Shown here: positions 1-64,000 of the stretch, in pieces | Layout: every line of letters starts with the position of its first letter | Numbering within the stretch: the stretch's first letter is position 1 | Assembly (NCBI GenBank): GCA_030390025.1 | Contig: CM059430.1 | Location: forward strand, 72,912,001 to 72,976,000 | DNA from: Squalus acanthias | Lineage: Eukaryota | Direction: 5' to 3' | Length of the DNA: 64,000 bases | Program-made: the position numbers and the translations under genes | Notes under the pieces: model-generated | The model's database searches: none | What the model was told of the DNA's origin: nothing | Seen by the model: only the letters and a program-made list of their open reading frames with translations

Positions 1-324
1 TGTTAAGATTAAATGAGGTTAAGCTGCGTCACCTGAAAAATGTTCAGGTAGTGCACAAGATTCCGGCTCAATATTCATTAACATGATTGTAGTCATGATT
101 TCAGCAATAAAACGGATGATCAGTGCTCATTGACTTTATACTCAACAGGTCGACCAATTTCGGGCCAGTCTAATTCAGAGTCATGAATGCTACAGGCATT
201 TTCCACGATTAAAGGGGGGTTCAATCATGCTGCAGCACCTCATTGTCAGTGTGGTTGGGTGTTCAGCTGTCACAACTGCAAAGTAAAGAAGCCTCACAAA
301 AGAATTTCCAACTTACAAGTGGTC

Positions 325-2170
325 ATGACAGAGCCTAGGCAGAGGAAGAGAGCCCGCAGGTTCTCTGATGAAGCTCTGCTGGCAATGGTATTTGTAGTGG
401 AGAGGAGGCAGGCAGTCGTATACCGTAGACTGGCAGGCGGCCCTTAGAGCAAACATTCATGTGGCGTGAGTTGGTGGAACACATCATAGCCAGCACTGAG
501 GTCCACAGGACTCAAACCCAGTGCAGGAAGAAGTTTAACGACATCATACGGGTGGACAAGGTGGGTGAAAGCTTCACTAAATGCCATATGTCACCATCGG
601 CACCACAAGCTTCACACACTGCTCAATGCACCAAACACCCAGCACTCACAAACCAACCTCTACATATTAGAAGTCACACACACATCTCACACTTTGCACT
701 CATTGGCAGCTATTCAAATATTGGAGACACATCTTTCAAACACATTGCACTAAATTCACTCAGGCACTTCTCTTTCTATTGCAGGCAAAAGTCGCACAAA
801 ATCGGAGGGAGAAGGAGCAACAGGCTGGGGCCAAGCTGTCCCCTAACAGCTCAGCCAGCTGGAGGAGAGAGTTATCGAAATCTTTCGGAGTCACGAGGTA
901 GAGGACATGGCCACCGACGATGTTGAACCCCTTGTGGACTGCAACGGTATCTTCATTCCTAATCCATCTTCTCACATCCCACTTCACCTTCAGATCACAA
1001 TCTTTTCTCAATTTCAAGCTGTTCATGCTGAATGCATGAAAGTCTGGCTTCGCACCGTCCCTCCTCACCATAACCCGACTCTTGTGCCTATCAGCTTTCA
1101 GATAATCACCAAGCACTGGAGCTGCTTGTCCCCGAGGGCACCGCTGAGATTGAGGGGAGAGAAGAAGAGAAGAATGAGGCACCGCATCACTCACGTGCAG
1201 ACTCTAGCTCAGAAACTGGCATTGCGTGTACTTTAGAGGCTAGTGTAGAAGTTGGACCTGCACAGGGTGATACACCGAGCACGAGTGGGCTGTAGCAAGG
1301 CCAGGGGGAATGGATAGCTTGGGGGCAAGCTCCGCGCAGGTCGAGTTCACTCACGAAATCTGCTCCACAGGAGTCAGTTGAAGACCTCAATGGGGAGCTC
1401 TTCAGAAAAGGCGCGATTGGCATGCAGACAGAAATGATGGGTGCAATAGCAAGGCTGCCAGAGATTTCTCGGCAATGTAAAGGAACGTGGAGGTTTCTGC
1501 TTCCAACATTGCATAGGGCTCTGCACAAATAATGGAGCCGATGATTCCAGCTTGGAAATGAATTTACACTCCCAGAGAGACACCTTGGCAACCCAGACGT
1601 GATGTTGCGCATGATTGGTGATGTCACAGTTTCCATTGAAGCACAGCTGGAAGCAAACCAATGTCGTAGAGCTGCAGCGGAATCTCAGACTGCTCTCATG
1701 CAGTCTATGTTTGGTGCCATCCAAGCTCAGACAGCTCTCATGCAATGTCAGCTTGAAGCCACCCAAGCTCTGACTGCTGCCATCGTGGCTGGGTTTACCA
1801 CCGTCGACTGGAGCATGCAGTATGTCACAGCAGGCCGGCAATCAGTGCTCCAACTCAGTGCTTGGAAAGCTGAGGGGGCGCCCCGGGGGAGTGACAGTGG
1901 GTCAGTGGAGCAGAGCCCTGCTGTCCTCTCTCATGATGACAGCATTCCTCTTCCCAGTACCACCATTCCGCCATTGCTAATGCCGCTGCTTGTCAGTCAG
2001 CCAGCCCTGACTTGTGCTCCCCATGCCGAGGTGGTGCCGTCTACAGCCGGGCCATCTATGCCCAGAGCTGCTCGAGGTCGTCCTGCAAGGCCATCGAAAT
2101 TCTCGTAGGGGCTTCGTAGGAGCTCTCGGTTAGGAAAAGACGCACGAAAGACAGACACTAAGGGATTGCA
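325..2170 (+). pseudogene. Myb/SANT-like ORF of an older Harbinger element, probably spliced (unit A)
   Basis: MTEPRQRKRARRFSDEAL...WRELVEHI...RTQTQCRKKFNDI; likely introns ~561-785 (gtgggt...ttgcag) and ~947-1100; coiled-coil-like distal ORF 1599..2108; stops and frameshifts. Confidence 0.8.
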
Positions 2171-2535
2171 CAAGGGTGATTAATTGATAATATTAATGTA
2201 AACAAGTGTAATGTGAATATTGCTAAATTTACTATTTTTGTTTGGAATCTTTCGTGGTGTCTCCCATTTCAGCTTTTTGCCCTGGAGAAGCATTTCATAT
2301 TTTGTGAGAAAGGGGTGGTATGATGCGGATGTGATGAGCCACGCAGCTCTGGGTTTCAATTATTAGAATCAGAGTATGACGAGCCGCTCACGGATAGCCC
2401 GTCCTGATGGACGATTTGGTTCCTGCCTCTTTCCCTCCCACCCCTTCCACTTGCTCCTTTTTCTCTTCCTCTTCCTCCTCGTCCTACTCCTCGTCCTCCT
2501 CTCCCTGGTCCTCCTCCAGAGTTTGTGGTGCAATC

Positions 2536-4696
2536 GGAAGTAATGTAAAACCAAGGGTCCAGCGAGAATGAGGAACTGAAAGATATTGTCGGCCAGAAAT
2601 TCGGCTGTTGTCGGATGAGTACGCGCTGTGTACTCACCCGTAAGGCCATCTGAAGTGCCGGTTTCCTGCATGCACTGCGCATGCACGGGAAACCGGAACT
2701 TCTGTTCCGCTGAAGGGAGGGGTTCAGAAGTCGAACACGTGCGCGGGAGATGCTGTGCGCACGCAGCGAACTTCGATTTTTTTTCAGGTTTCTCCGGGAA
2801 GGTAAGTATGAAGAAGCTGCACTTTTAAAAAGGAGGCGCAAGGTCTGTTTTTAACAAGGTAAGTGGTTAATTAATTACAATTTAAACGTTTTTTCAACAG
2901 GTTTATTTTTTTTGATGCTTTAAAGAAAGGTAAGTTTATTTTTAGCACCGTTAAAAAGTATAATTAACTTATTCAAAAATTTAAATTTTTGTTTAAAGTA
3001 GTTAATTTATTTAACTTATAGTTATTTTAAAAATGGGATCATTTTTTCAATTAATTTGAAGTTTAAGTGCGGTTTTGGGGCCGATCTCTATTCATCGATT
3101 TGACAGGTCTTCCTGTCAAATCTATGAATGAAAATGCCCTGCTAGGATTGGCTCTCCATGACCCACAAGTTCCCAGGGGACGCTTCGAACTAACTGAGCT
3201 CCTGGGATACGCAAGCACTGCCCGCCGGCAGCTGGAGGAGGCCCAGGACACGAAGTCCACGTGAGCCCAAAGCACAAGTGGAGGCGGGGTAGGCAAGTAT
3301 GCGCGCGATGCTGGCCCAATAATATTATTGAAAAAGTCGTACTTGAGAAATTAATAAGACTGAACGCAAATAAATCCCCTAGACCTGATGACCTGCTTCC
3401 TCGGGTTTTGAAAGACTTGGCTATAGAGATAATGAATGCATTGGTTGTCATTTTCCAAAATTCCATGATAAGAATTTTGAAATTGAGGCGTTGCTTAAAC
3501 AGGACCCAATGTAGGTCAGCGAGCACAGGGCTGATGGGCGAACAGGACTTGGTGTGATTTAATTAGGCCTCATGGGATTGAGGGTAATATACTAGCATGG
3601 ATTGGGGATTGGTCAACTGAGAGAAAACAGAGAGTAGGAATAAACGGTTCATGTTGAAGGCTGTAAATAGTTGGGTACCACAAGGATCCGTACTTTGCCC
3701 TCAGCTATTCACAATCTCCATCAATGATTTGGATTAGGGTACCAAATGTAATATATGCAAGTTTGCTGATGATACAAAGCCGGGTGGGAATGTAAGTTGT
3801 GTGGAGGATGCAAGGAGGCTTCAAGGGGATATAGATAGGTTAAGTAAATGAGCAAGAACATGGCAAATGGAATATAATGTGGACAAATGTGAAGTTATCC
3901 ACTTTTGTCGGAAAAATAGACAAGCAGAGTATTTTCAAATTTTGAGAGATTGGGAAATGTTTTTTGTTTATGAGGGACATGCGTGTCCTTGTACACGAAT
4001 CGTTGAAAGTTAACATGCAGGTACAGCAAGTAATTAGGAAAGCAAATGTTATGTTGGCCTTTATTACAAGATGATTTGCGTATTAGAGTAAAGACGTCTT
4101 ACTGCAATTATATAGCAGCCTTCTGAGACCACACCTGAAGTATTGCGCACAGTTTGGTCTCCATAACTAAGGATGGATATACTTGCCATAGACTGATGGC
4201 AACAAAGGTTCACCAGAGAGGTTCCTGGGATGGGGGATAGTCCTATGAGGGGAATTTGATTAGAAGTGGCAAATATTCTCTGGAGTTTAGATGAATGAGA
4301 AGTGATCTCATTGAAACATACAAAATTCTTACAAGTCTTCACAGGGTAGATGCAGGGACGATGTTTTCCCTGGCTGGGGAGTCTAGAACTAGGGGTCACA
4401 GACTCAAAATATGGTGTCCGCCATTTAGGACTGAGATGAGGAGAAATTTCTTCACTCAGAGGGTGATGAATCTTTGGAATTCTCTACTCTAGAGGGCTGT
4501 GCAGGCTCTGTCATTCAGTATATTCAAGACAGAGATCTATACGTTTTTGAATATTAAGGGAATCAAGGTATAAGGGTACAGTTCAGGAAAGTGGAAATGA
4601 GGTAGAAGATCAGCCATGATCTTAATGAATGGCGGTGCAGGCAGAAGGGCCAAATGTCCTACTCCTGGTCCTATTTCTTATATTCTTATGTTCTTA
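2536..4696 (+). mobile_element. 5'-truncated CR1 LINE inserted in the Harbinger transposase (unit A)
   Basis: RT fragments (NKSPRPDDLLPRVLK; FRTEMRRNFFTQRV); (ttcttatg)n tail; 7-bp TSD tgcaatc; contains the 2590 MITE and an L2-like remnant at 3466-3556. Confidence 0.92.
2590..3317 (+). mobile_element. Harbinger-related MITE (~730 bp), unit-A specific
   Basis: Ends cggccagaaattc...ctggccc; absent at the homologous CR1 site (~37805); hairpin arms around an AT-rich core. Confidence 0.88.
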
Positions 4697-6299
4697 TGCA
4701 ATCCCTGTTGCCAAGAGCTGCGCCATCACGGTCGCCAAGTTGTGAAGCATGCAGCAGGTTCCCACGAAATGGGACAGCCGCTCAGCTGAGTACTGGAGTG
4801 CTCCTTCCGAGCGGTCATGGCAACGGAACCATTACGACTGAACCCCAATGGTCTGCTCGATAATGTTCCTGGTGGATAAATTACTTTCATTATATGAGTG
4901 TTGGGGAAGTGTGTTGGGGTTGCGGAGGGGATTCATGAGCCAGGTCGAGAGCGGATAGCCCCTGTCAGCGAGCAGCCAGCCGCGAGCTTGTTGTGGTGGC
5001 TGGAAGATTGCTGGCAGACCGGACTGGCGAAGGATGAAGGCATCGTAGCTGCTGCCAAGATTGCGGGCATTGACATTGAGGATTCACTGTGCACATCTTC
5101 TGCACATTTAGTGAGTGGTAGCCTTTGCGGTTATGGAAGCTCTCAGGATTGTTATACATTGCCCACAAAGCCACGTGAGTGCATTCCACGTTGCCGTGCA
5201 CCATGGGGAAGACCGCTGTCCTGGCAAAGCCACATACGCACTTATCCCGCTTCTCAATGCTGAGAGAGATGCCAATATATTCCCTTCTCCTGGTGTAGAG
5301 AGTCTCAGCGATCTCACAGATGCAGCGATGCATGGCAAACTGTGGGATGTTAGCTATATGTCCACCTGCAGACTGGAAGGGTCCACTGGCGAAGAAATTG
5401 AGGGCCACGGTGACATTGACTGCTACTGAGAGAGCCGTGTTCGCTCTGCTCTCAGGCTAAACGCCTGGTTGCAGGAGATGACAGAGTTCTATGATCACTT
5501 CGTTGGTGAAGCATAGCCTCCTAAGAAACTGCTCCTCAATTACTTGGAGGTAGGGACAGTGCTGACGGACGTCCCTAGGTGGGTAACGCCTCCCGTTGAC
5601 AACCTCCTCGTCCTCCCTCTTCACGCATTTTCTTGTTTTCACCGCTGCCTCCGCTTGCCTCTGCTGCAGATCCTGGAGGGCGATGTCGACTGCCAGTACA
5701 GCCGCGTGAATGTGAGCAAGTGTTGTGAGCAGAAGCCTTTGCTAAATAATGAGGGAGTTCTTCACTTGAAACATTACTCCCTATTACAAAATAACCTTGG
5801 AATAATTGAAGAAAGCTGTTGGAATTGCAGGAAGCAGAACACAGCCACTGAAACTGCGAAAAACTGTCAGGTGCAGCTGATTGCTGATGATCCTTTTAAA
5901 TTTCGTTGCTGGAGTTTCCTTCCTGCGCTTCCTGCCATTTAGAAATTCCGGTAAGTTCAATGGCAAGAACGAGTACTGCAGATCAGCCATTAGCTGGCAG
6001 AAGAGTGGACGCAGGCACTTTTTCGACATTTCGCCACGTTAACAGGTGGAGCAAACTACCCGAATTTCTAGGCCGATGCTCCCACGATCATGTTAGTTAG
6101 GTAATTGCATATTTTGGGTGCTGTGATGTTTAGGGTGGTGGATTGGCTGCCGATCAAGAGGACCAGTTTGTCCTTGACACTATAGAGTCTCTTGATCGTT
6201 ATTGCAGCTGTGCATGCAAGTGGAGAGCATGCGCAAACTCTTCTGCCTTACACTTTGGAGGTGCAAATAAGGCTATGGGGAGTCAAGAGTTGAGCTCCT

Positions 6300-7275
6300 C
6301 GTCACAGAATAACCAGCATCTGACCTGTTCTGGTAGCCACGGCATTTATGTGGGTTGTCCATTTGAGCTTCCGGTCATTGGTAATCCCAAGCATATTGAT
6401 GGTGGAGGCTTTGGTGTTGGTAAGGTTATTGAATGTCAAGCGAGGATGGTTATACCCTTTCTTGTTGCAGAATGGTCGTTGCCTGGCACTTGAGTGGCGC
6501 GAATATAACGTGCTACTTATCAGCCCCAGTCTGGATGTTGTCCATGTCTTGCTGCATGTGGGCACGGAATGCTTCGTTATCTGAGGGATTGTTTCTCTTC
6601 TGTTCCTCTTCTGTTTCTCTTCTGACCAAAGTTCCTTCGTTCAGCAACTGAAGATTGTTGTCCCTAGGGGACACGGCCCTGTGACACTGATAAGAACATA
6701 AAAAACATAAGAAACAGGAGCAGGACTAGGCCATACGGCCCCTCGAGCCTGCTCCCCCATTCAATAAGATCATGGCTGATCATCCACCTCAAGTCCACTT
6801 TCCCGCCCGATCTTCCCCTAGATTCCAAAATCTCTTATCTCAGCCTCCTGCAGCGAAAGGTTGCGCCTCAGATAATTGGCGTCCAGCAACCAATACCATC
6901 TTTGTGATAGATAGTTAATCAGCCATTGGAGTGTTTTTCCCCTGACCGCCATTTTCTTCAGTTGGTGTCACACTGGTTCGAATGCAGGGTTGATGTCCAG
7001 GGAAGTCACTCTCAGCTCATTTTTGGAATTTAACTCTTTTGTCCATGATTAATCTCAGGCTGTGATGATGTCAGAGCTGACTGCTGCTGACGAAACAAGA
7101 ACTAAACAATGGTGAGCATTTTATTAATGAGTACGTGGCGTTTGATAGCACAATTTCCGAGTCCTTCAGTAATTTTGCGGATGATTGAGAACAGGCTCAT
7201 ATTATGCAATTTTCCAGTTGCATTTGTATTGCTTTTTGTGAACACAAAATAATTGGGAAAGTTCCAGTGTTGCAG
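6300..7275 (-). mobile_element. Degraded non-LTR retrotransposon RT fragments with a short CR1 3' end at ~6690-6845
   Basis: ORF 6302..6565 and homolog 41862..42209 (MQQDMDNIQTRADKWHVIFAP...LGITNDQKLNWTSHIN); family not determined. Confidence 0.7.
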
Positions 7276-10200
7276 TGAACGGAGCTGAGCGGAGGAACTG
7301 CAAGAGGCACAGAGTGTGCGAGAGGAACTCAGGACAGGAGTGACTTCAGAATTCAGAAGTAAGGTGATCAGAGGGGATCAGATTGGTGAGTAGTTGGTGG
7401 GTATTTTCTGTTAAGTTTGTTGTTCAGTTTTAAGTGTATTTCTGCTGGAAAGTTCATAGCCCATTAATAGAGGGAGAGCGCTCATTGGTGAGTTGTAGAT
7501 GAGTGTTTTTGTTAAGTTTTTAAGTTTATTTCGCGGGCTTTTTTACAGAGGCCAGTGTTGGGAGCGGAGAGAGCAGCAGCACTTTGAGTAGTTAAAATCA
7601 CTTTCGCGGGCTTTTTTACAGAGGCCAGTGTCGGGAGCGGAGAGAGCAGCAGCACTGTGAGTAGTTAAACTCACTTTCGTGGGCTTTTTACAGAGGCAAA
7701 GTTCGGGAGAGGGCCCTTGAGTATATCATTTAGTTGAAGTGAAATTGGTGGGATTCATTTAATTTAATTTTAATTAATTAATTAAAGGCTAAGTCATGGC
7801 AGGAGAGCTCCGCCCAGTGATATGCTTCTCTTGCTATATGTGGGAAATCAGGGACGCTTCCTGTGTCCCTTACGACCATGTGTGTGGGAAGTGTATCCAG
7901 CTGCAGCTACTGATAGACCGCATTGCGGCGCTGGAGCTGCGGATGGATGCATATTGGAGCATTCGCGACGCTGAGAACCTCGTGGATAGCACGTTTAGCG
8001 AGTTGCTCACACCGCAGGCAAAGGGTGTACAGGCAGGAAGTGAATGGGTGACCACCAGGCAGAGTAAGAGGTGCAGGCAGGTAGTGCAAGGGTCCCCTGT
8101 GGCCATCCACCTCTCAAACAGATATACCACTTTGGACACTGTTGGGGGGATGACTTATCAGGGTAAGCCAGCAGCAGCCATGGTTGGCTCTGTTGCACAG
8201 GATGGGAGGAAAACGTGTGGAAGAGTTATAGTGATAGGGGACACAATTGTAAGGGGAATAGATAGGCGTATCTGCGGCCGCAAACGAGACTCCAGGATGG
8301 AGTGTTGCCTCCCTGGTGCAAGGGTCAAGGACGTCTCGGAGCGGCAACAGAAAATTTTGGAGGGGGAGGGCGAACAGCCAGTTGTCGTGGTGCACATAGG
8401 CATCAACGATATAGGTAAAAAACGGGATGAGGTCCTAAACGCAGAATATAGGGAGTTAGCAGGTAAATTAAAAATAGGACCTCAAAGGTAGTAATCTCAG
8501 GATTGCTACCAGTGCCACGTGCTTATCAGAGTAGAAATAGGAGGATATTTCAAATGAATACGTGGCAAGAGCAATGGTGCAAGGGGGAGGGATTCAAATT
8601 CCTTGGACATTGGAACCGGTTCTGTTGCAGGTGGGACCAGTACAAACGGGGCGGTCTGCACCTGGGCAGTGGCAGGACCGATGTCCTAGGGGAGTGTTTG
8701 CTAGTGCTGTTGGGGAGGGTTTAAACTAAAGTGGCAGAGGGTTGGGAACCTGAGCAGGGAGACAGAGGTAAGGGAAAGAAGGATAAAAGCAAAAGACAGG
8801 AAGGAGAGAAACAAAAGAGGAAGGCAAAGAACTCAACGGTTTAAATCAAACATGGTCACAGTAAATAATAATTCATATAGGTCTGAGAGCATTAAAAAAA
8901 CAAGCCTGATGGCTTTGTGTCTTAATGCAAGGACCATTCGGAACAAGGTGGATAAATTAGCTGCGCTAATAGCGGTAAATGAATACGATTTGATTGGGAT
9001 TACAGAAACATGGCTCCAGGGTGGCCAAGGCTGGGAACTCAACATCCAGGGGTATTCAATATTTAGGAAAGATAGGCAAAAAAGAAAGGGAGGTGCGGTA
9101 ACATTGCTGGTTAAAGAGGGGATTAACACAATTCAGAGGAAGGATATTATCTCTGATGATGCGGAATCTGTATGGGTAGAACTGAGAAATAACAAGGGGC
9201 AGAAAACGTTAGTGGGAGTGTTATATAGACCTCCAAACAGTAATACGGAGGTTGGGGACGGCATTAAAAGGGAAATTACAGAAGCATGCAGTAAGGGCAC
9301 ATTAGTCATCATGGGTGAATAATTTACATATAGATTTGGCTAACCAAATTAGTAAAAATACCGTGGAGGAGGAATTCCTAGAATGTTTACAGGACGGTAT
9401 TCTGGAGCAATATGTCGAGGAACCAAACAGAGATCAGGCCATCTTAGACTGGGTATTATGTGACGAGAACGGAATAATTAGCAATCTTGTTGTACGGGGC
9501 CCCTTGGGTCAGAGTGAACATAATATGATAGAATTCTTCATTCGGATGGAGAATGAAGTAGTTGAATCAGAGACTAGGGTCCTGAATTTAAATAAAGGAA
9601 ACTACAATGTTATGAGGCGCGAATTGGGTAGGATTGATTGGGGAATGTCACTCAAAGGGTTGACGGTGGATAGGCAATGGCAAACATTCAAAGACTGCAT
9701 GGATGAACTAAAGAATGTTTTCATCCCAGTGTGTCATAAGAATAAAACAAAAAGGGTGACTCAACTGTGGCTAACAAGTGAAGTTTGGGATAGCATAAGA
9801 TCCACGGAGAGGGCATATACATTGGCCAGAAAAAGCGGTAAACCTGAAGATTGGAAGCAGTTCAGAATTTAACAAATGAGGACAAAGGGATTAATTAAGA
9901 AGGGAAAAAATAGTATATGAAAGTAAGCTGACAGTAAACATAAAAACTGACTGTAAGAGCATTTATAGATATGTGAAGAGAAAAAGATTAGTGAAATCAA
10001 GTGTAGGTCCCTTGCAGTCAGCGGCGGGGGAAGTTATAATGGGGTTCAAAGAAATGGCAGAGCAATTAAATGCATATTTTGGTTCTGTCTTCAAAAAGGA
10101 GGACACAAGTAACCTCCCAGAGATGTTGCAGAACATAGGGTCTGATGAAAGGGAGGAACTGAAAGAAATCAGTATTTGCAGGGAAATGGTGTTAGGGAAA

Positions 10201-11460
10201 TTGACGGGATTGTAGGCCGATAAATACCCAGGGACTGATAATCTACATCCTAGGGTACTTAAGGAAGTGACCCTAGAAATAGTAGATGCATTGCTGATCA
10301 TCTTCCAACATTCGATGGATTCTGGAACTTTGCCCATGGATTGGAGGGTAGCTAATGGTATTGACTTGCATAGAGAAATGGTTGGCGGACAGAAAGCAGA
10401 GAGTAGGAATTAATGTTTTTTTTTCCGAGTGGCAGGCAGTGACTAGTGGGGTACCGCAGGGATCGGTCCTTGGACCCCAGCTATTCACAATATACATTAA
10501 TGATCTAGATAAGGGAACAAAATGTAATATCTCCAAGTTTGCAGATGACACAAAGCAGGGTGGGAGTGTATGCTGTGAGGAGGATACCGAGAAACTCCAG
10601 GATGTTTTGGATAGGTTGGGTGAGTGGGCAGAATAGTGGCAGATGCAATATAACATGGATAAACGCGAGGTTATCCACTTTGGTGTCAAAAACAGAAAGC
10701 AGACTATTATCTGGAGGGCAATAGATTGGGAGAAGGGGAAGTGCAACGAGACCTGGGTGTCCTTGTGCACCAGTCGCTGAAGGTAAGCATGAAGGTGCAG
10801 CAGGCGGTGAAGAAGGCAAATGCTATGTTGGCCTTCGTAGCGAAAGGGATTGAGTATAGGAACAGGGATGTCCTGCTGCAGTTGTACAGGGCCTTGGTGA
10901 GACCACACCTTTAGTACTGTGTGCAGTTTTGGTCGAATTATCTGAGGAAGAATGTTCTTGCCATGGAAGGAGTTCAGCGAAGATTCACAAGGCTGATACC
11001 TGGGATGGCAGGAATGACATATGAGAAGAGAATAGGTCGATTGGGCTTATACTCGCTGGAGTTTAGAAGACTGAGTGGGGATCTCATCGAAGCATATACA
11101 ATTCTGACAGGTCTGGACAAACTAAATGCAGGAAGAATGTTCCCGATGGTCGGTGAGTCCAGAACCAGGGGTCATAATCTAAGGATAAGGCGTAAGCCAT
11201 TTAGGACAGAAATGAGGAAGAACTTCTTCACGCAGAGAGTGGTCAACCTGTGGAATTCTCTACCACAGAAGGTAGTTGAGGCCAATACATTAAATATATT
11301 CAAGAATGAGTAAGATATATTTCTTAAAGCTAAAGGTATCAAGGTATATGGGGAGAAGGCAGGTACAGGGTACTGTGTTTGGATGATCAGTCATGATCTC
11401 ATCGAATGGCGGAGCTACACGAGGGGCCGAATGGCCTACTCCTGCTCCTATCTTCTATGT
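7276..11460 (+). mobile_element. Near full-length CR1 LINE (decayed), unit-A specific
   Basis: ORF1 7796 to ~8727 with C-x2-C...C-x2-C, a leucine zipper and an SGNH esterase (VIGDTIVRG, HIGINDIG). ORF2 has APE endonuclease (ITETWL) and RT ([16 protein letters not shown]) with stops and an internal deletion near 10357. Empty site at ~42831. Confidence 0.95.
7529..7710 (+). repeat. ~72-bp tandem repeat (about 2.5 copies) in the CR1 5' UTR
   Basis: tttcgcgggctttttacagaggccagtg..gggagcggagagagcagcagcact.tgagtagttaaa.tcac repeated. Confidence 0.9.
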
Positions 11461-11659
11461 AGCTGTACTGGAACAGCTTGTCTAGTTGCAGTGCTAGTTC
11501 TAGAGCACCGTCTTCAGCTGCACAGAAGGGACATCTTTGTGAACCACAGATTGAGCTGTGTTAATGCACTCAACGTTTCTTGATATTCCGTGAGGTGAAT
11601 ATAATTGGCTTCAGACAGGCATCTGTGATGTTTGATAGCTGAGGAGGAAGCCGAGAAAT

Positions 11660-12090
11660 AAACTATAATTGGGAGGACACATCGAAGTGCAGAGGATCAG
11701 AGGGACCTGGAATGTATGTCCACAGAGCCTTGAAGGTAGCAGGACAGGTAGAGAAGGTGGTTAAGAAGGTATACGGGATACTTGCCTTTATTACCCGTGG
11801 CATAGAATTTAAGAGCATGAGGTTATGCTTGAACTGTAAAAAACACTAGTTAGGCCACAGCTAGAATACTAGGTGCAGTTCTTGTCTAAGCATTAGAGGA
11901 AGGTTGTGATGACACTAGATGGGGTGCAGAGGAGATTTACGAGGATGTTGCCTTGGCTGGGGAATTTTATATATGAGGAAAAATTGGATAGGCTAGGGTT
12001 GTTTTCTTTGGAACCGAGGAGGCTGAGGGGGGACCTATTTGAGGTTTATAATGTCATGAGGGCCTAGATAGAATGCATAGGAAGGACTTA
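11660..12090 (+). mobile_element. CR1 ORF2 3' fragment
   Basis: Degenerate QRDLG..., VRPQLEY, VQRRFTRMLP, RRLRGDL; shorter homolog at ~42893-43030. Confidence 0.8.
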
Positions 12091-13440
12091 TGATGTCAAT
12101 GGTGGACTATTCTACAGGGATGAGATTTTGCATTGTGCTGCTTGTTGTGAGCCAGCTTCCCCTGGAAGAAGAGTGGCATTGGAATAATATATATCCTGGG
12201 GAATGAGTTTCAACCCACACTGTGCATTACTCAGCTTACCAATGTGTGCAAGATGACAGGAAAAATTAGATAATTGGGTCAAGAAAGATAATTGCCTGCG
12301 AGGGGCAGCAGCAGCTTTTGCGGGCGTGAGTGCAAGCAAAAGGGAGGTGCAGTAAGGACGTATGGGCAGCTGGGGCAATTGGAGGTGAGATGGATTGAGA
12401 ATGCTGAGATGAATGTAAACCCCTTCATGGCAGTGCAGGAAGTATGAGAGAAATGACGGCGAGCTTTACATTGGCACTTCTGATGAGATCATTAATGCCA
12501 ATAATTACCACGGCTGTTCTGCTGAATGAATGCTGTAACTTCGGTGAAAAACTGAGGAAACCCTGCGGAAATTCTGAACCAAAGTGTCTTTCTGCACTGC
12601 AGCCTGGTCAGGGAGATAATGCTGATCACATTCATGTATGATGCCATCTCTTGTCATGCCCGTATCCCAGGTAGCTTTAGTGCAGGCAGTGGACTTTGGA
12701 AGTGGACGTCCTTCGTATTGAGCATTTGTTCCACCAGCATTTACAGAGCTGTATGTGAACGCCTCTGGACCTTGAGTTGATTTTTCTTAGCTTCAGACAT
12801 CACCCTGAAGCGTCACCGCGTTGTTTCCCTATTTTGGTCAAAAAAGGTGCACCTTCCCATTAAGCTGCTGCAGCACTTAACAGGACTCAGCAGGACATGA
12901 TTTCCCACTTTCTAATCGGCGAATTGCCTGCAGAAAGCGCGCTTCGTGCTGGCAGTTCAGCTCAACCTGCAAATGCGGCACAACAGAAAGCTGAGAATGG
13001 TTTACCGGCTCCTCTTCTCGCTGACTGTTGCTCTCACCCCGCTCACCTTCCCGCCATTGCCTCGAAGTATAATTTGCAATTATACAGCGTCTTTAAAGTA
13101 ACAAAACTTCCCATTGCGCTTCACAGGAGCATAATCAGACAACAAAATTGACTGCGAACCAAAGAAGGAAACATTAGGAGAGGGGACAAAAACCTTGATT
13201 AAAGAGATAGGTTTACGGAGCATTTCAAAGGAGGAGAGAGAGGTAGAGAAGTTTAGTGAGTTAGAGTTGTGTGATTATGCAGCTGAGTGCTTGGCAGACC
13301 ATGTTGGGGCAAGGGTCGTCGGGGTTCCGAAAGAGGCCGGGATTGGAATAATGCAGGTTTCTATGAGAATTGTAGGGCCGGTGAATGTTGCAGAGATTAG
13401 CAGGTGCGTGGCTATGAAGTGATTTGAAACAAAAGATATT

Positions 13441-14489
13441 CGGCCAGAAATTCGGATCTCCGGCTTCCCTCGAGTGCAAGAATCGCGCGCGTACTTTCAT
13501 ACCGCGCCTGCTGTTGTGCTTCGGGCCCACGTGGAATTCTGATCCTGGGCCTCCTGCAGCTGCCAGCACGCAGTCCTTGCATATCCGAGGGGCGTAGTTA
13601 GTTCGAAGCATCCCCTGGAATCACATGGGACATGGAGAGCCAAACGGAGCAGGGATTCTCCATTGAAAGATTTGACAGGAAGACCTGTCAAATCTATGAA
13701 GAGAGATCGGCCCCAAAACCTCACTAAAACTTCAAATAAATAAAAAAAAAATCACATTTTTAAAATAACAATAAATTACATAAATTAACTAATTTAAACA
13801 AAAATTTAAATTTCTGAAAAAATTAATTACTCTTTTTAACGGTGCTAAAAATAAACTTACCTTTCATTAAAGTATGTAAAAAAGAAAACCAGTTGAAAAT
13901 TTTTTTAATTGTGCTTAATTCAGCATTTACCTTGGTAAAAGCAGGCCTGCGTAGCTTCTTCGTACTTACCCTCACGGAGAAACCTGGAAAAAAACGAATT
14001 TCGAGGTCTATGCGCTGCCTCTCCGGCGCAGGCGTTTAACCTCTGAAAACTTGCCTTCAGGGAAACGGAGGTTCCGATTTCCAGCGCATGCGCAGTGCAT
14101 TTAAAACTAATATTTAAATTTTGCAAAATAAATTTAAACATTTTCAAGGGCCAAAAAGAACCTAAACAATGTTTAAAGATCTTAATTTGTTTAAATCATT
14201 TAAAAGATTTATTTTAATATTTATTTAAACACTTACGCTGATAAAAGAAGGCCTTATGCCTGCTTTTAACTGGCATTAGGGTTTCATGGGCATTTGCTGG
14301 GCAGTAGTTGGGCAAATAGTGAATGTCCATTTTCTGCACATTCGGATGATCTGTCAAGCTGAAACTTGACAGATCGCAAGTTCCGGGTTTTCACGCAGGC
14401 GTATCGCATGCAGAAACCTGGAACTTGCAGGGCTTTTATGACTGTGTACGCTGTAGGAACCTTCTCAAAGGCCCTGGAAAATTTGGGCC
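13441..14489 (-). mobile_element. Chimeric MITE: younger copy (13441 to ~14100) fused to the arm of an older copy (~14100-14489)
   Basis: 13441-14100 is the reverse complement of the 2590-type element and is absent in unit B; 14100-14489 matches 45095-45489. Confidence 0.8.
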
Positions 14490-14553
14490 AATAGCTACCT
14501 AAATTTAAAGCAAAAAGGAATACCAAATGAGTTTCCTCTTACATGTTCTATAG

Positions 14554-14700
14554 CTTCCCCAGCTCCGTTACGGATTATTTAGCTGAAGAGAGCTCATCTG
14601 CTCTGACTCTCGTCTGTAAAACGACAGAGTTCTGCCCGGAGTCTCTGACCTTCACTTGGTATGAAGATCAAACGAACATTGTGACTGGGATCAGCACAGA
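14554..14700 (+). pseudogene. Truncated C1-set exon of a second, divergent receptor paralog (unit A)
   Basis: After acceptor ttctatag: SPAPLRII / (frameshift) LAEESSSALTLVCKTTEFCPESLTFTWYEDQTNIVTGIST. Aligns with PPTPLRI...LILVCKTAEFYPNDINITWYKDG...ETGIN of the minus-strand gene; the C-terminal half is missing. Confidence 0.8.
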
Positions 14701-17700
14701 TTCCTGGACGTGATGCTGTGTTCATCCCAGCTTCCTAGCTTCATTAGGACGACCAAAATGAGGACCGGCAGAATCACTCAGCTCCAAACCTTATTTAGGG
14801 AATATGGGAGCGGAACAGCATTGGAGAAATGGCAGCAGCTGCCTGAAAATTAACTCATTATTGCAATGCGTGTGGCATCAAGGAACCTTCACAATCTGCT
14901 GGTCATTTGGGACAAGTGGAACACCCTTCCGTTGGTGATCAATCATCACAGCCGTGCAGGATTTCCTTACAGAAGTATCCTTAGCCTAACTGTCTTCAGC
15001 TGCTCCATCAATGACCTCCATTCCACAATACGTTCACGAGCGTGGCTGTTAACTGATAATTATAGTGTTCAGCTCCAGTGGCACCTCCTCAGATAATGAA
15101 TCAGCCTACAGCAGCAGTAACTTTCAAAAGGGAATTGGATACATACTTGAAAACGATATGCATTGCGGGACGATGCGAAAAACCAGGAGAGTCAAACTAT
15201 TTGGCTAGCTCTTTCAAAGACCCGACACTGGCACGATGGGCTAAATGACTTCTTCCTGTGCTGTATGATTATATTCTGATTCTATGATACCAGCCCACGA
15301 CAGGACATATACAACATTTAATGTGAGTTGACCATCGTGCCAAGCAATGGCCAGCTCATTGATCAAGGAAAAGCACGTCAATTTCCCCAATGCTTCAACA
15401 CATTATCTATATCCTGGGCGTTAATCTTTCGTTAGCAACCTAACCGACCTTGCCATATAAACAACCTTAACTACTGGAGCAGCGCAGAAGCTGAAAGTTT
15501 TGCAATGAATATAATCTATCAACCTGTGAGCCTCTTTCTGAGATCCACAAGGCTCAAGTTTGGAATTTGGAAACATAGGCATTATTCGCCCGGATGGTTG
15601 CTTCTGAACGCTCAAGTATCTCCGCGCTATCCAGAACACCAACAGTTTGTTTGAATCGCACCCATTTCACAGGAATCCATGGGTGCAGTACGTACTATGT
15701 ACATGATGCATTGAAACAATCAATTAATCAACAACATACCCAGAGTTGTCAATGTAAAAAAAATAATGTGGAAAGCTTTGACAAGCATTGATCCAAAGTA
15801 AAATTGTTCCTCCCAAGAATGCTACACTTACCAGATGCCATCTCTTAAATTACTCATATGCTGAAGTTTTTGGATTAATCTATTTTAAGGTAAATGTGGG
15901 TTGATGCAACTTAGTGGTTACCTTTATAAAGCCAACTGCCACCTTGCCTTATCTCGTTCTTGTCTTAACATTATTATCTGAGTAATATAGACTTTTGGTG
16001 TGGCTTTTGTTGGAAAGAATGCAGGACACAAGGGTGTCGCTATCAGAAAGTGTTGCCCAAATAATTTTGCTGACGATTTTTAATCGGCTTATAAAAGCCA
16101 GATTTAAAATAAAGGCCAAAGTGATGTCATACAACAGCAAAGTAATGCGAAGCACAAGTAAATTGTGCTAAGAAAATGCCAAACATTGTGAAGAGTGAAA
16201 AAAACTCAAGATTGACGGCAAAAAACACTGAAGAGCCAGATTATCATTTTAATGATAGGAGAATGCTGATTTGTTAAGCATTAAGCAATTGACTATACAA
16301 GAAGTAAATAACATTCGTCTTTATTTTTTCAAGAAATCAACTTTGTTAATGTTATGGCTGGATAACGATTTATAAAAAAGTGGTGCATTTGTCTGTTGAA
16401 GTATGTTGCCCTGGAAAATAATGGCGGCGGAAGCACAACAAAGATACATACAGGGGCAAGTGTCCAGGCTTACGCGAGCATTCTGCACGACGACAGTGCT
16501 TTCTGCATAGGTGAAAACATTCGGTGATTTTTGGTCCGGTGTAGATGACCTCGGCTGTGACTCTTTGGGTTTTCAAGTGTAACTGAACATAATCTGAACT
16601 CTTGTCCTGAAGTTTAGACTGTTCTGTTTTCCTGGAGCCAGCCAATTCCAGCGCAGCGTATGTCAGATTGTTATTTGTTGTCGCTTGCTTTGCCCATAAA
16701 GCTAGTGTTGGAGAATATCATTAGTACATGGCCAGTGGCAGATTGTTCAGTAGTCAAAGGGCCATTACATTTAAGAAAGTCAACAGGTAATGCGATTTAA
16801 ATAAGATGAGCAAACTAATTTATTTTCTCCGCTACCATGGGTGACCTGTGTTTATTTTTTTCTCAACCTACCTGGGCCTATGAGTGCTCTCCTCTAGATT
16901 CTTAGCACTTGCAGTTTTCATTGACTTGATCAAATCTAATGCAGTGTTAAGGTCCATCTCATTTTCTGATCCCTGCATAGATCACAAAGTAATGCATATT
17001 ATATTGTTTACTCATTATCTTAGTGACACTGCAGTGTATGGATTACACGTTGAACCGAACGGTATGTAATACTAAAACCAGAGTTGGAAAGTGAGGCTTT
17101 AAAATAAATCCACTTGGAGCTTTTTTATCTCTCAATAATTTTATACTTTGTCATTAGGGCACTATATTATGTTTTACTCTCTCAATTTGGACTATAGTCA
17201 TGTTATAACTTGTGGTTGTTAAACAAGTTACTGCTTAGTAAGCCCTATGTGTGATAGCACAAAGGCCTAATGATACCTAAATCACTTGAGGTGTTTTCCT
17301 CTTACATGTGCACGCGTGTTTGAAAATAACTTTTTATGTGTTTGCTGATTACATTAGCATTATATATTTTGAACAATTTCAATTACATGTGAACAAAAAC
17401 GCAGTAAATACCTTTAGGAGATATATTGAATTGAGAATTGTCTCGCTGAAATATGAAATAAATATTTACTCTAAATTTTAAAGGATTAATGCTTTCCCTT
17501 AAGCAGCGAACTGATGTATTTCAGCCCAGCGGATTAATTGCATCTATGAAAGTATTTCATGCTTAATCTCACAGCCAATTTCTATTTGCTTAACAAATGT
17601 ATGAAAAAAACCGACCAGACCTTCTGGATATGGTGGTTGTTCGATGACATCCCCTGTTCCTGCTAATGAAAGGACTTGAAAATATGAACAATAATGATTT

Positions 17701-17907
17701 AGTGATATGGTTCTCCATGATTCCAAAACCATTTCATCTAGGCTTAATACTGTCCAACTTTATGTTCAGGAGCACATTCTTGAACTTGTTGGATATCTCT
17801 ATTTGTTCAAGCTTTACCGTCAAATTACCATCTCCAGATTTTGTTAATTTATTGAGTCCTAATCGAGTCAATTTCCATGGGGTCAAGAGGCTTCCTACTA
17901 TGAGCAT

Positions 17908-18657
17908 GGCCCTGAAATTGCGGATTCTGTGACGGCATACTCTCAGAGTATACCATTGTATTCCTTTTGAAATGCCCCGTAAGTTCCGGATTTCCTCAAG
18001 TGCTTGCATATATCTGGAAATTGAGGCCTGTCAATGTGCACGATGACAGGCCATATGCGGGAAACCCGAAAAAGCAATCGCTGGCGCAGAGTTCAGCAAT
18101 TTACCCAGCGATCGGCCGGCAATTGCCCACTTAGGTCTTACAGTTGATGAAAGCAGGCATGGTCCTGTTTGTATTAGCGTAAGGAGATATCTAACGCTTA
18201 AATTAAACATTTTTAATATCCAAAATTATGCACATACACTGTATTAAATGAATTTATGCAAATATTAGACTGTATTACAGTTTTAAATACAGGTGAAATT
18301 ATCAAAAAATATTTTTTTACCGAGGTTGGTGTAATGAAGGTACTTTTGAAAAAAATTACAAATTTGAACATTGTATGATTATTTGATTTGGGAATTCCAT
18401 TGCATATCATCAGTGGATTCCCTTCGTAAATGATTGGAATTTTATTCTGTTTATGGATTGGAGGACTGGGCCCACATGATCGCAGATACGCTTCCGATGC
18501 GCCTCCATCCTGGGATCTGTTGATTATTACTCTGCCCTCTGCCTCGAGGCCTGAGACCACAACACTTCTCAGTCAGGGCACCAGGAGATACTTTCGTAAT
18601 TGTTTCATGCGTCGGAGGCATACTCCGGAATTATGCTGCTGAATGCATTTTTTAGCC
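17908..18657 (+). mobile_element. Older Harbinger-related MITE, predates the duplication
   Basis: ggccctgaaattgc start with a degraded matching end; subterminal ggcatactc..gagtat dyads; homolog at 49665-50614. Confidence 0.8.
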
Positions 18658-18929
18658 TGTTACTTGACGGGAAAGCACACCACTTTAGACGATGCCGTCA
18701 ACTCGCTTCCGCAAAGGTAATGCACCAGCAGAAATAGGTCAGAGAATTTTAGAAAATAACACGAGAAACATTCTTCGACCCACTCCAGAGAGGTGAAAGA
18801 CAATACGGCCACTTTATTGCTGCGGGACAGATGATTAAACTCAGTGCATAGTTTCTGGTGCTCCATCTCCCTGGGTCCTATCATCAACAGCACAACATGA
18901 CATCCATTTACAAGAGAAAAGAAATAACT

Positions 18930-19335
18930 TCTCATTTATGTAGCGCGTTCTAGGACGTTAAGACATCCCAATGCGCTTCTCTAAAAAAACGTACTTTGGA
19001 TGTTTAATCAATGTTGTAATGTAAGAAAAAGCAGCGGCTAATTGATCACAGATAGGTCGTGCATACAGTCATGCGATAAATAAGCAATTAAATTGTTTTA
19101 CCGATGTACATTGGGGATACATGTTTTGCAGGACACCGATAGATCTTCCAGTCCTCATTAAATATTCCTAATAGATCTTTTACATACACTTCCGCGGGCA
19201 GACGGAGACTGGTTTTCAGTTTTCATCCGAAAGGTCTCCCTCAGTACGGCACTGGGATGTCGGCCTAAATTGTGTGCTTAACTCTCCGACCTCTGATTAT
19301 CAGGTGAAAACGCTACTACTGATCCAAGGCTGACT
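18930..19335 (-). mobile_element. DeuSINE (SacSINE1-like); homolog at ~50885-51290
   Basis: Deu-domain-like tcatccgaaag..ctccctcagtac.gcactggga.tgtc.gccta and an L2-type tail (atttatgtagcgc...catcccaatgcgctt). Confidence 0.65.
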
Positions 19336-19422
19336 TTAACTTATTTCATCCCTACCCTCACATTATCAAGGAAATACTAAAGGACACAATGAAACGGGAC
19401 AATTTCATACCTTTACGTATTT

Positions 19423-20676
19423 GGCCCGAAAATTAAACCTAATACGCGAGAGTACGCACTGTGTACTCTCGCGTATTAGATCCCGAATTGCCGGTTTCCT
19501 GCATGCACTGCAGATGCGCGGGAACAGGCACTTGGTGAATTGAAAAGGGGGCGGTTCCTAAGTGAACCGCGTGCGCACTACAGGCTGTGCGCACGCAGTG
19601 CACTTAGTTTTTTTTTCAGCTTTGAAAGCGCAGGTAAGTGGTGAAGATTTTACACACAAAGAAAGCAGGCGTAGGACCCCCTTTTAACAAGGTAAGTAGT
19701 TAATTAAGTGTTATTTTAAATTTTTTCAACAGGTTTATCATTTTTAGAGACTTTAAAGAAAGGTAAGTTTATTTTTATAACTTTTAATTTTATTTTAAAT
19801 TTTTTCAAAAATTAAATTTTTTGTTTAGAATGGTTAATTTATTTAACTATACTTATTTTATTAATTAGAAGTCGCACAACACCAGGTTATAGTCCAACAG
19901 ATTTATTTAATTTTACAAGCTTTCGGAGCTGTTCGCTCCTTCTTCAGGTAAGGTAGCTGTGAGAGAATCTCCCAGAATTCACTATATAAACACAGGAAAA
20001 ATCTATTCAAATCTTTCCCTACATCAAAGACACACTAAGAGCACAGCCAAGACAATGAGATGTGTCCCAGGGGGTCCAACGTGTCAAAACACATGCTGGC
20101 TGCATATCCTCTCCATTTGTTGTGTTAGTCTTTTTAAAACAAAACCTGGAAAGACCGGCCATGATGTCAAGTCACGTTCTGTATCGTGACATGAACCCGA
20201 TATCGCGATTGAGGCCATCCTCATGAGTGCGGAACTTGGCTATCAGTTTCTGCTCTATGAGTTTGCGCTGTCGTGTATCCCGAAGGCCGCCTTGGAGAAC
20301 GCTTACCCGCAGATCCGAGGCTGAATGCCCCTGACTGCTGAAGTGTTCCCCCTTTTATTAATGTGATGGCTTTTTAAAAATTTAATTGAGGTTTAGCTGT
20401 TCTTTTGGGGTGTGTAGTATTCATAGCTTTGACATCTCTTGCCGTCAAAACTATGAATTAAAGATGGTGTGCTGCCATTGGCTCTAACTGAATCACGTGA
20501 TCCCAGAGCTCGCACGAACTAATTGCGCCTCCGGGTCACGCAAGCACTGCATGGTTCCAACAGAGAGAGCCTTTGAAACTAAAGTTCGTGTGGGCCCGGA
20601 GCAAAAAGGTAGGCACGGAGTGCGATATCGCGGGGAATCCTTACCCCCGCGGGAACCATCCATGTTTAATTTCTGG
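19423..20676 (+). mobile_element. Harbinger-related MITE inserted in the TM exon of the pseudogene
   Basis: ggcccgaaaattaaac...gtttaatttctgg; empty site at ~51375-51385 in unit B; contains a nested Penelope-like fragment. Confidence 0.9.
19866..20352 (-). mobile_element. Penelope-like retroelement 3' fragment nested in a MITE
   Basis: Minus strand encodes ...QKLIAKFRTHEDGLNRDIGFMSRY, resembling a GIY-YIG C-terminus; flanked by the 10-bp duplication ttttattaat (19856-19865 / 20353-20362). Confidence 0.75.
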
Positions 20677-22944
20677 TATTACTGGATATCGCTTCCTCAT
20701 GATTATCAGGAGCAACAGCATTAAGATTGCACCATCCTGCGGATCGATAGACCTGCATGGAGCATTGTGCGTAGCCATCTCCTGTAAAATAAATGTCAAA
20801 AATAAAATTTGAAATTGAACATTTTGAGAAAGTTTTCTGCAGAACCACCTTTCAATGTCGCCTATCATTCTTTTGAACATTTATTTCAATTTCGGGAGTC
20901 ACGCAGCATAAAGAGACGGTTAAACATTTTATTGATCTTCTTATTTTTCCTTTTCCATTTCAAGTCGTTATGATTACTTAACATCTAAAGAGAATTTTAC
21001 TACTGCATTTATAAAATGGAGCACGATTAAACCTCCACCCCTGAGTTATACTCAAGACGATTATCTTTGGACTTTAGGTTTTAGACCACATGTTAACTAG
21101 GAATTAGATATGATAGTTGATTCCTAGATTAGTCACCAATGTTTGGTAAACAAGCTGTGCTGTTTCGAGAATTCAACAGCTTCAGTTTTACTTTTACTAA
21201 GACCAGAATTTTATTTCCAGAATTGTTTAAACTGAAGTTAAATTCTCAAACTACCATGGCGTGATTATCTGTCGAGGCGTCTGGGTTACTATTTCCGTAC
21301 AATAACAATTATATTACATTAACTCAGCTCTCTAATAGAAAACGTTCAGAACAAAGACCCATTCGCCAACAGATCTGGAATAATCTACTTTAATCCATAT
21401 TCTTGTTCCTATGAAGAGTGAAAACCCATCAATGCTCCTTTAAAGGATTGTGGACAAAATTGTGCACATGCCAAATACGGTCCATAATCTTTGGTATCCG
21501 TCTTGGGTCAAATGTTCCTTGCATTTGTTATAATTAGATTTTTACCTACAGTACTGGTTGAAATGAGTCGGAAGTCAGTTGCCGTTTGGACGGTGTGATG
21601 AAATGCCTGGCAGGTATAAATAGTCCCGCTCTTGACAGGCTGTGACTCTTCGAAAAAGCTGGAAACTTCATACAGACCTTTTTCATTTATCTGTAATTGT
21701 GGCGTTTATCCCGGTCTCAACTTTCAAACCATCCTTGTACCAAGTAATATTGATATCATTTGGGTAAAATTCAGCAGTTTTACACACAAGAATCAAAGAA
21801 GCAGATGCATTACGATCAGCCTCATTGCAGTCAATACGCAGTGGGGTTGGGGGAAATGTGGAACAAGATATAGAAGAGATTAGAACTGACTGACCTCTTT
21901 CAGAATGTATGAAGGAGTTCTATTTTCTACCAGATTAAAGTCAATGTGACATTAATACTTTCAAAACATTAAATGGCATGTTCTTTTATAGAAACGTTGG
22001 GTGGATTTTCAACTTGCTTTCTGGGCGGGAAACAGACGATGTTGATCGGCAACTTGGCATCAAGTTGAAAAGCTCTCCCATTAATTAAAGGATTACAATT
22101 TCTACTGAGACATTGGTGAGCTAAACAGGATACCGACGAGATCAATGCTAGAAAGAATATAGATGGAAGATATAAAGGTTTGGAGGATTTTGAGATTATT
22201 GCAACATATATATCTCAATAATTAAGAGCTGGTAGAAAGGGATTCGATGGAGAATATGTTTACAACGCTTCGCATTTTACAGGGCTAAGCCTTTAATTGA
22301 AAAATAGATCATTTCACGATCAAATTGTTTTAATGTTGTTTATAAAATCATATTGAACACCATTCACCTAAACCGGAATATTTTAGAAAGTTGACAGACG
22401 GTTTAAAAACTGTCGAGACAGTTTTACTGAGTTAGAGACTCTTTTGAAGTAATTATTGTGAAGAGTGTTGGAAAGGTTAATGTAAAATACAGATAACACG
22501 TATTTTTAGAACGGCAGTAAGTGAAGAACCATAGGTGGAAGAAACGCAAAGCAGAAGAAAATAGATCAAATGGAAAGTTACTGAGAACTCGCCGTAGAGT
22601 TCCCCGAAGTTTAAGCTAGAGTGCATTAGAGAGAGACGTAACGGTTCGAAAGCAACAATTAATTTGCCATCTAAGGGATAAGCTTATCCGTCATATTCTC
22701 ATTCAAGCGGCAGACTTCCATTTCCTATCCGACTACCTGGATGGTTCACTCCGCAGCAATAAACTCCAGAGTCCGCGGAGCTGACATTCAGGAGCTGAAG
22801 TGAGGACTCTCCTTTCTTCAAAGAAAAAAATCGTTTTCTGCTGTCATTAACTGACTGTAGAAACTCATTTTCTCCCAGTTTCCACCAGTAAACAGTCACA
22901 TCGGAATTATCTTGTAAAAAAGGGAACGCGCAATAGAAAGTAGT

Positions 22945-23686
22945 GGGCCAAAAATTGATCCCGCTGCGCGAGAGTACGCACTGCGTGCTCTCGCGTATTC
23001 TCTCTCCAATTGCCGGTTTTCTGCATGCACTGCGCATGCGCTGAAAACCGGCACTTGGTCTTTGGAAAAGGGGGCGGTTCCTCGGTGCACCGCGTGCGCG
23101 CTACAGGCTGCGCGCACGCTGTGCACTAAGTGCTTTGGACGCGCAGGTAAGGACAGAGGATTTTAGAAACGAAAAAAGGAGGAGTAAGACCCACTTTTAA
23201 CAAGGTAAGTAGTGAATTAAGTATTATATTGAATTTTTTTTAACAGGTATATCTTTTTTAGAGACTTTAAAGACAGGTAAGTTTATTTTTATAACTTTTT
23301 AAAAGATTTTAAATTTTTTCAAAAATTAAATTTTTTATTTAAAATGGTTAATTTATTTAACTATACTTATTTTATTAACGTGATGTTTTTTTTTTTATTT
23401 AATTGAGGATTAGCTGTTATTTTGGGGGTGTGTAAGATTCATAGCTTTCACAGCACGTATGTGAAACTTATGAATGGAAGATGGTGTGCTGCCATTGGCT
23501 CTAACTGAGTCACGTGATCCCACAGCTCGCACGAATTCACTACGCCGGTGGGATACGCAAGCACTGCCCAGCTGATGTCTAGAACATCAAGTTCGTGCGA
23601 GCTGGATCTGAAAAAGCCAACGCGGAGTGAGAGATCGCGCCTGCTCCTTACCCCTGCGGGAACAGAGCGAGATCAATTTCTGGGCC
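22945..23686 (+). mobile_element. Harbinger-related MITE (742 bp) inserted in the V exon of the pseudogene
   Basis: TIRs gggccaaaaattgatc / gatcaatttctgggcc; flanks agt / act versus empty-site aat at 54281-54283. Confidence 0.93.
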
Positions 23687-26600
23687 ACTGTTTCCACCTG
23701 CGATCACGTTGGCATTTTCAGGGGCTTGGATCACACTTAAATGAACACCGGAAATAGCTGTGAGGAAATAAATGCAAACAATAATGAGATATATCGCACA
23801 CACACGGCTTGCTGACAATCATAATCGAATTCTGATAGTAGGGTATATTTGCTGAGGATTAAATTCAATCCTTGTCAATGATATCTGATCCTACAAGCGC
23901 TGTCTATAACGAGTTAATTTTAAACGATGAGATCTGTCGGCGCTGCTGTGTATTTAATGTGCCTTGCTACCACATTTCTATTCTTAAAACTAACCTGATG
24001 TGAAGCGCAGACCACACCAGCACATTTTGAATTGCACATGTCTTCAGGAACAGACAATGATCAGACAATGAACACATCAACTGAGATATGGTTGATCCGA
24101 CGCAGGGTCTAAGATCTTGACATAACTCATTACGAAAGGACTTTCACTGGACTGTGTTTCCTGTTTTATGTTCAATTGACGTGGTAATACATCCTAACAC
24201 CAGATTCACTTTGACAATAGTCTCGTGGCACTGGCCATGGACCTTTCATCAACCATGCAATATAATCCTCATGACTTTCTCTTGCTCAACATCCTTGAAG
24301 CAAAGGCCCCGGCATCATTCAAAGATGCAGTTGCCCCTATCCAAGTGCAACACACTACATTCGTCTAGATTAAATTACATCTACCAGATTCGGTTAATTC
24401 CTCTATTTAATCCAGTTTTTCTGCAGACTTATTTTATTTTATCCACGGTCTTTATATCCGCAGATATGTTCGTGCAATCTACGCACTTGCAGATAACATC
24501 CCCATGCCTTTACCCAAATAATTGATAAATAATGCAATGGTCCTAACGATTAATAACGATCTTCTATGTCCCTGAATAGAGCAGGTTCCTTGTCCTTCCC
24601 AAACCAAAACTTGCATGGAAATCCCACAATACTCAGCCTACCTTAGTAGCCTTTGTACAGGAAAGTATTAAACTCTTTTTTAAAAGTCTAGATATACAAT
24701 ATCAATATGACTGCCTCATCTACCAACTTTGTAAATTCCTTGGAAAAGTGCAACGAAGTTGGTGAGACACGACCTTCTATTTCATAAACCATGTCTGGAT
24801 TCACTAATAAACTCATCCATTCGAATTGATAGTGCAGAGCATCTCTAATAATTGCATAATTTTGAGGTTCTCACTCAGACAATTTTTGAAATTTTGGTAA
24901 GACGAGCCCTCTCACGGTTCCATGGACAGCATCACAGATAACTGTACAATATAACTACTAAATTTATACACAAACAGCTGACATAGCACAGGCCTCATTT
25001 ATTGGAACACACTCGGGAGAATGTCTTCAAGGTCAGCACCCCGACTTCTTTTCCGAGCACAAACTGCAGCAAGGACTACATCCGTATCCAGTTCAACAGG
25101 TTTACTTTTAATATCAGCCTCATGTCGATGTACTGGTAACCCAACATCTTTAAATGTAGTGAAGGCAGTTGTAAAGTAAGTTTTTAAATGTTTTCTCATA
25201 TCCTGGGACTCCGCCTGAATCTGCCCAGAGGATCGTTCAATGGTCAAGTACTTTCCTTGGTAAGCCTATGATATTCAACATAGTTAAAGTTACCTTACTA
25301 TTAATACCACCCCGATACAATCTTCTCCATCCGTGTCTTTATCTCTAATACAGATTCTTACATTTATCCTAATGCTTGAACATTGGAGCTTGTATAAAAT
25401 TGGACCTCTGAGCGAAAAATCGACCAACTATAAACATAAATAACAACAACACATAACCTATAAAACAGAGTTCAGACATCCAACGTCCGCCGTATCTTGC
25501 GATTGACATATTAAAACATGATATTAATAGAAAGGAAAACTCATGGATACACCTGTATAAGCATTCGCGAAGATCAATATCCAGGGAAGCACAATCATAT
25601 TTAGAAATGGAATTGACTGCAGGCTACAGGTAGGCGCCATCCTCTGATGGTTTGGAAATACTGGCTATATTCCGAACATGATTCCAACTGAGAGATGATG
25701 ACGCATGAGTCTAAAACTGCCGTCAGTAACGGAATTTATTTTAAGCGTTCAGAGCTGTGCCCGCAGTTGTGCGTTCATGATGGACTATAAAATATTTAAT
25801 CTGAAAGGCTGTTGCAGCAGTAAATATGTCTTTAAAGAATTAGATCAAACTTTTGCTTAAATTATTTAGCTCGACATCTGCAGTTGTTGAGAAAGTGTAT
25901 AGACTTCAACAAAGTCAACACGACTGGCCGATAATCACACAGCGCGATACGCACTCTTGTGCATGCAACAAACTTTAAGCCAAAATTATAGCACACCACC
26001 ACCACTACAGCGGACCGCGGCCTCAGACTTGCACCTCCATTGTAATACACAGAAGAAGCGCAACTTTTCCTGCCGGCTCTGCTTGGCATTGCGTACAATG
26101 AACGTAGACATTTGTGAGTTTGTGTTTGGCGTTTTCCATCTGCCTGTTTAACAGCTGAAGATATAATTCAGACAATATACTTCATAAAACAGTCGTTGAT
26201 CAAATTCAGTTTGTAGACCAGAAACACCAATGTAAGAAAGATAATAATATACAGAACGAGTTTGGACTTTGCAGACATTTTGTGAGAAAGATCCAGTTCA
26301 CACGGAAATAATAAGTATGAAGGTGGGAGAATTAATCTGCTGTTCAACTGAAACCATCTATCTGTTTTTCCATATATATTGAGGCATTCTTTAGAATAAT
26401 TCCAGCTAATAACCATAAGTGTTTTTAGATATTATTACGTTGCAATCAAAAGGCGCATGTTTAGAGTTGGAACTGCCTACACGGAAATGTACTAATGAAC
26501 CATTTCCGTTCTTTACCACGAGACAGCAATTCGTTTATGATTTAGTCTATCAAATAGAGCAGAAACCGCATTTCAGGTGAGGATAAAAAGGTTCATCTGC

Positions 26601-29361
26601 TCTTTGATCAATGTATGAACGGCCAGAGTTTAAGCACATTTTAATAGGAAACGTGCGAGTAGAAACCACAGTTTAACCTTGTGACTCTTGCCGATGTATT
26701 GTTTCACTATCTTAACCAGTTACCTTTTTGACCTACATCACGGATTGAAATATCGTGTTGCTAATGGTAAACTCGATCAAAGATCAGCAGAGGAACAACT
26801 AACATATTTTCTTTGTATTGATCAACATAGTCTTACATTAAACAATCTGTACTTTATGCTCACAACCTTCTTCATAAAGCACGGATTCTTCCCCACGAGG
26901 CAGCATGTTTGAGATACAAGAGTTCATTAACGGTCTCATTGAAATTAAGATACTATTCTATACCTACTTCGAGGCTAGATAGATCAAAATCCTTTTAAAA
27001 TGTCTATCATATAAAAGGCCATAATAATAGGTGAAAGTAATTTTAAATATCTGTCATGCCAGCAAGAATATAATGTATTATGCATTGAAAGTGGTTTTGC
27101 ATTTTTAGCAACCTTGCATATTTAGAGATCATTTTCAGCGATTTGAAATTAGCTGTTTGGATCAAAACGTAGAACTTCAATAACAAACAATGGGCGTTGA
27201 GCAGAAACAGAGCAGAGGAAGATTACAGCTTATAGGCTCAGTTTTGGAACATGGTAAAGGAAATGTTTCAAGACCAAAGTTAGAAATAGAATTTATAGAA
27301 ATATAGAATCATAGAAACATAGTGCATTTATCCAATTCCCATTTGAAAGCAACTATTGGATCTGCTTCCATCACGCTACAAGGTACTGCATTCCAGATCA
27401 TAACAAATCATAGAATTACATAGAATTACAGCACAGAAACAGGCCTTTCGGCCCAACCAGTCCATGCTGGCATTTATGTTGCCCTTGAGACTCCTCACAT
27501 CCTTCCTCATCTAAATCGATCAGCATAACCCTCTATTCCCTTCTCCGTCATATGCTTATGTAGCTTTCCTTTAAATTCATCCTTACTATTCGCCTCAACG
27601 ACTACCTGCTGTACCGAGTTCCACATTCTCAGTATTCTCTGGGTAAAGAAGGTTATTCTGAATTCCCTATTTGATTTCTTTCCGAAAGTTGCCCAGGCCC
27701 TATGCTCTGGAATTCCCTGTCTAAACTTCTCTGCCTCTATATCTCTCTTTCCTCCTTTAAGATGCTCTTGAAAACCTTCTTCTTTGACCATCTTTGGTCA
27801 TCTGCCCTAATTTCTCCTTCTGTGCTCGGTGTCAATTTGTTTTGTCTTATAACACTCCTGTAAAGCACCTTGGGACGTTTTAATACGTTTAAATGTGCTA
27901 TACAATAAAAGTTGTTGTTGTTGTTGACTATCTTATATCGATGGCGTCTGGATTTGCTGTTCCCCACAAGATTAAACACGCGGTGTTTACTCTATCAAAA
28001 CCTTTGATAATTTTACAGACCTCTATTAGGTCACCCATCAGCCTTCTCTTTGCAAGATAAAATAGACTCAGCATGTTCATCCTTTCCTGATTGATATAAC
28101 CTCGCAGTTTTGGTGTCATTCTTGCAAATGCTTTTTGCAAGCTCTCCAGTGTCTCCATAGCCATTTTGTAATATGGCAATCAGAATGGTGCATAGTACTC
28201 CACGTGTGGTCTAACCAAGGTTCGGTACAAGTTTTGCATAACTTTTCAACTTTTCAATTCTATCCCTCGAGAAATAAAACCCCATGCTTGATTTCTTTTT
28301 TATAGCCTTATTAACTTGAGTCACTAATATTAGTGTTCTGTGTAATTGTACATCCAGATCCCTTTGCTGCTCTATCCCATTTAGATTATTCTTTTCCAAG
28401 TAACATGTGACCACCTTATTTTTCTTACCAAAATGTAATACCTCAGGCGTATCTATATTGAAATTTAGTTGCCAATTGAAAACACATTCTGCAAGTTTAT
28501 TAATGTCTTCTTCTAATTTGTTGCAGTCCTCCTCAGTATTGAATCTTCCCCTACAAATTGGGTGTCGCCCATAAATGTAAAAATTGTGTTTTAATTCAAA
28601 AGTCCATATTGTTAATATAAATTGTGAACAACAGTGGTCCCAGCACAGTTCCTTGTGTGAACTCACTGCCCACCTTCTGCCAATCTGTTTAACTACCCTT
28701 TACTCCTACTCTCTGCATTCTGTCTAGCAACCAGCTAGCTAGCCATTCTTCTACTTCTTCTCTGAATCTGCATGCTGTGAACTCATTGATTAGTCTATTT
28801 TGTGGTACCTTATCAACGGTCTTTTGGAAATCTAGATATATTAAATCTACTACATTTCCCTTATCTACTCTCTCTGTTACCTCTTCAAAAATTCAATGAA
28901 ATTGGTTATGCAAGACTTTCACTTTTGAAATCCATGCTAAATATTCGTTATTATATTTCTGGTTTCCAGATGTTTTTCTATTGTTTCCTTTAGTAGGGAT
29001 TGGATTACCAATCCTACCACCGATGTATAGCAGATGCATCTATAGTACACTAGACATTTTCTATCTCCCTTCTTAAATATATTTATAACTTTAGCTATCT
29101 GCCAGTCCTCTGGCATTACAACTTTTTCTGAAAAATTAACAAATATGTGTATTAATGACTTTGCTACCTCCTAATTTATATTCTTTTAGAATTAGAGGAT
29201 GTAATGCCTCCCGACCAGAGGTTTTATCCTCTTTGATTTTGATTAATTTATTGAATATTGTTCCCTTCCTATTTTAAATGTGGCTATAACTTTTCTAAAC
29301 TCATCATCCGATTTCATGTCCACCTGATCCGCCTTCCTGATAAATAGTGAAGCAAAATAAT

Positions 29362-30129
29362 AGCCCTGAAATTGCGATCTCCCTGACAGCGTACTCTCAG
29401 CATACGTCGTCATGATCCTTTTGAAAGCTCCCGCAATTTCTGAGTTTCTGCAGGTGTTTGCACATATGTGAAATCCGGAACTTGCGATCTTTCAATGTAA
29501 GGCTTGACATGTCATTCGAACCGCATTTTAAATCAGTTTTGCAGGCGAAGGGTTGTACTATTTGCCAAACAACTGCCCACAAATTGCCCAGGAAGCTCTT
29601 ATAGCTTGTAAAATCAGGCATACGGCCAGCTTTCATCAGTTTAACGATATTCGTGAGCCATAAGTTAAACATTTAGAACTCAAAAATGATTCACATACAC
29701 GTTAAATTAGTTTCTGCAAATATTGGCCCGGATTAAGATGATTAACATTATTTATAGATTTTTTTTTTATTGAGTTTAGTGCAATGAAGGGACTTTTGAA
29801 TAAAATTGAAATTCAATGCATTTATAATCATTAGCATTCTGTAAATTATATAATTATTTGGGGATTTAATTTCGTATCATTAGGGGATTCCCTTTATACA
29901 TGGTTGCAAAGGAATCCTCCTTTGTGATTGAGGGACTGGGCCGATGTGATCCCAGTTAACATTTGGAACTGCCTGCGTCCATGGAATCCGTGGACCGTTC
30001 TGTTGCCGTACAGCTATAGTCAGGGCCTCGCAACTCTACACAGCCTGACCGCCTGGAGATAGGCTCGTAAAGGCTTTCCAATTTGGAGGCGTACTCCGGA
30101 GTTACACCTCCGACCGCCATTTCCAGTTC
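29362..30129 (+). mobile_element. Older Harbinger-related MITE nested in a CR1
   Basis: agccctgaaattgcg...cgccatttccagttc; same motif order as the 17908 copy. Confidence 0.8.
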
Positions 30130-30580
30130 ATCAATGTGTTTTCTGCCATTTTGCTATCGCTACCTATGATGTTATCATTCCATCCATTAGTGGCCCTACT
30201 CCCACCGGACTTTCCTTTTTTTATTTATGTGCCTGTAAATTATTTTGCTATTTTGTTTCATGTTACATAATACTTTAATTTCATAGATCTTCCTTGCCTT
30301 CCTGACTGATTTTTTTCACTTCTCTCCAAATCTCTTTGCATTTACACTTATCATGCTTTAAATTGCTCCGTTTTACTTATTGTACGTTTATTTCCTTGGC
30401 CACAATTCTTCTCTGGTGTCTTTATGAATCCATTGTGTTTCATCAGTATTTAGATTTTTTTTTAGCGGAATGTATTTTTACTGGATTCTGCTGAACACCG
30501 TTTTAAATGTTTCACATTGTCGTTCGACATTGCTTGTTAATATTGCTTTCGATTTTATTATTCCCAAGTTCGAGTCTCAA

Positions 30581-31870
30581 CGCATCAAAATCAGCTTTTC
30601 TCCAATCTATTTCCTTGGTCTTTGTCATGCTTTTCTCCGAGCAGCCACCCTCGAGCTTGTTGTGGTTGCTGGAAGATTGCTGGCACACAGGTCTGCAGCA
30701 GGATGAAGGCAATCGTGGCTGCTGCCTGGACAGTGGGCATTGGCAATAAGAATTCACTGTAACTGGTCGCACACCAACTGCACATTAATTGAATAGTAGC
30801 CTTTGCATTTAGGGAAAATTTCAGGATTGTTATGCAGTGCCCGCAAAGCCACGTAGGTGCAGTCGATGGCGCCCTGCAACATGGGAAAGCCTGCCTTCCT
30901 AGCAAAGCCAAATGCACGCTCGTCTTGCTTCTTTCTGTGATTCTCAAGCCAATGTAATTACTTCTCCTGCTGCAGTGAGCCTCAGTGACCACCCAAATGC
31001 AGCGATTGACGGCAATGTGTTAGATGTTAACTATGTCTCCTGTTGCTGACAGGAAGGAACCGCTGGCGAAGAAATTGGGGGGCCATAGTGACCTTAACTG
31101 CCATTGGCAGAACCGTGGTCGCCGTCACCTGAGGCTGGAGATCTGTGTCCACTTCCTTTGTGAAGCGAAGCTTTCCAGTACACTGCTCTTTGCTTATTTG
31201 CAGGAAGGAGAAGTGCTCTCGGAATACCCTTGGTTGGTAAGTCCTCATGGTGAGAGCACTGAAGACCCATCTCCAAACTCTGTGCACATGTTTCCATATT
31301 TCTCTATGCCTACGCTCCACCATAGATCCTGGAGAATGAGGTGGCATGCCAGTACAGCCCCAGTAATGTAATCAAGTGTAGCACTTGGAATCATTGAAGA
31401 ATAAATGTATCTAATTTAAAGTTGCCAGAAGACTCCTGATACAAAAAAACTTGAAATTACTGAATGAAACTGTTGCAGTTGGTTGAAACTATCAAAAAAA
31501 TACTAAAACTACACTAACCTGACAGCTGTGAAAGATTACTGATGATCGCTTAAATAAGGTCCCTGGAGCCTGCTTCCTGGTGCTGCACGCCAGCTCTGCC
31601 TGTTGGTGTTTACTCCAGGCAGTGAGATAAGTGGCGCTAATCAATTTTGCAAATTGGGCGGTCAGTGAACATCCCACACTCACTGACGCCACAATCTACC
31701 TGGCGTGGACGTTCTCGGCAATACCTGTTACCGGCGGTACCACGGGGACTGGAGGTGCGGCGGATTTGGCGTGCGGTGCTGGATATGCCTCGCCCCGGTG
31801 ATACTGGTCTAGGGCCCCATTAGCGCCATCTACAGGCACTAACGGGAGGTGCTAAGGGGAAAATTCGCCC
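30581..31870 (-). mobile_element. Third Harbinger fragment (HARBI1-like N-terminal half plus terminus) nested in a CR1
   Basis: YQPRVFREHFSFLQISKEQCTGKLRFTKE (31027..31347); degenerate transposase motifs to ~30620; GC-rich end with aaattcgccc. Confidence 0.8.
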
Positions 31871-31924
31871 ACCCTCTTTTAAAATACTTTTACATTTCAT
31901 AACTATCCACACAGTGCACAGTAT

Positions 31925-32238
31925 TTATTTAAAAGTGGCAATTATGAGTAGTGACGTTGAATCCCAAAACAAAAGTTAAATTTGTATGTATTTTAATGGT
32001 TGTAGTGAAGAAGTAATGTAGTAATTTAAATGATTGAAAGGCAATCTGTTTTCTGACTGGAGGACCATGCCCACGTGATCCCAGGTACTTTTCCGCACAG
32101 GCTGCGTTCCTGAGATCCGTGGCCCTTGGAATCACAGCGTCAGATACGCAGGAATGCTGCCATCAAGTCGGTGCAGATTGTTTTCACAGATGATGCGGCA
32201 TACTCCGGAGGTTCGCTGCCAACAACAATTTTTGGCCC
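31925..32238 (+). mobile_element. Right half of a Harbinger-related MITE
   Basis: cccacgtgatccc, ggcatactccggag and caatttttggccc end. Confidence 0.65.
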
Positions 32239-33237
32239 ATTGTATGCACTGCTGTACGAGGAGTTTTACCGATTTTTAAACAGCGGTTCTAATCAGTTTT
32301 ATTTTAACCCACTTTTAATGCTCCTGTTCGAAAACTCTAATTATTCCCTCGCCACTTACGTCTTTCTTTAGTTTAGTCTGCCATATGCTCTCCTTTCTTG
32401 TTTCGTTTATATATAGGCTTGTTTCATTTCTTATAGATTCCTCCTTACTAGCCTTACTAGTTTAAAGTCTTTGCCATCTTCCTAGTGACCTTTTCCACTA
32501 GGACACTGGTCCCCATTCCGGTTCAGGGGGAGCCCGACGTATCGGTATAGCTCCTTCCTGTCCAAGCACTGTTAACAGAGCTCTCAGAAAATGAACCCTT
32601 CTTTCCCACTCCATCCTTTTAGCCATGTGAATATCTTTCTCCATGACAATTTTCACGTGGTTTGGGCAATAATACTGAGATTATGACTCACTAAGTTCTG
32701 CTATTTAATTTAGCTCCAAACTCCTGATACTACCTCAGCAGGACTTCCTCCCTTTTCCAATTATGTTGTTTGTTCCAACATGGACCAAGCAACTGGATTA
32801 TCCCTTTCCAAATTCCCGTCCAGCCGCCTCAAAATATCTCTTACCCAGTAGGCAATATACCCTTCTGGACTCTCATTCATGTCTGCAGAGGGCACTATCT
32901 ATCCCCCTAATTATAGTATCACCTGTCACGACGACATTTCTATTCTGCTCTTTGCCCCCACCACCCGCTGCACCGCCCGCCTCCCCACCTTGGACAGCCT
33001 TCTGAGCCATGGTGCCTTGGTCTGCTTTGTGGCTGTCCTCCCCACAGTTTTGTCACCTTGTCCTCACAGGTAGCATAAAAAAATCTAATCTCCCCTCTGG
33101 TTATGTTGCCAATTAACGTAAATTGTCGTCCTCTGATTACCAACTATCCTGCCACTGGAAACAGTTTTTCATTTTATCTGATAAACCCTCATGAATTTTA
33201 ACACCTCTATTGAATCTCCTCTAAACCTGCACTGCTA

Positions 33238-33830
33238 TTTTTTTATTCATTCACGGGATGTGGGCGTCGCTGGCAAGGCCAGCCTTTATTGCCCATCCCT
33301 ATTTGCACTTGAGATGGTGGTGAGCCGCCTTCTTGAACCACTGCAGTCCTTGTGGTGAAGGTACTCCCGCAGTGCTGTTAGGGAGAGAGTTCCAGGATTT
33401 TATCCCAGCGATGATGAACGATGAAAGAACGGCGATATATTTCCAAGCCAGGATGGTGTGTAACTTGGAGGGGAACTTACAGGTTCCCATGTGCCTGCTG
33501 CCCTTGTCCTTCTAGGTGGTAGAGGTCGCGGGTTTGGGAAGTGCTGCCGAAGAAGCCTTGGCGAGTTGCTGCAGTGCATCTTGTAGATGGTACACACTGC
33601 AACTACGCGGCTCCGCTGGTGGTGCTTTACAAGTCTGTGGTACAGCTCGCCCAATTTTGGCAAAAGTCCCCAGATGTTAGTGAGAAGAACTTTGCGGGGT
33701 GGACTGGGCTGGGTGTGCGTTTGTTCATGTTGGAAGCCGGTGCCTAGGTCGATTGCGGGTGGTCCGCCCAGTTTCATTCTTATATTGTTTTTTGTAGCAG
33801 TTGTTCTTAACTGAGAGACTTGTTATGCCA
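33238..33830 (-). mobile_element. Non-LTR retrotransposon fragment (internally deleted)
   Basis: ORF 33400..33777 joins an endonuclease N-terminus (LLTNIWGLLPKLGEL) to a C-terminal HHQRSRVVAVCTIYKMHCSNSPRLL motif. Confidence 0.7.
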
Positions 33831-34125
33831 TTTTAAAGGGCAGTTAAGAGCTGTGGGTATCGAGTAAGATATCGGCCAGACCAGGTAAGGACGGCAGATT
33901 GTCTTTCCTTAAAGAACATTAGTGAATCAGATTTGTTTTTACGACAATCGAATAGTTTCATGATCACCATTACTGATACTAGCTTTTTATTCCAGATTTA
34001 TTTAATTCTATTTAAATTTCCCAGCTGCCATGTTGGGATTTGGACTTACCTATCTGGATCATTAAGCCAAGCCTTTAGATTATTAGTCCAGAGTCCAGTA
34101 ACATAAACCACTCTGCTACCATTCC
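33830..34125 (-). mobile_element. tRNA-derived SINE
   Basis: Minus strand starts ggtagcagagtggtt..actggac..taataatc with a degenerate B box (gtccaaatccc); shorter related heads at ~21190-21320 and ~51900-52020. Confidence 0.6.
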
Positions 34126-35437
34126 CGGATCTAAGGAAGACAATCCAAGCTTATCTATTCTCTCCACATAACTGAATTCACTCAGTCCTGGTGTAATTCC
34201 TGTATTATCTTCTGCACCCTCCAAAGCCTCGATGTTCTTCAAAAAGTGCGATGCCCATAATTTGACACAACAGCTGAGTTCTAATCAGCGATTCATAGAC
34301 GTTTAGCATAACTTCAGAAACATGAGAAAATTAAACGTTTTTAACAATAAAGGAACGAATAATTCTTAAGAAATTATTGGAAATTGAAAGTTAGAATCGT
34401 GTACTCTAACAGATATCTATGCGTTTGGCTGGGTGAGAGCGAGAGGATCACTTCTGAGTGATTGCAAATCAGGAAAATGTTGCTGGGAGATTGTTACTGA
34501 GTTAAAGTGAGGTAATTGACACTGACATCAAAATTGGAATAATCCAGTCTGCATGAACAAATATAGACGGTAAGGTTTTTGCAAATGTGCTAACAATACG
34601 GATAGCAAAGCAACTGCCATTCTTTGGAAATAGAAAACGCTGTTATATTTGGGTGCCTCAGGGCTGATTTTATGCTTCACCGTAGACTCGAAATTAGACA
34701 AAACGTAATGTTGGAGTCCTGTCAAACAGTTTGGGCTTAACATCGACATCAAATGTGCGATTTGTAAACTGGGGTTGAAGGCCCCAACTGGCTCCGACGA
34801 GAAGCAGGGCGACTCTCTCGTTATCACCATTTTTTATCAGATTTGGTCCTGCCTCCATATTGTGGGTGCATTTACACAATTTGCCTGTTTCACCGGTTAT
34901 CCTGAGTCCCGGCATCTTAGCGAAGCACCCAGGTGGAGAACGGCAGCAAGATGCCCTCAGGATGTAAGAGACTCACGCATAACTATATTCGCTCACATAA
35001 CCGAAAAACTAAGAGGTTCGAGAGAAACGACCCAGTTGCAGCTTCTTCGGAATATACTTGTAACTGAGTGTCCAATTGACAAAACCACAAAATCATGAGG
35101 TGAGGGAAGGTACAGCACCTTCTACCACATGGAAACCCTTCTATTACAGGTACAAATCATGCTTTCCACATTGTGTGAGTTCCAGAAATCCCAGACACCA
35201 CGGAGGAGGCAGTTCCTTGGCTGAATGCCTTTTTCGTGACTTTGTAATGGCTGGTAGACGTTCCCAGGGGGCTGCCCGACGAAAATCGGCGCAACACTAA
35301 ATTTTGTTCTCTAGTACGATCGTTTTGTCTTTGTTGTTGGGATGCAGTTGATATTGGCAAGGTAAATGTTTATTTGTAATTATCCTGGGAATGTTTCAGT
35401 GGGCCTTGCCTTCAAGTCCTTTCACCCCTGTGGGCGA

Positions 35438-35630
35438 TCCTAGAAATTGGATATAGCCAAGAAATGGGCAATGATAAGATTAAATTAGGATAAGCTGCAC
35501 CACCTGAAAATTGTTTATGTAGTACACAAGATTTGTGCTCAATATTCATTAACATGATTATAGTCATGAAATAAAACAGATGCTCAGTGCTCATTGACTT
35601 TATACTCAACAGGTCGACCAATTTCGGGCC
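35438..35630. mobile_element. Short (~190 bp) TIR element; its right part is also at 1-166
   Basis: tcctagaaattgg...ccaatttcgggcc imperfect inverted ends resembling the GGGCC-N-GAAATT TIR family. Confidence 0.5.
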
Positions 35631-35791
35631 AGTCTAATTCAGAGTCATGACTGCCACAAGCATTTTCCACGACTTAAAGGGGAGGTTCAATCATGCTGCA
35701 GCACCTCATTGTCAGTGTGGTTGGGTGTTCAGCTGTCCCAACAGCAAAGTAAAGAAGTCTCACGACAAGAATTTCCAACTTACAAGTGGTC

Positions 35792-37400
35792 ATGACAGAG
35801 CCTAGGCAGAGGGAGAGAGCCCACAGGTTCTCTGATGAAGCTCTGCAGGCAATGGTATTTGCAGTGGAGAGGAGGATGGCAGTCGCATACCGTAGACTGG
35901 CAGGAGACCCTCAGAACACACATCCATGTGGCGTGAGTTGGCGGATCACATCACAGCCAGCACTGAGGTCCCCAGGACTCAAACCCAGTGCAGGAAGATG
36001 TTTAACGACCTCATACGGGTGGACAAGGTGGGTCAAGGCTTCACTAAATGCCATACTTCACCATCGGCACTACAAGCTTCACACACTGCTCAATGCACCA
36101 AACACCCAGCACTCACAAACCAACCTCTACATAATAGCACTCACACCCACATCTCACACTTTGCACTCAATGGCAGATATTCAAATATGGGAGACACATC
36201 TTTCAAACATATTGCACTAAATTCACTTACGCTCTTCTCGTTCTCTTGCAGTCAAAAGTCGCACAAAATCGGAGGGAGAAGGAGCAGCAGGATGGGGCCA
36301 AGCGGTCCCCCAACAGCTCAGCCAGCTCGAGGAGAGAGTAATCGAAATCCTTCGGAGCCACGAGGTAGAGGCCATGGCAACCGGCGATGTTGAACCCCTT
36401 TTCGACAACAACGGTATCTTCATTCCGAATCCATCTTCTCACATCGCACTTCACCTTCAGCCCACAATCTTTTCTCAATTTCAAGCTGCTCATTCTGAAT
36501 GCATGCATGTCTTGCTTCACACCCTCCCTCGTCAACATAACCCGACTCTCGTGCCTATTTGCCTTCAGATAATCACCAAGCACTGGAAATGCCTGTCCCC
36601 GAGGGCACCGCTGAGAGTGAGGGGAGAGAAGAAGAGAAAAATGAAGACACCACATCACTCATGCGTAGACACTAGCTCAGAAACTGGCATTGCACGTACT
36701 TTAGAGGCTGATGTAGAAGTAGGATCTGCACAGGGTGATACACCGAGAACAAGAGGGCTGCAGCAAGGCCAGGGGAAAAGGATAGCTTGGAGGCAAACAG
36801 GGCGAATTCACGCACGAATTCTGCTCCACAGGAGTCAGTTGAGGACCTCGATGGGGAAGCCTTCAGAAGAAGGGCGATGGGCATGCAGACAGAAATGATG
36901 GGTGCAATGGCAAGGCCGGCCGAAATTTCTAGGCAATGTGAACGAACGTGGAGTGGTCTGCCTCCAACATTGCATGGGGTTCTGCAGAGATAATGGAGCC
37001 GATGATTTCAGCTTCGAAATCATTTCACACTCCCAGAGAGACCGTGGCATCCCAGACGTGATGGTGCGCATGATTGTTGATGTCACAGTTTCCATTGAAT
37101 CACAGCCGGAAGCAACCCAATGTCTTAGTGCTGCCACGGAAGCTCAGGCTGCTCTCATGCAGTCTATGTTTGTGCCATCCAAGCTCAGACAGCTCTCATG
37201 CAATCTCAGCTTGAAGCCACCCAAGCTCTGACTGCTGCCATCCATGCCGAAGTGGTGCCGTCTGCATCCGGGACTTCCAGGCTCAGAGCTGCTCGATGTT
37301 TTCCTGCAAGGCCATCTGAATTCTCGTAGGAGCTTCGTAGGAGCACGAGGTTAGGAAAACACACACGAAAGACAGACACTGAGGGATTCCACAAGGGTGA
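35792..37400 (+). pseudogene. Myb/SANT-like Harbinger ORF (unit B copy)
   Basis: Homolog of 325-2170 (ORFs 35786..36220 and 35926..36393) with a deletion near 37243. Confidence 0.8.
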
Positions 37401-37756
37401 TTAATTGATAATATTAATGTAAACAAGTGTAATGTGAATATTGATAAATTTATTAATTTTGTTTGGAATCATTTGTGGTGTCCCCCATTTCAGCTTTGTG
37501 CCCTGGAGAAGGATTTGATATTTTGCGAGACAGCGGTGGTATGATGGGGATTTGGTGAGCCACGGGGCTCTGGGTTTCAATTATTAGAATCAGAGTATGA
37601 CGAGCAGCTCACGGATAGCCCGTCCGGATGGACGATTGGGTGACTGCCTCTTTCCATACCTCCTCTTCCACTTGCTCCCCTTTCTTTTCTTCTTCCTCCT
37701 CGTCCTGCTCCTCGTTCTCCTCTCCCTGGTCCTCTTCCTGAGTTAGTGGTGCAATC

Positions 37757-40248
37757 GGAAATAATGGAAAACCAAGGGTCCAGCGAGAATGAGGAACTGA
37801 AAGATATTAGTAAAACATTAGTATTGGAGAAATTAATGGGACTGAAAGCCAATAAATCCCCTGGACCTGATGACCTACATCCTAGAGTTTTGAAAGAGTT
37901 GGCTATAGAGATAGTGAATGTATTGAATGTCATTTTACAAAATTCCACATATTCTAGAACGGTTCCCGCAGATTGGAATGTAGCAAATGTAACCCTAATA
38001 TTTAAGAGAGGAGGGAGAGAGAAAACGGGTAACTACAGTGCAATTAGCCTGACATCAGTAGTAGGGAAAATGCTAGAATCTATTATTAAGAATGTTCTAA
38101 CAGGGCAATTAGAAAATATGAATAATAGGATTGGGCAGAGTTAATACAGATTTATGAAAGGAAAATCGTGTTTGACAAATCTGTTGGAGATTTTGGTGGT
38201 TGTAACTATCACAATTGTTAAGGGTGAAACACTGGATGTGGTGTATTTCGATTTTCTGAAGGCATTCGATGACTTGCCACACAAGAGGTTATTAACAACA
38301 ACTTGTATTTACAACAACAACTTGTTCTTATATAGCGCCTTTAACGTAGCAAAACATCCCAAGGGGCTGCACAGGTGTATTTTAAGATAAAAAAAATAAC
38401 ACCCATCCACATACGGATAAATTAGGGCAACTGACCAAAAGCTTGGTCAAAGAGATATCACAGAATCACAACAGTGCAGATAGAGGTCATTTCGGCCTAT
38501 TGAGCCATCACCGACACATATCCCACCCTATCCCCGTAACCCCACGTATTTAATACCCCTATTTAATCCCCCTAGCATTAACGTTCAATTTATCATAGCC
38601 GAATCAACCTAACCCGCACATCTTTGGACTGTGGGAGGAAACCGGAGGACCCGGAGGAAACCCATGAAGACACGGGGAGAATGTGCAAACTCCACACAGA
38701 CAGTCACCCAAGGCCGGATTCGAACCCGGGTCCCTCGCGCTGTGAGGCAACAGTGCTAACCACTGTGCCACCGTGTTGTCCTGTAGGTAGGTTTTAAGGA
38801 GCGTCTTGAAGGAGGTAGCGAGGCGGGCAGGTTTCGGCAGGGAATTCCAGAGCTTAGGGCCTGGGCAACAGAAGGCACGGCCACCAAAGGTTGTGCAATT
38901 ATAATCAGGTATGCTCAAGAGGGCAGTATTAGAGGAGCGCAGATATCTCGGGGGTTGTGGGGCTGAAAGAGATAAGAGAGAGAGGTAGCGGCGATGCCTA
39001 GGAGGGATTTGAAAACAATGATAAGAATTTTGAAATCGAGGCACTGCTTAACCAGGAGTCAATGTAAGTCAGCGAGCACAGGGGTGATGGGCGAACAGGA
39101 CTTGGTGCGAGTTCATTAGGGCTCATAGGATTCAGGGTCTTATACTAGCATGGATTGGGGATTGGTTAACGGAGAGAAAACAGAGAGTAGGAATAAACGG
39201 GTAATTTTCGGGTTGGCAGGCTGTAACTATTTGGGTACCGCAAGGATCCGTACTTGGGCCTCAGCTATTCACAATCTACATCAATGATTTGGATTAGTGG
39301 AACAAATGTAATGTATCCAAATTTGCTGATGATACAAAGCCGGTTGGGAATGTAAGTTCTGAGGAGGATGCAAGGAGGCTTCAGGGGTATATAGATAGGC
39401 TAAGTGATTGGGCAAGAACATGACAAATGGAATACAGTGTGGACAAATGTGAAGTTATCCACTTTGATAGGAAAAATAAACAAGCAGAGTATTTTTTATA
39501 TGTTGAGAGATTGGGAAATGTTGGTGTGCAGAGGGACCTGGGTGTCCTTGTACACGAATCGTTGAAAGTTAACATGCAGGTACAGCAAGTAATTAGGAAA
39601 GCAAATGATATGTTGGCCTTTATTACAAGATGTTTTCCGTATAAGAGTAAAAATGACTTTCTGCAATTATATAGCAGCATGGTGAGACCACACGTGGAGT
39701 ATTGTGTAGAGTTTGGTCTCCTTACCTAAGGAAGGATATACTTGCCATAGAGGGATGGCAACGAAGGTTCACCAGACTGGTTCCTGGGATGGGGGATTAT
39801 CCTATGACGAGAGTTTGCGTAGAAGATTCCTATATTGTCTAGAGTTTAGATGAATGAGAGGTGATCTCATTGAAACATACAAAGTTCTTACAGGGCTTGA
39901 CAGGGTAGATGCAGGGAGGATGTTTCCCCTGTCTGGGGAGCCGAGAACCAGGGGTCACAGACTCAGAATACGGTGTCAGCCATTTAGGACTGAGATGAGG
40001 AGAAATGTATTCACTCAGTGGCTGGTGAATCTTTGGAATTCTCTACCCCAGAGGGTTGTGGAGGCACTGCCATTCAGTATATTCAAGACAGAGATCTATA
40101 CATTTTTGAATATTAAGGGAATCAAGGGATATGGGTGTCGTTCAGGAAAGTGGACATGAGGTAGAAGATCAGGCATGATCTTAATAAATGGTGGGGCAGG
40201 CTTGAAGGGCCAAATGGACTACCTCTGGTCCTATTTCTTATGTTCTTA
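37757..40248 (+). mobile_element. Same CR1 insertion (unit B) with a nested L2-like fragment (~38295-39110) and a SINE
   Basis: ORFs 37746..38144, 39427..39729 and 39854..40159; retains ~1 kb that is deleted in unit A. Confidence 0.92.
38458..38780 (-). mobile_element. tRNA-derived V-SINE (HE1-like)
   Basis: Minus strand: ggtggcacagtggttagc (A box), gggttcgaatcc (B box), V-domain gtgtggagtttgcacattctccccgtgt...ggtttcctccggg...ttcctcccacagtccaaagatgtgc. Confidence 0.88.
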
Positions 40249-43200
40249 TGGAATCCCTGCTGCCAAGAGCTGCGCCCTCATGATCGCTAAGTTGTGAAGC
40301 CTGCAGCAAGTTCCCAAGAAATGGGACACGCGCTCAGCTGAGTACTGGAGCGCTCCTTCCGAGCGGTCATGGCAGCGGAACCATAGCTTCTGAAGAACAA
40401 TGGTTTGATCGATAATGTTCCTGGTGTTTACATGGCATTCATTATATGAGTGTTGGGCAAGTGTGTTGGGGCTGCGGAGGGGATTCATGAGCCAGTTGGA
40501 GAGCGGATAGCCCCTGTCACCGAGCTGCCAGCCGCGAGCTTGTTGTGGTGGCTGGAAGGTTGCTGGCAGACCGGACTGGCGAAGGATGAAGGCATCGTAG
40601 CTGCTGCCAAGATTGCGGGCATTGACATTGAGGATTCACCGTGCGTGGTCGCACATCAGCTGCATATTGAGTGAGTGGTAGCCTTTGCGGTTATGGAAGC
40701 TCTCAGGATTTTTATACCGTGCTCGCAAAGCCACCTGAGTGTAGTCGACGGTGCCCTGTACCATGGGGAAGCCTGCTGCCCTGGCAAAGCCAAATGCGCG
40801 CTTATCCCGCTTCTCGCTGCTGATAGAGACGCCATCGTAGTCACTTCTCCTGATCCAGAGAGTCTCAGCGACCTCCCGGATGCAGCGATGCATGGCGAAC
40901 TGTGAGATGTTAACGATGTGTCCTCCTGCAGACTGGAAGTATCCACTGGCGAAGAAATTCAGGGCCACGGTGACATTGACTGCTACTGAGAGAGCCGTGT
41001 TCGGTCTGCTCTCAGGCTGAAGGTCTGGTTGCAGGAGGTGACAAATTTCTGTGATCAATTCGTTGGTGAAGCATAGCCTCCTAAGAAATTGCTCCTCGCA
41101 TTTTTGGAGGTAGGAAGAGTGCTGACGGACGACCATAGGTGGGTAACGCCACCCGTTGACAGCCCTCCTCCACCTCCCTCGACACGCATGTTCTTAACTT
41201 CCTCGCTGCCTCCTCTCCCTCTGCTGTAGATGCTGGAGGGCGAGGTCGACTGCCAGTACAGCCCCGTGACTGTGAGTAACTGTTGTGAGCAGAAGCCTTT
41301 TCAAAATAATGAGGGAGTTGTTCACTTGAAACAATACTCCCTATTGCAAAATAACCTTGGAATAAGTAAAGAAAGCAGTTCGAATTGCAGGAAGCAGCAT
41401 AATAGCCAATCAAATTGCGAAACCCTGTCAGGTGCAGCTGATTGCTGATGATCCTTTTATATATCGTTGCTGGAGTTTCCTTCCTGCTCTCCCTATCATT
41501 TCGACATTCCGGTAAGTTCGATGGCGAGAACGAATACTGCAGATCTGCCAATAACTGGCAGAAGAGCGGACGCAGCCACTTTTTCGACATTTCGCTAGGT
41601 TAACGGGTCGCGCAAACCACCCGAATTTCTAAGCCGATGCCCCCACGATCACGTTTGTAGGTAATTGCATATTTTGAGTGCTGTGATGTTTAGTGTGGTG
41701 TATTGGCTGCCGATCAAGAGGACCGGTTTGTCCTTGAAACTATAGAGTCTCTTGAGCGTTATTGCATCTCTCCAGGCAAGTGGAGAGCATGAGCAAACTC
41801 TTCTGCCTTACGCTTTGGAGGTGGAGGAGAGGCTATGGGGAGTCAAGAGTTGAGCTCCTCTTCACAGAATCCCCAGCATCTGACCTGCTGTGGTAGCCAC
41901 GGCATTTATGTGGCTTGTCCAGTTGAGTTTCTGGTCATTGGTAATCCCTAGTAAATTGATAGTTTGGGATTTGGCGTTGGTAATGGCATTGAATGCCAAG
42001 CAGAGGTGGTTATACCCTCTCTTGTTGCAGATGGTCGTTGCCTGGTACTTGAGTGGCGCAAATATTACGTGCCACTTATCAGCCCTAGTCTGGATGTTGT
42101 CCATGTCTTGCTGCATATGGGCATGGACTGCTTCGTTATCTGAGGAATTGTGAATGGAACTTAACACTACAATCATCAGCGAACAGTCTCTCTTCTGATC
42201 AAAGGTCATTCGTTAACTAAATGAAGATAGTTGGCCCTGGGGGACATGGCCCTGTGGCAATGATAAGAACATAAGAACATAAGAAATAGGAGCAGGGTTG
42301 GGCCATACGCCCCCTCGATCCTGCTCCGCCAAATTAATAAGATCTTGGCTGATCACCCACCTCAACTCCACTTTTTTGCCCGATCTTCCCCTAGATTCCA
42401 AAAATCTAACTATCTCAGCCTCCTGCAGCGCCAGGCTGCGCCTCAGATAATTGGCAGCCAGCAACCAAAACCATATTTGTGCTAGATAGTTAACTAGCCA
42501 TTGGAGTGTTTTTCCCCTGACCGACATTTTCTTCAGTAGGTGTCACACTTGTTCAGGGCAGTCACTGTCAGCTCATTTTTGGAATTCAGCTCTTTTTTCC
42601 ATGTTTGATCTCAGGCTGTAATGTGGTCAGATCTGACTGCTCCTGACGAAACCTAAACTAAGGAATGGTGAGCAGGTTATTGATGAGTACGTGGCGTTTA
42701 TTACACTATTTCCAAGTCCTTCAGCAATTTTGCGGATGATTGATAACAGGCTCCTTTTATGGTAATTTTCCGATTGCATTTGTCTTGCTTTTCGTGAACA
42801 GAAAATAATTGGGAATGTGCCAGTGTTGCAGCTGTAGTGGAACAGCTTGTCTACTTCAGCTGCACAGAAGGTCAATACAGGTAGCATATGATTAGATTTA
42901 CGAGGATGTTGCCTGGGCTGGGGAATTTTACCTATGAGGAAAGATTGGATCGGCCGGGGTTATTATCTTTGGAACAGAGGAGGCTCAGGGGGGACCTAAT
43001 TGAGGTATATACATTATGAGGGTTCTAGATGGAGTGGATAGGAAGGGCCAATGATGTCAATGGTGGGCTATTCTACAGGGATGAGATTCTGCATTGTATC
43101 AGGATAAACGCCTGTGTTGCTTGTTGTGAGCCAGCTTCCCAAGGAAGAAGAGTTGAATTGGAGTAATATACATAATGGGCAATGAGTTTCAACCGATCCC

Positions 43201-44489
43201 ATGTATAACTCAGCTTACGAATGTGTGCACGATGACAGGAAGAATTAGATAATTAGGGCAAGAAAGAGAAGTGGCTGCGAGGGCAGCAGAATCTTTTGCG
43301 GGCGTGAGGGTAAGCAAAAGGGAGGTGCAGTAAGTTCTTATGGGCAGCTATGGCAATTGGGGGTGAGATGGATTAAGAATGCTGAGATGTATGTAAACCC
43401 CTTCATGGTAGTGCAGAACGTATGAGAGAAATGACGGCGAGCTTTACATTGGCACTTCTGATGAGATCATCAATGCCAGTAATTACCACGCCTGTTTGGC
43501 TGAATGAATGCTGTAACTTCGGTGAAAAACTGAGGAAACCCTGCGGAAATTCTAAAGCAACGTGTCTTTCTGCACTGCAGCCTGGTCCGGGAGATAATGT
43601 TGATCACCTTAATATATGATGCCATCTCTTGTCATGCCCATATCACAGGAAGCTTTAGTGCAGGCAGTGGACCTTTGGAAGTGGACGTTCTTCGTATTGA
43701 GAATCTGTTCCACCAGCATTTACAGAGCTATATGTGAACGCCTCTGGACCATGAATTGATTCTTCTTAGCTTCAGAGATCACCCTGAAGCGTCACCGCGT
43801 TGTTTCCCTGTTTTGGTCAAAAGATGCACCTCCCCATTAAGCTCCTGCAGCACTTAACAGCACTCAGCAGCACATGATTTCCCACTTTCTAATCGGCGAA
43901 TTGCCTACAGAAAGCGCATGTCGTGCTGGCAGTCCAGCTCAACCTGCAAATGCGGGACAACAGAGAAGCTGGGAATGGTTTACCGGCTCCTCTTCTCGCT
44001 GGCTGTTATTCTCACCCCGCTCACCTTCTCGCTATTGCCTCGAAGTACTACTTGCAATTATACCGCGTCTTTAAAGTAACAAAACTTCCCATTGCGCTTC
44101 ACAGGAGCGTACTCAGACAACGAAATTGACTAGGGAACCAAGGAAGGAAACATTAGTAGAGGGGACTAAACCCTTGATGAAAGAGGTAGGATTACGGAGC
44201 ATTTTAAAGGAGGAGAGAGAGGAAGAGAGGTGGAGAAGTTTAGGCGGAAAATGCCAGAGTTTTGGGATTTTACAGTTGAGGATACGGCAGACCATGGTGG
44301 GGCGAATGTAATCGGGGATCCGAAAGAGTCCGGAATTTGAATAATGCAGGTTTCTATGAGAAATGTAGGGCCGGAAATGTTGCAGAGATTAGCAGGGGCG
44401 TGGCTATGGACCGATTTGAAACCAAAGATAAGAATTTTAAATTGTCGAACGAGGAGAGCAAAACCGACATCATTGTTTCACAGGAGACA

Positions 44490-45489
44490 ACAATATTTGT
44501 ACGGAAACCCCATAAGCATGAATGGGAATACCCCCAAAAAATACACCTAGACATCAACTTGAAAAAGCCATCGCATATTTAAAATGAATTAAAATGTCAT
44601 TAATTAAATATTTAAAGCAAAAACGTATTTGTTTGTTAAATACATTTACAAGTTTTAAAGGGGCAAAAGTTTTTAAATGTATAAATTAATGATAACATTT
44701 TATTTTCTGTTTTTTAAACCTCTTACGCTGTTCAAAGCAGGTCTTGTGTATGCTTTTGCCAGGCGTAAGAATTTCACAGGCAGTCGCTGGGCAGAAGTTC
44801 GGCAAATCACCGCCCATGAATGCAGTTTTCCCGGGGATTTGGAGGATCATGACAGATCGCAATTTGCAGATTCCAGCGCATGCCTAAACCTGGAACTTGC
44901 GCTGCCAAGATGGTTGCATACACACCTCGTACGCAACCTTAGGGGCCTCAAATTACGTACCATTATGCTTCTGGGGATTCCATTTACGTACGGAATCCCC
45001 TTAAGCACAATAGGAATCCCCTAAAAAACAGACTTCCATAGCAGTTAAGAAAAAATCACATGGTCAAAATTAATTAAAATACAATTTAATTAAACATTTA
45101 AAACACATATTTAATTTTTTGAAAAATTAATTTACACATTTTCCAAGTGGCCAAAAATAACTTAACCAATGTTTAAAGGTCTTTATTTGTCAAAATAATT
45201 TTAAAACATTTATTTTAATATTTATTTAAATCCTTACGCTGGCAAAATAAGGCCTTATGCCTGCTTTTACCTGGCGTAAGGATTTAATGGGCATTCGCTG
45301 GGCAGTAGTTGAGCAATTAGTGAATGTCCATTTTCCGCACATGCGGATGATCTGCCAAACTGAAACTTGACAGATTGCAAGTTCCGGTTTTCACGCAGGC
45401 GTATTGCATGCAGAAACCTGGAACTTGCAGGGCACTTACGACTGCGTACGCTGTACGTACCTGGTCATGGGCCCTGGAAAATCTGGGCC
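44490..45489 (-). mobile_element. Two tandem MITE fragments of the older subfamily
   Basis: Arm motifs (ttacgctg..aaagcagg..tgctttt..ggcgtaag; gacagat..gcatgc..aaacctggaacttgc) occur at 44720-44900 and again at 45230-45430; end aaatctgggcc. Confidence 0.7.
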
Positions 45490-45553
45490 AATAGCGTCCT
45501 AAATTTAAAGCACAAAGGAATTCCGAATTAGTTCCCTCTAACATGTTTTATAG

Positions 45554-45700
45554 CGTCCCCAGCTCCGTTACGGATTATTTAGCTGAAGAGAACTCATCTG
45601 CTCTGACTCTCGTCTGTAAAACGACAGAGTTCTGCCCGGAGTCTCTCACCTTTACTTGATATGAATATCACACGAACATTGTGATTGGGTTCAACACAGC
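45554..45700 (+). pseudogene. Truncated C1-set exon remnant (unit B copy)
   Basis: Homolog of 14554-14700 with the same frameshift; the core Trp codon is additionally TGA. Confidence 0.8.
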
Positions 45701-47535
45701 TCCCTGGACGGGATGCTGTGTTGATCTCAGCTTCCTAGCTTCATTAGGACGGCCAAAATTAGGACCTGCAGAATCACTCAGCTCCAAATCTTATTCAGGG
45801 AATATGGGAGCTGAACAGCATTGGAGAAATGGCAGCAACTGCCTGAACATCCACGCATCATTGCAATGCGTGTGGCATCAAGGAGTCTTCACAATCTGGA
45901 GGCCATTTGGGCCAAGTGGAACACCCTTCAGTTAGTGATCAATCATCACAGCCGTGCAGGAGTACCTTACAGAAGTATCCTCAGCCTCACTATCTTCAGC
46001 TGCTCCATCAATGACCTCCACTCCACCATAAGTTCACGAGCGTGGCTGTTAACTGATAATTATAGTGTTCAGTTCCAGTGGCAACTCCTTAGATAATGAA
46101 TCAGCCTACTGCAGCAGTAACTTTCAAAAGGGAATTGGATAGATACTTGAAAAGGAAATACATTGCGGGGCCCTGGCGAAAAACCAGACGAGTGAAACTA
46201 TTTAGATAGATCTTTCAAACAGCCGACACAGGCACGAAGGGCCGAATGACCTATTGCTGTGCTGTATGATTCTAACTTGACTCTATGATACCAGCCCACA
46301 GCTGGACATATAAAGCGTTCAATGTGAGGTAACATTCGTGCCACATAAGTGCCAAGCAATGGCCAGCTCATTGAACAAGGAAAAGCACATCAATTTCCCC
46401 AATGCTTCAACACACAATCTATATCCTGGGCGTTAATCATTGCTAAGCAACTTAACCGACCCTGCCATATGAACAACCGTAACTACTGGAGCAGACCAGA
46501 AGCTGAAAGCTTTGCAAAGAATGGCTTATCTATCAACCTGTGAGCCTCTTTCTGACGTCCACAAGTACAGGTCTGGAATTTGGAACCATACGCACTATTC
46601 GCCCGGATGGGTACTTCTGAAAGCTCAAGTATCACCGTACTATCCAGAACAACAACAGTTTGTTTAATTCGCACCCATTTCACAGGAATCCATGGGTGCA
46701 GTACGTACTATGTACATGATGCATTGAAACAATCAATTAATCAAAAACAGACCCAGATTTGAGAATGGAAAAAAAAAACCAAATGTGGATAGCTTTGGCA
46801 AGCATTGGTCCAAAGTAACTTATTCCTCCCAAGCCTGATACATTTACCAGATGTCATGTCTTAAAATACTCATATGCTGAAGTTTTTGGATTCATCCATT
46901 TTAAGGTAATTGGGGGTTGATGCTATATAGTGGTTACTTTTATAAAGCCAACAGACCACCTTGCCTTATCTGGATCTTGTCTCTCCATTATTATCTGAGT
47001 AATATCGACTTTTGGTGTGGCTTTTATAGTAAAAGCGCAGAACACAAGGGTGTCGCTATCAGAAAGAGTCGCCCACATTATTTTGCTAACGATTTTTAAT
47101 CGGTTTATTCATGCCTGATTCAAAATAAGGGCCAAAGGAATGTCATACACCAGCAAAGTAATGCTAAGCCCAAGTAAATTGTGCTAAGACAATGCCACAC
47201 ATTGTGAAGAGTGAAAAAAACAAGTTTCACGGCAAAAGCCACTGAAGAGCCAGAATATAAGTTTAATGATTGGAGAATGCAGTTTTGTTAACCATTAAGC
47301 AATTGTCTATAAAAAAATAAATAACATTCATCTTGACTTTTTCAAGAAGTGTTAATGTTATGGCTGGTAACAATTTAGAAAATAAGTCGTACCAATTGGT
47401 GCATTTGTCTGTTGAAGTATGTTGCCCTGGAAAATAATTTGGGCAGAAGCACAACAAAGATACATACAGGTCCAAGTGCCCAGGCTTACGCGAGCAATCT
47501 CCACGACGACAGTGGTCTCTGCATACGTGAAAACA

Positions 47536-47709
47536 TTAGGTGATTTTTGTTCCGGTGTAGATGGCTTCGGCTGTTACTCTTTGGGTTTTGAAGTGTAACT
47601 GAGCATAATCTGAACTCTTGTCCTGAAGTTTAGGCTTATCTTTTCTCTGGGAGCCAGCCAATTCCAGCGCAGCGTATGTCAGATTGTTATCTGATTTCGC
47701 TTGCCTTGT
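47536..47709 (-). CDS. Exon 7, terminal cytoplasmic exon with LTYAAL, SDYAQL and AIYTGT motifs
   Basis: TRQAKSDNNLTYAALELAGSQRKDKPKLQDKSSDYAQLHFKTQRVTAEAIYTGTKIT*; acceptor ctttatag; TAA at 47538-47536. Confidence 0.88.
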   Translation of the reverse strand, partial: TRQAKSDNNLTYAALELAGSQRKDKPKLQDKSSDYAQLHFKTQRVTAEAIYTGTKIT

Positions 47710-50700
47710 CTATAAAGCGAGTGTTAAAGAATATCATTAGTACATGGCCGTTTGTTCAGTTGTGAAAGGAGACATTACATTTAAGAAAGTCAACAGCTTT
47801 AAATAAGATAAGCAAAATAATATATTTACTCCGTCACAATGGGTGACCTGTGTGTTTCTTTCAGCCTACCTGGGCGTACACAGACCTCTCCTCTTGATAC
47901 TTAGCGCTTGCAGTTTTCGTTGACTTGGTCAAATCTAATGCAGTGTAAAGCACCATCTCATTTGCTGATCCCTGCATAGATCACAAAGTAATGCATATTA
48001 TATTGTTTACTCATTATTTTAGTGACACTGCAGTGTATGGATTACACGTTGAACCGAACGGTCTGTAATTCTAAAACCCGAGCTGGAATGTGAAGCATTG
48101 GACAAAAAATACGGAACTTGCCGGGTGAGTACGCGCTGTGTACTCACCCGTAAGGCCTGCTGAAGTGCCGGTTTCCTGCATGCACTGCGCATGCGCGGCA
48201 ACCCGGATCTTCCGGTCTCGTGAAGGGAGAGCTTGAGAGGTGAACCGCTTGAGCGGTAGAGGCTGCGCGCACGCAGCTAACTTAGGTTTTTTTTTTGCGT
48301 TTCTCCGGGAGGGTAAGTATTGAAGAGGCTGCATTTTTAAAAAGGATGCGCAAGACCCGTTTTCAACAAGTTAAGTGGTTAATTAATTACAATATAAAAA
48401 TTTTTCCAACAGGTTAATCTTTTTTAGATACTTTAAAGAAAGGTAAGTTTATTTTTAGCACTGTTAAAAAGTATTTTAACTTTTTCAAAAATTTAAATTT
48501 TGTTTAAAGTAGCTAATTTATTTAACATATAGTTATTTAAAAAATGTGATTGTTTTTTTAAAATGTATTTGAAGTTTAGGTGTTGTTTTGGGGCCGATTT
48601 CGGGGTCTTCCTGTCAAATCTATGAATTAAAGCTGGTCTGCTGTCATTGGCTCTCCATGTCCCACGTGATCCCAGGGAATGCATCGCACTAACTACGCCC
48701 CTGGGATACACAAGCACTGCGCGCTGGCAGTTGGGGGAGGCCCAGGAGCCGAAGTCCCCGTGGGCCCAGAGGTCAACGGCAGGCGCGGTAGGTAGGTGCG
48801 CGTGGGATCCTTGCACCCACGGTAAGCCAGGGTGCCTAATTTCTGGGCCATTATAATAAATCCACATGGAGCTTTTGTTATCTGTCAATAATTTTATACT
48901 GTATCATTAGGACACTGTATTATATTTTACTCTTGCAATGTGGACTATAGTCATGTTATAAATTATGGTTGTTACACAAGTTACTGCTTAGTAAGCCCCA
49001 TGTGTGAAAGCACAAAGGCCTAAGATACCTAAATTACTTGAGGTGTTTTCCCCTTACATGTGCACGTGTGTTTGTAAATTACATTGTATTTTATTATTAC
49101 TGATTCCATTAACATTATATATTTTGGAAACAATTTCAATAATATATGAACAAACGCAGTAAATACCTTTAGGAGATACATTTAATTTAGAATTGTCTCG
49201 CTGAAATCTTAAATAAATATTTACTCAGAATTTTAAATGGCTAATGATTTCCCTTAAGTAGCGAAGTGATGTATTTCAGGCCAGCGGATTAACTGCATCT
49301 ATGAAAGTATTTCGTGCTTAATCTGACTACCAATTTCTATTTCCATAACAAATGGATGAAAATAACCTACCAGACCTTCGGGATGTGAGGGTTGCTCCAT
49401 CGAATCCCCTGTTCCTGGTAATGAATGGACTTGAAAATTTGAAGATTAATTATTTGCTTATATCGCACTCCATGATTCAAAAACCATTTCATGTAGACTT
49501 AATACACAGTCCAAACTTATGTTCAGTAACACAATCAAGAAATTGTTGGATATCTCTATTTGTTCAAGCTTTACTGTTAAATTACCATCTCCAGATTATG
49601 TTAATTATTTGAATCCTACTGAAGTCAAGTTCCACGGGGTCAAGAGGCTTCCTGCTTTGGCCATGGCCCTGAAATTGCGTTGTCTGTGAAGGCATACTCT
49701 CAGAGTACACCATTGTATTCCTTTTGAAATGCCCCGTAAATTCCGGATTTCCTCATGAGCTTATCTAAAATCTGGAATTTAAGAACTGTCAATGTACACG
49801 TTGATAGGCCATATGTGGGAAATCCGAAAAAGCAATCCATGGCAGATTTCAGCTAGTTACCCAGCGACTGGCCAGCAACTTTATCGCCGGTCCTTTATTG
49901 TCGCTGGTTCAAAATCCTGCAAATCCCTACCGAACAGCACTGGGGAGTGCCTTCAAAACACGGACTGCAGCGGTTCAAGAAGGAGGCTCACCACCACCTT
50001 CTCAAGCGCAATTACAGATGGGCAATAAATGCTCGCCTTGCCAGCGATGCCCACATCACATAAAAACTAATTAAAAACATTGCCCACATAGGTCTTACAG
50101 TTGTTGCATGCAGGCGTAGGGCCCGTTTGCATCAGCGTAAGGAGATAGCTAAGGCTGAAAATAAACATTTTTCATATCCAAAATTATGCACATACACTGT
50201 ATTAAATGAGTTTATTCAAATATTAGACTGCATTACAGTTTTAAATACGTATATAATTAACAAAAAATAATGTTTTTACCGAGGTTGGTGTAATGAAGCT
50301 AGTTTTGAATAAAATTCCATCTTTGTACATTGTATGGTTATTAGATTTGGGAATTCCATTGCATATCATTAGGGGATTCCGTTCTAAATTATTGGAAAGT
50401 AATTCTATTTATGTATTGGAGGACTGGACCCACGTGATCCTAGATAAGCTTCAGATCCGCCTGTATTTAGGGATCTGTGGACCATTACGCTGCACTCCGC
50501 CTCGAGGCCTGCGATCACAACTTTTCGCAGCCTGGGCACCTGGAGGTACTTTCGTAATTGTTTCATGGGTTGGAGGCATACCGTGCAATTATGCTTCTGA
50601 CGGCAATTTTAGCCTGTTACTTGACGGTAAAGCACACCACTTTAGACACTGCTCTCAACTCACTTCCACAAAAGTATTGCACCAGCAGAAAGAGGTCAGA

Positions 50701-53700
50701 GAATTTTAGATCCAAAACGAGAAACTTTCTCCTACCCACTCCAGAGAGGTGAAAGGCAATATGGCCACTTTACTGCTGCGGGACAGATTATTAAACTCAA
50801 CGCATTGGTTCTAGTGCCCCATCTCCCCGGCTCCTATCATCAACAGCACAACATGTCATCCATTTGCAAGAGCGAAGAAACAACTTCTCATTTATCTAGC
50901 GCGTTCCAGGACGTTAGGACATCGCAATGCGCTTCTCAAACGAAACGTACTTTGGAAGTTTAATCAATGTTGTAATGTAAGGAAACGCGGTGGCTAATTG
51001 GGCACAGACAGGTCCCACATGCAGTAATGCGTTAAATAAGCAATTACATTATTTTACCGATGTAAATTAGGGATAAATGCTTTGCAGGACCCCGAGAGAC
51101 CTTCCAGCCCTCCTTAAATAGTGCCAAGATAAATTTTATATCCACCTCAGCGGCCAGACGGAGACTGGTTTTAAGCTTTTATCCGAAAGCTCTCCCTCAT
51201 TATGGCACTGGGGTGTCGGCCTAGATTATGTGCTTAACTCTCCGACCTCTGATTAGCAGGTGAGAATGCTACTACTGATCCAAGGCTGACATTAACTTAC
51301 TGCATCCCTACCCTCACATCATCAATGAAATACTAAAGGACACAATGAAACGGGACAATTTCATACCTTTACATCTTATTAATGGACATCGCTTCCTAAT
51401 GATTATCACGAGCAACAGAATGAAGATTCCTCCTCCTGCGGATCCATAGACTTGTATGTACCATTGTGCGTTGCCAGCTCCTGTAAAATGTATGTCAAAA
51501 TAAAATTTGAAGTAATACATTGTGAGAAAGTATTCTCCAGTCCCACCCTTCAAAGTCGCCAACCTTTCTTTTGAACAGTTATTTCAACTTCCGAGAATAC
51601 CGCAGCATAAAAAGAAGGTTAAACATTTTATTGACCTTCTTATTTTTCCTTTTCCATTACAAATCGTTATGATTACTTAACATCTGAAGAGAATTTTATT
51701 ACTGCAATTATAAAACGGACCACGATTTAACCTACCCCCCTGAGTAATATTTAAGACGGTTATCCTTGGACTTTAGTTTTAATACCCCATGTTAACTAGG
51801 AATTAGATATGAAAGTTGATTCCTAGATTAGACCCAGTGTTTGGTGAACAAGTTCTGCTGTTTCGACAATCCAACAGCTTCAGGTTTACTTTTACTGAAT
51901 CCAGCATTTTATTTCCAGAATTGTTTAAACTGAAGTATAATTTTCAAACTACCATGGCGTGATCATTAGTCCAGGCGTCTTGCTTACTATTTCCGTACCA
52001 TCACAATTATATTACAATACCTCAGCTCTCTAATAAAACAAAGTTCAGTACAAAGACCCATTTGCCAACAGACCTGGAATAATCTACTTAAATCCATATT
52101 CTTGTTCCTATGAAGAGTGATAACCAATCAATGCTACTTTAAAGGACTGTGGACAAAATTGCGCAAATGCCAAATACGATCCATAATCTTTGGTATCCGT
52201 CTTGGTTCAGATGTTCCTTGCTTTTGTTATAATTAGATGTTTACCTCCAGTACTGGTTGAAATGAATCGGAAGTCAGTTGCCGTTTGGACGGTGAGATGA
52301 CTTGCCTGGCAGATATAAATAGTCCCGCTCTTGACAGGCTGCGACTCTTCCAAAAAACTGGAAACTTCATACAGACCTTTTTCATTTATCTGTATAACGG
52401 CGTTTATCCCGGTCTCAACTTTCACACCATCCTTATACCAAGTAATATTGATATCATTTGGGTAAAATTCAGCAGTTTTACACACAAGAATCAAAGAAGC
52501 AGATGCATTACGATCAGCCTCATTGCAGTCAATACGCAGTGGGGTTGGGGGAACTGTGGAACAAGATACAGAAGATATTAGAACTGACTGAGCTCTTTCA
52601 GAATGTATGAAGTAATTCTATTTTCTACCAGATTAAAGACAATGTGACATTAATACTTTCCAAACATTAAATGGCATGTTCATTTATAGAAACGTTAGGT
52701 GGATTTTCAACTTGCAATCTGGGCGGGAAACAGACGATGTTGATCAGCAACTCGGCATCAAGTTGAACAGCTATCCCATTAATTAACGGATTACAATTTC
52801 TACTGAGACGTTGGTGAGCTAAACATGATACCGTCAAGATCAATGCTAGAAATAATATAGATGGAAGATATAACGGTTTGGAGGGTTTTGAGATTATTGC
52901 AACACATATATATCTCAATATAACTCATAATTAAGAGCAGGTAGAAGGGGATTCGATGTATAATATGGTTTACAACACTAGGCATTTTACAGGGCTAAGC
53001 TTTTAATTGAAAAAAGAGATCGTTTCACGATCAAATTGTTTTAATGTTGTTTACAAAATCATATTGAGCACCATTCACCTAAACAAGAATATTTTAGAAA
53101 GTTGACAGACGGTTTAATAACTGTCGAGACAGTTTTACTGAGTCAGAGACTCTTTTGAAGTAAATATTGTCAACATTGTTGGAAAGGTTAATTTAAAATA
53201 CAGATAACACGTAGTTTAAGAACGGCTGTTAGTGAAGAACCATAGCTGGAGGAAACGCAAAGCAGAAGAAAATAGATCAAATGGAAAGTTACTGAGAACT
53301 CGCCGTAGAGTGCACCCGAAGTTTAAACCAGAGTGCTTCAGAGAGAGATATAACGGTTCGACACCAACAATTAACTTGCCATCTAAGGGAAGAGCTTATT
53401 CGTCATATTCTCATTCAAGCGGCAGATTTACCAATCAAAGTCAAACAGTCGTCCTCGCTAAAATAAACTGTGCTCAATTATAACCAACAAATTATGTTAC
53501 ATCGTGATTGTGAATGATGTTTATTGCTTGTTGATTTAGCTTGTCTACGCTAAATATTAAGAATTCATTCGTAATGATATTAATGCATCTTCAATGTTGA
53601 ACCTCATGTTCACCACTAGCTGCAATTTAGTGGAAGTAATTACGTAAGTTAAGCAGTGGCTAACCTCTTTCACGTTCAATTATTGGTCGCGTTCTTAATC

Positions 53701-56215
53701 ACGTGTTTAAATGTCTCTTTACCGAACGTGTTCGTTCCCAAACATTAATTGAACCGAATTGTGTACAAATAAAAGGTAATCGACCTGTAACGTTAACTCT
53801 CTTTCTCTCTCCACGGATGCTGCCTGGCCTGCTGAGTTTTTCCAGCGTTTTCTGTTGCTATTGTGTATAAATAAAGCAAGGTATTGAATAGGAATTTCAT
53901 TGTAAACTCCAAAAGGCTTAAAACAAACGCTTGGCGGCCCCAAACATGAATGACGATAAAAACAATTATTGCACCGTGTTTGTTTTGTTTGCTTTAAACA
54001 TTTAGTGTAATAGTTTCAGGTGCAAATTACCGTAGATGAGAAGCTTTGACCCAGTTCCATTTCCCATCCGACTACCCGGATGTTTCACTCCGCAGCAATA
54101 AACTCCGGAGTCCGTGGCGCTGACATTCAGGAGCTGAAGGGAGGCCTCTCCTTTCTTCAAAGGAATAAATCGTTTTCTGCTGTCATTAACTGACTTTAGA
54201 AACTCATTTTCTCCCAGTTTCCACCAGTAAACAGTCACATCGCAATTATCTTGTAAAAAAGGGAACGCGCAATAGAAAGTAATGTTTCCACCTGCGATCA
54301 CGATGGCGTTTTCAGGGGCTTGGATCACACTTAACTGAACACCGGAAACAGCTGTGAGGAAATAAATGCAAATAATAATGAGAGATATCGCACACACACA
54401 GCTTGCTGACAATAATCATCGACTTCTGATAGTAGGGTATATTTGCTGAGGATTAAATTCAATCCTTGTCAACGATATCTGATACTACAAGCGCTGTCTA
54501 TAAAGAGTTCATTTTAAACGATGAGTTCTGTCGGCGCTGCTTTGTATTTAACGTGCCTTGCTTCCACATTTCTATTAAAACTTACCTGATGTGAAGCGCA
54601 GACCACACCAGTACATTTTGAATTGCACATGTCTTCACAAGCAGACAATTATCAGACAGTGAACACGCCAACTGAGATATGGTTGATGCGACGCCGGGAC
54701 TAAGATCTTGACATAAAACATAAAGAAAGGACTTTCACTGGACTGTGTTTCTTGTTTTATGTTCCATTGGCGTGGTAATACATCCTAACACCACGTTCAC
54801 TTTGACAATAGTCTGGTGGCACTGGCCATGGACCTTCCATCAATCATGCAATATAATCCTCCTGTCTTTCTCTAGCTGAAAATCCTTGTGCAAGGGACCC
54901 GGCATTATTCAATGATGGAGTTGCCCCTAACCAAGTGCAGCACACTACAATCGTCTATATTAAATTATATCTACCAGATTCGGTTAATTCCTCTATTTAA
55001 TCCAGTTTTGTCGGCAATCTTATTTTATTTTATCCATGGTCTTTATATCCGCAGATATGATCCTGCAATCTACGCACTTGCAGATAACATCCTCATAACT
55101 TCACCCATATAATTGATAATAATGCAATGATCCTAACGATTAATAACTGTCTTGTGTGTCGCTGAATAGAATATGTTCCTTGTCCAACCCAACCCAAATG
55201 CTGCTTGCAAATCCCACAATGATCAACCTATCTTAGTAGCCTTCTGTGCAGAACTCTACAAACCTCATTTTTAGTAGTCTAGATATACAATATTAATATG
55301 ATTGCCTCAAATACCAACTTTGTAAATTCTTGGGCAAAAGTGCAACGAAGTTGGTGAGACACGACCTTCCATTTCATAAACCATGTCTGGATTCCCTATT
55401 AAACTCATCCATTCGAATTGATAGTACAGCGCATCTCTAATAATTGTATAGTTCCGAGGTTCTCACTTAGCCCATGTATGGAATTTTGGGAATTCGTGGC
55501 CTCCTCACGGGTCCATGGGGAGCAGCACAGGCACAATATAACTACTAAATTTATATACAAATGGCTGACATAGCACCGGCCACATTTACTGGAACACACT
55601 CGGGAGAATGTCTTCAAGGTCAGCACACCGAGCTTTTTTACGAGCACTAACTGCAGCAAGGACTACACACGTATCCAGTTCAACAGGTTTACTTTTAACT
55701 TCAGCCTCATGTTGTCGTATTGGTAAACCAGCATCTTTGAATGTAGTGAAGGCGGATGCAAAGTAAGCTTTTAAAACTTTTGCCGTATCCTGGGACTCCG
55801 CCTGAAGCTGCCCAGATGACCGTTCAATGATCCAGTACTTTCTCTGGTGAGCCTGTGATGTTCAACATAGTTAAAAATACCACCCGGTAAAATATTCTCC
55901 ATCCCTGTCTTTCTCGCTAATCATACAGATTCATACATTTATCCTAATACCTGAACCTTGGGGCTTGTATAACTTTGGACCTCTGGGCGAAAAAGTGATC
56001 AACAATAACCAGAAATAACTCCAACACATACCATATACAACATAATTCAGATTTACAGCGTCCTCCGTGTCTTGCTTTTGATATATTAAAACATGATATG
56101 AATAGAAAGGAAAACTCATAGATATACCTGTATAAGCAATCGCGGAGATAAATATCCAGGGAAACACAATCATATTTAGAAATGAAATTGACTGCAGGCT
56201 ACAGGTAGGCGCCAT
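47536..56215 (-). CDS. Intact spliced IgSF receptor gene (unit B), 7 exons, 383 aa: leader - V(J-like) - C1 - TM - ITIM-bearing tail; SIRP-like / VJ-C1 inhibitory receptor
   Basis: Hand-spliced exons 56215-56128, 54351-54031, 52553-52245, 51480-51367, 49414-49371, 47971-47870, 47709-47536. All introns are GT-AG with compatible phases (1,1,1,1,0,0). Total 1152 nt, no internal stop, ends TAA. Confidence 0.85.
47870..47971 (-). CDS. Exon 6, cytoplasmic exon with VLYTAL and SVYAQ tyrosine motifs
   Basis: GSANEMVLYTALDLTKSTKTASAKYQEERSVYAQ; acceptor ctatgcag, donor gtaggc; 102 nt, phase 0-0. Confidence 0.85.
48100..48849 (+). mobile_element. Harbinger-related MITE in intron 5 of the intact gene, unit-B specific
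   Basis: TSD ATT/ATT; end aatttctgggcc; empty site at ~17098 in unit A; same subfamily as the 2590 copy. Confidence 0.92.
49371..49414 (-). CDS. Exon 5, 44-nt cytoplasmic linker exon (GTGDSMEQPSHPEGL)
   Basis: Acceptor ttaccag, donor gtaggt. Supplies the phase 1-to-0 change the frame needs; same length in unit A (17616-17659). Other small exons cannot be excluded. Confidence 0.65.
49665..50614 (+). mobile_element. Older MITE in intron 4 with a ~200-bp nested LINE 3' fragment (~49880-50078)
   Basis: Homolog of 17908-18657; the extra segment is the reverse complement of 33240-33440. Confidence 0.8.
51367..51480 (-). CDS. Exon 4, transmembrane exon (GAGNAQWYIQVYGSAGGGIFILLLVIIIRKRCPLIRCK)
   Basis: Hydrophobic stretch followed by an RKR stop-transfer; acceptor ttttacag, donor gtatga; 114 nt. 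Confidence 0.85.
52245..52553 (-). CDS. Exon 3, Ig C1-set domain (LVCKTAEFYPNDINITWYKDG...YEVSSFL...YICQASH)
   Basis: C1 hallmarks C-x4-FYP-x2-I-x-I-x-W and Y-x-C-x3-H. Acceptor ttccacag, donor gtaaac, 309 nt, phase 1-1. Confidence 0.93.
54031..54351 (-). CDS. Exon 2, Ig V-set domain with J-like G strand (...FYC...YWW...DSGVYCC...GNGTGSKLLIY)
   Basis: ORF 54002..54412 contains the B-strand Cys, C-strand Trp, D-x-G-x-Y-x-C and a G-x-G-T motif. Acceptor ttcctcacag, donor gtaatt, 321 nt, phase 1-1. Confidence 0.93.
56128..56215 (-). CDS. Exon 1, signal peptide MAPTCSLQSISFLNMIVFPWIFISAIAYT
   Basis: ATG at 56215, hydrophobic stretch, CAG|GTATAT phase-1 donor matching the V exon phase; homologous exon in unit A. 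Confidence 0.8.
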
Positions 56216-57084
56216 CCTCTGATGGTTTGGAAATACTGGCTTATACCGAACATGATTCGAACTGAGAGAGATGACGCATGAGTCTAAAACTGCCCTCAGT
56301 AACGGAATTTATTTTAAGCGTTAAGATCCGTGCCCGCGGTTGTGCGTTCATGATGGACTGTAACTTGAACACAGTATTTAATCTGAAAGGCTGTAGTAGC
56401 AGAAAATATATCTTTAAAGAATTAGATCAAACTTTTGGAGAAATTATTTAGCTCGACATCTACTGTTGTTGCGAAAGTTTATGGACTCCAACAAAGTCAA
56501 CACGACTGGCCGATATCACACTGCGCCATGCGCAATAAGTACATGCAACTAACTTTAAGCCAAAATGATGGCAAACCGCCATCACTACAGCGGACGGCGC
56601 CCTCAGACTTGCACCTCCATTGCAATACACATAAAGAGCGCAACTTATACTGCCGGCTCTGCTTGGCATTGCGTACAATGAACGTAGAAATTTGTGAGTT
56701 TGTGTTTGGCGTTTTCCATCTGCCTGTTTAACAGCTGAAGAATAATTTGAGCGTCATGTCTCACTCATTTAACAATAATTCAGACAATATGCTTCATAAA
56801 ACAGCCGTTGATCAAATTCAGCGTGTAGACCAGAACCACCAATGTAAGAAAGATAATAACATGCAGAACGAGTTTGTACTATTCAGACATTTTATGAGAA
56901 CGATCCAGTGCACACTGAAAGAATAACTATGAAGGTGGTTAGAATTAATCTGCAGTTCAACTGAAACCATCTATTTGGTTTTGCATATATATTGAGGCAA
57001 TGTTTAGAATAATTGCAGCTAATAACCATAAGTTTGCCTAGATATTATTATGTTGCAATCAAAAGACGCTGTTTAGTGCTAGAA

Positions 57085-57295
57085 CTGCCTACACGGAAAT
57101 GTACCAATCAACCATTTCCGTTCTTTACCCCGAGACAGCAATCCGTTTATGACTTAGTCTATCAAATAGAGCAGAAACCGCATTTCAGGTGATGCCGAAA
57201 AGGTCATCTGCTTTTTGATCAATGTATGAACGGCCAGAGTGTAAGCGCATTTTAAAAGGATACGTGTGAGTGGAAACCACAGTTTAACCTTGTGA
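57085..57295. promoter_or_regulatory. Candidate haematopoietic enhancer ~0.9-1.1 kb upstream of the receptor ATG
   Basis: Cluster of ETS (cggaaat, atttccg), RUNX (aaccgca, aaccaca) and E-box (caggtg, catctg) motifs, all also present at ~26480-26680. Motif-level evidence only. Confidence 0.35.
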
Positions 57296-58663
57296 CTATT
57301 GCCGATGAATTGTTTCACGATCTTAACCAGTTACCTTGTTAACCTACATAACGGGTTGTAATATCGTGTTGCTAATGTTAAAGTGCATCAAAGATCAGCA
57401 GACGAACAACTACCATCTTTTCTTTGTATTGATCAACATTAAACAATCTGTACTTTATGCAACAACCTTCTTCATAAAGCGCGGGATCATCCCCACGAGG
57501 CAGCATGTTTGAGATACAAGAGTTCATTACCGGTCTCACAACATTTTAATTGATTAATCATTGAAATTAAGATACTAATCTGTCTGGCCACAGATTTCTC
57601 TGTTTTAAGATAAACTATGTGATTATTCTATACCTACTTCGATGCTAGATAGATCAAAATCCTTTGAAAATGTCTATTATAAAAAAAGTCATAATAATAG
57701 TTGAAAGTAATTTTAAATATCTGTCATGCCAGCAATATAATAATGTATTATGCATTGAAAGGGGTTTTGCATTTTTAGCAGCCTTGCATATTTAGAGATC
57801 ATTTTCATCGATTTGAAATTAGCTGTTTGGATCAAAACGTAAAGTTCACTAACAAACAATGGGCGTTGGAGCGGAAACAAAGAAGAAGAAGATTACAGCT
57901 TTTAGGCTCAGTTTGGGAACATGGTAAAGGAAATGTTGCAAGAACAAAGTTGGAAGTAGACTGCTATAGAAATATAGGGCCGTATATTCCGTTCGGATGC
58001 TTCCCGTAGATGGAATCCCCCGACCTGCAAAAAAGTATCGCACCGACTATAATCCTCTGAGCCCACGTAAATTTCCGATTTAATCCTGAGGAGTCCTGGG
58101 CAGCGTAGGACGTCACGTCGCCCAGGAGCGCAGCGTGTGCGCAGCCGAGGGCTTCGAGTGTAGGGGAGACCCGCCCAGAAAAGTTATATTTGCATAGTCC
58201 ACGCCCCCGATTTTTTTCAACACTTCAAAAGCTTTGGAAATTGAAAGTAGCTGCAAAATTTAATGGTAAGTTGTTTCTTTATAGTTTTTTGAATCTTTTG
58301 TAAACTTTTAGAAACTTTTAAAGACTTTTACGTGGATTTGAAGTATCTTAAAGAGCTTTCAAGAGTTTTGAAGCAATTTAAAATGTTTTAAAAGTCCTGC
58401 CAATATTTATTTCATTTATTTTAATTAATCAGCTAAGTGAAATGGAAGGACTGAGCACAATTCGAATGAATAAGAGAGCTCAGAATTTCAGTGACGATGA
58501 CATCAGCACACACCTCAATGAGGTTGAGACAAAGCGCCCGCGGATCCTTGGAGGAATGAGAAGTCCAGGGTGCCGCGCAAAGGACAGATGACAGCTTGGT
58601 CAGAAGTTGCCCAGGCTGTCAGTGCGAACTCCACCATTCCACAGACAGCGGAGCAAAGACATT

Positions 58664-59405
58664 GGGCCAAAAATTCATCCCGCGACGCGAGAGTACGCAC
58701 TGCGTACTCTCGCGTATTGTCTCTCCAATTGCCGGTTTTCTGCATGCCCTGCGCATGCGCTGAAAACCGGCACTTGGTCTTTTGAAAAGGGGGCGGTTCC
58801 TCGGTGCATCACGTGCGCGCTACAGGCTGCACGCACGCTGTGCACTTCGTGCTTTGGACGCGCAGGTAAGTACGGAAGATTTTAGAAATGGAAAAAGGAG
58901 GAGTAAGACCCACTTTTAACAAGGTAAGTAGTGAATTAAGTATTTTTTTGAATTTTTTTTAATAGGTATATCTTTTTTAGAGACTTTAAAGACAGGTAAG
59001 TTTATTTTTATAACTTTTTAAAAGATTTTAAATTTTTTCAAAAATTAAATTTTTTATTTAAAATGGTTAATTTATTTAACTATACTTATTTTATTAATGT
59101 GATGGTTTTTTTAAAATTTAATTGAGGTTTAGCTGTTATTTTGGGGGATGTAAGATTCATAGATTTCACCGCACGTAGTGAAACTTATGAATGGAAGATG
59201 GTGTGCTGCCATTGGCTCTAACTGAGTCACGTGATCCCACAGCTCGCACGAATTCACTACGCCGGTGGGATACGCAAGCACTGCCCAGCTGATGTCTGGA
59301 ACATCAAGTTCGTGCGAGCTGGATCTGAAAAAGCACAAGCGGAGTGAGAGAGTCCGCGGGGAAGCCTTACCCCCGCGGGAACAGAGCGAGATCAATTTCT
59401 GGGCC
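58664..59405 (+). mobile_element. Harbinger-related MITE (742 bp) nested in the Myb ORF of the autonomous-type element
   Basis: TIRs gggccaaaaattcatc / gatcaatttctgggcc; TSD ATT/ATT; near-identical to 22945-23686. Confidence 0.93.
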
Positions 59406-59512
59406 ATTACTTTGACTCCCGCAGAACCGCCCTTACCTGCTCCCAATGCAGAAACAGTGCAGGCCCATGAGACAGCAGCTCCACCAGTCCTGATGCAAGC
59501 AAACGTTGTTTT

Positions 59513-59543
59513 CAGCAGCAGCAGCGGCAGCAGCAGCAGCAGC
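59513..59543 (+). repeat. (CAG)n microsatellite inside the Harbinger Myb ORF remnant
   Basis: cagcagcagcagcggcagcagcagcagcagc. Confidence 0.85.
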
Positions 59544-60188
59544 CGCAACCCTGTCAGGAGGCAATTGATGAAGGGCAAGAGATGGCACACAGGGGCCTTT
59601 CAATTTGCAGCAGAGGGCTCCGGTCACGGCGGAGGGGAAAGCGCCAGAGACAGTAGGTTTTGACCTTTTGCACAATCCACCTCCTTTGACCCTCAGGCAC
59701 AGATGCGAGGGGGCAAATCGTTCAATTCTTTAATGTTTCGTTTTATTTAAATTTTAAATGTTGTCTTGGCTTTTTTATTGAAATATATATTTGTGACTGA
59801 AAGTGTATGTAACCGTTTCATTTAAAAAGTACAGCCACTAGTCACTTTGAAAAAAAAATCTACTTTTTTATTTACAAAATTATTTAAAATTGCAACTGTT
59901 TGAAAATTAGAAAATAGCTAGTTTCCATCGTGAATTTCTTTATTGCACTAAGAAACCAAAAATGCCACTTTAAACTTTTTACAAATTTTATTCAAAATAA
60001 TTATGTTTGCGAATGTTTCAAAAGTAGAATATAGCTAGTTAACATTTAAAAGTTAAAAACTAAGAACATCCAAACTGAACCTCAAAAGTCTTTGATGCTG
60101 CAATAATATTTCACTGTTGCACTTTAAATTGTGTCTGTTCCTTTCTTTGCCTTGCTGGGGGAGGGGGAGGTACAAGGCGACACTATCA

Positions 60189-61323
60189 TCACCTTGTGAA
60201 GGTGTTGGCTACTAGCAGTTCCCGAGCAGCCTTACATTCGGCAGCAATTGGCTTCTCCCCATCAGGCCTGGACACAGTCACAATGGCATCGCCCATGTCC
60301 TCCATTTCTGCAGGGAGCTCCTCTGCAGGGTTAAGGGTCAGTTCTTCCCGAAGGGCAAAGTTATGCAAAGAACAACAGGCCACCACAATCCTTGCCACTT
60401 TCAGAGGAGAATACTGCAAGGTCCCCCCTGACCTGTCCAGGCACTGGAAGCGTGATTTCAGAAACCCGATTGTCCTCTCCACCACTTGCCGTGTGGACAC
60501 ATGTGCGCGGTTGTATCTCTCCTGAGCCACATTATAGGTCTTGTGGTAGCCATGGTCTTAGAGGTTTGCCCATGTCGCCCAATATCCATGCGGATCATGG
60601 AGTCAATGTGCTGAGGGTGCCAAATAAGTCCGAGTTACGGAGGACGAAGGAGTCATGAGCACTTCCCCGGTGATCTGCATTCAAGTTTAGTATCCTGAGG
60701 TGCGCATCACAGAGTATCATGAAATTTAATGAATGAAACCCCTTCCTGTTGATGTATGTAACAGGTGCATCCATTTGTGCCTTCAATGCAACATTGGTTC
60801 CATCGACGGGCCCAATCACTTTGGGAAATCCAGCAAAGCTATAAAATGCAAGGGCCATCTCCTTTTGATGGTGAGTGGACAAGTCAAAGTCTATGAACTC
60901 TGAAGCCCGACGGAAAATGGCATCTGTGACGTGGTGAATGCAGGCCAATGCAGCACTCTGGGAGATGTTGGGAATGTCACTGGTGCCTGCCTGAAATGTC
61001 CCACTTGCAAAGAAGTTCAATGCTGTGGTTACCTTCATGTTCACTGACAAGGCAGTGCGGGTCTTCGAGCGTGTTTGAAGGTCCCCCATTAACATGTCAC
61101 ATAGTCTGCCGATTGCCTCTTTACTGAAACGCAGCCTCCTCACACACAACTCCTCCGACAGCATCTCAAATGTCAAATGACAGCCTCTCCCTGTACACTC
61201 TTTGGGGTGGGTAGTATTTCCTCCTGATCAGGAGACGGTGATGGTTCCTAAGTCTTCTTTGTTGTTATCTGGCGTTTTCGATTCTCTGATACCCAATCGC
61301 ACCGAGGATCTGGGCAACATCGT
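60189..61323 (-). pseudogene. Harbinger DDE transposase (HARBI1-like), disrupted
   Basis: ORFs 60595..61176 (RRLRFSKE...ALNFFASG...FPKVIGPVDGTNVAL...YINRKGFHSLN...GSAHDS) and 60189..60530 (YNRAH...VERTIGFLKSRFQCL...CCSLHN), with WILGD between them; an in-frame TGA and frameshifts. The 5' limit is approximate. Confidence 0.9.
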
Positions 61324-62159
61324 CAAAGGGCATGTTTCTCCCTCACAGGCTTCTTCTTTAAACAGATGGACTACTTGTAAGGAAAAATTGGAAAGTTTTG
61401 TAAAATTAATTTTAATAAGGTGAGTGGCTAGAAAATCACGTCGGTCGATTGTGGGAAACGTGCGTTTTCGGATTGGGAACACGTCATACCCACGTGATGA
61501 ATATCACGGCCCGAAATGATTTTCTAACTTCAACATTTTCACAAAGTCATACATACATATTTAAAGGGCATGGAAAAGTTAACATTTAACTAATTGATAT
61601 TTTCTGGCATAATCTTTAAAAACTTTTGTAAATGTTAAATAATTCATTTTTAAACAGTCATTTTCACATTTAAGAAAATTAAATCTAATTCAATAGAATG
61701 ATTACCTTGCACAAAGCAAGAGTTGGTCTTTATATTAACTACACTACTCAAAACCAATAACGTTTTTAACAAATTAAAGTTGATAAAAACTTACCTCATG
61801 CTTTCTACAAAGAACTTTGCTCATTTTCACAATTAAAAATGTTCCGTTTCCAAGCCCACTGCTGAGAGTTCTTCTTCCTGCAGCTTCTTCCGGTAGAATG
61901 CAGCCTGTACGCCTGCTTTTACTAGACGCAACTGTTTCGGACGTACCTGGACTGAAGCATTTGAGAAAAAATCGGAAGGTTGGGCCGGTAGCGCTGCCTA
62001 TCCTGCGGATGCGTTTGATCTGTCAAGCGCTTTCTTGACAGATCGGAAATGCCGGTTTCCAGCGCCTGCGCAGTATTTGCCTGAAACCGGCATTTCCGAT
62101 GTCCTTACGGGTGAGTACACAGCGCATTTCCACGCGTAGGGAACGGAATATCCGGGCCA

Positions 62160-64000
62160 TAGAATCATAGAATCATGTAGCATTTATCCAATTCCCAATT
62201 GAAAGCTACTATTGGATCTGCTTCCATCACCCTACCAGGTACTGCATTCCAGATCATAACAAATCATAGAATTACAGCACAGAAATAGGCCTTTCGGCCC
62301 AACCAGTCCATACTGGCATTTATGCTGCCCTTGAGACTCCTCTTCACTTCCTCAACTAAGTCTATCAGAATAATCCTTTATCCCCTTCTCCCTCATAAGC
62401 TTATGTAGCTTTCCCTTAAATCCATCCTCACTATTCGCCTCAACGACTACCTGTTGTACAAAGTTCCACATTCTCAGTATTCTCTGTGTAAAGAAGTTTA
62501 TTCTGAATTCCCTATTTGATTTCTTGCCGAAAGTTGCCTGGGCCCTATGCACTGGAATTCCCTGTCTAAACTTCTCTACCTCTCTACCTCTCTTTCCTCC
62601 TATAAGATGCTATTTAAAACCTACCTCTTTCACCAAGCTTTTGGTCATCTGCCCTAATTTCTCCTCTTGTGGTTCGGTGTCAATTTTATTTTCTTATAAT
62701 ACTCCTGTGAAGCGCCTACTTTAAAGGCGCTATAAAAATAAAAGTTTAAGTTGTTATTGTTGTTGACAATCTTAAACTGATGGCGTCTAGATTTGTTGGT
62801 TCCCACAAGATTAAACACTCTGTGTTTACTCTATCAAAACCTTTGATAATTTTAAAGACTTCTATTAGGGCACCCCTCAGCCTTCTCTTTGCAAGAGAAA
62901 ATAAACCCAGCATGTTCATCCTTTCCTGATTGGTATAACCTCGCAGTTTTGGTGTCATTCTTGTAAATCCTTTTTGCAAGCTCTAAAGTGTCTCCATAGT
63001 CATTTTATAACATGGCAATCAGAATGGTACATAGTACTCCACGTGTGGTCTAACCAAGTATCGGTACAAGTTTAGCATAACTTTTCTACTTTTCAATTCT
63101 ATCCCTCTAGAAATAAAACCCTGTGCTTGGTTTTCTTTTTTATAGCCTTATTAACTTGAGTCAATACTTTTAGTGATATGTGTAATTGTACACCCAGATC
63201 CCTTTGCTGCTCTATCCCACTTAGATGATTATTTTCCAAGTAACATGTGACCACCTTATTTTTCTCACCTAAATGTAATAACTCACGCTTATCTATATTG
63301 AAATTCAGTGGCCAATTGAATGACCATTCTGCAAGTTTATTAATGTCTTGTAATTTGTTGCTATCCTCCTCAGTATTGATTATTCCCCGCCCCCCAATTT
63401 GGTTTCGTCCACAAATGTAAAAATTGTGTTTGGTTCAAAAGTCTAAATCGTTAATTTGCATTGTGAACAATAGTGGTCCCAGCACAGATCCTTGTGTGAA
63501 TTCACTTCCCACCTTCTGCCAATCTGATTAGCTACCCTTTACCTCTACTCAGGGCTTTCTGTCTAGCAGCCATCTAGCTAGCCATTCTTCTACTTCTTCC
63601 CTGAATCTGCATGCTGTGACCTTATCGATTAGTCTATTATGTGGTACTTCATCGAAGGTCTTTTGGAAATCTAGATATATGACATTTACTACATTCCCCT
63701 TCTCTACTCTCTGTGTTACCTCTTCAAAAATTCAATGAGGTTGGTCAAGCAAGACTTAAAATTTTGAAATCCATGCTAAATATTCGTTATTAAATTTTTG
63801 GTTTCTCGGTGATTTTCTATTTTTTCCTTTAGTAGGGATTCGATTACCATTCCTACCCCCACCGATGTATAGCAGATGCATCTATTATACCCTAGACATT
63901 TTCTATCTCTCTTCGTAAATATATGTATGACTTTAGCTATCTGCCAGTCCTCTGGCACTACAACTTTTTTTTACCGAATTAATAAATATGTGTATTAGTG
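62160..64000 (-). mobile_element. Old CR1 LINE (unit B copy, runs off the window)
   Basis: ORFs 62352..62552, 62746..62979 and 63776..63958; colinear with 27310-29157. Confidence 0.88.

What the first reader, a model, noticed from the sequence alone, without database searches (positions are those of the whole stretch)
2590..59405. Harbinger MITE family whose internal hairpins show compensatory base changes: a candidate structured RNA/ssDNA element
Seen: about a dozen copies from several diverged subfamilies share a ~730-770 bp length and one layout: TIR, GC-rich hairpin arm, AT-rich core, hairpin, GC-rich arm, TIR. Stems stay paired while their sequence changes. Stem 1 is cgGgTgagtac-N7-gtactcAcCcg (48122-48150) versus cgCgAgagtac-N7-gtactcTcGcg (58686-58714), i.e. 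two compensatory pairs. The post-core stem is attcat.gatttGac...gtCaaatctatgaat (3090-3129) versus attcatagatttCac...gtGaaacttatgaat (59155-59192). In older copies an unrelated stem occupies the same position (ggggattcc...ggaatcc at ~29883 and ~44973). Stem 2 varies among ccggtttcc/ggaaaccgg and ccggttttc/gaaaaccgg around a TGCGCATGC loop. Known: Harbinger Myb proteins bind short subterminal palindromes, and MITE interiors are usually unconstrained. Inference: covariation hundreds of bases inside the element suggests selection on fold (a structured transcript or cruciform DNA), which I do not recognise as described for Harbinger.
Basis: partly seen in the sequence, partly recalled or inferred. 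Interest (0 to 1): 0.85.

Follow-up and report, generated by a model that had tools for sequence, protein, structure and literature searches.

The report
Palindrome-rich Harbinger MITE family
Short non-coding copies of a Harbinger jumping gene carry rows of small DNA palindromes inherited from the parent element's control region; they look more like protein-binding sites than a new structured RNA.

Summary
The sequence facts hold. The window has about 12 pieces of one Harbinger non-autonomous family: 4 intact or nearly intact copies of 729-750 bp, the rest truncated or old.

The dyads exceed chance, mainly in the left arm. There, 17 of 50 pairs changed on both sides, against a shuffle mean of 10.8. 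Fold z-scores run from -3.7 to -7.1 on both strands. In the right arm, which holds the cited post-core stem, covariation does not exceed shuffles.

A structured RNA is not supported:
- Wobble mismatches show no strand bias (G:T 24, A:C 26).
- Rfam gives no hit.
- Stems in inserted copies decay as fast as non-stems.
- No expression data could be obtained.

The left arm is the transposase-side end of a decayed autonomous Harbinger in the same window. The dyads have short cores conserved across lineages, and one dyad brackets a perfect NRF1 consensus.

Best reading: these are palindromic DNA sites of the parent's end and promoter, kept only in active lineages. Template-switch palindrome correction is a serious rival.

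The scan noted the same idea on another piece of this genome (s1-947197, unchecked). Interest is modest.

The parts
48100..48849 (+). Subfamily A copy, intact, 750 bp. The 3-bp flanks are ATT/ATT. Dyads: H1 48122-48150; H2 about 48168-48206, imperfect in this copy; H5 48669-48707. The left arm of H4 is deleted.
2590..3318 (+). Subfamily A copy lacking about 40 bp of the 3' end. Dyads: H1 with one mismatch at 2616-2636; H2 2658-2696; H4 3090-3129; H5 3171-3207.
13441..14100 (-). Older A-like copy without its 5' end. H1 and the left half of H2 are absent. H4 is a 12-bp perfect stem at 13668-13695.
14300..14498 (-). Left-arm fragment of the old O lineage. It has the same 5' flank as the O copy at 45497.
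17908..18500 (+). Old R-lineage copy. The H1-position dyad at 17934-17954 uses the same core motif in the opposite arrangement. The H2b dyad is 9 bp and perfect.
19421..20679 (+). B-like copy (19421-19865 plus 20353-20679) split by a 487-bp unrelated insertion in the AT-rich core. H1 is B-type and H4 is A-type.
22945..23686 (+). Subfamily B copy, 742 bp, 94% identical to the copy at 58664. The flanks AGT/ACT differ by one base.
29365..30130 (+). Old R-lineage copy with the GGGGATTCC...GGAATCC dyad near 29883.
44450..45497 (-). Two old copies end to end: O at 45497-45018 and O2 at 44970-44450. A 9-bp dyad lies at their junction, about 44973-45000.
50079..50609 (+). Old, weakly similar R-lineage piece. 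It shares 66% identity with 29583-30122.
58664..59405 (+). Subfamily B copy, intact, 742 bp, flanks ATT/ATT, inserted in the Myb-side gene of the autonomous element. Dyads: H1 58685-58715; H2 58730-58772; H4 59155-59192; H5 59234-59271; H6 59354-59378.
57977..62158 (+). Decayed autonomous Harbinger, flanks ATA/ATA. DDE_Tnp_4 transposase pieces lie on the minus strand at 60189-61176. The transposase-side end (62158 down to 61734) is homologous to the MITE left arm and part of the core. It carries H2 (18 bp perfect, 62042-62100) and H2b (11 bp perfect, 62017-62044). A Myb-side dyad lies at 58094-58127.

Best explanation
The copies are internal-deletion derivatives of a two-gene PIF/Harbinger transposon. 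Their left GC-rich arm is the parent's transposase-side end: the terminal inverted repeat plus about 200 bp of subterminal and promoter sequence, up to the first 5' splice-site-like GTAAGT. The AT-rich core is a remnant of the sequence that follows. The right arm is, on weaker evidence, the Myb-side end.

The dyads are double-stranded DNA palindromes of those ends, not folds of a transcript. Each has a short core that is conserved in sequence across lineages. The GAGTAC motif pair lies 26-48 nt from the terminus. CCGGTTT...AAACCGG brackets a perfect NRF1 consensus. CTGTCAA/TTGACAG forms the third. The outer stem positions drift and are re-matched.

I infer that they are sites for proteins that bind as dimers or pairs. 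Candidates are the element's own Myb-like/transposase complex and host factors such as NRF1. These would assemble the ends and/or control the transposase promoter. Pairing is kept only in lineages that are still transposing. Once inserted, copies decay neutrally.

Shown: the homology to the parent, the dyad excess, the compensatory changes, the conserved cores and the neutral decay. Inferred: protein binding and its role.
For: - The autonomous element has a DDE_Tnp_4 transposase (E 4.8e-10 and 1.7e-13).
- Its transposase-side end matches MITE profile positions 35-451 (E 1.9e-30) and shows 75% identity over 136 bp.
- H2 and H2b are perfect 18-bp and 11-bp stems in the parent.
- The left-arm dyad excess appears in all of A, B, O and the parent, on both strands.
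- Core motifs are concentrated in the family. RWGAGTAY: 12 of 16 window matches lie in family pieces that make up 17% of the window (2.8 expected), all at the H1 position. CTGTCAA: 11 of 20 (3.5 expected).
- All 4 of 4 perfect GCGCATGCGC decamers in the window lie inside H2 of family copies; 0 are expected.
- NRF1 binds as a homodimer to GC-rich promoters (PMC10810270, listing and start of abstract).
- The same core occurs head-to-head in A and B but tail-to-tail in the R lineage. CTGTCAA...TTGACAG (H2b) recurs as TTGACAG...CTGTCAA (H4).
- The Harbinger3_DR Myb-like protein binds a 9-bp subterminal motif (passage in PMC9710019).
- There is no strand asymmetry, and inserted copies decay neutrally.
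Against: - No binding data exist.
- The dyads of one element have unrelated sequences, so several different proteins would be needed.
- I found no significant similarity between the 5' and 3' subterminal regions beyond the terminal repeat (z mostly below 2).
- The most recurrent 8-mers barely exceed shuffles: for the parent, 6 occurrences, reached by 2 of 60 shuffles; the others are not significant.
- Outer stem positions change while pairing is kept. Sequence-specific binding alone does not predict that.
- Only about 5-6 independent lineages were available, all from one 64-kb window.
- The match of the right arm to the Myb-side end is weak (E 5.4e-4).
Confidence: 0.45

Rival explanations
1. 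The dyads are a mutational by-product. Intrastrand template switching (quasi-palindrome correction) during replication, or during the gap repair that follows excision, repeatedly creates, extends and re-perfects inverted repeats in actively transposing lineages. No selection on the dyads themselves is needed.
For: - In the parent, the outer H1 left arm is B-like and the right arm is A-like, giving a C.C mismatch. A and B each became paired by changing a different side.
- Dyad partners shift between lineages. The H1 core pairs upstream in A and B and downstream in R. The CCTGGG arm pairs upstream in the MITE and downstream in the parent's Myb-side end.
- Most swaps are G:C to C:G transversions, not CpG transitions.
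- Published work says template switching can create and maintain hairpins and homogenise inverted repeats at promoters (PMC8794818 and PMC13100816, listing and start of abstracts only).
Against: - Inserted copies show no in-place correction: stems decay like non-stems.
- The same short cores and dyad positions persist across lineages that are 40-60% diverged elsewhere. A purely mutational process does not predict that.
- GC-matched control sequence in the same window shows no such dyad load.
Confidence: 0.25
2. The fold itself is the function. It could be an RNA structure in a transcript of the element, such as a 5' UTR or a small-RNA precursor. It could also be extruded cruciform or single-stranded DNA recognised by shape during transposition.
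For: - Pairing is kept while outer stem sequence changes: 17 of 50 left-arm pairs.
- RNAalifold recovers H1 and a long H2 on its own.
- H1, H2 and H4 have loops of 3-7 nt, which is compatible with cruciform extrusion.
Against: - G:T 24 versus A:C 26 among non-Watson-Crick cells.
- z-scores are alike on both strands.
- The RNAalifold covariation term is +2.01.
- Rfam gives 0 hits.
- Stems are not protected in inserted copies.
- Arrangement flips and partner shifts do not fit a conserved fold.
- By inference from the NRF1 site and the first splice-donor-like site, H1 and most of H2 would lie upstream of the element's own transcription start.
- No RNA evidence is available.
Confidence: 0.15
3. 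The finding is chance plus ascertainment. GC- and CpG-rich arms throw up many short palindromes, and the reader picked those that happened to line up.
For: - Right-arm covariation is not above shuffles: 6 versus 4.2, reached by 91 of 500.
- Each cited right-arm swap is a single event shared by two near-identical copies.
- Recurrent motifs are mostly not significant.
Against: - The stem excess over dinucleotide shuffles appears in every intact copy.
- Left-arm z-scores lie beyond all 50 controls.
- Left-arm covariation is reached by 0 of 500 shuffles, and 79.8% of cells are paired against 27-48% when partners are slid.
Confidence: 0.1

Closest known systems
Non-autonomous PIF/Harbinger elements (Tourist-like MITEs; Harbinger3N_DR in zebrafish, mPing in rice)
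   Same: - Short and non-coding, with terminal inverted repeats and 3-bp target duplications.
- Derived from and mobilised by a two-gene parent (transposase plus Myb-like protein).
- The Myb-like protein binds a short motif in the subterminal regions or terminal repeats (passages in PMC9710019 and PMC2836001).
   Different: - The duplications here are ATT or ATA. I recall TWA as the usual form, from no call.
- The copies are longer, about 745 bp.
- They keep about 200 bp of promoter-like sequence at each end and an AT-rich intron-like core.
- The serial dyads with compensatory changes are not mentioned in the passages I read.
- The primary paper (Sinzelle 2008) was not held.
Harbinger-N12A_XT MITE of Xenopus tropicalis
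   Same: A vertebrate Harbinger MITE reported to contain internal repeats 'of palindromic nature' and NRF-family motif enrichment (passages in PMC12676858).
   Different: It is 342 bp long and was studied as an enhancer source. The passages read report no covariation or dyad conservation across lineages.
Subterminal repeat arrays of other cut-and-paste transposons (En/Spm TnpA 12-bp motifs, Ac/Ds hexamers)
   Same: Short protein-binding motifs occur in direct and inverted orientation within a few hundred bp of the ends, including inverted pairs. This is recalled knowledge, from no call.
   Different: Those arrays repeat a single motif many times. Here each dyad has its own core, and recurrence of any one motif is weak.
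Hairpins made and maintained by template-switch mutations
   Same: Perfect stems and apparent compensatory substitutions arise in single events, and inverted repeats at promoters become homogenised (PMC8794818 and PMC13100816, starts of abstracts).
   Different: That is a mutational mechanism, not a family. The conserved cores and positions across lineages seen here suggest something more than mutation.

Membership tests
PIF/Harbinger superfamily (for the parent at 57977-62158) | Transposase with the DDE_Tnp_4 domain | tested here: met
   Two minus-strand ORF pieces match PF13359 (E 4.8e-10 and 1.7e-13, above the curated cut-off). The gene is split and the element is decayed.
PIF/Harbinger superfamily (for the parent at 57977-62158) | [quoted passage not shown] | tested here: inconclusive
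   A plus-strand reading frame from 58442 is frameshifted and interrupted by the MITE. Its two short pieces (42 and 32 aa) gave 0 Pfam hits. The pieces are too short to decide.
PIF/Harbinger superfamily | 3-bp target-site duplication and terminal inverted repeats | tested here: met
   Of 4 elements with both ends intact, 3 have identical 3-bp flanks: ATT/ATT at 48100-48849, ATT/ATT at 58664-59405, and ATA/ATA at 57977-62158. The fourth has AGT/ACT. Ends read GGGCC...GGGCC, with imperfect 12-19 bp inverted repeats. The flank sequence is not the TWA that I recall as usual.
MITE / non-autonomous derivative | Short, with no transposase, and with ends homologous to an autonomous element | tested here: met
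   Intact or nearly intact copies are 729-750 bp. The left arm and core match the parent's transposase-side end (E 1.9e-30). The right arm matches the Myb-side end weakly (E 5.4e-4).
Structured RNA family | Match to a described RNA family | tested here: not met
   Rfam at gathering score on the whole window gives 0 matches. At E up to 1 on 48050-48900 it also gives 0.
Structured RNA family | Covariation beyond relatedness, with strand-specific G:U tolerance | tested here: inconclusive
   Left-arm covariation exceeds column shuffles and slid controls, but there are only about 5 lineages. The RNAalifold covariation term is +2.01. G:T 24 versus A:C 26 shows no asymmetry. The right arm is not above shuffles.
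Structured RNA family | A discrete transcript that contains the stems | not testable with these tools
   The run search listed 8 small-share contig runs, none on record as RNA.
NRF1-type promoter element | Consensus palindrome GCGCATGCGC | tested here: met
   There are 4 perfect matches in the window, all inside H2 of family copies, against 0 expected. Of the 6 A and B copies that have this region, 4 are perfect. Binding and promoter activity were not tested.

The most novel reading that the evidence does not exclude
The transposase-side end of this Harbinger lineage needs a row of DNA dyads as shapes, that is, extruded hairpins or cruciforms with a short sequence-specific tip. These would serve end recognition or self-regulation. 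Stems could then change sequence freely as long as they stay paired. That would be a structure-based cis-requirement not described for PIF/Harbinger elements.
Probability: 0.15. Interest if true: 0.6.

Novelty: new member of a known kind. Interest (0 to 1): 0.3.

Why it matters
If the dyads are binding sites, this family gives a natural mutagenesis series: several lineages, with conserved cores and flipped arrangements. That series could map what a vertebrate Harbinger needs in cis, which is known for only one reconstructed element.

The family also spreads perfect NRF1 sites, other promoter-like motifs and consensus splice-donor-like sites through the genome. That could matter for nearby genes.

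As it stands, this is a well-behaved transposon family with an unusually palindrome-rich end. It is not evidence for a new RNA class.

Tried and rejected
- Shared motif at both ends. I eyeballed a resemblance between the H1 and H6 regions within each lineage. Local alignment of the 5' and 3' subterminal 60 nt, direct and inverted, within and between lineages, gave z mostly below 2. I dropped the idea.
- One recurrent binding motif. The most recurrent 8-mer with up to 1 mismatch occurs 6 times in the parent (2 of 60 shuffles reach that), and 5-6 times in the MITEs, which is not significant.
- CpG-decay explanation of the compensatory changes. I rejected it because the swaps are mostly G:C to C:G or A:T to T:A transversions outside CpG.
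- Constraint on the AT-rich core. It is more alike between A and B (74-84%) than the arms are (38-76%). Low complexity and fast CpG decay of the arms could explain this, so I made no claim.
- More copies from outside the window. A 29-nt pattern scan of metagenome contigs found 0 matches. No eukaryotic genome collection, Repbase or Dfam is on hand, so I could not check whether the family is already described.
- An empty site for the nested MITE. There is no second autonomous copy in the window.
- Literature. Sinzelle 2008 is not held. Searches turned up no paper on compensatory dyads in Harbinger ends. That covers only the held library. Supplements were not seen; PMC12676858 Figure S1 may bear on the palindromic repeats.

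Full report
**What is there**

A self-comparison of the window with the two cited copies found full-length relatives at 2597-3315, 22944-23687, 48090-48860 and 58660-59410. It also found a 5'-truncated copy on the minus strand at 13436-14100, a copy split by an insertion (19421-19865 plus 20353-20676), and weaker pieces at 45016-45460 and 61991-62125. A profile built from five copies confirmed these and added pieces at 14332-14498 and 44450-44970. Three older relatives lie at about 17908-18500, 29365-30130 and 50079-50609. That makes about a dozen pieces, but only four are intact or nearly so (750, 742, 742 and 729 bp).

**The parent is in the window**

The sequence from 57977 to 62158 is a decayed autonomous element.
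- It has GGGCC ends and ATA on both flanks.
- Two minus-strand ORF pieces match the DDE_Tnp_4 transposase domain (E 4.8e-10 and 1.7e-13).
- A frameshifted plus-strand frame from 58442 is interrupted by the B copy at 58664-59405. Its short pieces gave no Pfam hit.

The transposase-side end, read inward from 62158, matches MITE profile positions 35-451 (E 1.9e-30; alignment). The Myb-side end matches positions 632-814 only weakly (E 5.4e-4).

The MITEs are therefore internal-deletion derivatives that keep both ends of a two-gene Harbinger. Three of the four elements with both ends intact have identical 3-bp flanks: ATT, ATT and ATA. The fourth has AGT/ACT.

**Are the dyads real?**

Yes. Perfect stems of 7 bp or more with loops of 3-30 nt number 11, 5, 5, 9 and 7 in five copies. 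Dinucleotide shuffles average 1.3-1.7 per copy. No shuffle in 300 reaches the observed count for three copies, and the fractions are 0.017 and 0.023 for the other two.

The parent's transposase-side end has a perfect 18-bp stem (H2) and a perfect 11-bp stem (H2b). Its Myb-side end is unremarkable: 1 stem against 0.95 expected.

Left-arm minimum free energies lie 3.7 to 7.1 standard deviations below shuffles in A, B, O and the parent, on both strands. Right arms range from +0.1 to -3.5. Fifty GC-matched control windows from the rest of the window average -0.42 (sd 1.24, minimum -3.97), and none reaches -4. The old R and O2 copies give 0 to -3.5.

**Are the compensatory changes real?**

I aligned nine left arms and supplied four helices totalling 50 pairs.
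- 79.8% of cells are paired, against 27-48% when partners are slid by 1-3 columns.
- 17 pairs have a change on both sides. The shuffle mean is 10.8, and 0 of 500 shuffles reach 17.
- H2 alone has 9 such pairs.

The structure was derived from these same sequences, and only about five lineages are independent. These numbers are therefore supportive, not a probability.

On seven right arms (H4, H5 and H6, 35 pairs), 6 pairs changed on both sides against 4.2 expected, and 91 of 500 shuffles reach that. The cited post-core swap and the H5 swap are each one G:C to C:G event, shared by the two B copies that are 94% identical.

The covariation claim therefore holds for the subterminal left arm. It is not established for the stems hundreds of bases inside the element.

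**RNA or DNA?**

- Among the non-Watson-Crick cells of the left-arm helices, 24 are G:T and 26 are A:C. Neither strand shows wobble tolerance.
- z-scores are equally strong on both strands.
Its covariation term is +2.01, which is unfavourable.
- Rfam gives nothing, either at gathering score on the whole window or at E up to 1 on one A copy.
- Within subfamilies, stems diverge as fast as non-stems: B pair 12/169 versus 22/315; A pair 47/170 versus 69/299; O pair 13/90 versus 7/94. Inserted copies are therefore not under selection for the fold. Whatever keeps the dyads acts only in the transposing lineage.

Expression could not be tested. The run search returned eight small-share contig runs, none on record as RNA.

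**What the dyads look like up close**

Each left-arm dyad has a core that is conserved in sequence across lineages.
- The pattern RWGAGTAY occurs 16 times in the window. Twelve matches lie in family pieces, where 2.8 are expected, and all are at the H1 position in A, B, R and the parent.
- CCGGTTT...AAACCGG is invariant or nearly so in all eight sequences that have it.
- CTGTCAA occurs 20 times, 11 of them in family pieces (3.5 expected). It lies at H2b in O, R and the parent, and at H4 in A.
- Between lineages, stems differ less than non-stems: 26-44% against 39-62%.

The arrangement is not fixed. In A and B the two H1 motif copies face each other across a 3-7 nt loop. In R_17880 they point apart around the same centre, 37 nt from the terminus. 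H2b reads CTGTCAA...TTGACAG, and H4 reads TTGACAG...CTGTCAA.

In the parent, the outer H1 left arm is B-like and the right arm is A-like, leaving a C.C mismatch. A and B each restored pairing on a different side.

H2 encloses a perfect GCGCATGCGC in 4 of the 6 A and B copies that have this region. These are the only 4 matches in the window, against 0 expected. That decamer is the NRF1 consensus, and NRF1 binds GC-rich promoters as a homodimer (PMC10810270, listing and start of abstract).

**Reading**

Three observations point to double-stranded DNA sites read by proteins that bind in pairs: conserved cores, flexible arrangement and no strand bias. These sites would sit in the end and promoter region of the transposase gene, and the MITEs would have inherited them. 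For the one Harbinger studied, the Myb-like protein binds a 9-bp subterminal motif (passage in PMC9710019; see also PMC2836001).

Against this reading:
- The dyads of one element are unrelated in sequence.
- I could not show a motif shared by both ends.
- I could not show a clearly recurrent motif.

The re-matching of outer stem positions and the partner shifts are what template-switch correction would produce (PMC8794818 and PMC13100816, starts of abstracts). That rival could act alone or on top of selection. A fold read as a shape, as RNA or as cruciform DNA, is not excluded but has no positive support here.

**Prior art and novelty**

Internal palindromic repeats have been noted in a Xenopus Harbinger MITE (passage in PMC12676858). 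My searches of the held library found no paper on compensatory dyads in Harbinger ends. I could not consult Dfam, Repbase, the primary Harbinger3_DR paper or any supplements.

The scan itself noted the same idea on another piece of this genome (s1-947197, unchecked).

I file this as a new member of a known kind, with a palindrome-rich transposase-side end that deserves a genome-wide test.

Noticed in passing
window 48310-48460, 2795-2940, 58865-59000 and the same columns of the other copies: On the plus strand of the element, the AT-rich core carries three consensus 5' splice-site-like AG|GTAAGT motifs. Pyrimidine-rich tracts ending in AG follow them. The first aligns with CAG|GTACGT in the parent's transposase-side end, so the core looks like a remnant of the parent's 5' UTR intron region.
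   Followed up: partly
window 48627-48700 and 59200-59270: The right arm keeps promoter-like motifs between the A and B lineages: CCATTGGCTCT (CCAAT-box-like) and CACGTGATCCCA (E-box-like). The parent's Myb-side end has ATTTGCAT (octamer-like) and GC boxes ahead of a GTAAGT site at 58267. The motif names are recalled, not tested.
   Followed up: no
window 58661-58663 and 59406-59408: The B copy is inserted in the Myb-side reading frame of the autonomous element, with ATT duplicated. The parent copy is therefore dead for at least two reasons: the frameshift and this insertion.
   Followed up: partly
window 45484-45520 and 14485-14530 (minus strand): The two O-lineage copies share about 25 bp of identical 5' flank outside the terminal repeat. 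Either they sit in the same larger repeat or they inserted at the same site of it. Other notes on this genome mention Harbinger site-specific insertion.
   Followed up: no
window 19866-20352: An unrelated 487-bp insertion in the AT-rich core of the B-like copy is flanked by a duplication of about 10 bp. It has no other copy in the window and is probably a retroposon-type insertion.
   Followed up: partly
window 44955-45020: The O and O2 copies lie head to tail, with a 9-bp dyad (GGGGATTCC...GGAATCCCC) at the junction. That dyad resembles sequence near the Myb-side terminus of the autonomous element (58005-58022).
   Followed up: partly
window 48100-48849: The intact A copy lies inside the span that another note (s1-888290) assigns to a V(J)-C1 receptor gene, near its 5' end. 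I did not examine whether it supplies promoter or exon sequence to that gene.
   Followed up: no
window 48344-48591 versus 23190-23420: The AT-rich core is more alike between subfamilies A and B (74-84% per 50 columns) than the GC-rich arms are (38-76%). Low complexity, CpG decay of the arms, or exchange between subfamilies could each explain this.
   Followed up: partly

What the first reader, a model, noticed from the sequence alone, without database searches (positions are those of the whole stretch)
47536..56215. Intact non-rearranging V(J)-C1 receptor with an inhibitory tail
Seen: one exon encodes a V domain with a J-like G strand (GNGTGSKL), followed by a single C1-set exon, an uncharged TM and ITIM-like motifs, with no RSS. 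Known: C1-set domains are largely confined to Ig/TCR, MHC, beta2m, tapasin, B7-H6 and SIRPs. Mammalian SIRP-alpha is V-C1-C1, NKp30 is a lone VJ domain with a charged TM, and germline-joined VJ-C1 genes are discussed as models for the pre-RAG antigen-receptor ancestor. Inference: this is a TCR/light-chain-shaped ectodomain on a SIRP-alpha-like tail, possibly an uncharacterised cartilaginous-fish multigene family.
Basis: partly seen in the sequence, partly recalled or inferred. Interest (0 to 1): 0.8.

Follow-up and report, generated by a model that had tools for sequence, protein, structure and literature searches.

The report
Shark SIRP-like inhibitory receptor family
This is an intact, non-rearranging two-domain immune-receptor gene (one antibody-like V domain, one C1 domain) from a large gene family of sharks, rays and chimaeras, and its tail closely matches the mammalian "don't-eat-me" receptor SIRP-alpha, so it likely acts as an inhibitory receptor and may push the origin of SIRP-type receptors back to the first jawed vertebrates.

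Summary
The gene has seven GT-AG exons on the minus strand (56215-47536) and an open 383-aa frame: leader, V with a GxG G-strand, C1, uncharged TM, and a tail with three ITIM matches. No RSS lies near it. The Heptranchias RefSeq model XP_067853494.1 ('SHPS-1-like') matches all seven exons (260/377 identical).

It belongs to a chondrichthyan-wide family: 101 of 141 session members are V-C1, 56 carry ITIMs, and a few short-tailed ones have a TM-edge Arg. A decayed tandem copy lies about 31 kb away.

Outside the family, only SIRP-alpha tails match the tail well (31-35 bits against 8 or less). The C1 scores best with SIRP C1 domains. The V is not SIRP-like: it is shorter, lacks the YYC[VI]K motif, and has a glycan sequon where Ig/TCR have F/W. 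Trees make the family monophyletic but do not resolve its sister group.

Best reading: a SIRP-related, probably paired-receptor family, not an antigen-receptor relic in particular. I found no description in 10 literature searches, but the key papers (PRARP, VJC1 and SIRP evolution) were not readable. Expression, ligand and synteny are not shown.

The parts
56128..56215 (-). Exon 1, leader (signal peptide), phase-1 donor; the last leader residues sit in the V exon
   Evidence: matches the N-terminus of orthologue P0003
54031..54351 (-). Exon 2, V-set domain with GxG G-strand (NGTGSKLLI) in the same exon; short C-to-F region
   Evidence: Pfam V-set; AlphaFold model pLDDT 86.8; motif tally
52245..52553 (-). 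Exon 3, single C1-set domain
   Evidence: Pfam C1-set 45.8 bits; FYP motif and 13-residue Cys-Trp spacing (sequence; PMC2785349)
51367..51480 (-). Exon 4, uncharged glycine-rich transmembrane segment with basic stop-transfer and two juxtamembrane Cys
   Evidence: helix in the orthologue model
49371..49414 (-). Exon 5, first cytoplasmic exon (phase 1 to 0)
   Evidence: splice-site scan; colinear with P0003
47870..47971 (-). Exon 6, cytoplasmic, Y301 ITIM (VLYTAL) and Y324
47536..47709 (-). Exon 7 coding part: ITIM LTYAAL (Y338), SDYAQL (Y361), Y377, stop; polyA-like hexamers at 47267, 47109 and 47100
16508..25640 (-). Tandem paralogue, pseudogene. It has an insertion of about 740 bp inside the V exon and has lost the V 3' end and donor, the C1 acceptor and the last acceptor. 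It has frameshifts in the C1, TM and cyt2 exons.
   Evidence: self-BLAST; exon alignments

Best explanation
The gene encodes a 383-aa single-pass V-C1 protein with a four-tyrosine SIRP-alpha-type tail, and it likely works as an inhibitory cell-surface receptor of a SIRP-related, probably paired-receptor family of cartilaginous fish.

Shown: the exon structure, open frame, domains, tail motifs, family membership, and birth-and-death duplication in the window.

Inferred from SIRP-alpha biology (PMC12975943, PMC2785349): the V domain binds a self or pathogen surface ligand in trans. Src-family kinases then phosphorylate the two motif pairs (Y301/Y324 and Y338/Y361, each 23 residues apart). These would recruit the tandem SH2 domains of SHP-1/SHP-2 and damp phagocyte or lymphocyte activation.

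Also inferred: short-tailed relatives with a closely related V and an Arg at the outer TM edge would be the activating partners. The ligand is unknown. CD47 is not favoured, because the V lacks SIRP V features.
For: 1. Orthologue: the Heptranchias model is colinear over all 7 exons, 260/377 identical.

2. Family: 46 hits, every species name shown being a shark, ray or chimaera. 16 hits share one Heterodontus contig length, 8 one Heptranchias and 5 one Callorhinchus; some are isoforms. The 7 further family representatives I named were all chondrichthyan. 101 of 141 session members are V-C1 and 56 of 141 have an ITIM after a TM (the set includes isoforms and fragments).

3. Tail: the family tail HMM scores 5 mammal and bird SIRP-alpha tails at 31-35 bits and every other non-family protein among the session proteins at 8.3 or less. 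Tyrosine spacing is 23/14/23 against 24/17/26 in SIRP-alpha. With the four motifs held in place and linkers shuffled, scores fall from 38-43 to 17-20 bits, 0 of 300 reaching the observed value in each of 3 tails.

4. hhalign of the family against bat SIRP-alpha is colinear from V through TM to the fourth tyrosine, probability 99.5.

5. The best non-family C1 matches are lungfish (61.7 bits) and coelacanth (53.6 bits) SIRP-like C1s. SIRP-alpha (2wng) is the third PDB hit. SIRP-alpha clusters rank 1-2 in the ESM Atlas at 0.96, tied with an unnamed V/C1 cluster.

6. A coelacanth SIRP model is also V-C1 and one skate member is V-C1-C1, so C1 number is labile.

7. Two short-tailed members (P0009 with the Arg, P0004 with Gln there) are the sister pair of this gene and its orthologue in the V tree, 94/76.
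Against: 1. The V domain is not SIRP-like. YYC[VI]K is in 0 of 111 family V domains against 14 of 14 session SIRPs. The C-to-F span is mostly 33-36 residues against 41-45 in the four SIRPs measured. SIRP V domains score only 12-37 bits on the family V profile, against up to 57 for reptile multi-V ITIM receptors. Foldseek ranks NKp30 first, by a small margin. In the V tree SIRP groups with IgH-type V (89/83), not with the family.

2. There is one C1, not two.

3. The C1 tree does not join the family to SIRP d2 or d3. A ray B7-like C1 scores 60.9 bits, about as high as the SIRP C1s. AU tests reject none of the sister groups tried (p 0.285-0.485).

4. The tail controls were few: no Siglec, LILR or NITR tails were in hand, and CD33-like clusters score 0.94 in the Atlas.

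5. No function, ligand or synteny was tested.
Confidence: 0.6

Rival explanations
1. It is an inhibitory receptor of a separate VJ-C1 lineage, for example the chondrichthyan expansion of PRARP/VJC1 or an NKp30/CD28-like V lineage. Its SIRP-alpha-like tail would come from exon shuffling or convergence on SHP-2 binding.
For: The V domain lacks SIRP features and is closer to NKp30, PD-1, VNAR and CD79b structures and to reptile multi-V ITIM receptors. The family is monophyletic and apart from SIRP in both trees. The L, V, C1 and TM exons are joined by phase-1 introns, which permits shuffling. PRARP is listed as a non-rearranging VJ gene (PMC10751288, PMC11599192, passages). That it is V-C1 with ITIM/ITSM in non-avian vertebrates is recalled; the paper was not read.
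Against: Similarity to SIRP-alpha covers the linkers and the juxtamembrane region, beyond the motifs. The C1 scores best with SIRP-like C1s. No non-chondrichthyan V-C1-ITIM protein other than SIRPs was recognised among the best 150 of 6864 hits, though a distant one could fall below the 149-bit list cut.
Confidence: 0.28
2. It is a direct relic of the pre-RAG antigen receptor, sister to Ig/TCR chains and pairing like a light chain or TCR chain.
For: Single-exon V with GxG, a split leader and C1, and no RSS. Light chains fill the Foldseek list for the full model, though they are over-represented in the PDB. AU tests do not reject family+IgV (p 0.353) or family+IgH/UrIg-type C1 (p 0.286).
Against: The J-motif F/W is replaced, mostly by N in a glycosylation sequon. 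No interchain Cys follows the C1. An ITIM tail and uncharged TM are unlike Ig/TCR. UrIg2, with structure and linkage to the antigen-receptor complex, is a stronger published candidate (PMC12227049, sections 7 and 12). GxG is widespread.
Confidence: 0.07
3. This copy is not expressed, or is starting to decay like its tandem neighbour.
For: The neighbouring copy is a pseudogene. This copy has three extracellular Cys (66, 115, 146) that the orthologue lacks.
Against: The frame is open over seven exons with canonical splice sites and 69% identity to the orthologue, while the neighbour at about 87% DNA identity carries several lesions.
Confidence: 0.05

Closest known systems
SIRP-alpha / SIRP family (SHPS-1; PDB 2wng; PMC2785349, PMC12975943)
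   Same: V with GxG plus C1-set, single TM, four-tyrosine tail in two pairs with like spacing and linker similarity, clustered multigene family with inhibitory and short-tailed members.
   Different: One C1 instead of two; V shorter and without YYC[VI]K; candidate activating members have an Arg at the outer TM edge instead of the DAP12-binding basic residue (Lys, recalled); CD47 binding untested; not grouped with SIRP in trees.
RefSeq models in cartilaginous fish, e.g. Heptranchias perlo XP_067853494.1 'tyrosine-protein phosphatase non-receptor type substrate 1-like'
   Same: Likely orthologue: same seven-exon product, 260/377 identical.
   Different: Automatic names only. Paralogues are variously called tapasin-related, NCR3LG1-like, Ig lambda-like, CD276 homolog or MHC class II beta-like, and are not recognised as one family.
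PRARP / VJC1 genes (Fu et al. 2019; Ohta et al. 2019)
   Same: Non-rearranging VJ genes (passages in PMC10751288 and PMC11599192); V-C1 with inhibitory motifs in non-avian vertebrates (recalled).
   Different: Recalled as one or two genes per genome with two tyrosine motifs. No sequence was available here, so orthology is untested.
NKp30 / NCR3
   Same: Single-exon VJ domain; top Foldseek hit for the V model (3noi, E 7.5e-9, TM 0.72, 22% identity).
   Different: NKp30 has no C1, has a charged TM and is MHC-linked. The structural margin over VNAR, PD-1 and TCR is small.
UrIg / UrIg2 (PMC12227049)
   Same: Elasmobranch non-rearranging VJ exon plus C1; UrIg2 (9dmx) is the second PDB hit of the family profile, on three matched stretches.
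   Different: UrIg2 has nine C1 domains and forms disulfide-linked Fc-like homodimers in the antigen-receptor complex. This gene has one C1, an ITIM tail and dozens of paralogues.

Membership tests
SIRP | N-terminal V-set followed by C1-set domain(s), single TM | tested here: met
   Pfam; C1 hallmarks
SIRP | Three-domain V-C1-C1 ectodomain | tested here: not met
   One C1 exon. 101 of 141 members are V-C1 and 1 is V-C1-C1. A coelacanth SIRP model is also V-C1.
SIRP | SIRP-type V domain (YYC[VI]K, a signature taken from the session's SIRPs; longer C-F span) | tested here: not met
   0 of 111 family V domains against 14 of 14 SIRPs
SIRP | SIRP-alpha four-tyrosine tail in two pairs | tested here: met
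SIRP | Groups with SIRPs in V and C1 trees | tested here: inconclusive
   Not in the ML trees; AU p 0.285 (V) and 0.387 (C1)
SIRP | Synteny with the SIRP locus; CD47 binding; SHP-1/2 recruitment | not testable with these tools
   No genome is held, and no unrelated host gene was seen in the window
Rearranging Ig/TCR | Split V-(D)-J segments with RSS | tested here: not met
   The G strand is in the V exon; no RSS near the gene
Rearranging Ig/TCR, germline-joined IgL | F/W-G-x-G-T J motif and interchain Cys after C1 | tested here: not met
   F/W in 0 of 91 motifs, N in 76; no Cys between C1 and TM
NKp30/NCR3 | V-only ectodomain with charged TM | tested here: not met
   C1 exon present and TM uncharged
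UrIg/UrIg2 | VJ followed by three or more C1 domains forming Fc-like dimers | tested here: not met
   Single C1; UrIg2 features from PMC12227049
PRARP/VJC1 | Orthology by sequence and synteny | not testable with these tools
   No named PRARP sequence was obtained. Ohta 2019 is not held; Fu 2019 was seen only as a reference title.
B7-H6/NCR3LG1 and tapasin-related (RefSeq labels) | Groups with B7-like V and C1 domains | tested here: inconclusive
   Apart from B7-like rows in both trees, but AU p 0.485 for C1. The B7-like rows were labelled by eye, and no tapasin row was available.

The most novel reading that the evidence does not exclude
This is an undescribed chondrichthyan-wide cluster of germline VJ-C1 paired receptors that is the sister lineage of bony-vertebrate SIRPs. 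It would date SIRP-alpha-type inhibitory signalling to the jawed-vertebrate ancestor and keep the simplest V-C1 layout. It would diversify its V domains by gene birth and death (median 41% identity among horn-shark members), and use Arg-coupled rather than DAP12-coupled activating partners. That would make it a living, RAG-free repertoire built from antigen-receptor parts.
Probability: 0.35. Interest if true: 0.72.

Novelty: new variant of a known kind. Interest (0 to 1): 0.5.

Why it matters
A 2022 review lists SIRP clusters in mammals, birds and lizards and says their evolutionary origin is unknown (PMC9652883, passage). The SIRP-alpha structure paper notes that one cannot tell whether SIRPs came from an antigen-receptor precursor or from an antigen receptor (PMC2785349, passage).

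A family present in sharks, rays and chimaeras, with a SIRP-alpha tail on a two-domain VJ-C1 ectodomain, gives the missing outgroup. It makes that question testable by synteny and trees. It would also supply cartilaginous fish with a large candidate paired-receptor system that is now hidden under at least six automatic names.

It does not by itself identify the RAG-invaded gene; UrIg2 is a stronger candidate for that.

Tried and rejected
RNA evidence. No listed holder is on record as RNA. Three Logan contig sets gave two low-depth contigs over the last exon (47411-47711, depth 2.3, 9 differences; 47519-47688, depth 3.4, 1 difference) and no listed exon-exon joint. The first contig stops aligning at the predicted acceptor with 8 unaligned letters, which fits splicing. 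Five of its six listed differences match the pseudogene copy by my reading, so it may come from another paralogue or allele. I did not count this as evidence of expression. The other exons had no cover.

Homodimer prediction of the orthologue ectodomain: no answer, score 0.01.

Reciprocal search with coelacanth SIRP: 13 hits among 1997 candidates, none chondrichthyan. The search is word-limited, so this is weak.

SIRP was not among the rows shown in the structure lists for the V model or in the V-profile PDB list; absence there is inconclusive. Single-exon PDB searches were dominated by multi-domain proteins.

Trees of about 100 columns left deep forks open. They lacked TCR, IgL, NKp30, PRARP, NITR and tapasin rows. 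Outgroup labels IgH, B7-like, MHC, IgD and UrIg-like were mostly assigned by eye. 20-22 family rows were picked from 111-141. The V tree lost 11 intended outgroup rows whose V my pattern did not find.

My first splice scan was too strict and returned nothing; it was repeated. No whole genome is held, so synteny was not tested.

Earlier scan notes: nothing by sequence, words or place. The genome-wide look-up showed 8 of 75 notes, all on retroviral Env and unrelated.

Rejected labels: Ig lambda chain, MHC class II beta, NKp30 orthologue, UrIg.
Full report
Observation. Translation and splice-site scoring give seven exons: leader 56215-56128, V 54351-54031, C1 52553-52245, TM 51480-51367, and cytoplasmic exons 49414-49371, 47971-47870 and 47709-47536. 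All six introns are GT-AG, and the 1152-nt CDS gives 383 aa with no internal stop. Pfam calls V-set and C1-set above their cut-offs. The GxG G-strand is inside the V exon. No RSS-like site was found near the gene; the 4 hits in the window lie at 615, 2630, 8950 and 36082. The TM is uncharged. Three of the tail tyrosines fit the ITIM consensus.

Independent check of the model. The Heptranchias perlo RefSeq protein XP_067853494.1 aligns end to end, 260 of 377 identical, including both small cytoplasmic exons that I predicted from splice signals alone. It is a predicted model, and I did not see its RNA support. Direct RNA evidence for this species was not obtained.

Surroundings. The window is a tandem duplication: 1-29157 matches 35472-64000 in blocks of about 85-94% identity. 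The second copy (about 16.5-25.6 kb) is a pseudogene. It has an insertion of about 740 bp in V, a deletion of the V end and donor, lost C1 and last-exon acceptors, and frameshifts. The rest appears to be repeats, including a DDE_Tnp_4 fragment. I saw no unrelated host gene, and no genome is held, so synteny is open.

Family. The orthologue finds 46 proteins, and every species name shown is a shark, ray or chimaera. Many share one contig length per species: 16 Heterodontus, 8 Heptranchias and 5 Callorhinchus entries, some of them isoforms. Equal contig length indicates one chromosome; tight clustering is inferred. An HMM search of 1.84 billion representatives listed the best 150 of 6864 hits. 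Family members are separated from outsiders by a clear score gap, and the 7 family representatives I named were all chondrichthyan. Among 141 session members, with isoforms and fragments, 101 are V-C1, 25 C-only, 10 V-only and 5 other. 56 have an ITIM after a TM, 20 a long tail without a strict ITIM, 26 a short tail, and 39 no clear TM. A pattern flagged 4 short-tailed members with Arg just outside the hydrophobic core; three more show it by eye. That placement resembles FcR-gamma-coupled receptors (recalled). V identity among horn-shark members has a median of 41% over 78 pairs. RefSeq names scatter over SHPS-1-like, tapasin-related, NCR3LG1-like, Ig lambda-like, CD276 homolog and MHC class II beta-like.

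What points to SIRP. The family tail profile matches five SIRP-alpha tails at 31-35 bits and nothing else outside the family above 8.3, including ITIM tails of reptile multi-V receptors and a coelacanth V-only SIRP. Spacing is 23/14/23 against 24/17/26. Keeping the four motifs in place and shuffling the linkers halves the score, 0 of 300 shuffles reaching the observed value in each of three tails. Direct alignment of this gene's tail to bat SIRP-alpha scored 71 against 32.6 +- 6.0 in 1000 shuffles and 41 for two reptile tails. hhalign is colinear from V to the last tyrosine, with one C1's length gapped out. The top outside C1 matches are lungfish and coelacanth SIRP-like domains. SIRP-alpha is third among PDB hits and first in the Atlas.

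What points away. The V lacks the YYC[VI]K motif seen in all 14 session SIRPs, is shorter between strands C and F, and has N at the J-motif F/W position. Its model (pLDDT 86.8) is closest to NKp30, VNAR, PD-1 and CD79b, with small margins. The best outside sequence matches are turtle and viper multi-V ITIM receptors. ML trees make the family one clade (V 94/80, C1 92/99) but leave its sister open. AU tests reject neither SIRP, nor Ig/UrIg, nor B7-like, nor reptile multi-V as sister. Because V-C1-C1 and the V signature were tested and not met, I do not file it as a SIRP member. It works like SIRP-alpha by anatomy (about 0.85) and is probably SIRP-related by descent (about 0.6).

The antigen-receptor reading. 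The F/W that Ig and TCR use for V-V pairing (recalled) is absent and usually replaced by a glycan sequon. No interchain Cys follows C1. The predicted two-domain shape aligns as a unit with B7-H6, PD-L2 and Neph1/Rst (Z 15-16, rmsd 3-5 A) rather than with bent Fab chains (rmsd 8-13 A) (pTM 0.57, so the angle is uncertain). GxG is common to CD79, NITR, SIRP, CD8, NKp30, PRARP and CTLA4 (PMC11599192). SIRPs were already proposed as relatives of the antigen-receptor precursor on V-C1 grounds (PMC2785349), and UrIg2 is the leading published candidate for RAG invasion (PMC12227049). So the layout is a known kind. What appears new is a large, chondrichthyan-wide, two-domain family with a SIRP-alpha tail.

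Mechanism. Shown: structure of the gene and protein, family and duplication. Inferred from SIRP-alpha (PMC12975943; PMC2785349): ligand binding by V, tyrosine phosphorylation by Src-family kinases, SHP-1/SHP-2 recruitment through the two 23-residue-spaced pairs, and inhibition of the cell. Inferred: Arg-class members act as activating partners with related V domains. Cell type and ligand are unknown.

Literature seen. Passages: PMC10751288, PMC9652883, PMC11599192, PMC12975943, PMC6795676 (no mention of SIRP), PMC3716694, PMC2785349. For PMC12227049: abstract, section 7 and part 1 of section 12 (24, 26, 27). No supplements were read. Ten searches listed no paper on this family, judged from titles and abstract starts. 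Ohta 2019, Dornburg & Yoder 2022 and the UrIg paper are not held. Fu 2019 was seen only as a title, and Kinlein 2021 is recalled. A prior description there is quite possible.

Verdict. Real, intact gene; new variant of a known kind; interest 0.5.

Noticed in passing
window 1-29157 vs 35472-64000: Tandem duplication at about 85-94% identity carrying an intact and a decayed copy of the receptor gene: birth-and-death in progress.
   Followed up: yes
window 22944-23687 and 58663-59406: Element of about 740 bp with inverted ends, inserted in the V exon of the pseudogene copy. A 94% identical copy lies at 58.7-59.4 kb, with older relatives near 2.6-3.3, 13.4-14.1, 19.4-20.7 and 48.1-48.8 kb.
   Followed up: partly
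window 60598-61227 (-), 40639-41193, 4968-5456; 429-923 and 35896-36390 (+): Harbinger-type transposase fragments (DDE_Tnp_4 hit at 60.6-61.2 kb). ORFs at 429-923 and 35896-36390 look Myb/SANT-like by eye; no Pfam hit for the one tested.
   Followed up: partly
window about 7.8-11.5 kb, 28.2-28.7 kb, 37.6-40.2 kb: Decayed LINE-like (CR1/L2-type by eye) endonuclease and reverse-transcriptase fragments.
   Followed up: no
proteins P0133, P0165, P0173, P0108, P0129: Multi-V receptors with GxG G-strands (the three named are turtle and viper, with ITIM-like tails), auto-named FCRL5-like, pIgR-like or otk-like. They are the best non-chondrichthyan match to the family V domain (up to 57 bits). Their identity is unexplained.
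   Followed up: partly
proteins P0005-P0009, P0033, P0061: Short-tailed family members with Arg at the outer TM edge; candidate activating receptors. The Chiloscyllium/Hemiscyllium counterpart (P0004 cluster) has Gln there.
   Followed up: partly
proteins P0060, P0111, P0126, P0137, P0143, P0146, P0164: V-TM-tail models without the C1 domain, consistent with phase-1 exon skipping, as with D1-only SIRP isoforms.
   Followed up: no
proteins P0191, P0203, P0210, P0168, P0188: Coelacanth and lungfish SIRP models with one to four C1 domains or none, including a V-C1 form with a TM Lys. SIRPs thus extend beyond the mammals, birds and lizards listed in PMC9652883.
   Followed up: partly
window 47869: If the 160-nt last intron were retained, the fourth motif would read SVYAQV, a full ITIM, followed by a stop within two codons: a possible short isoform.
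   Followed up: no
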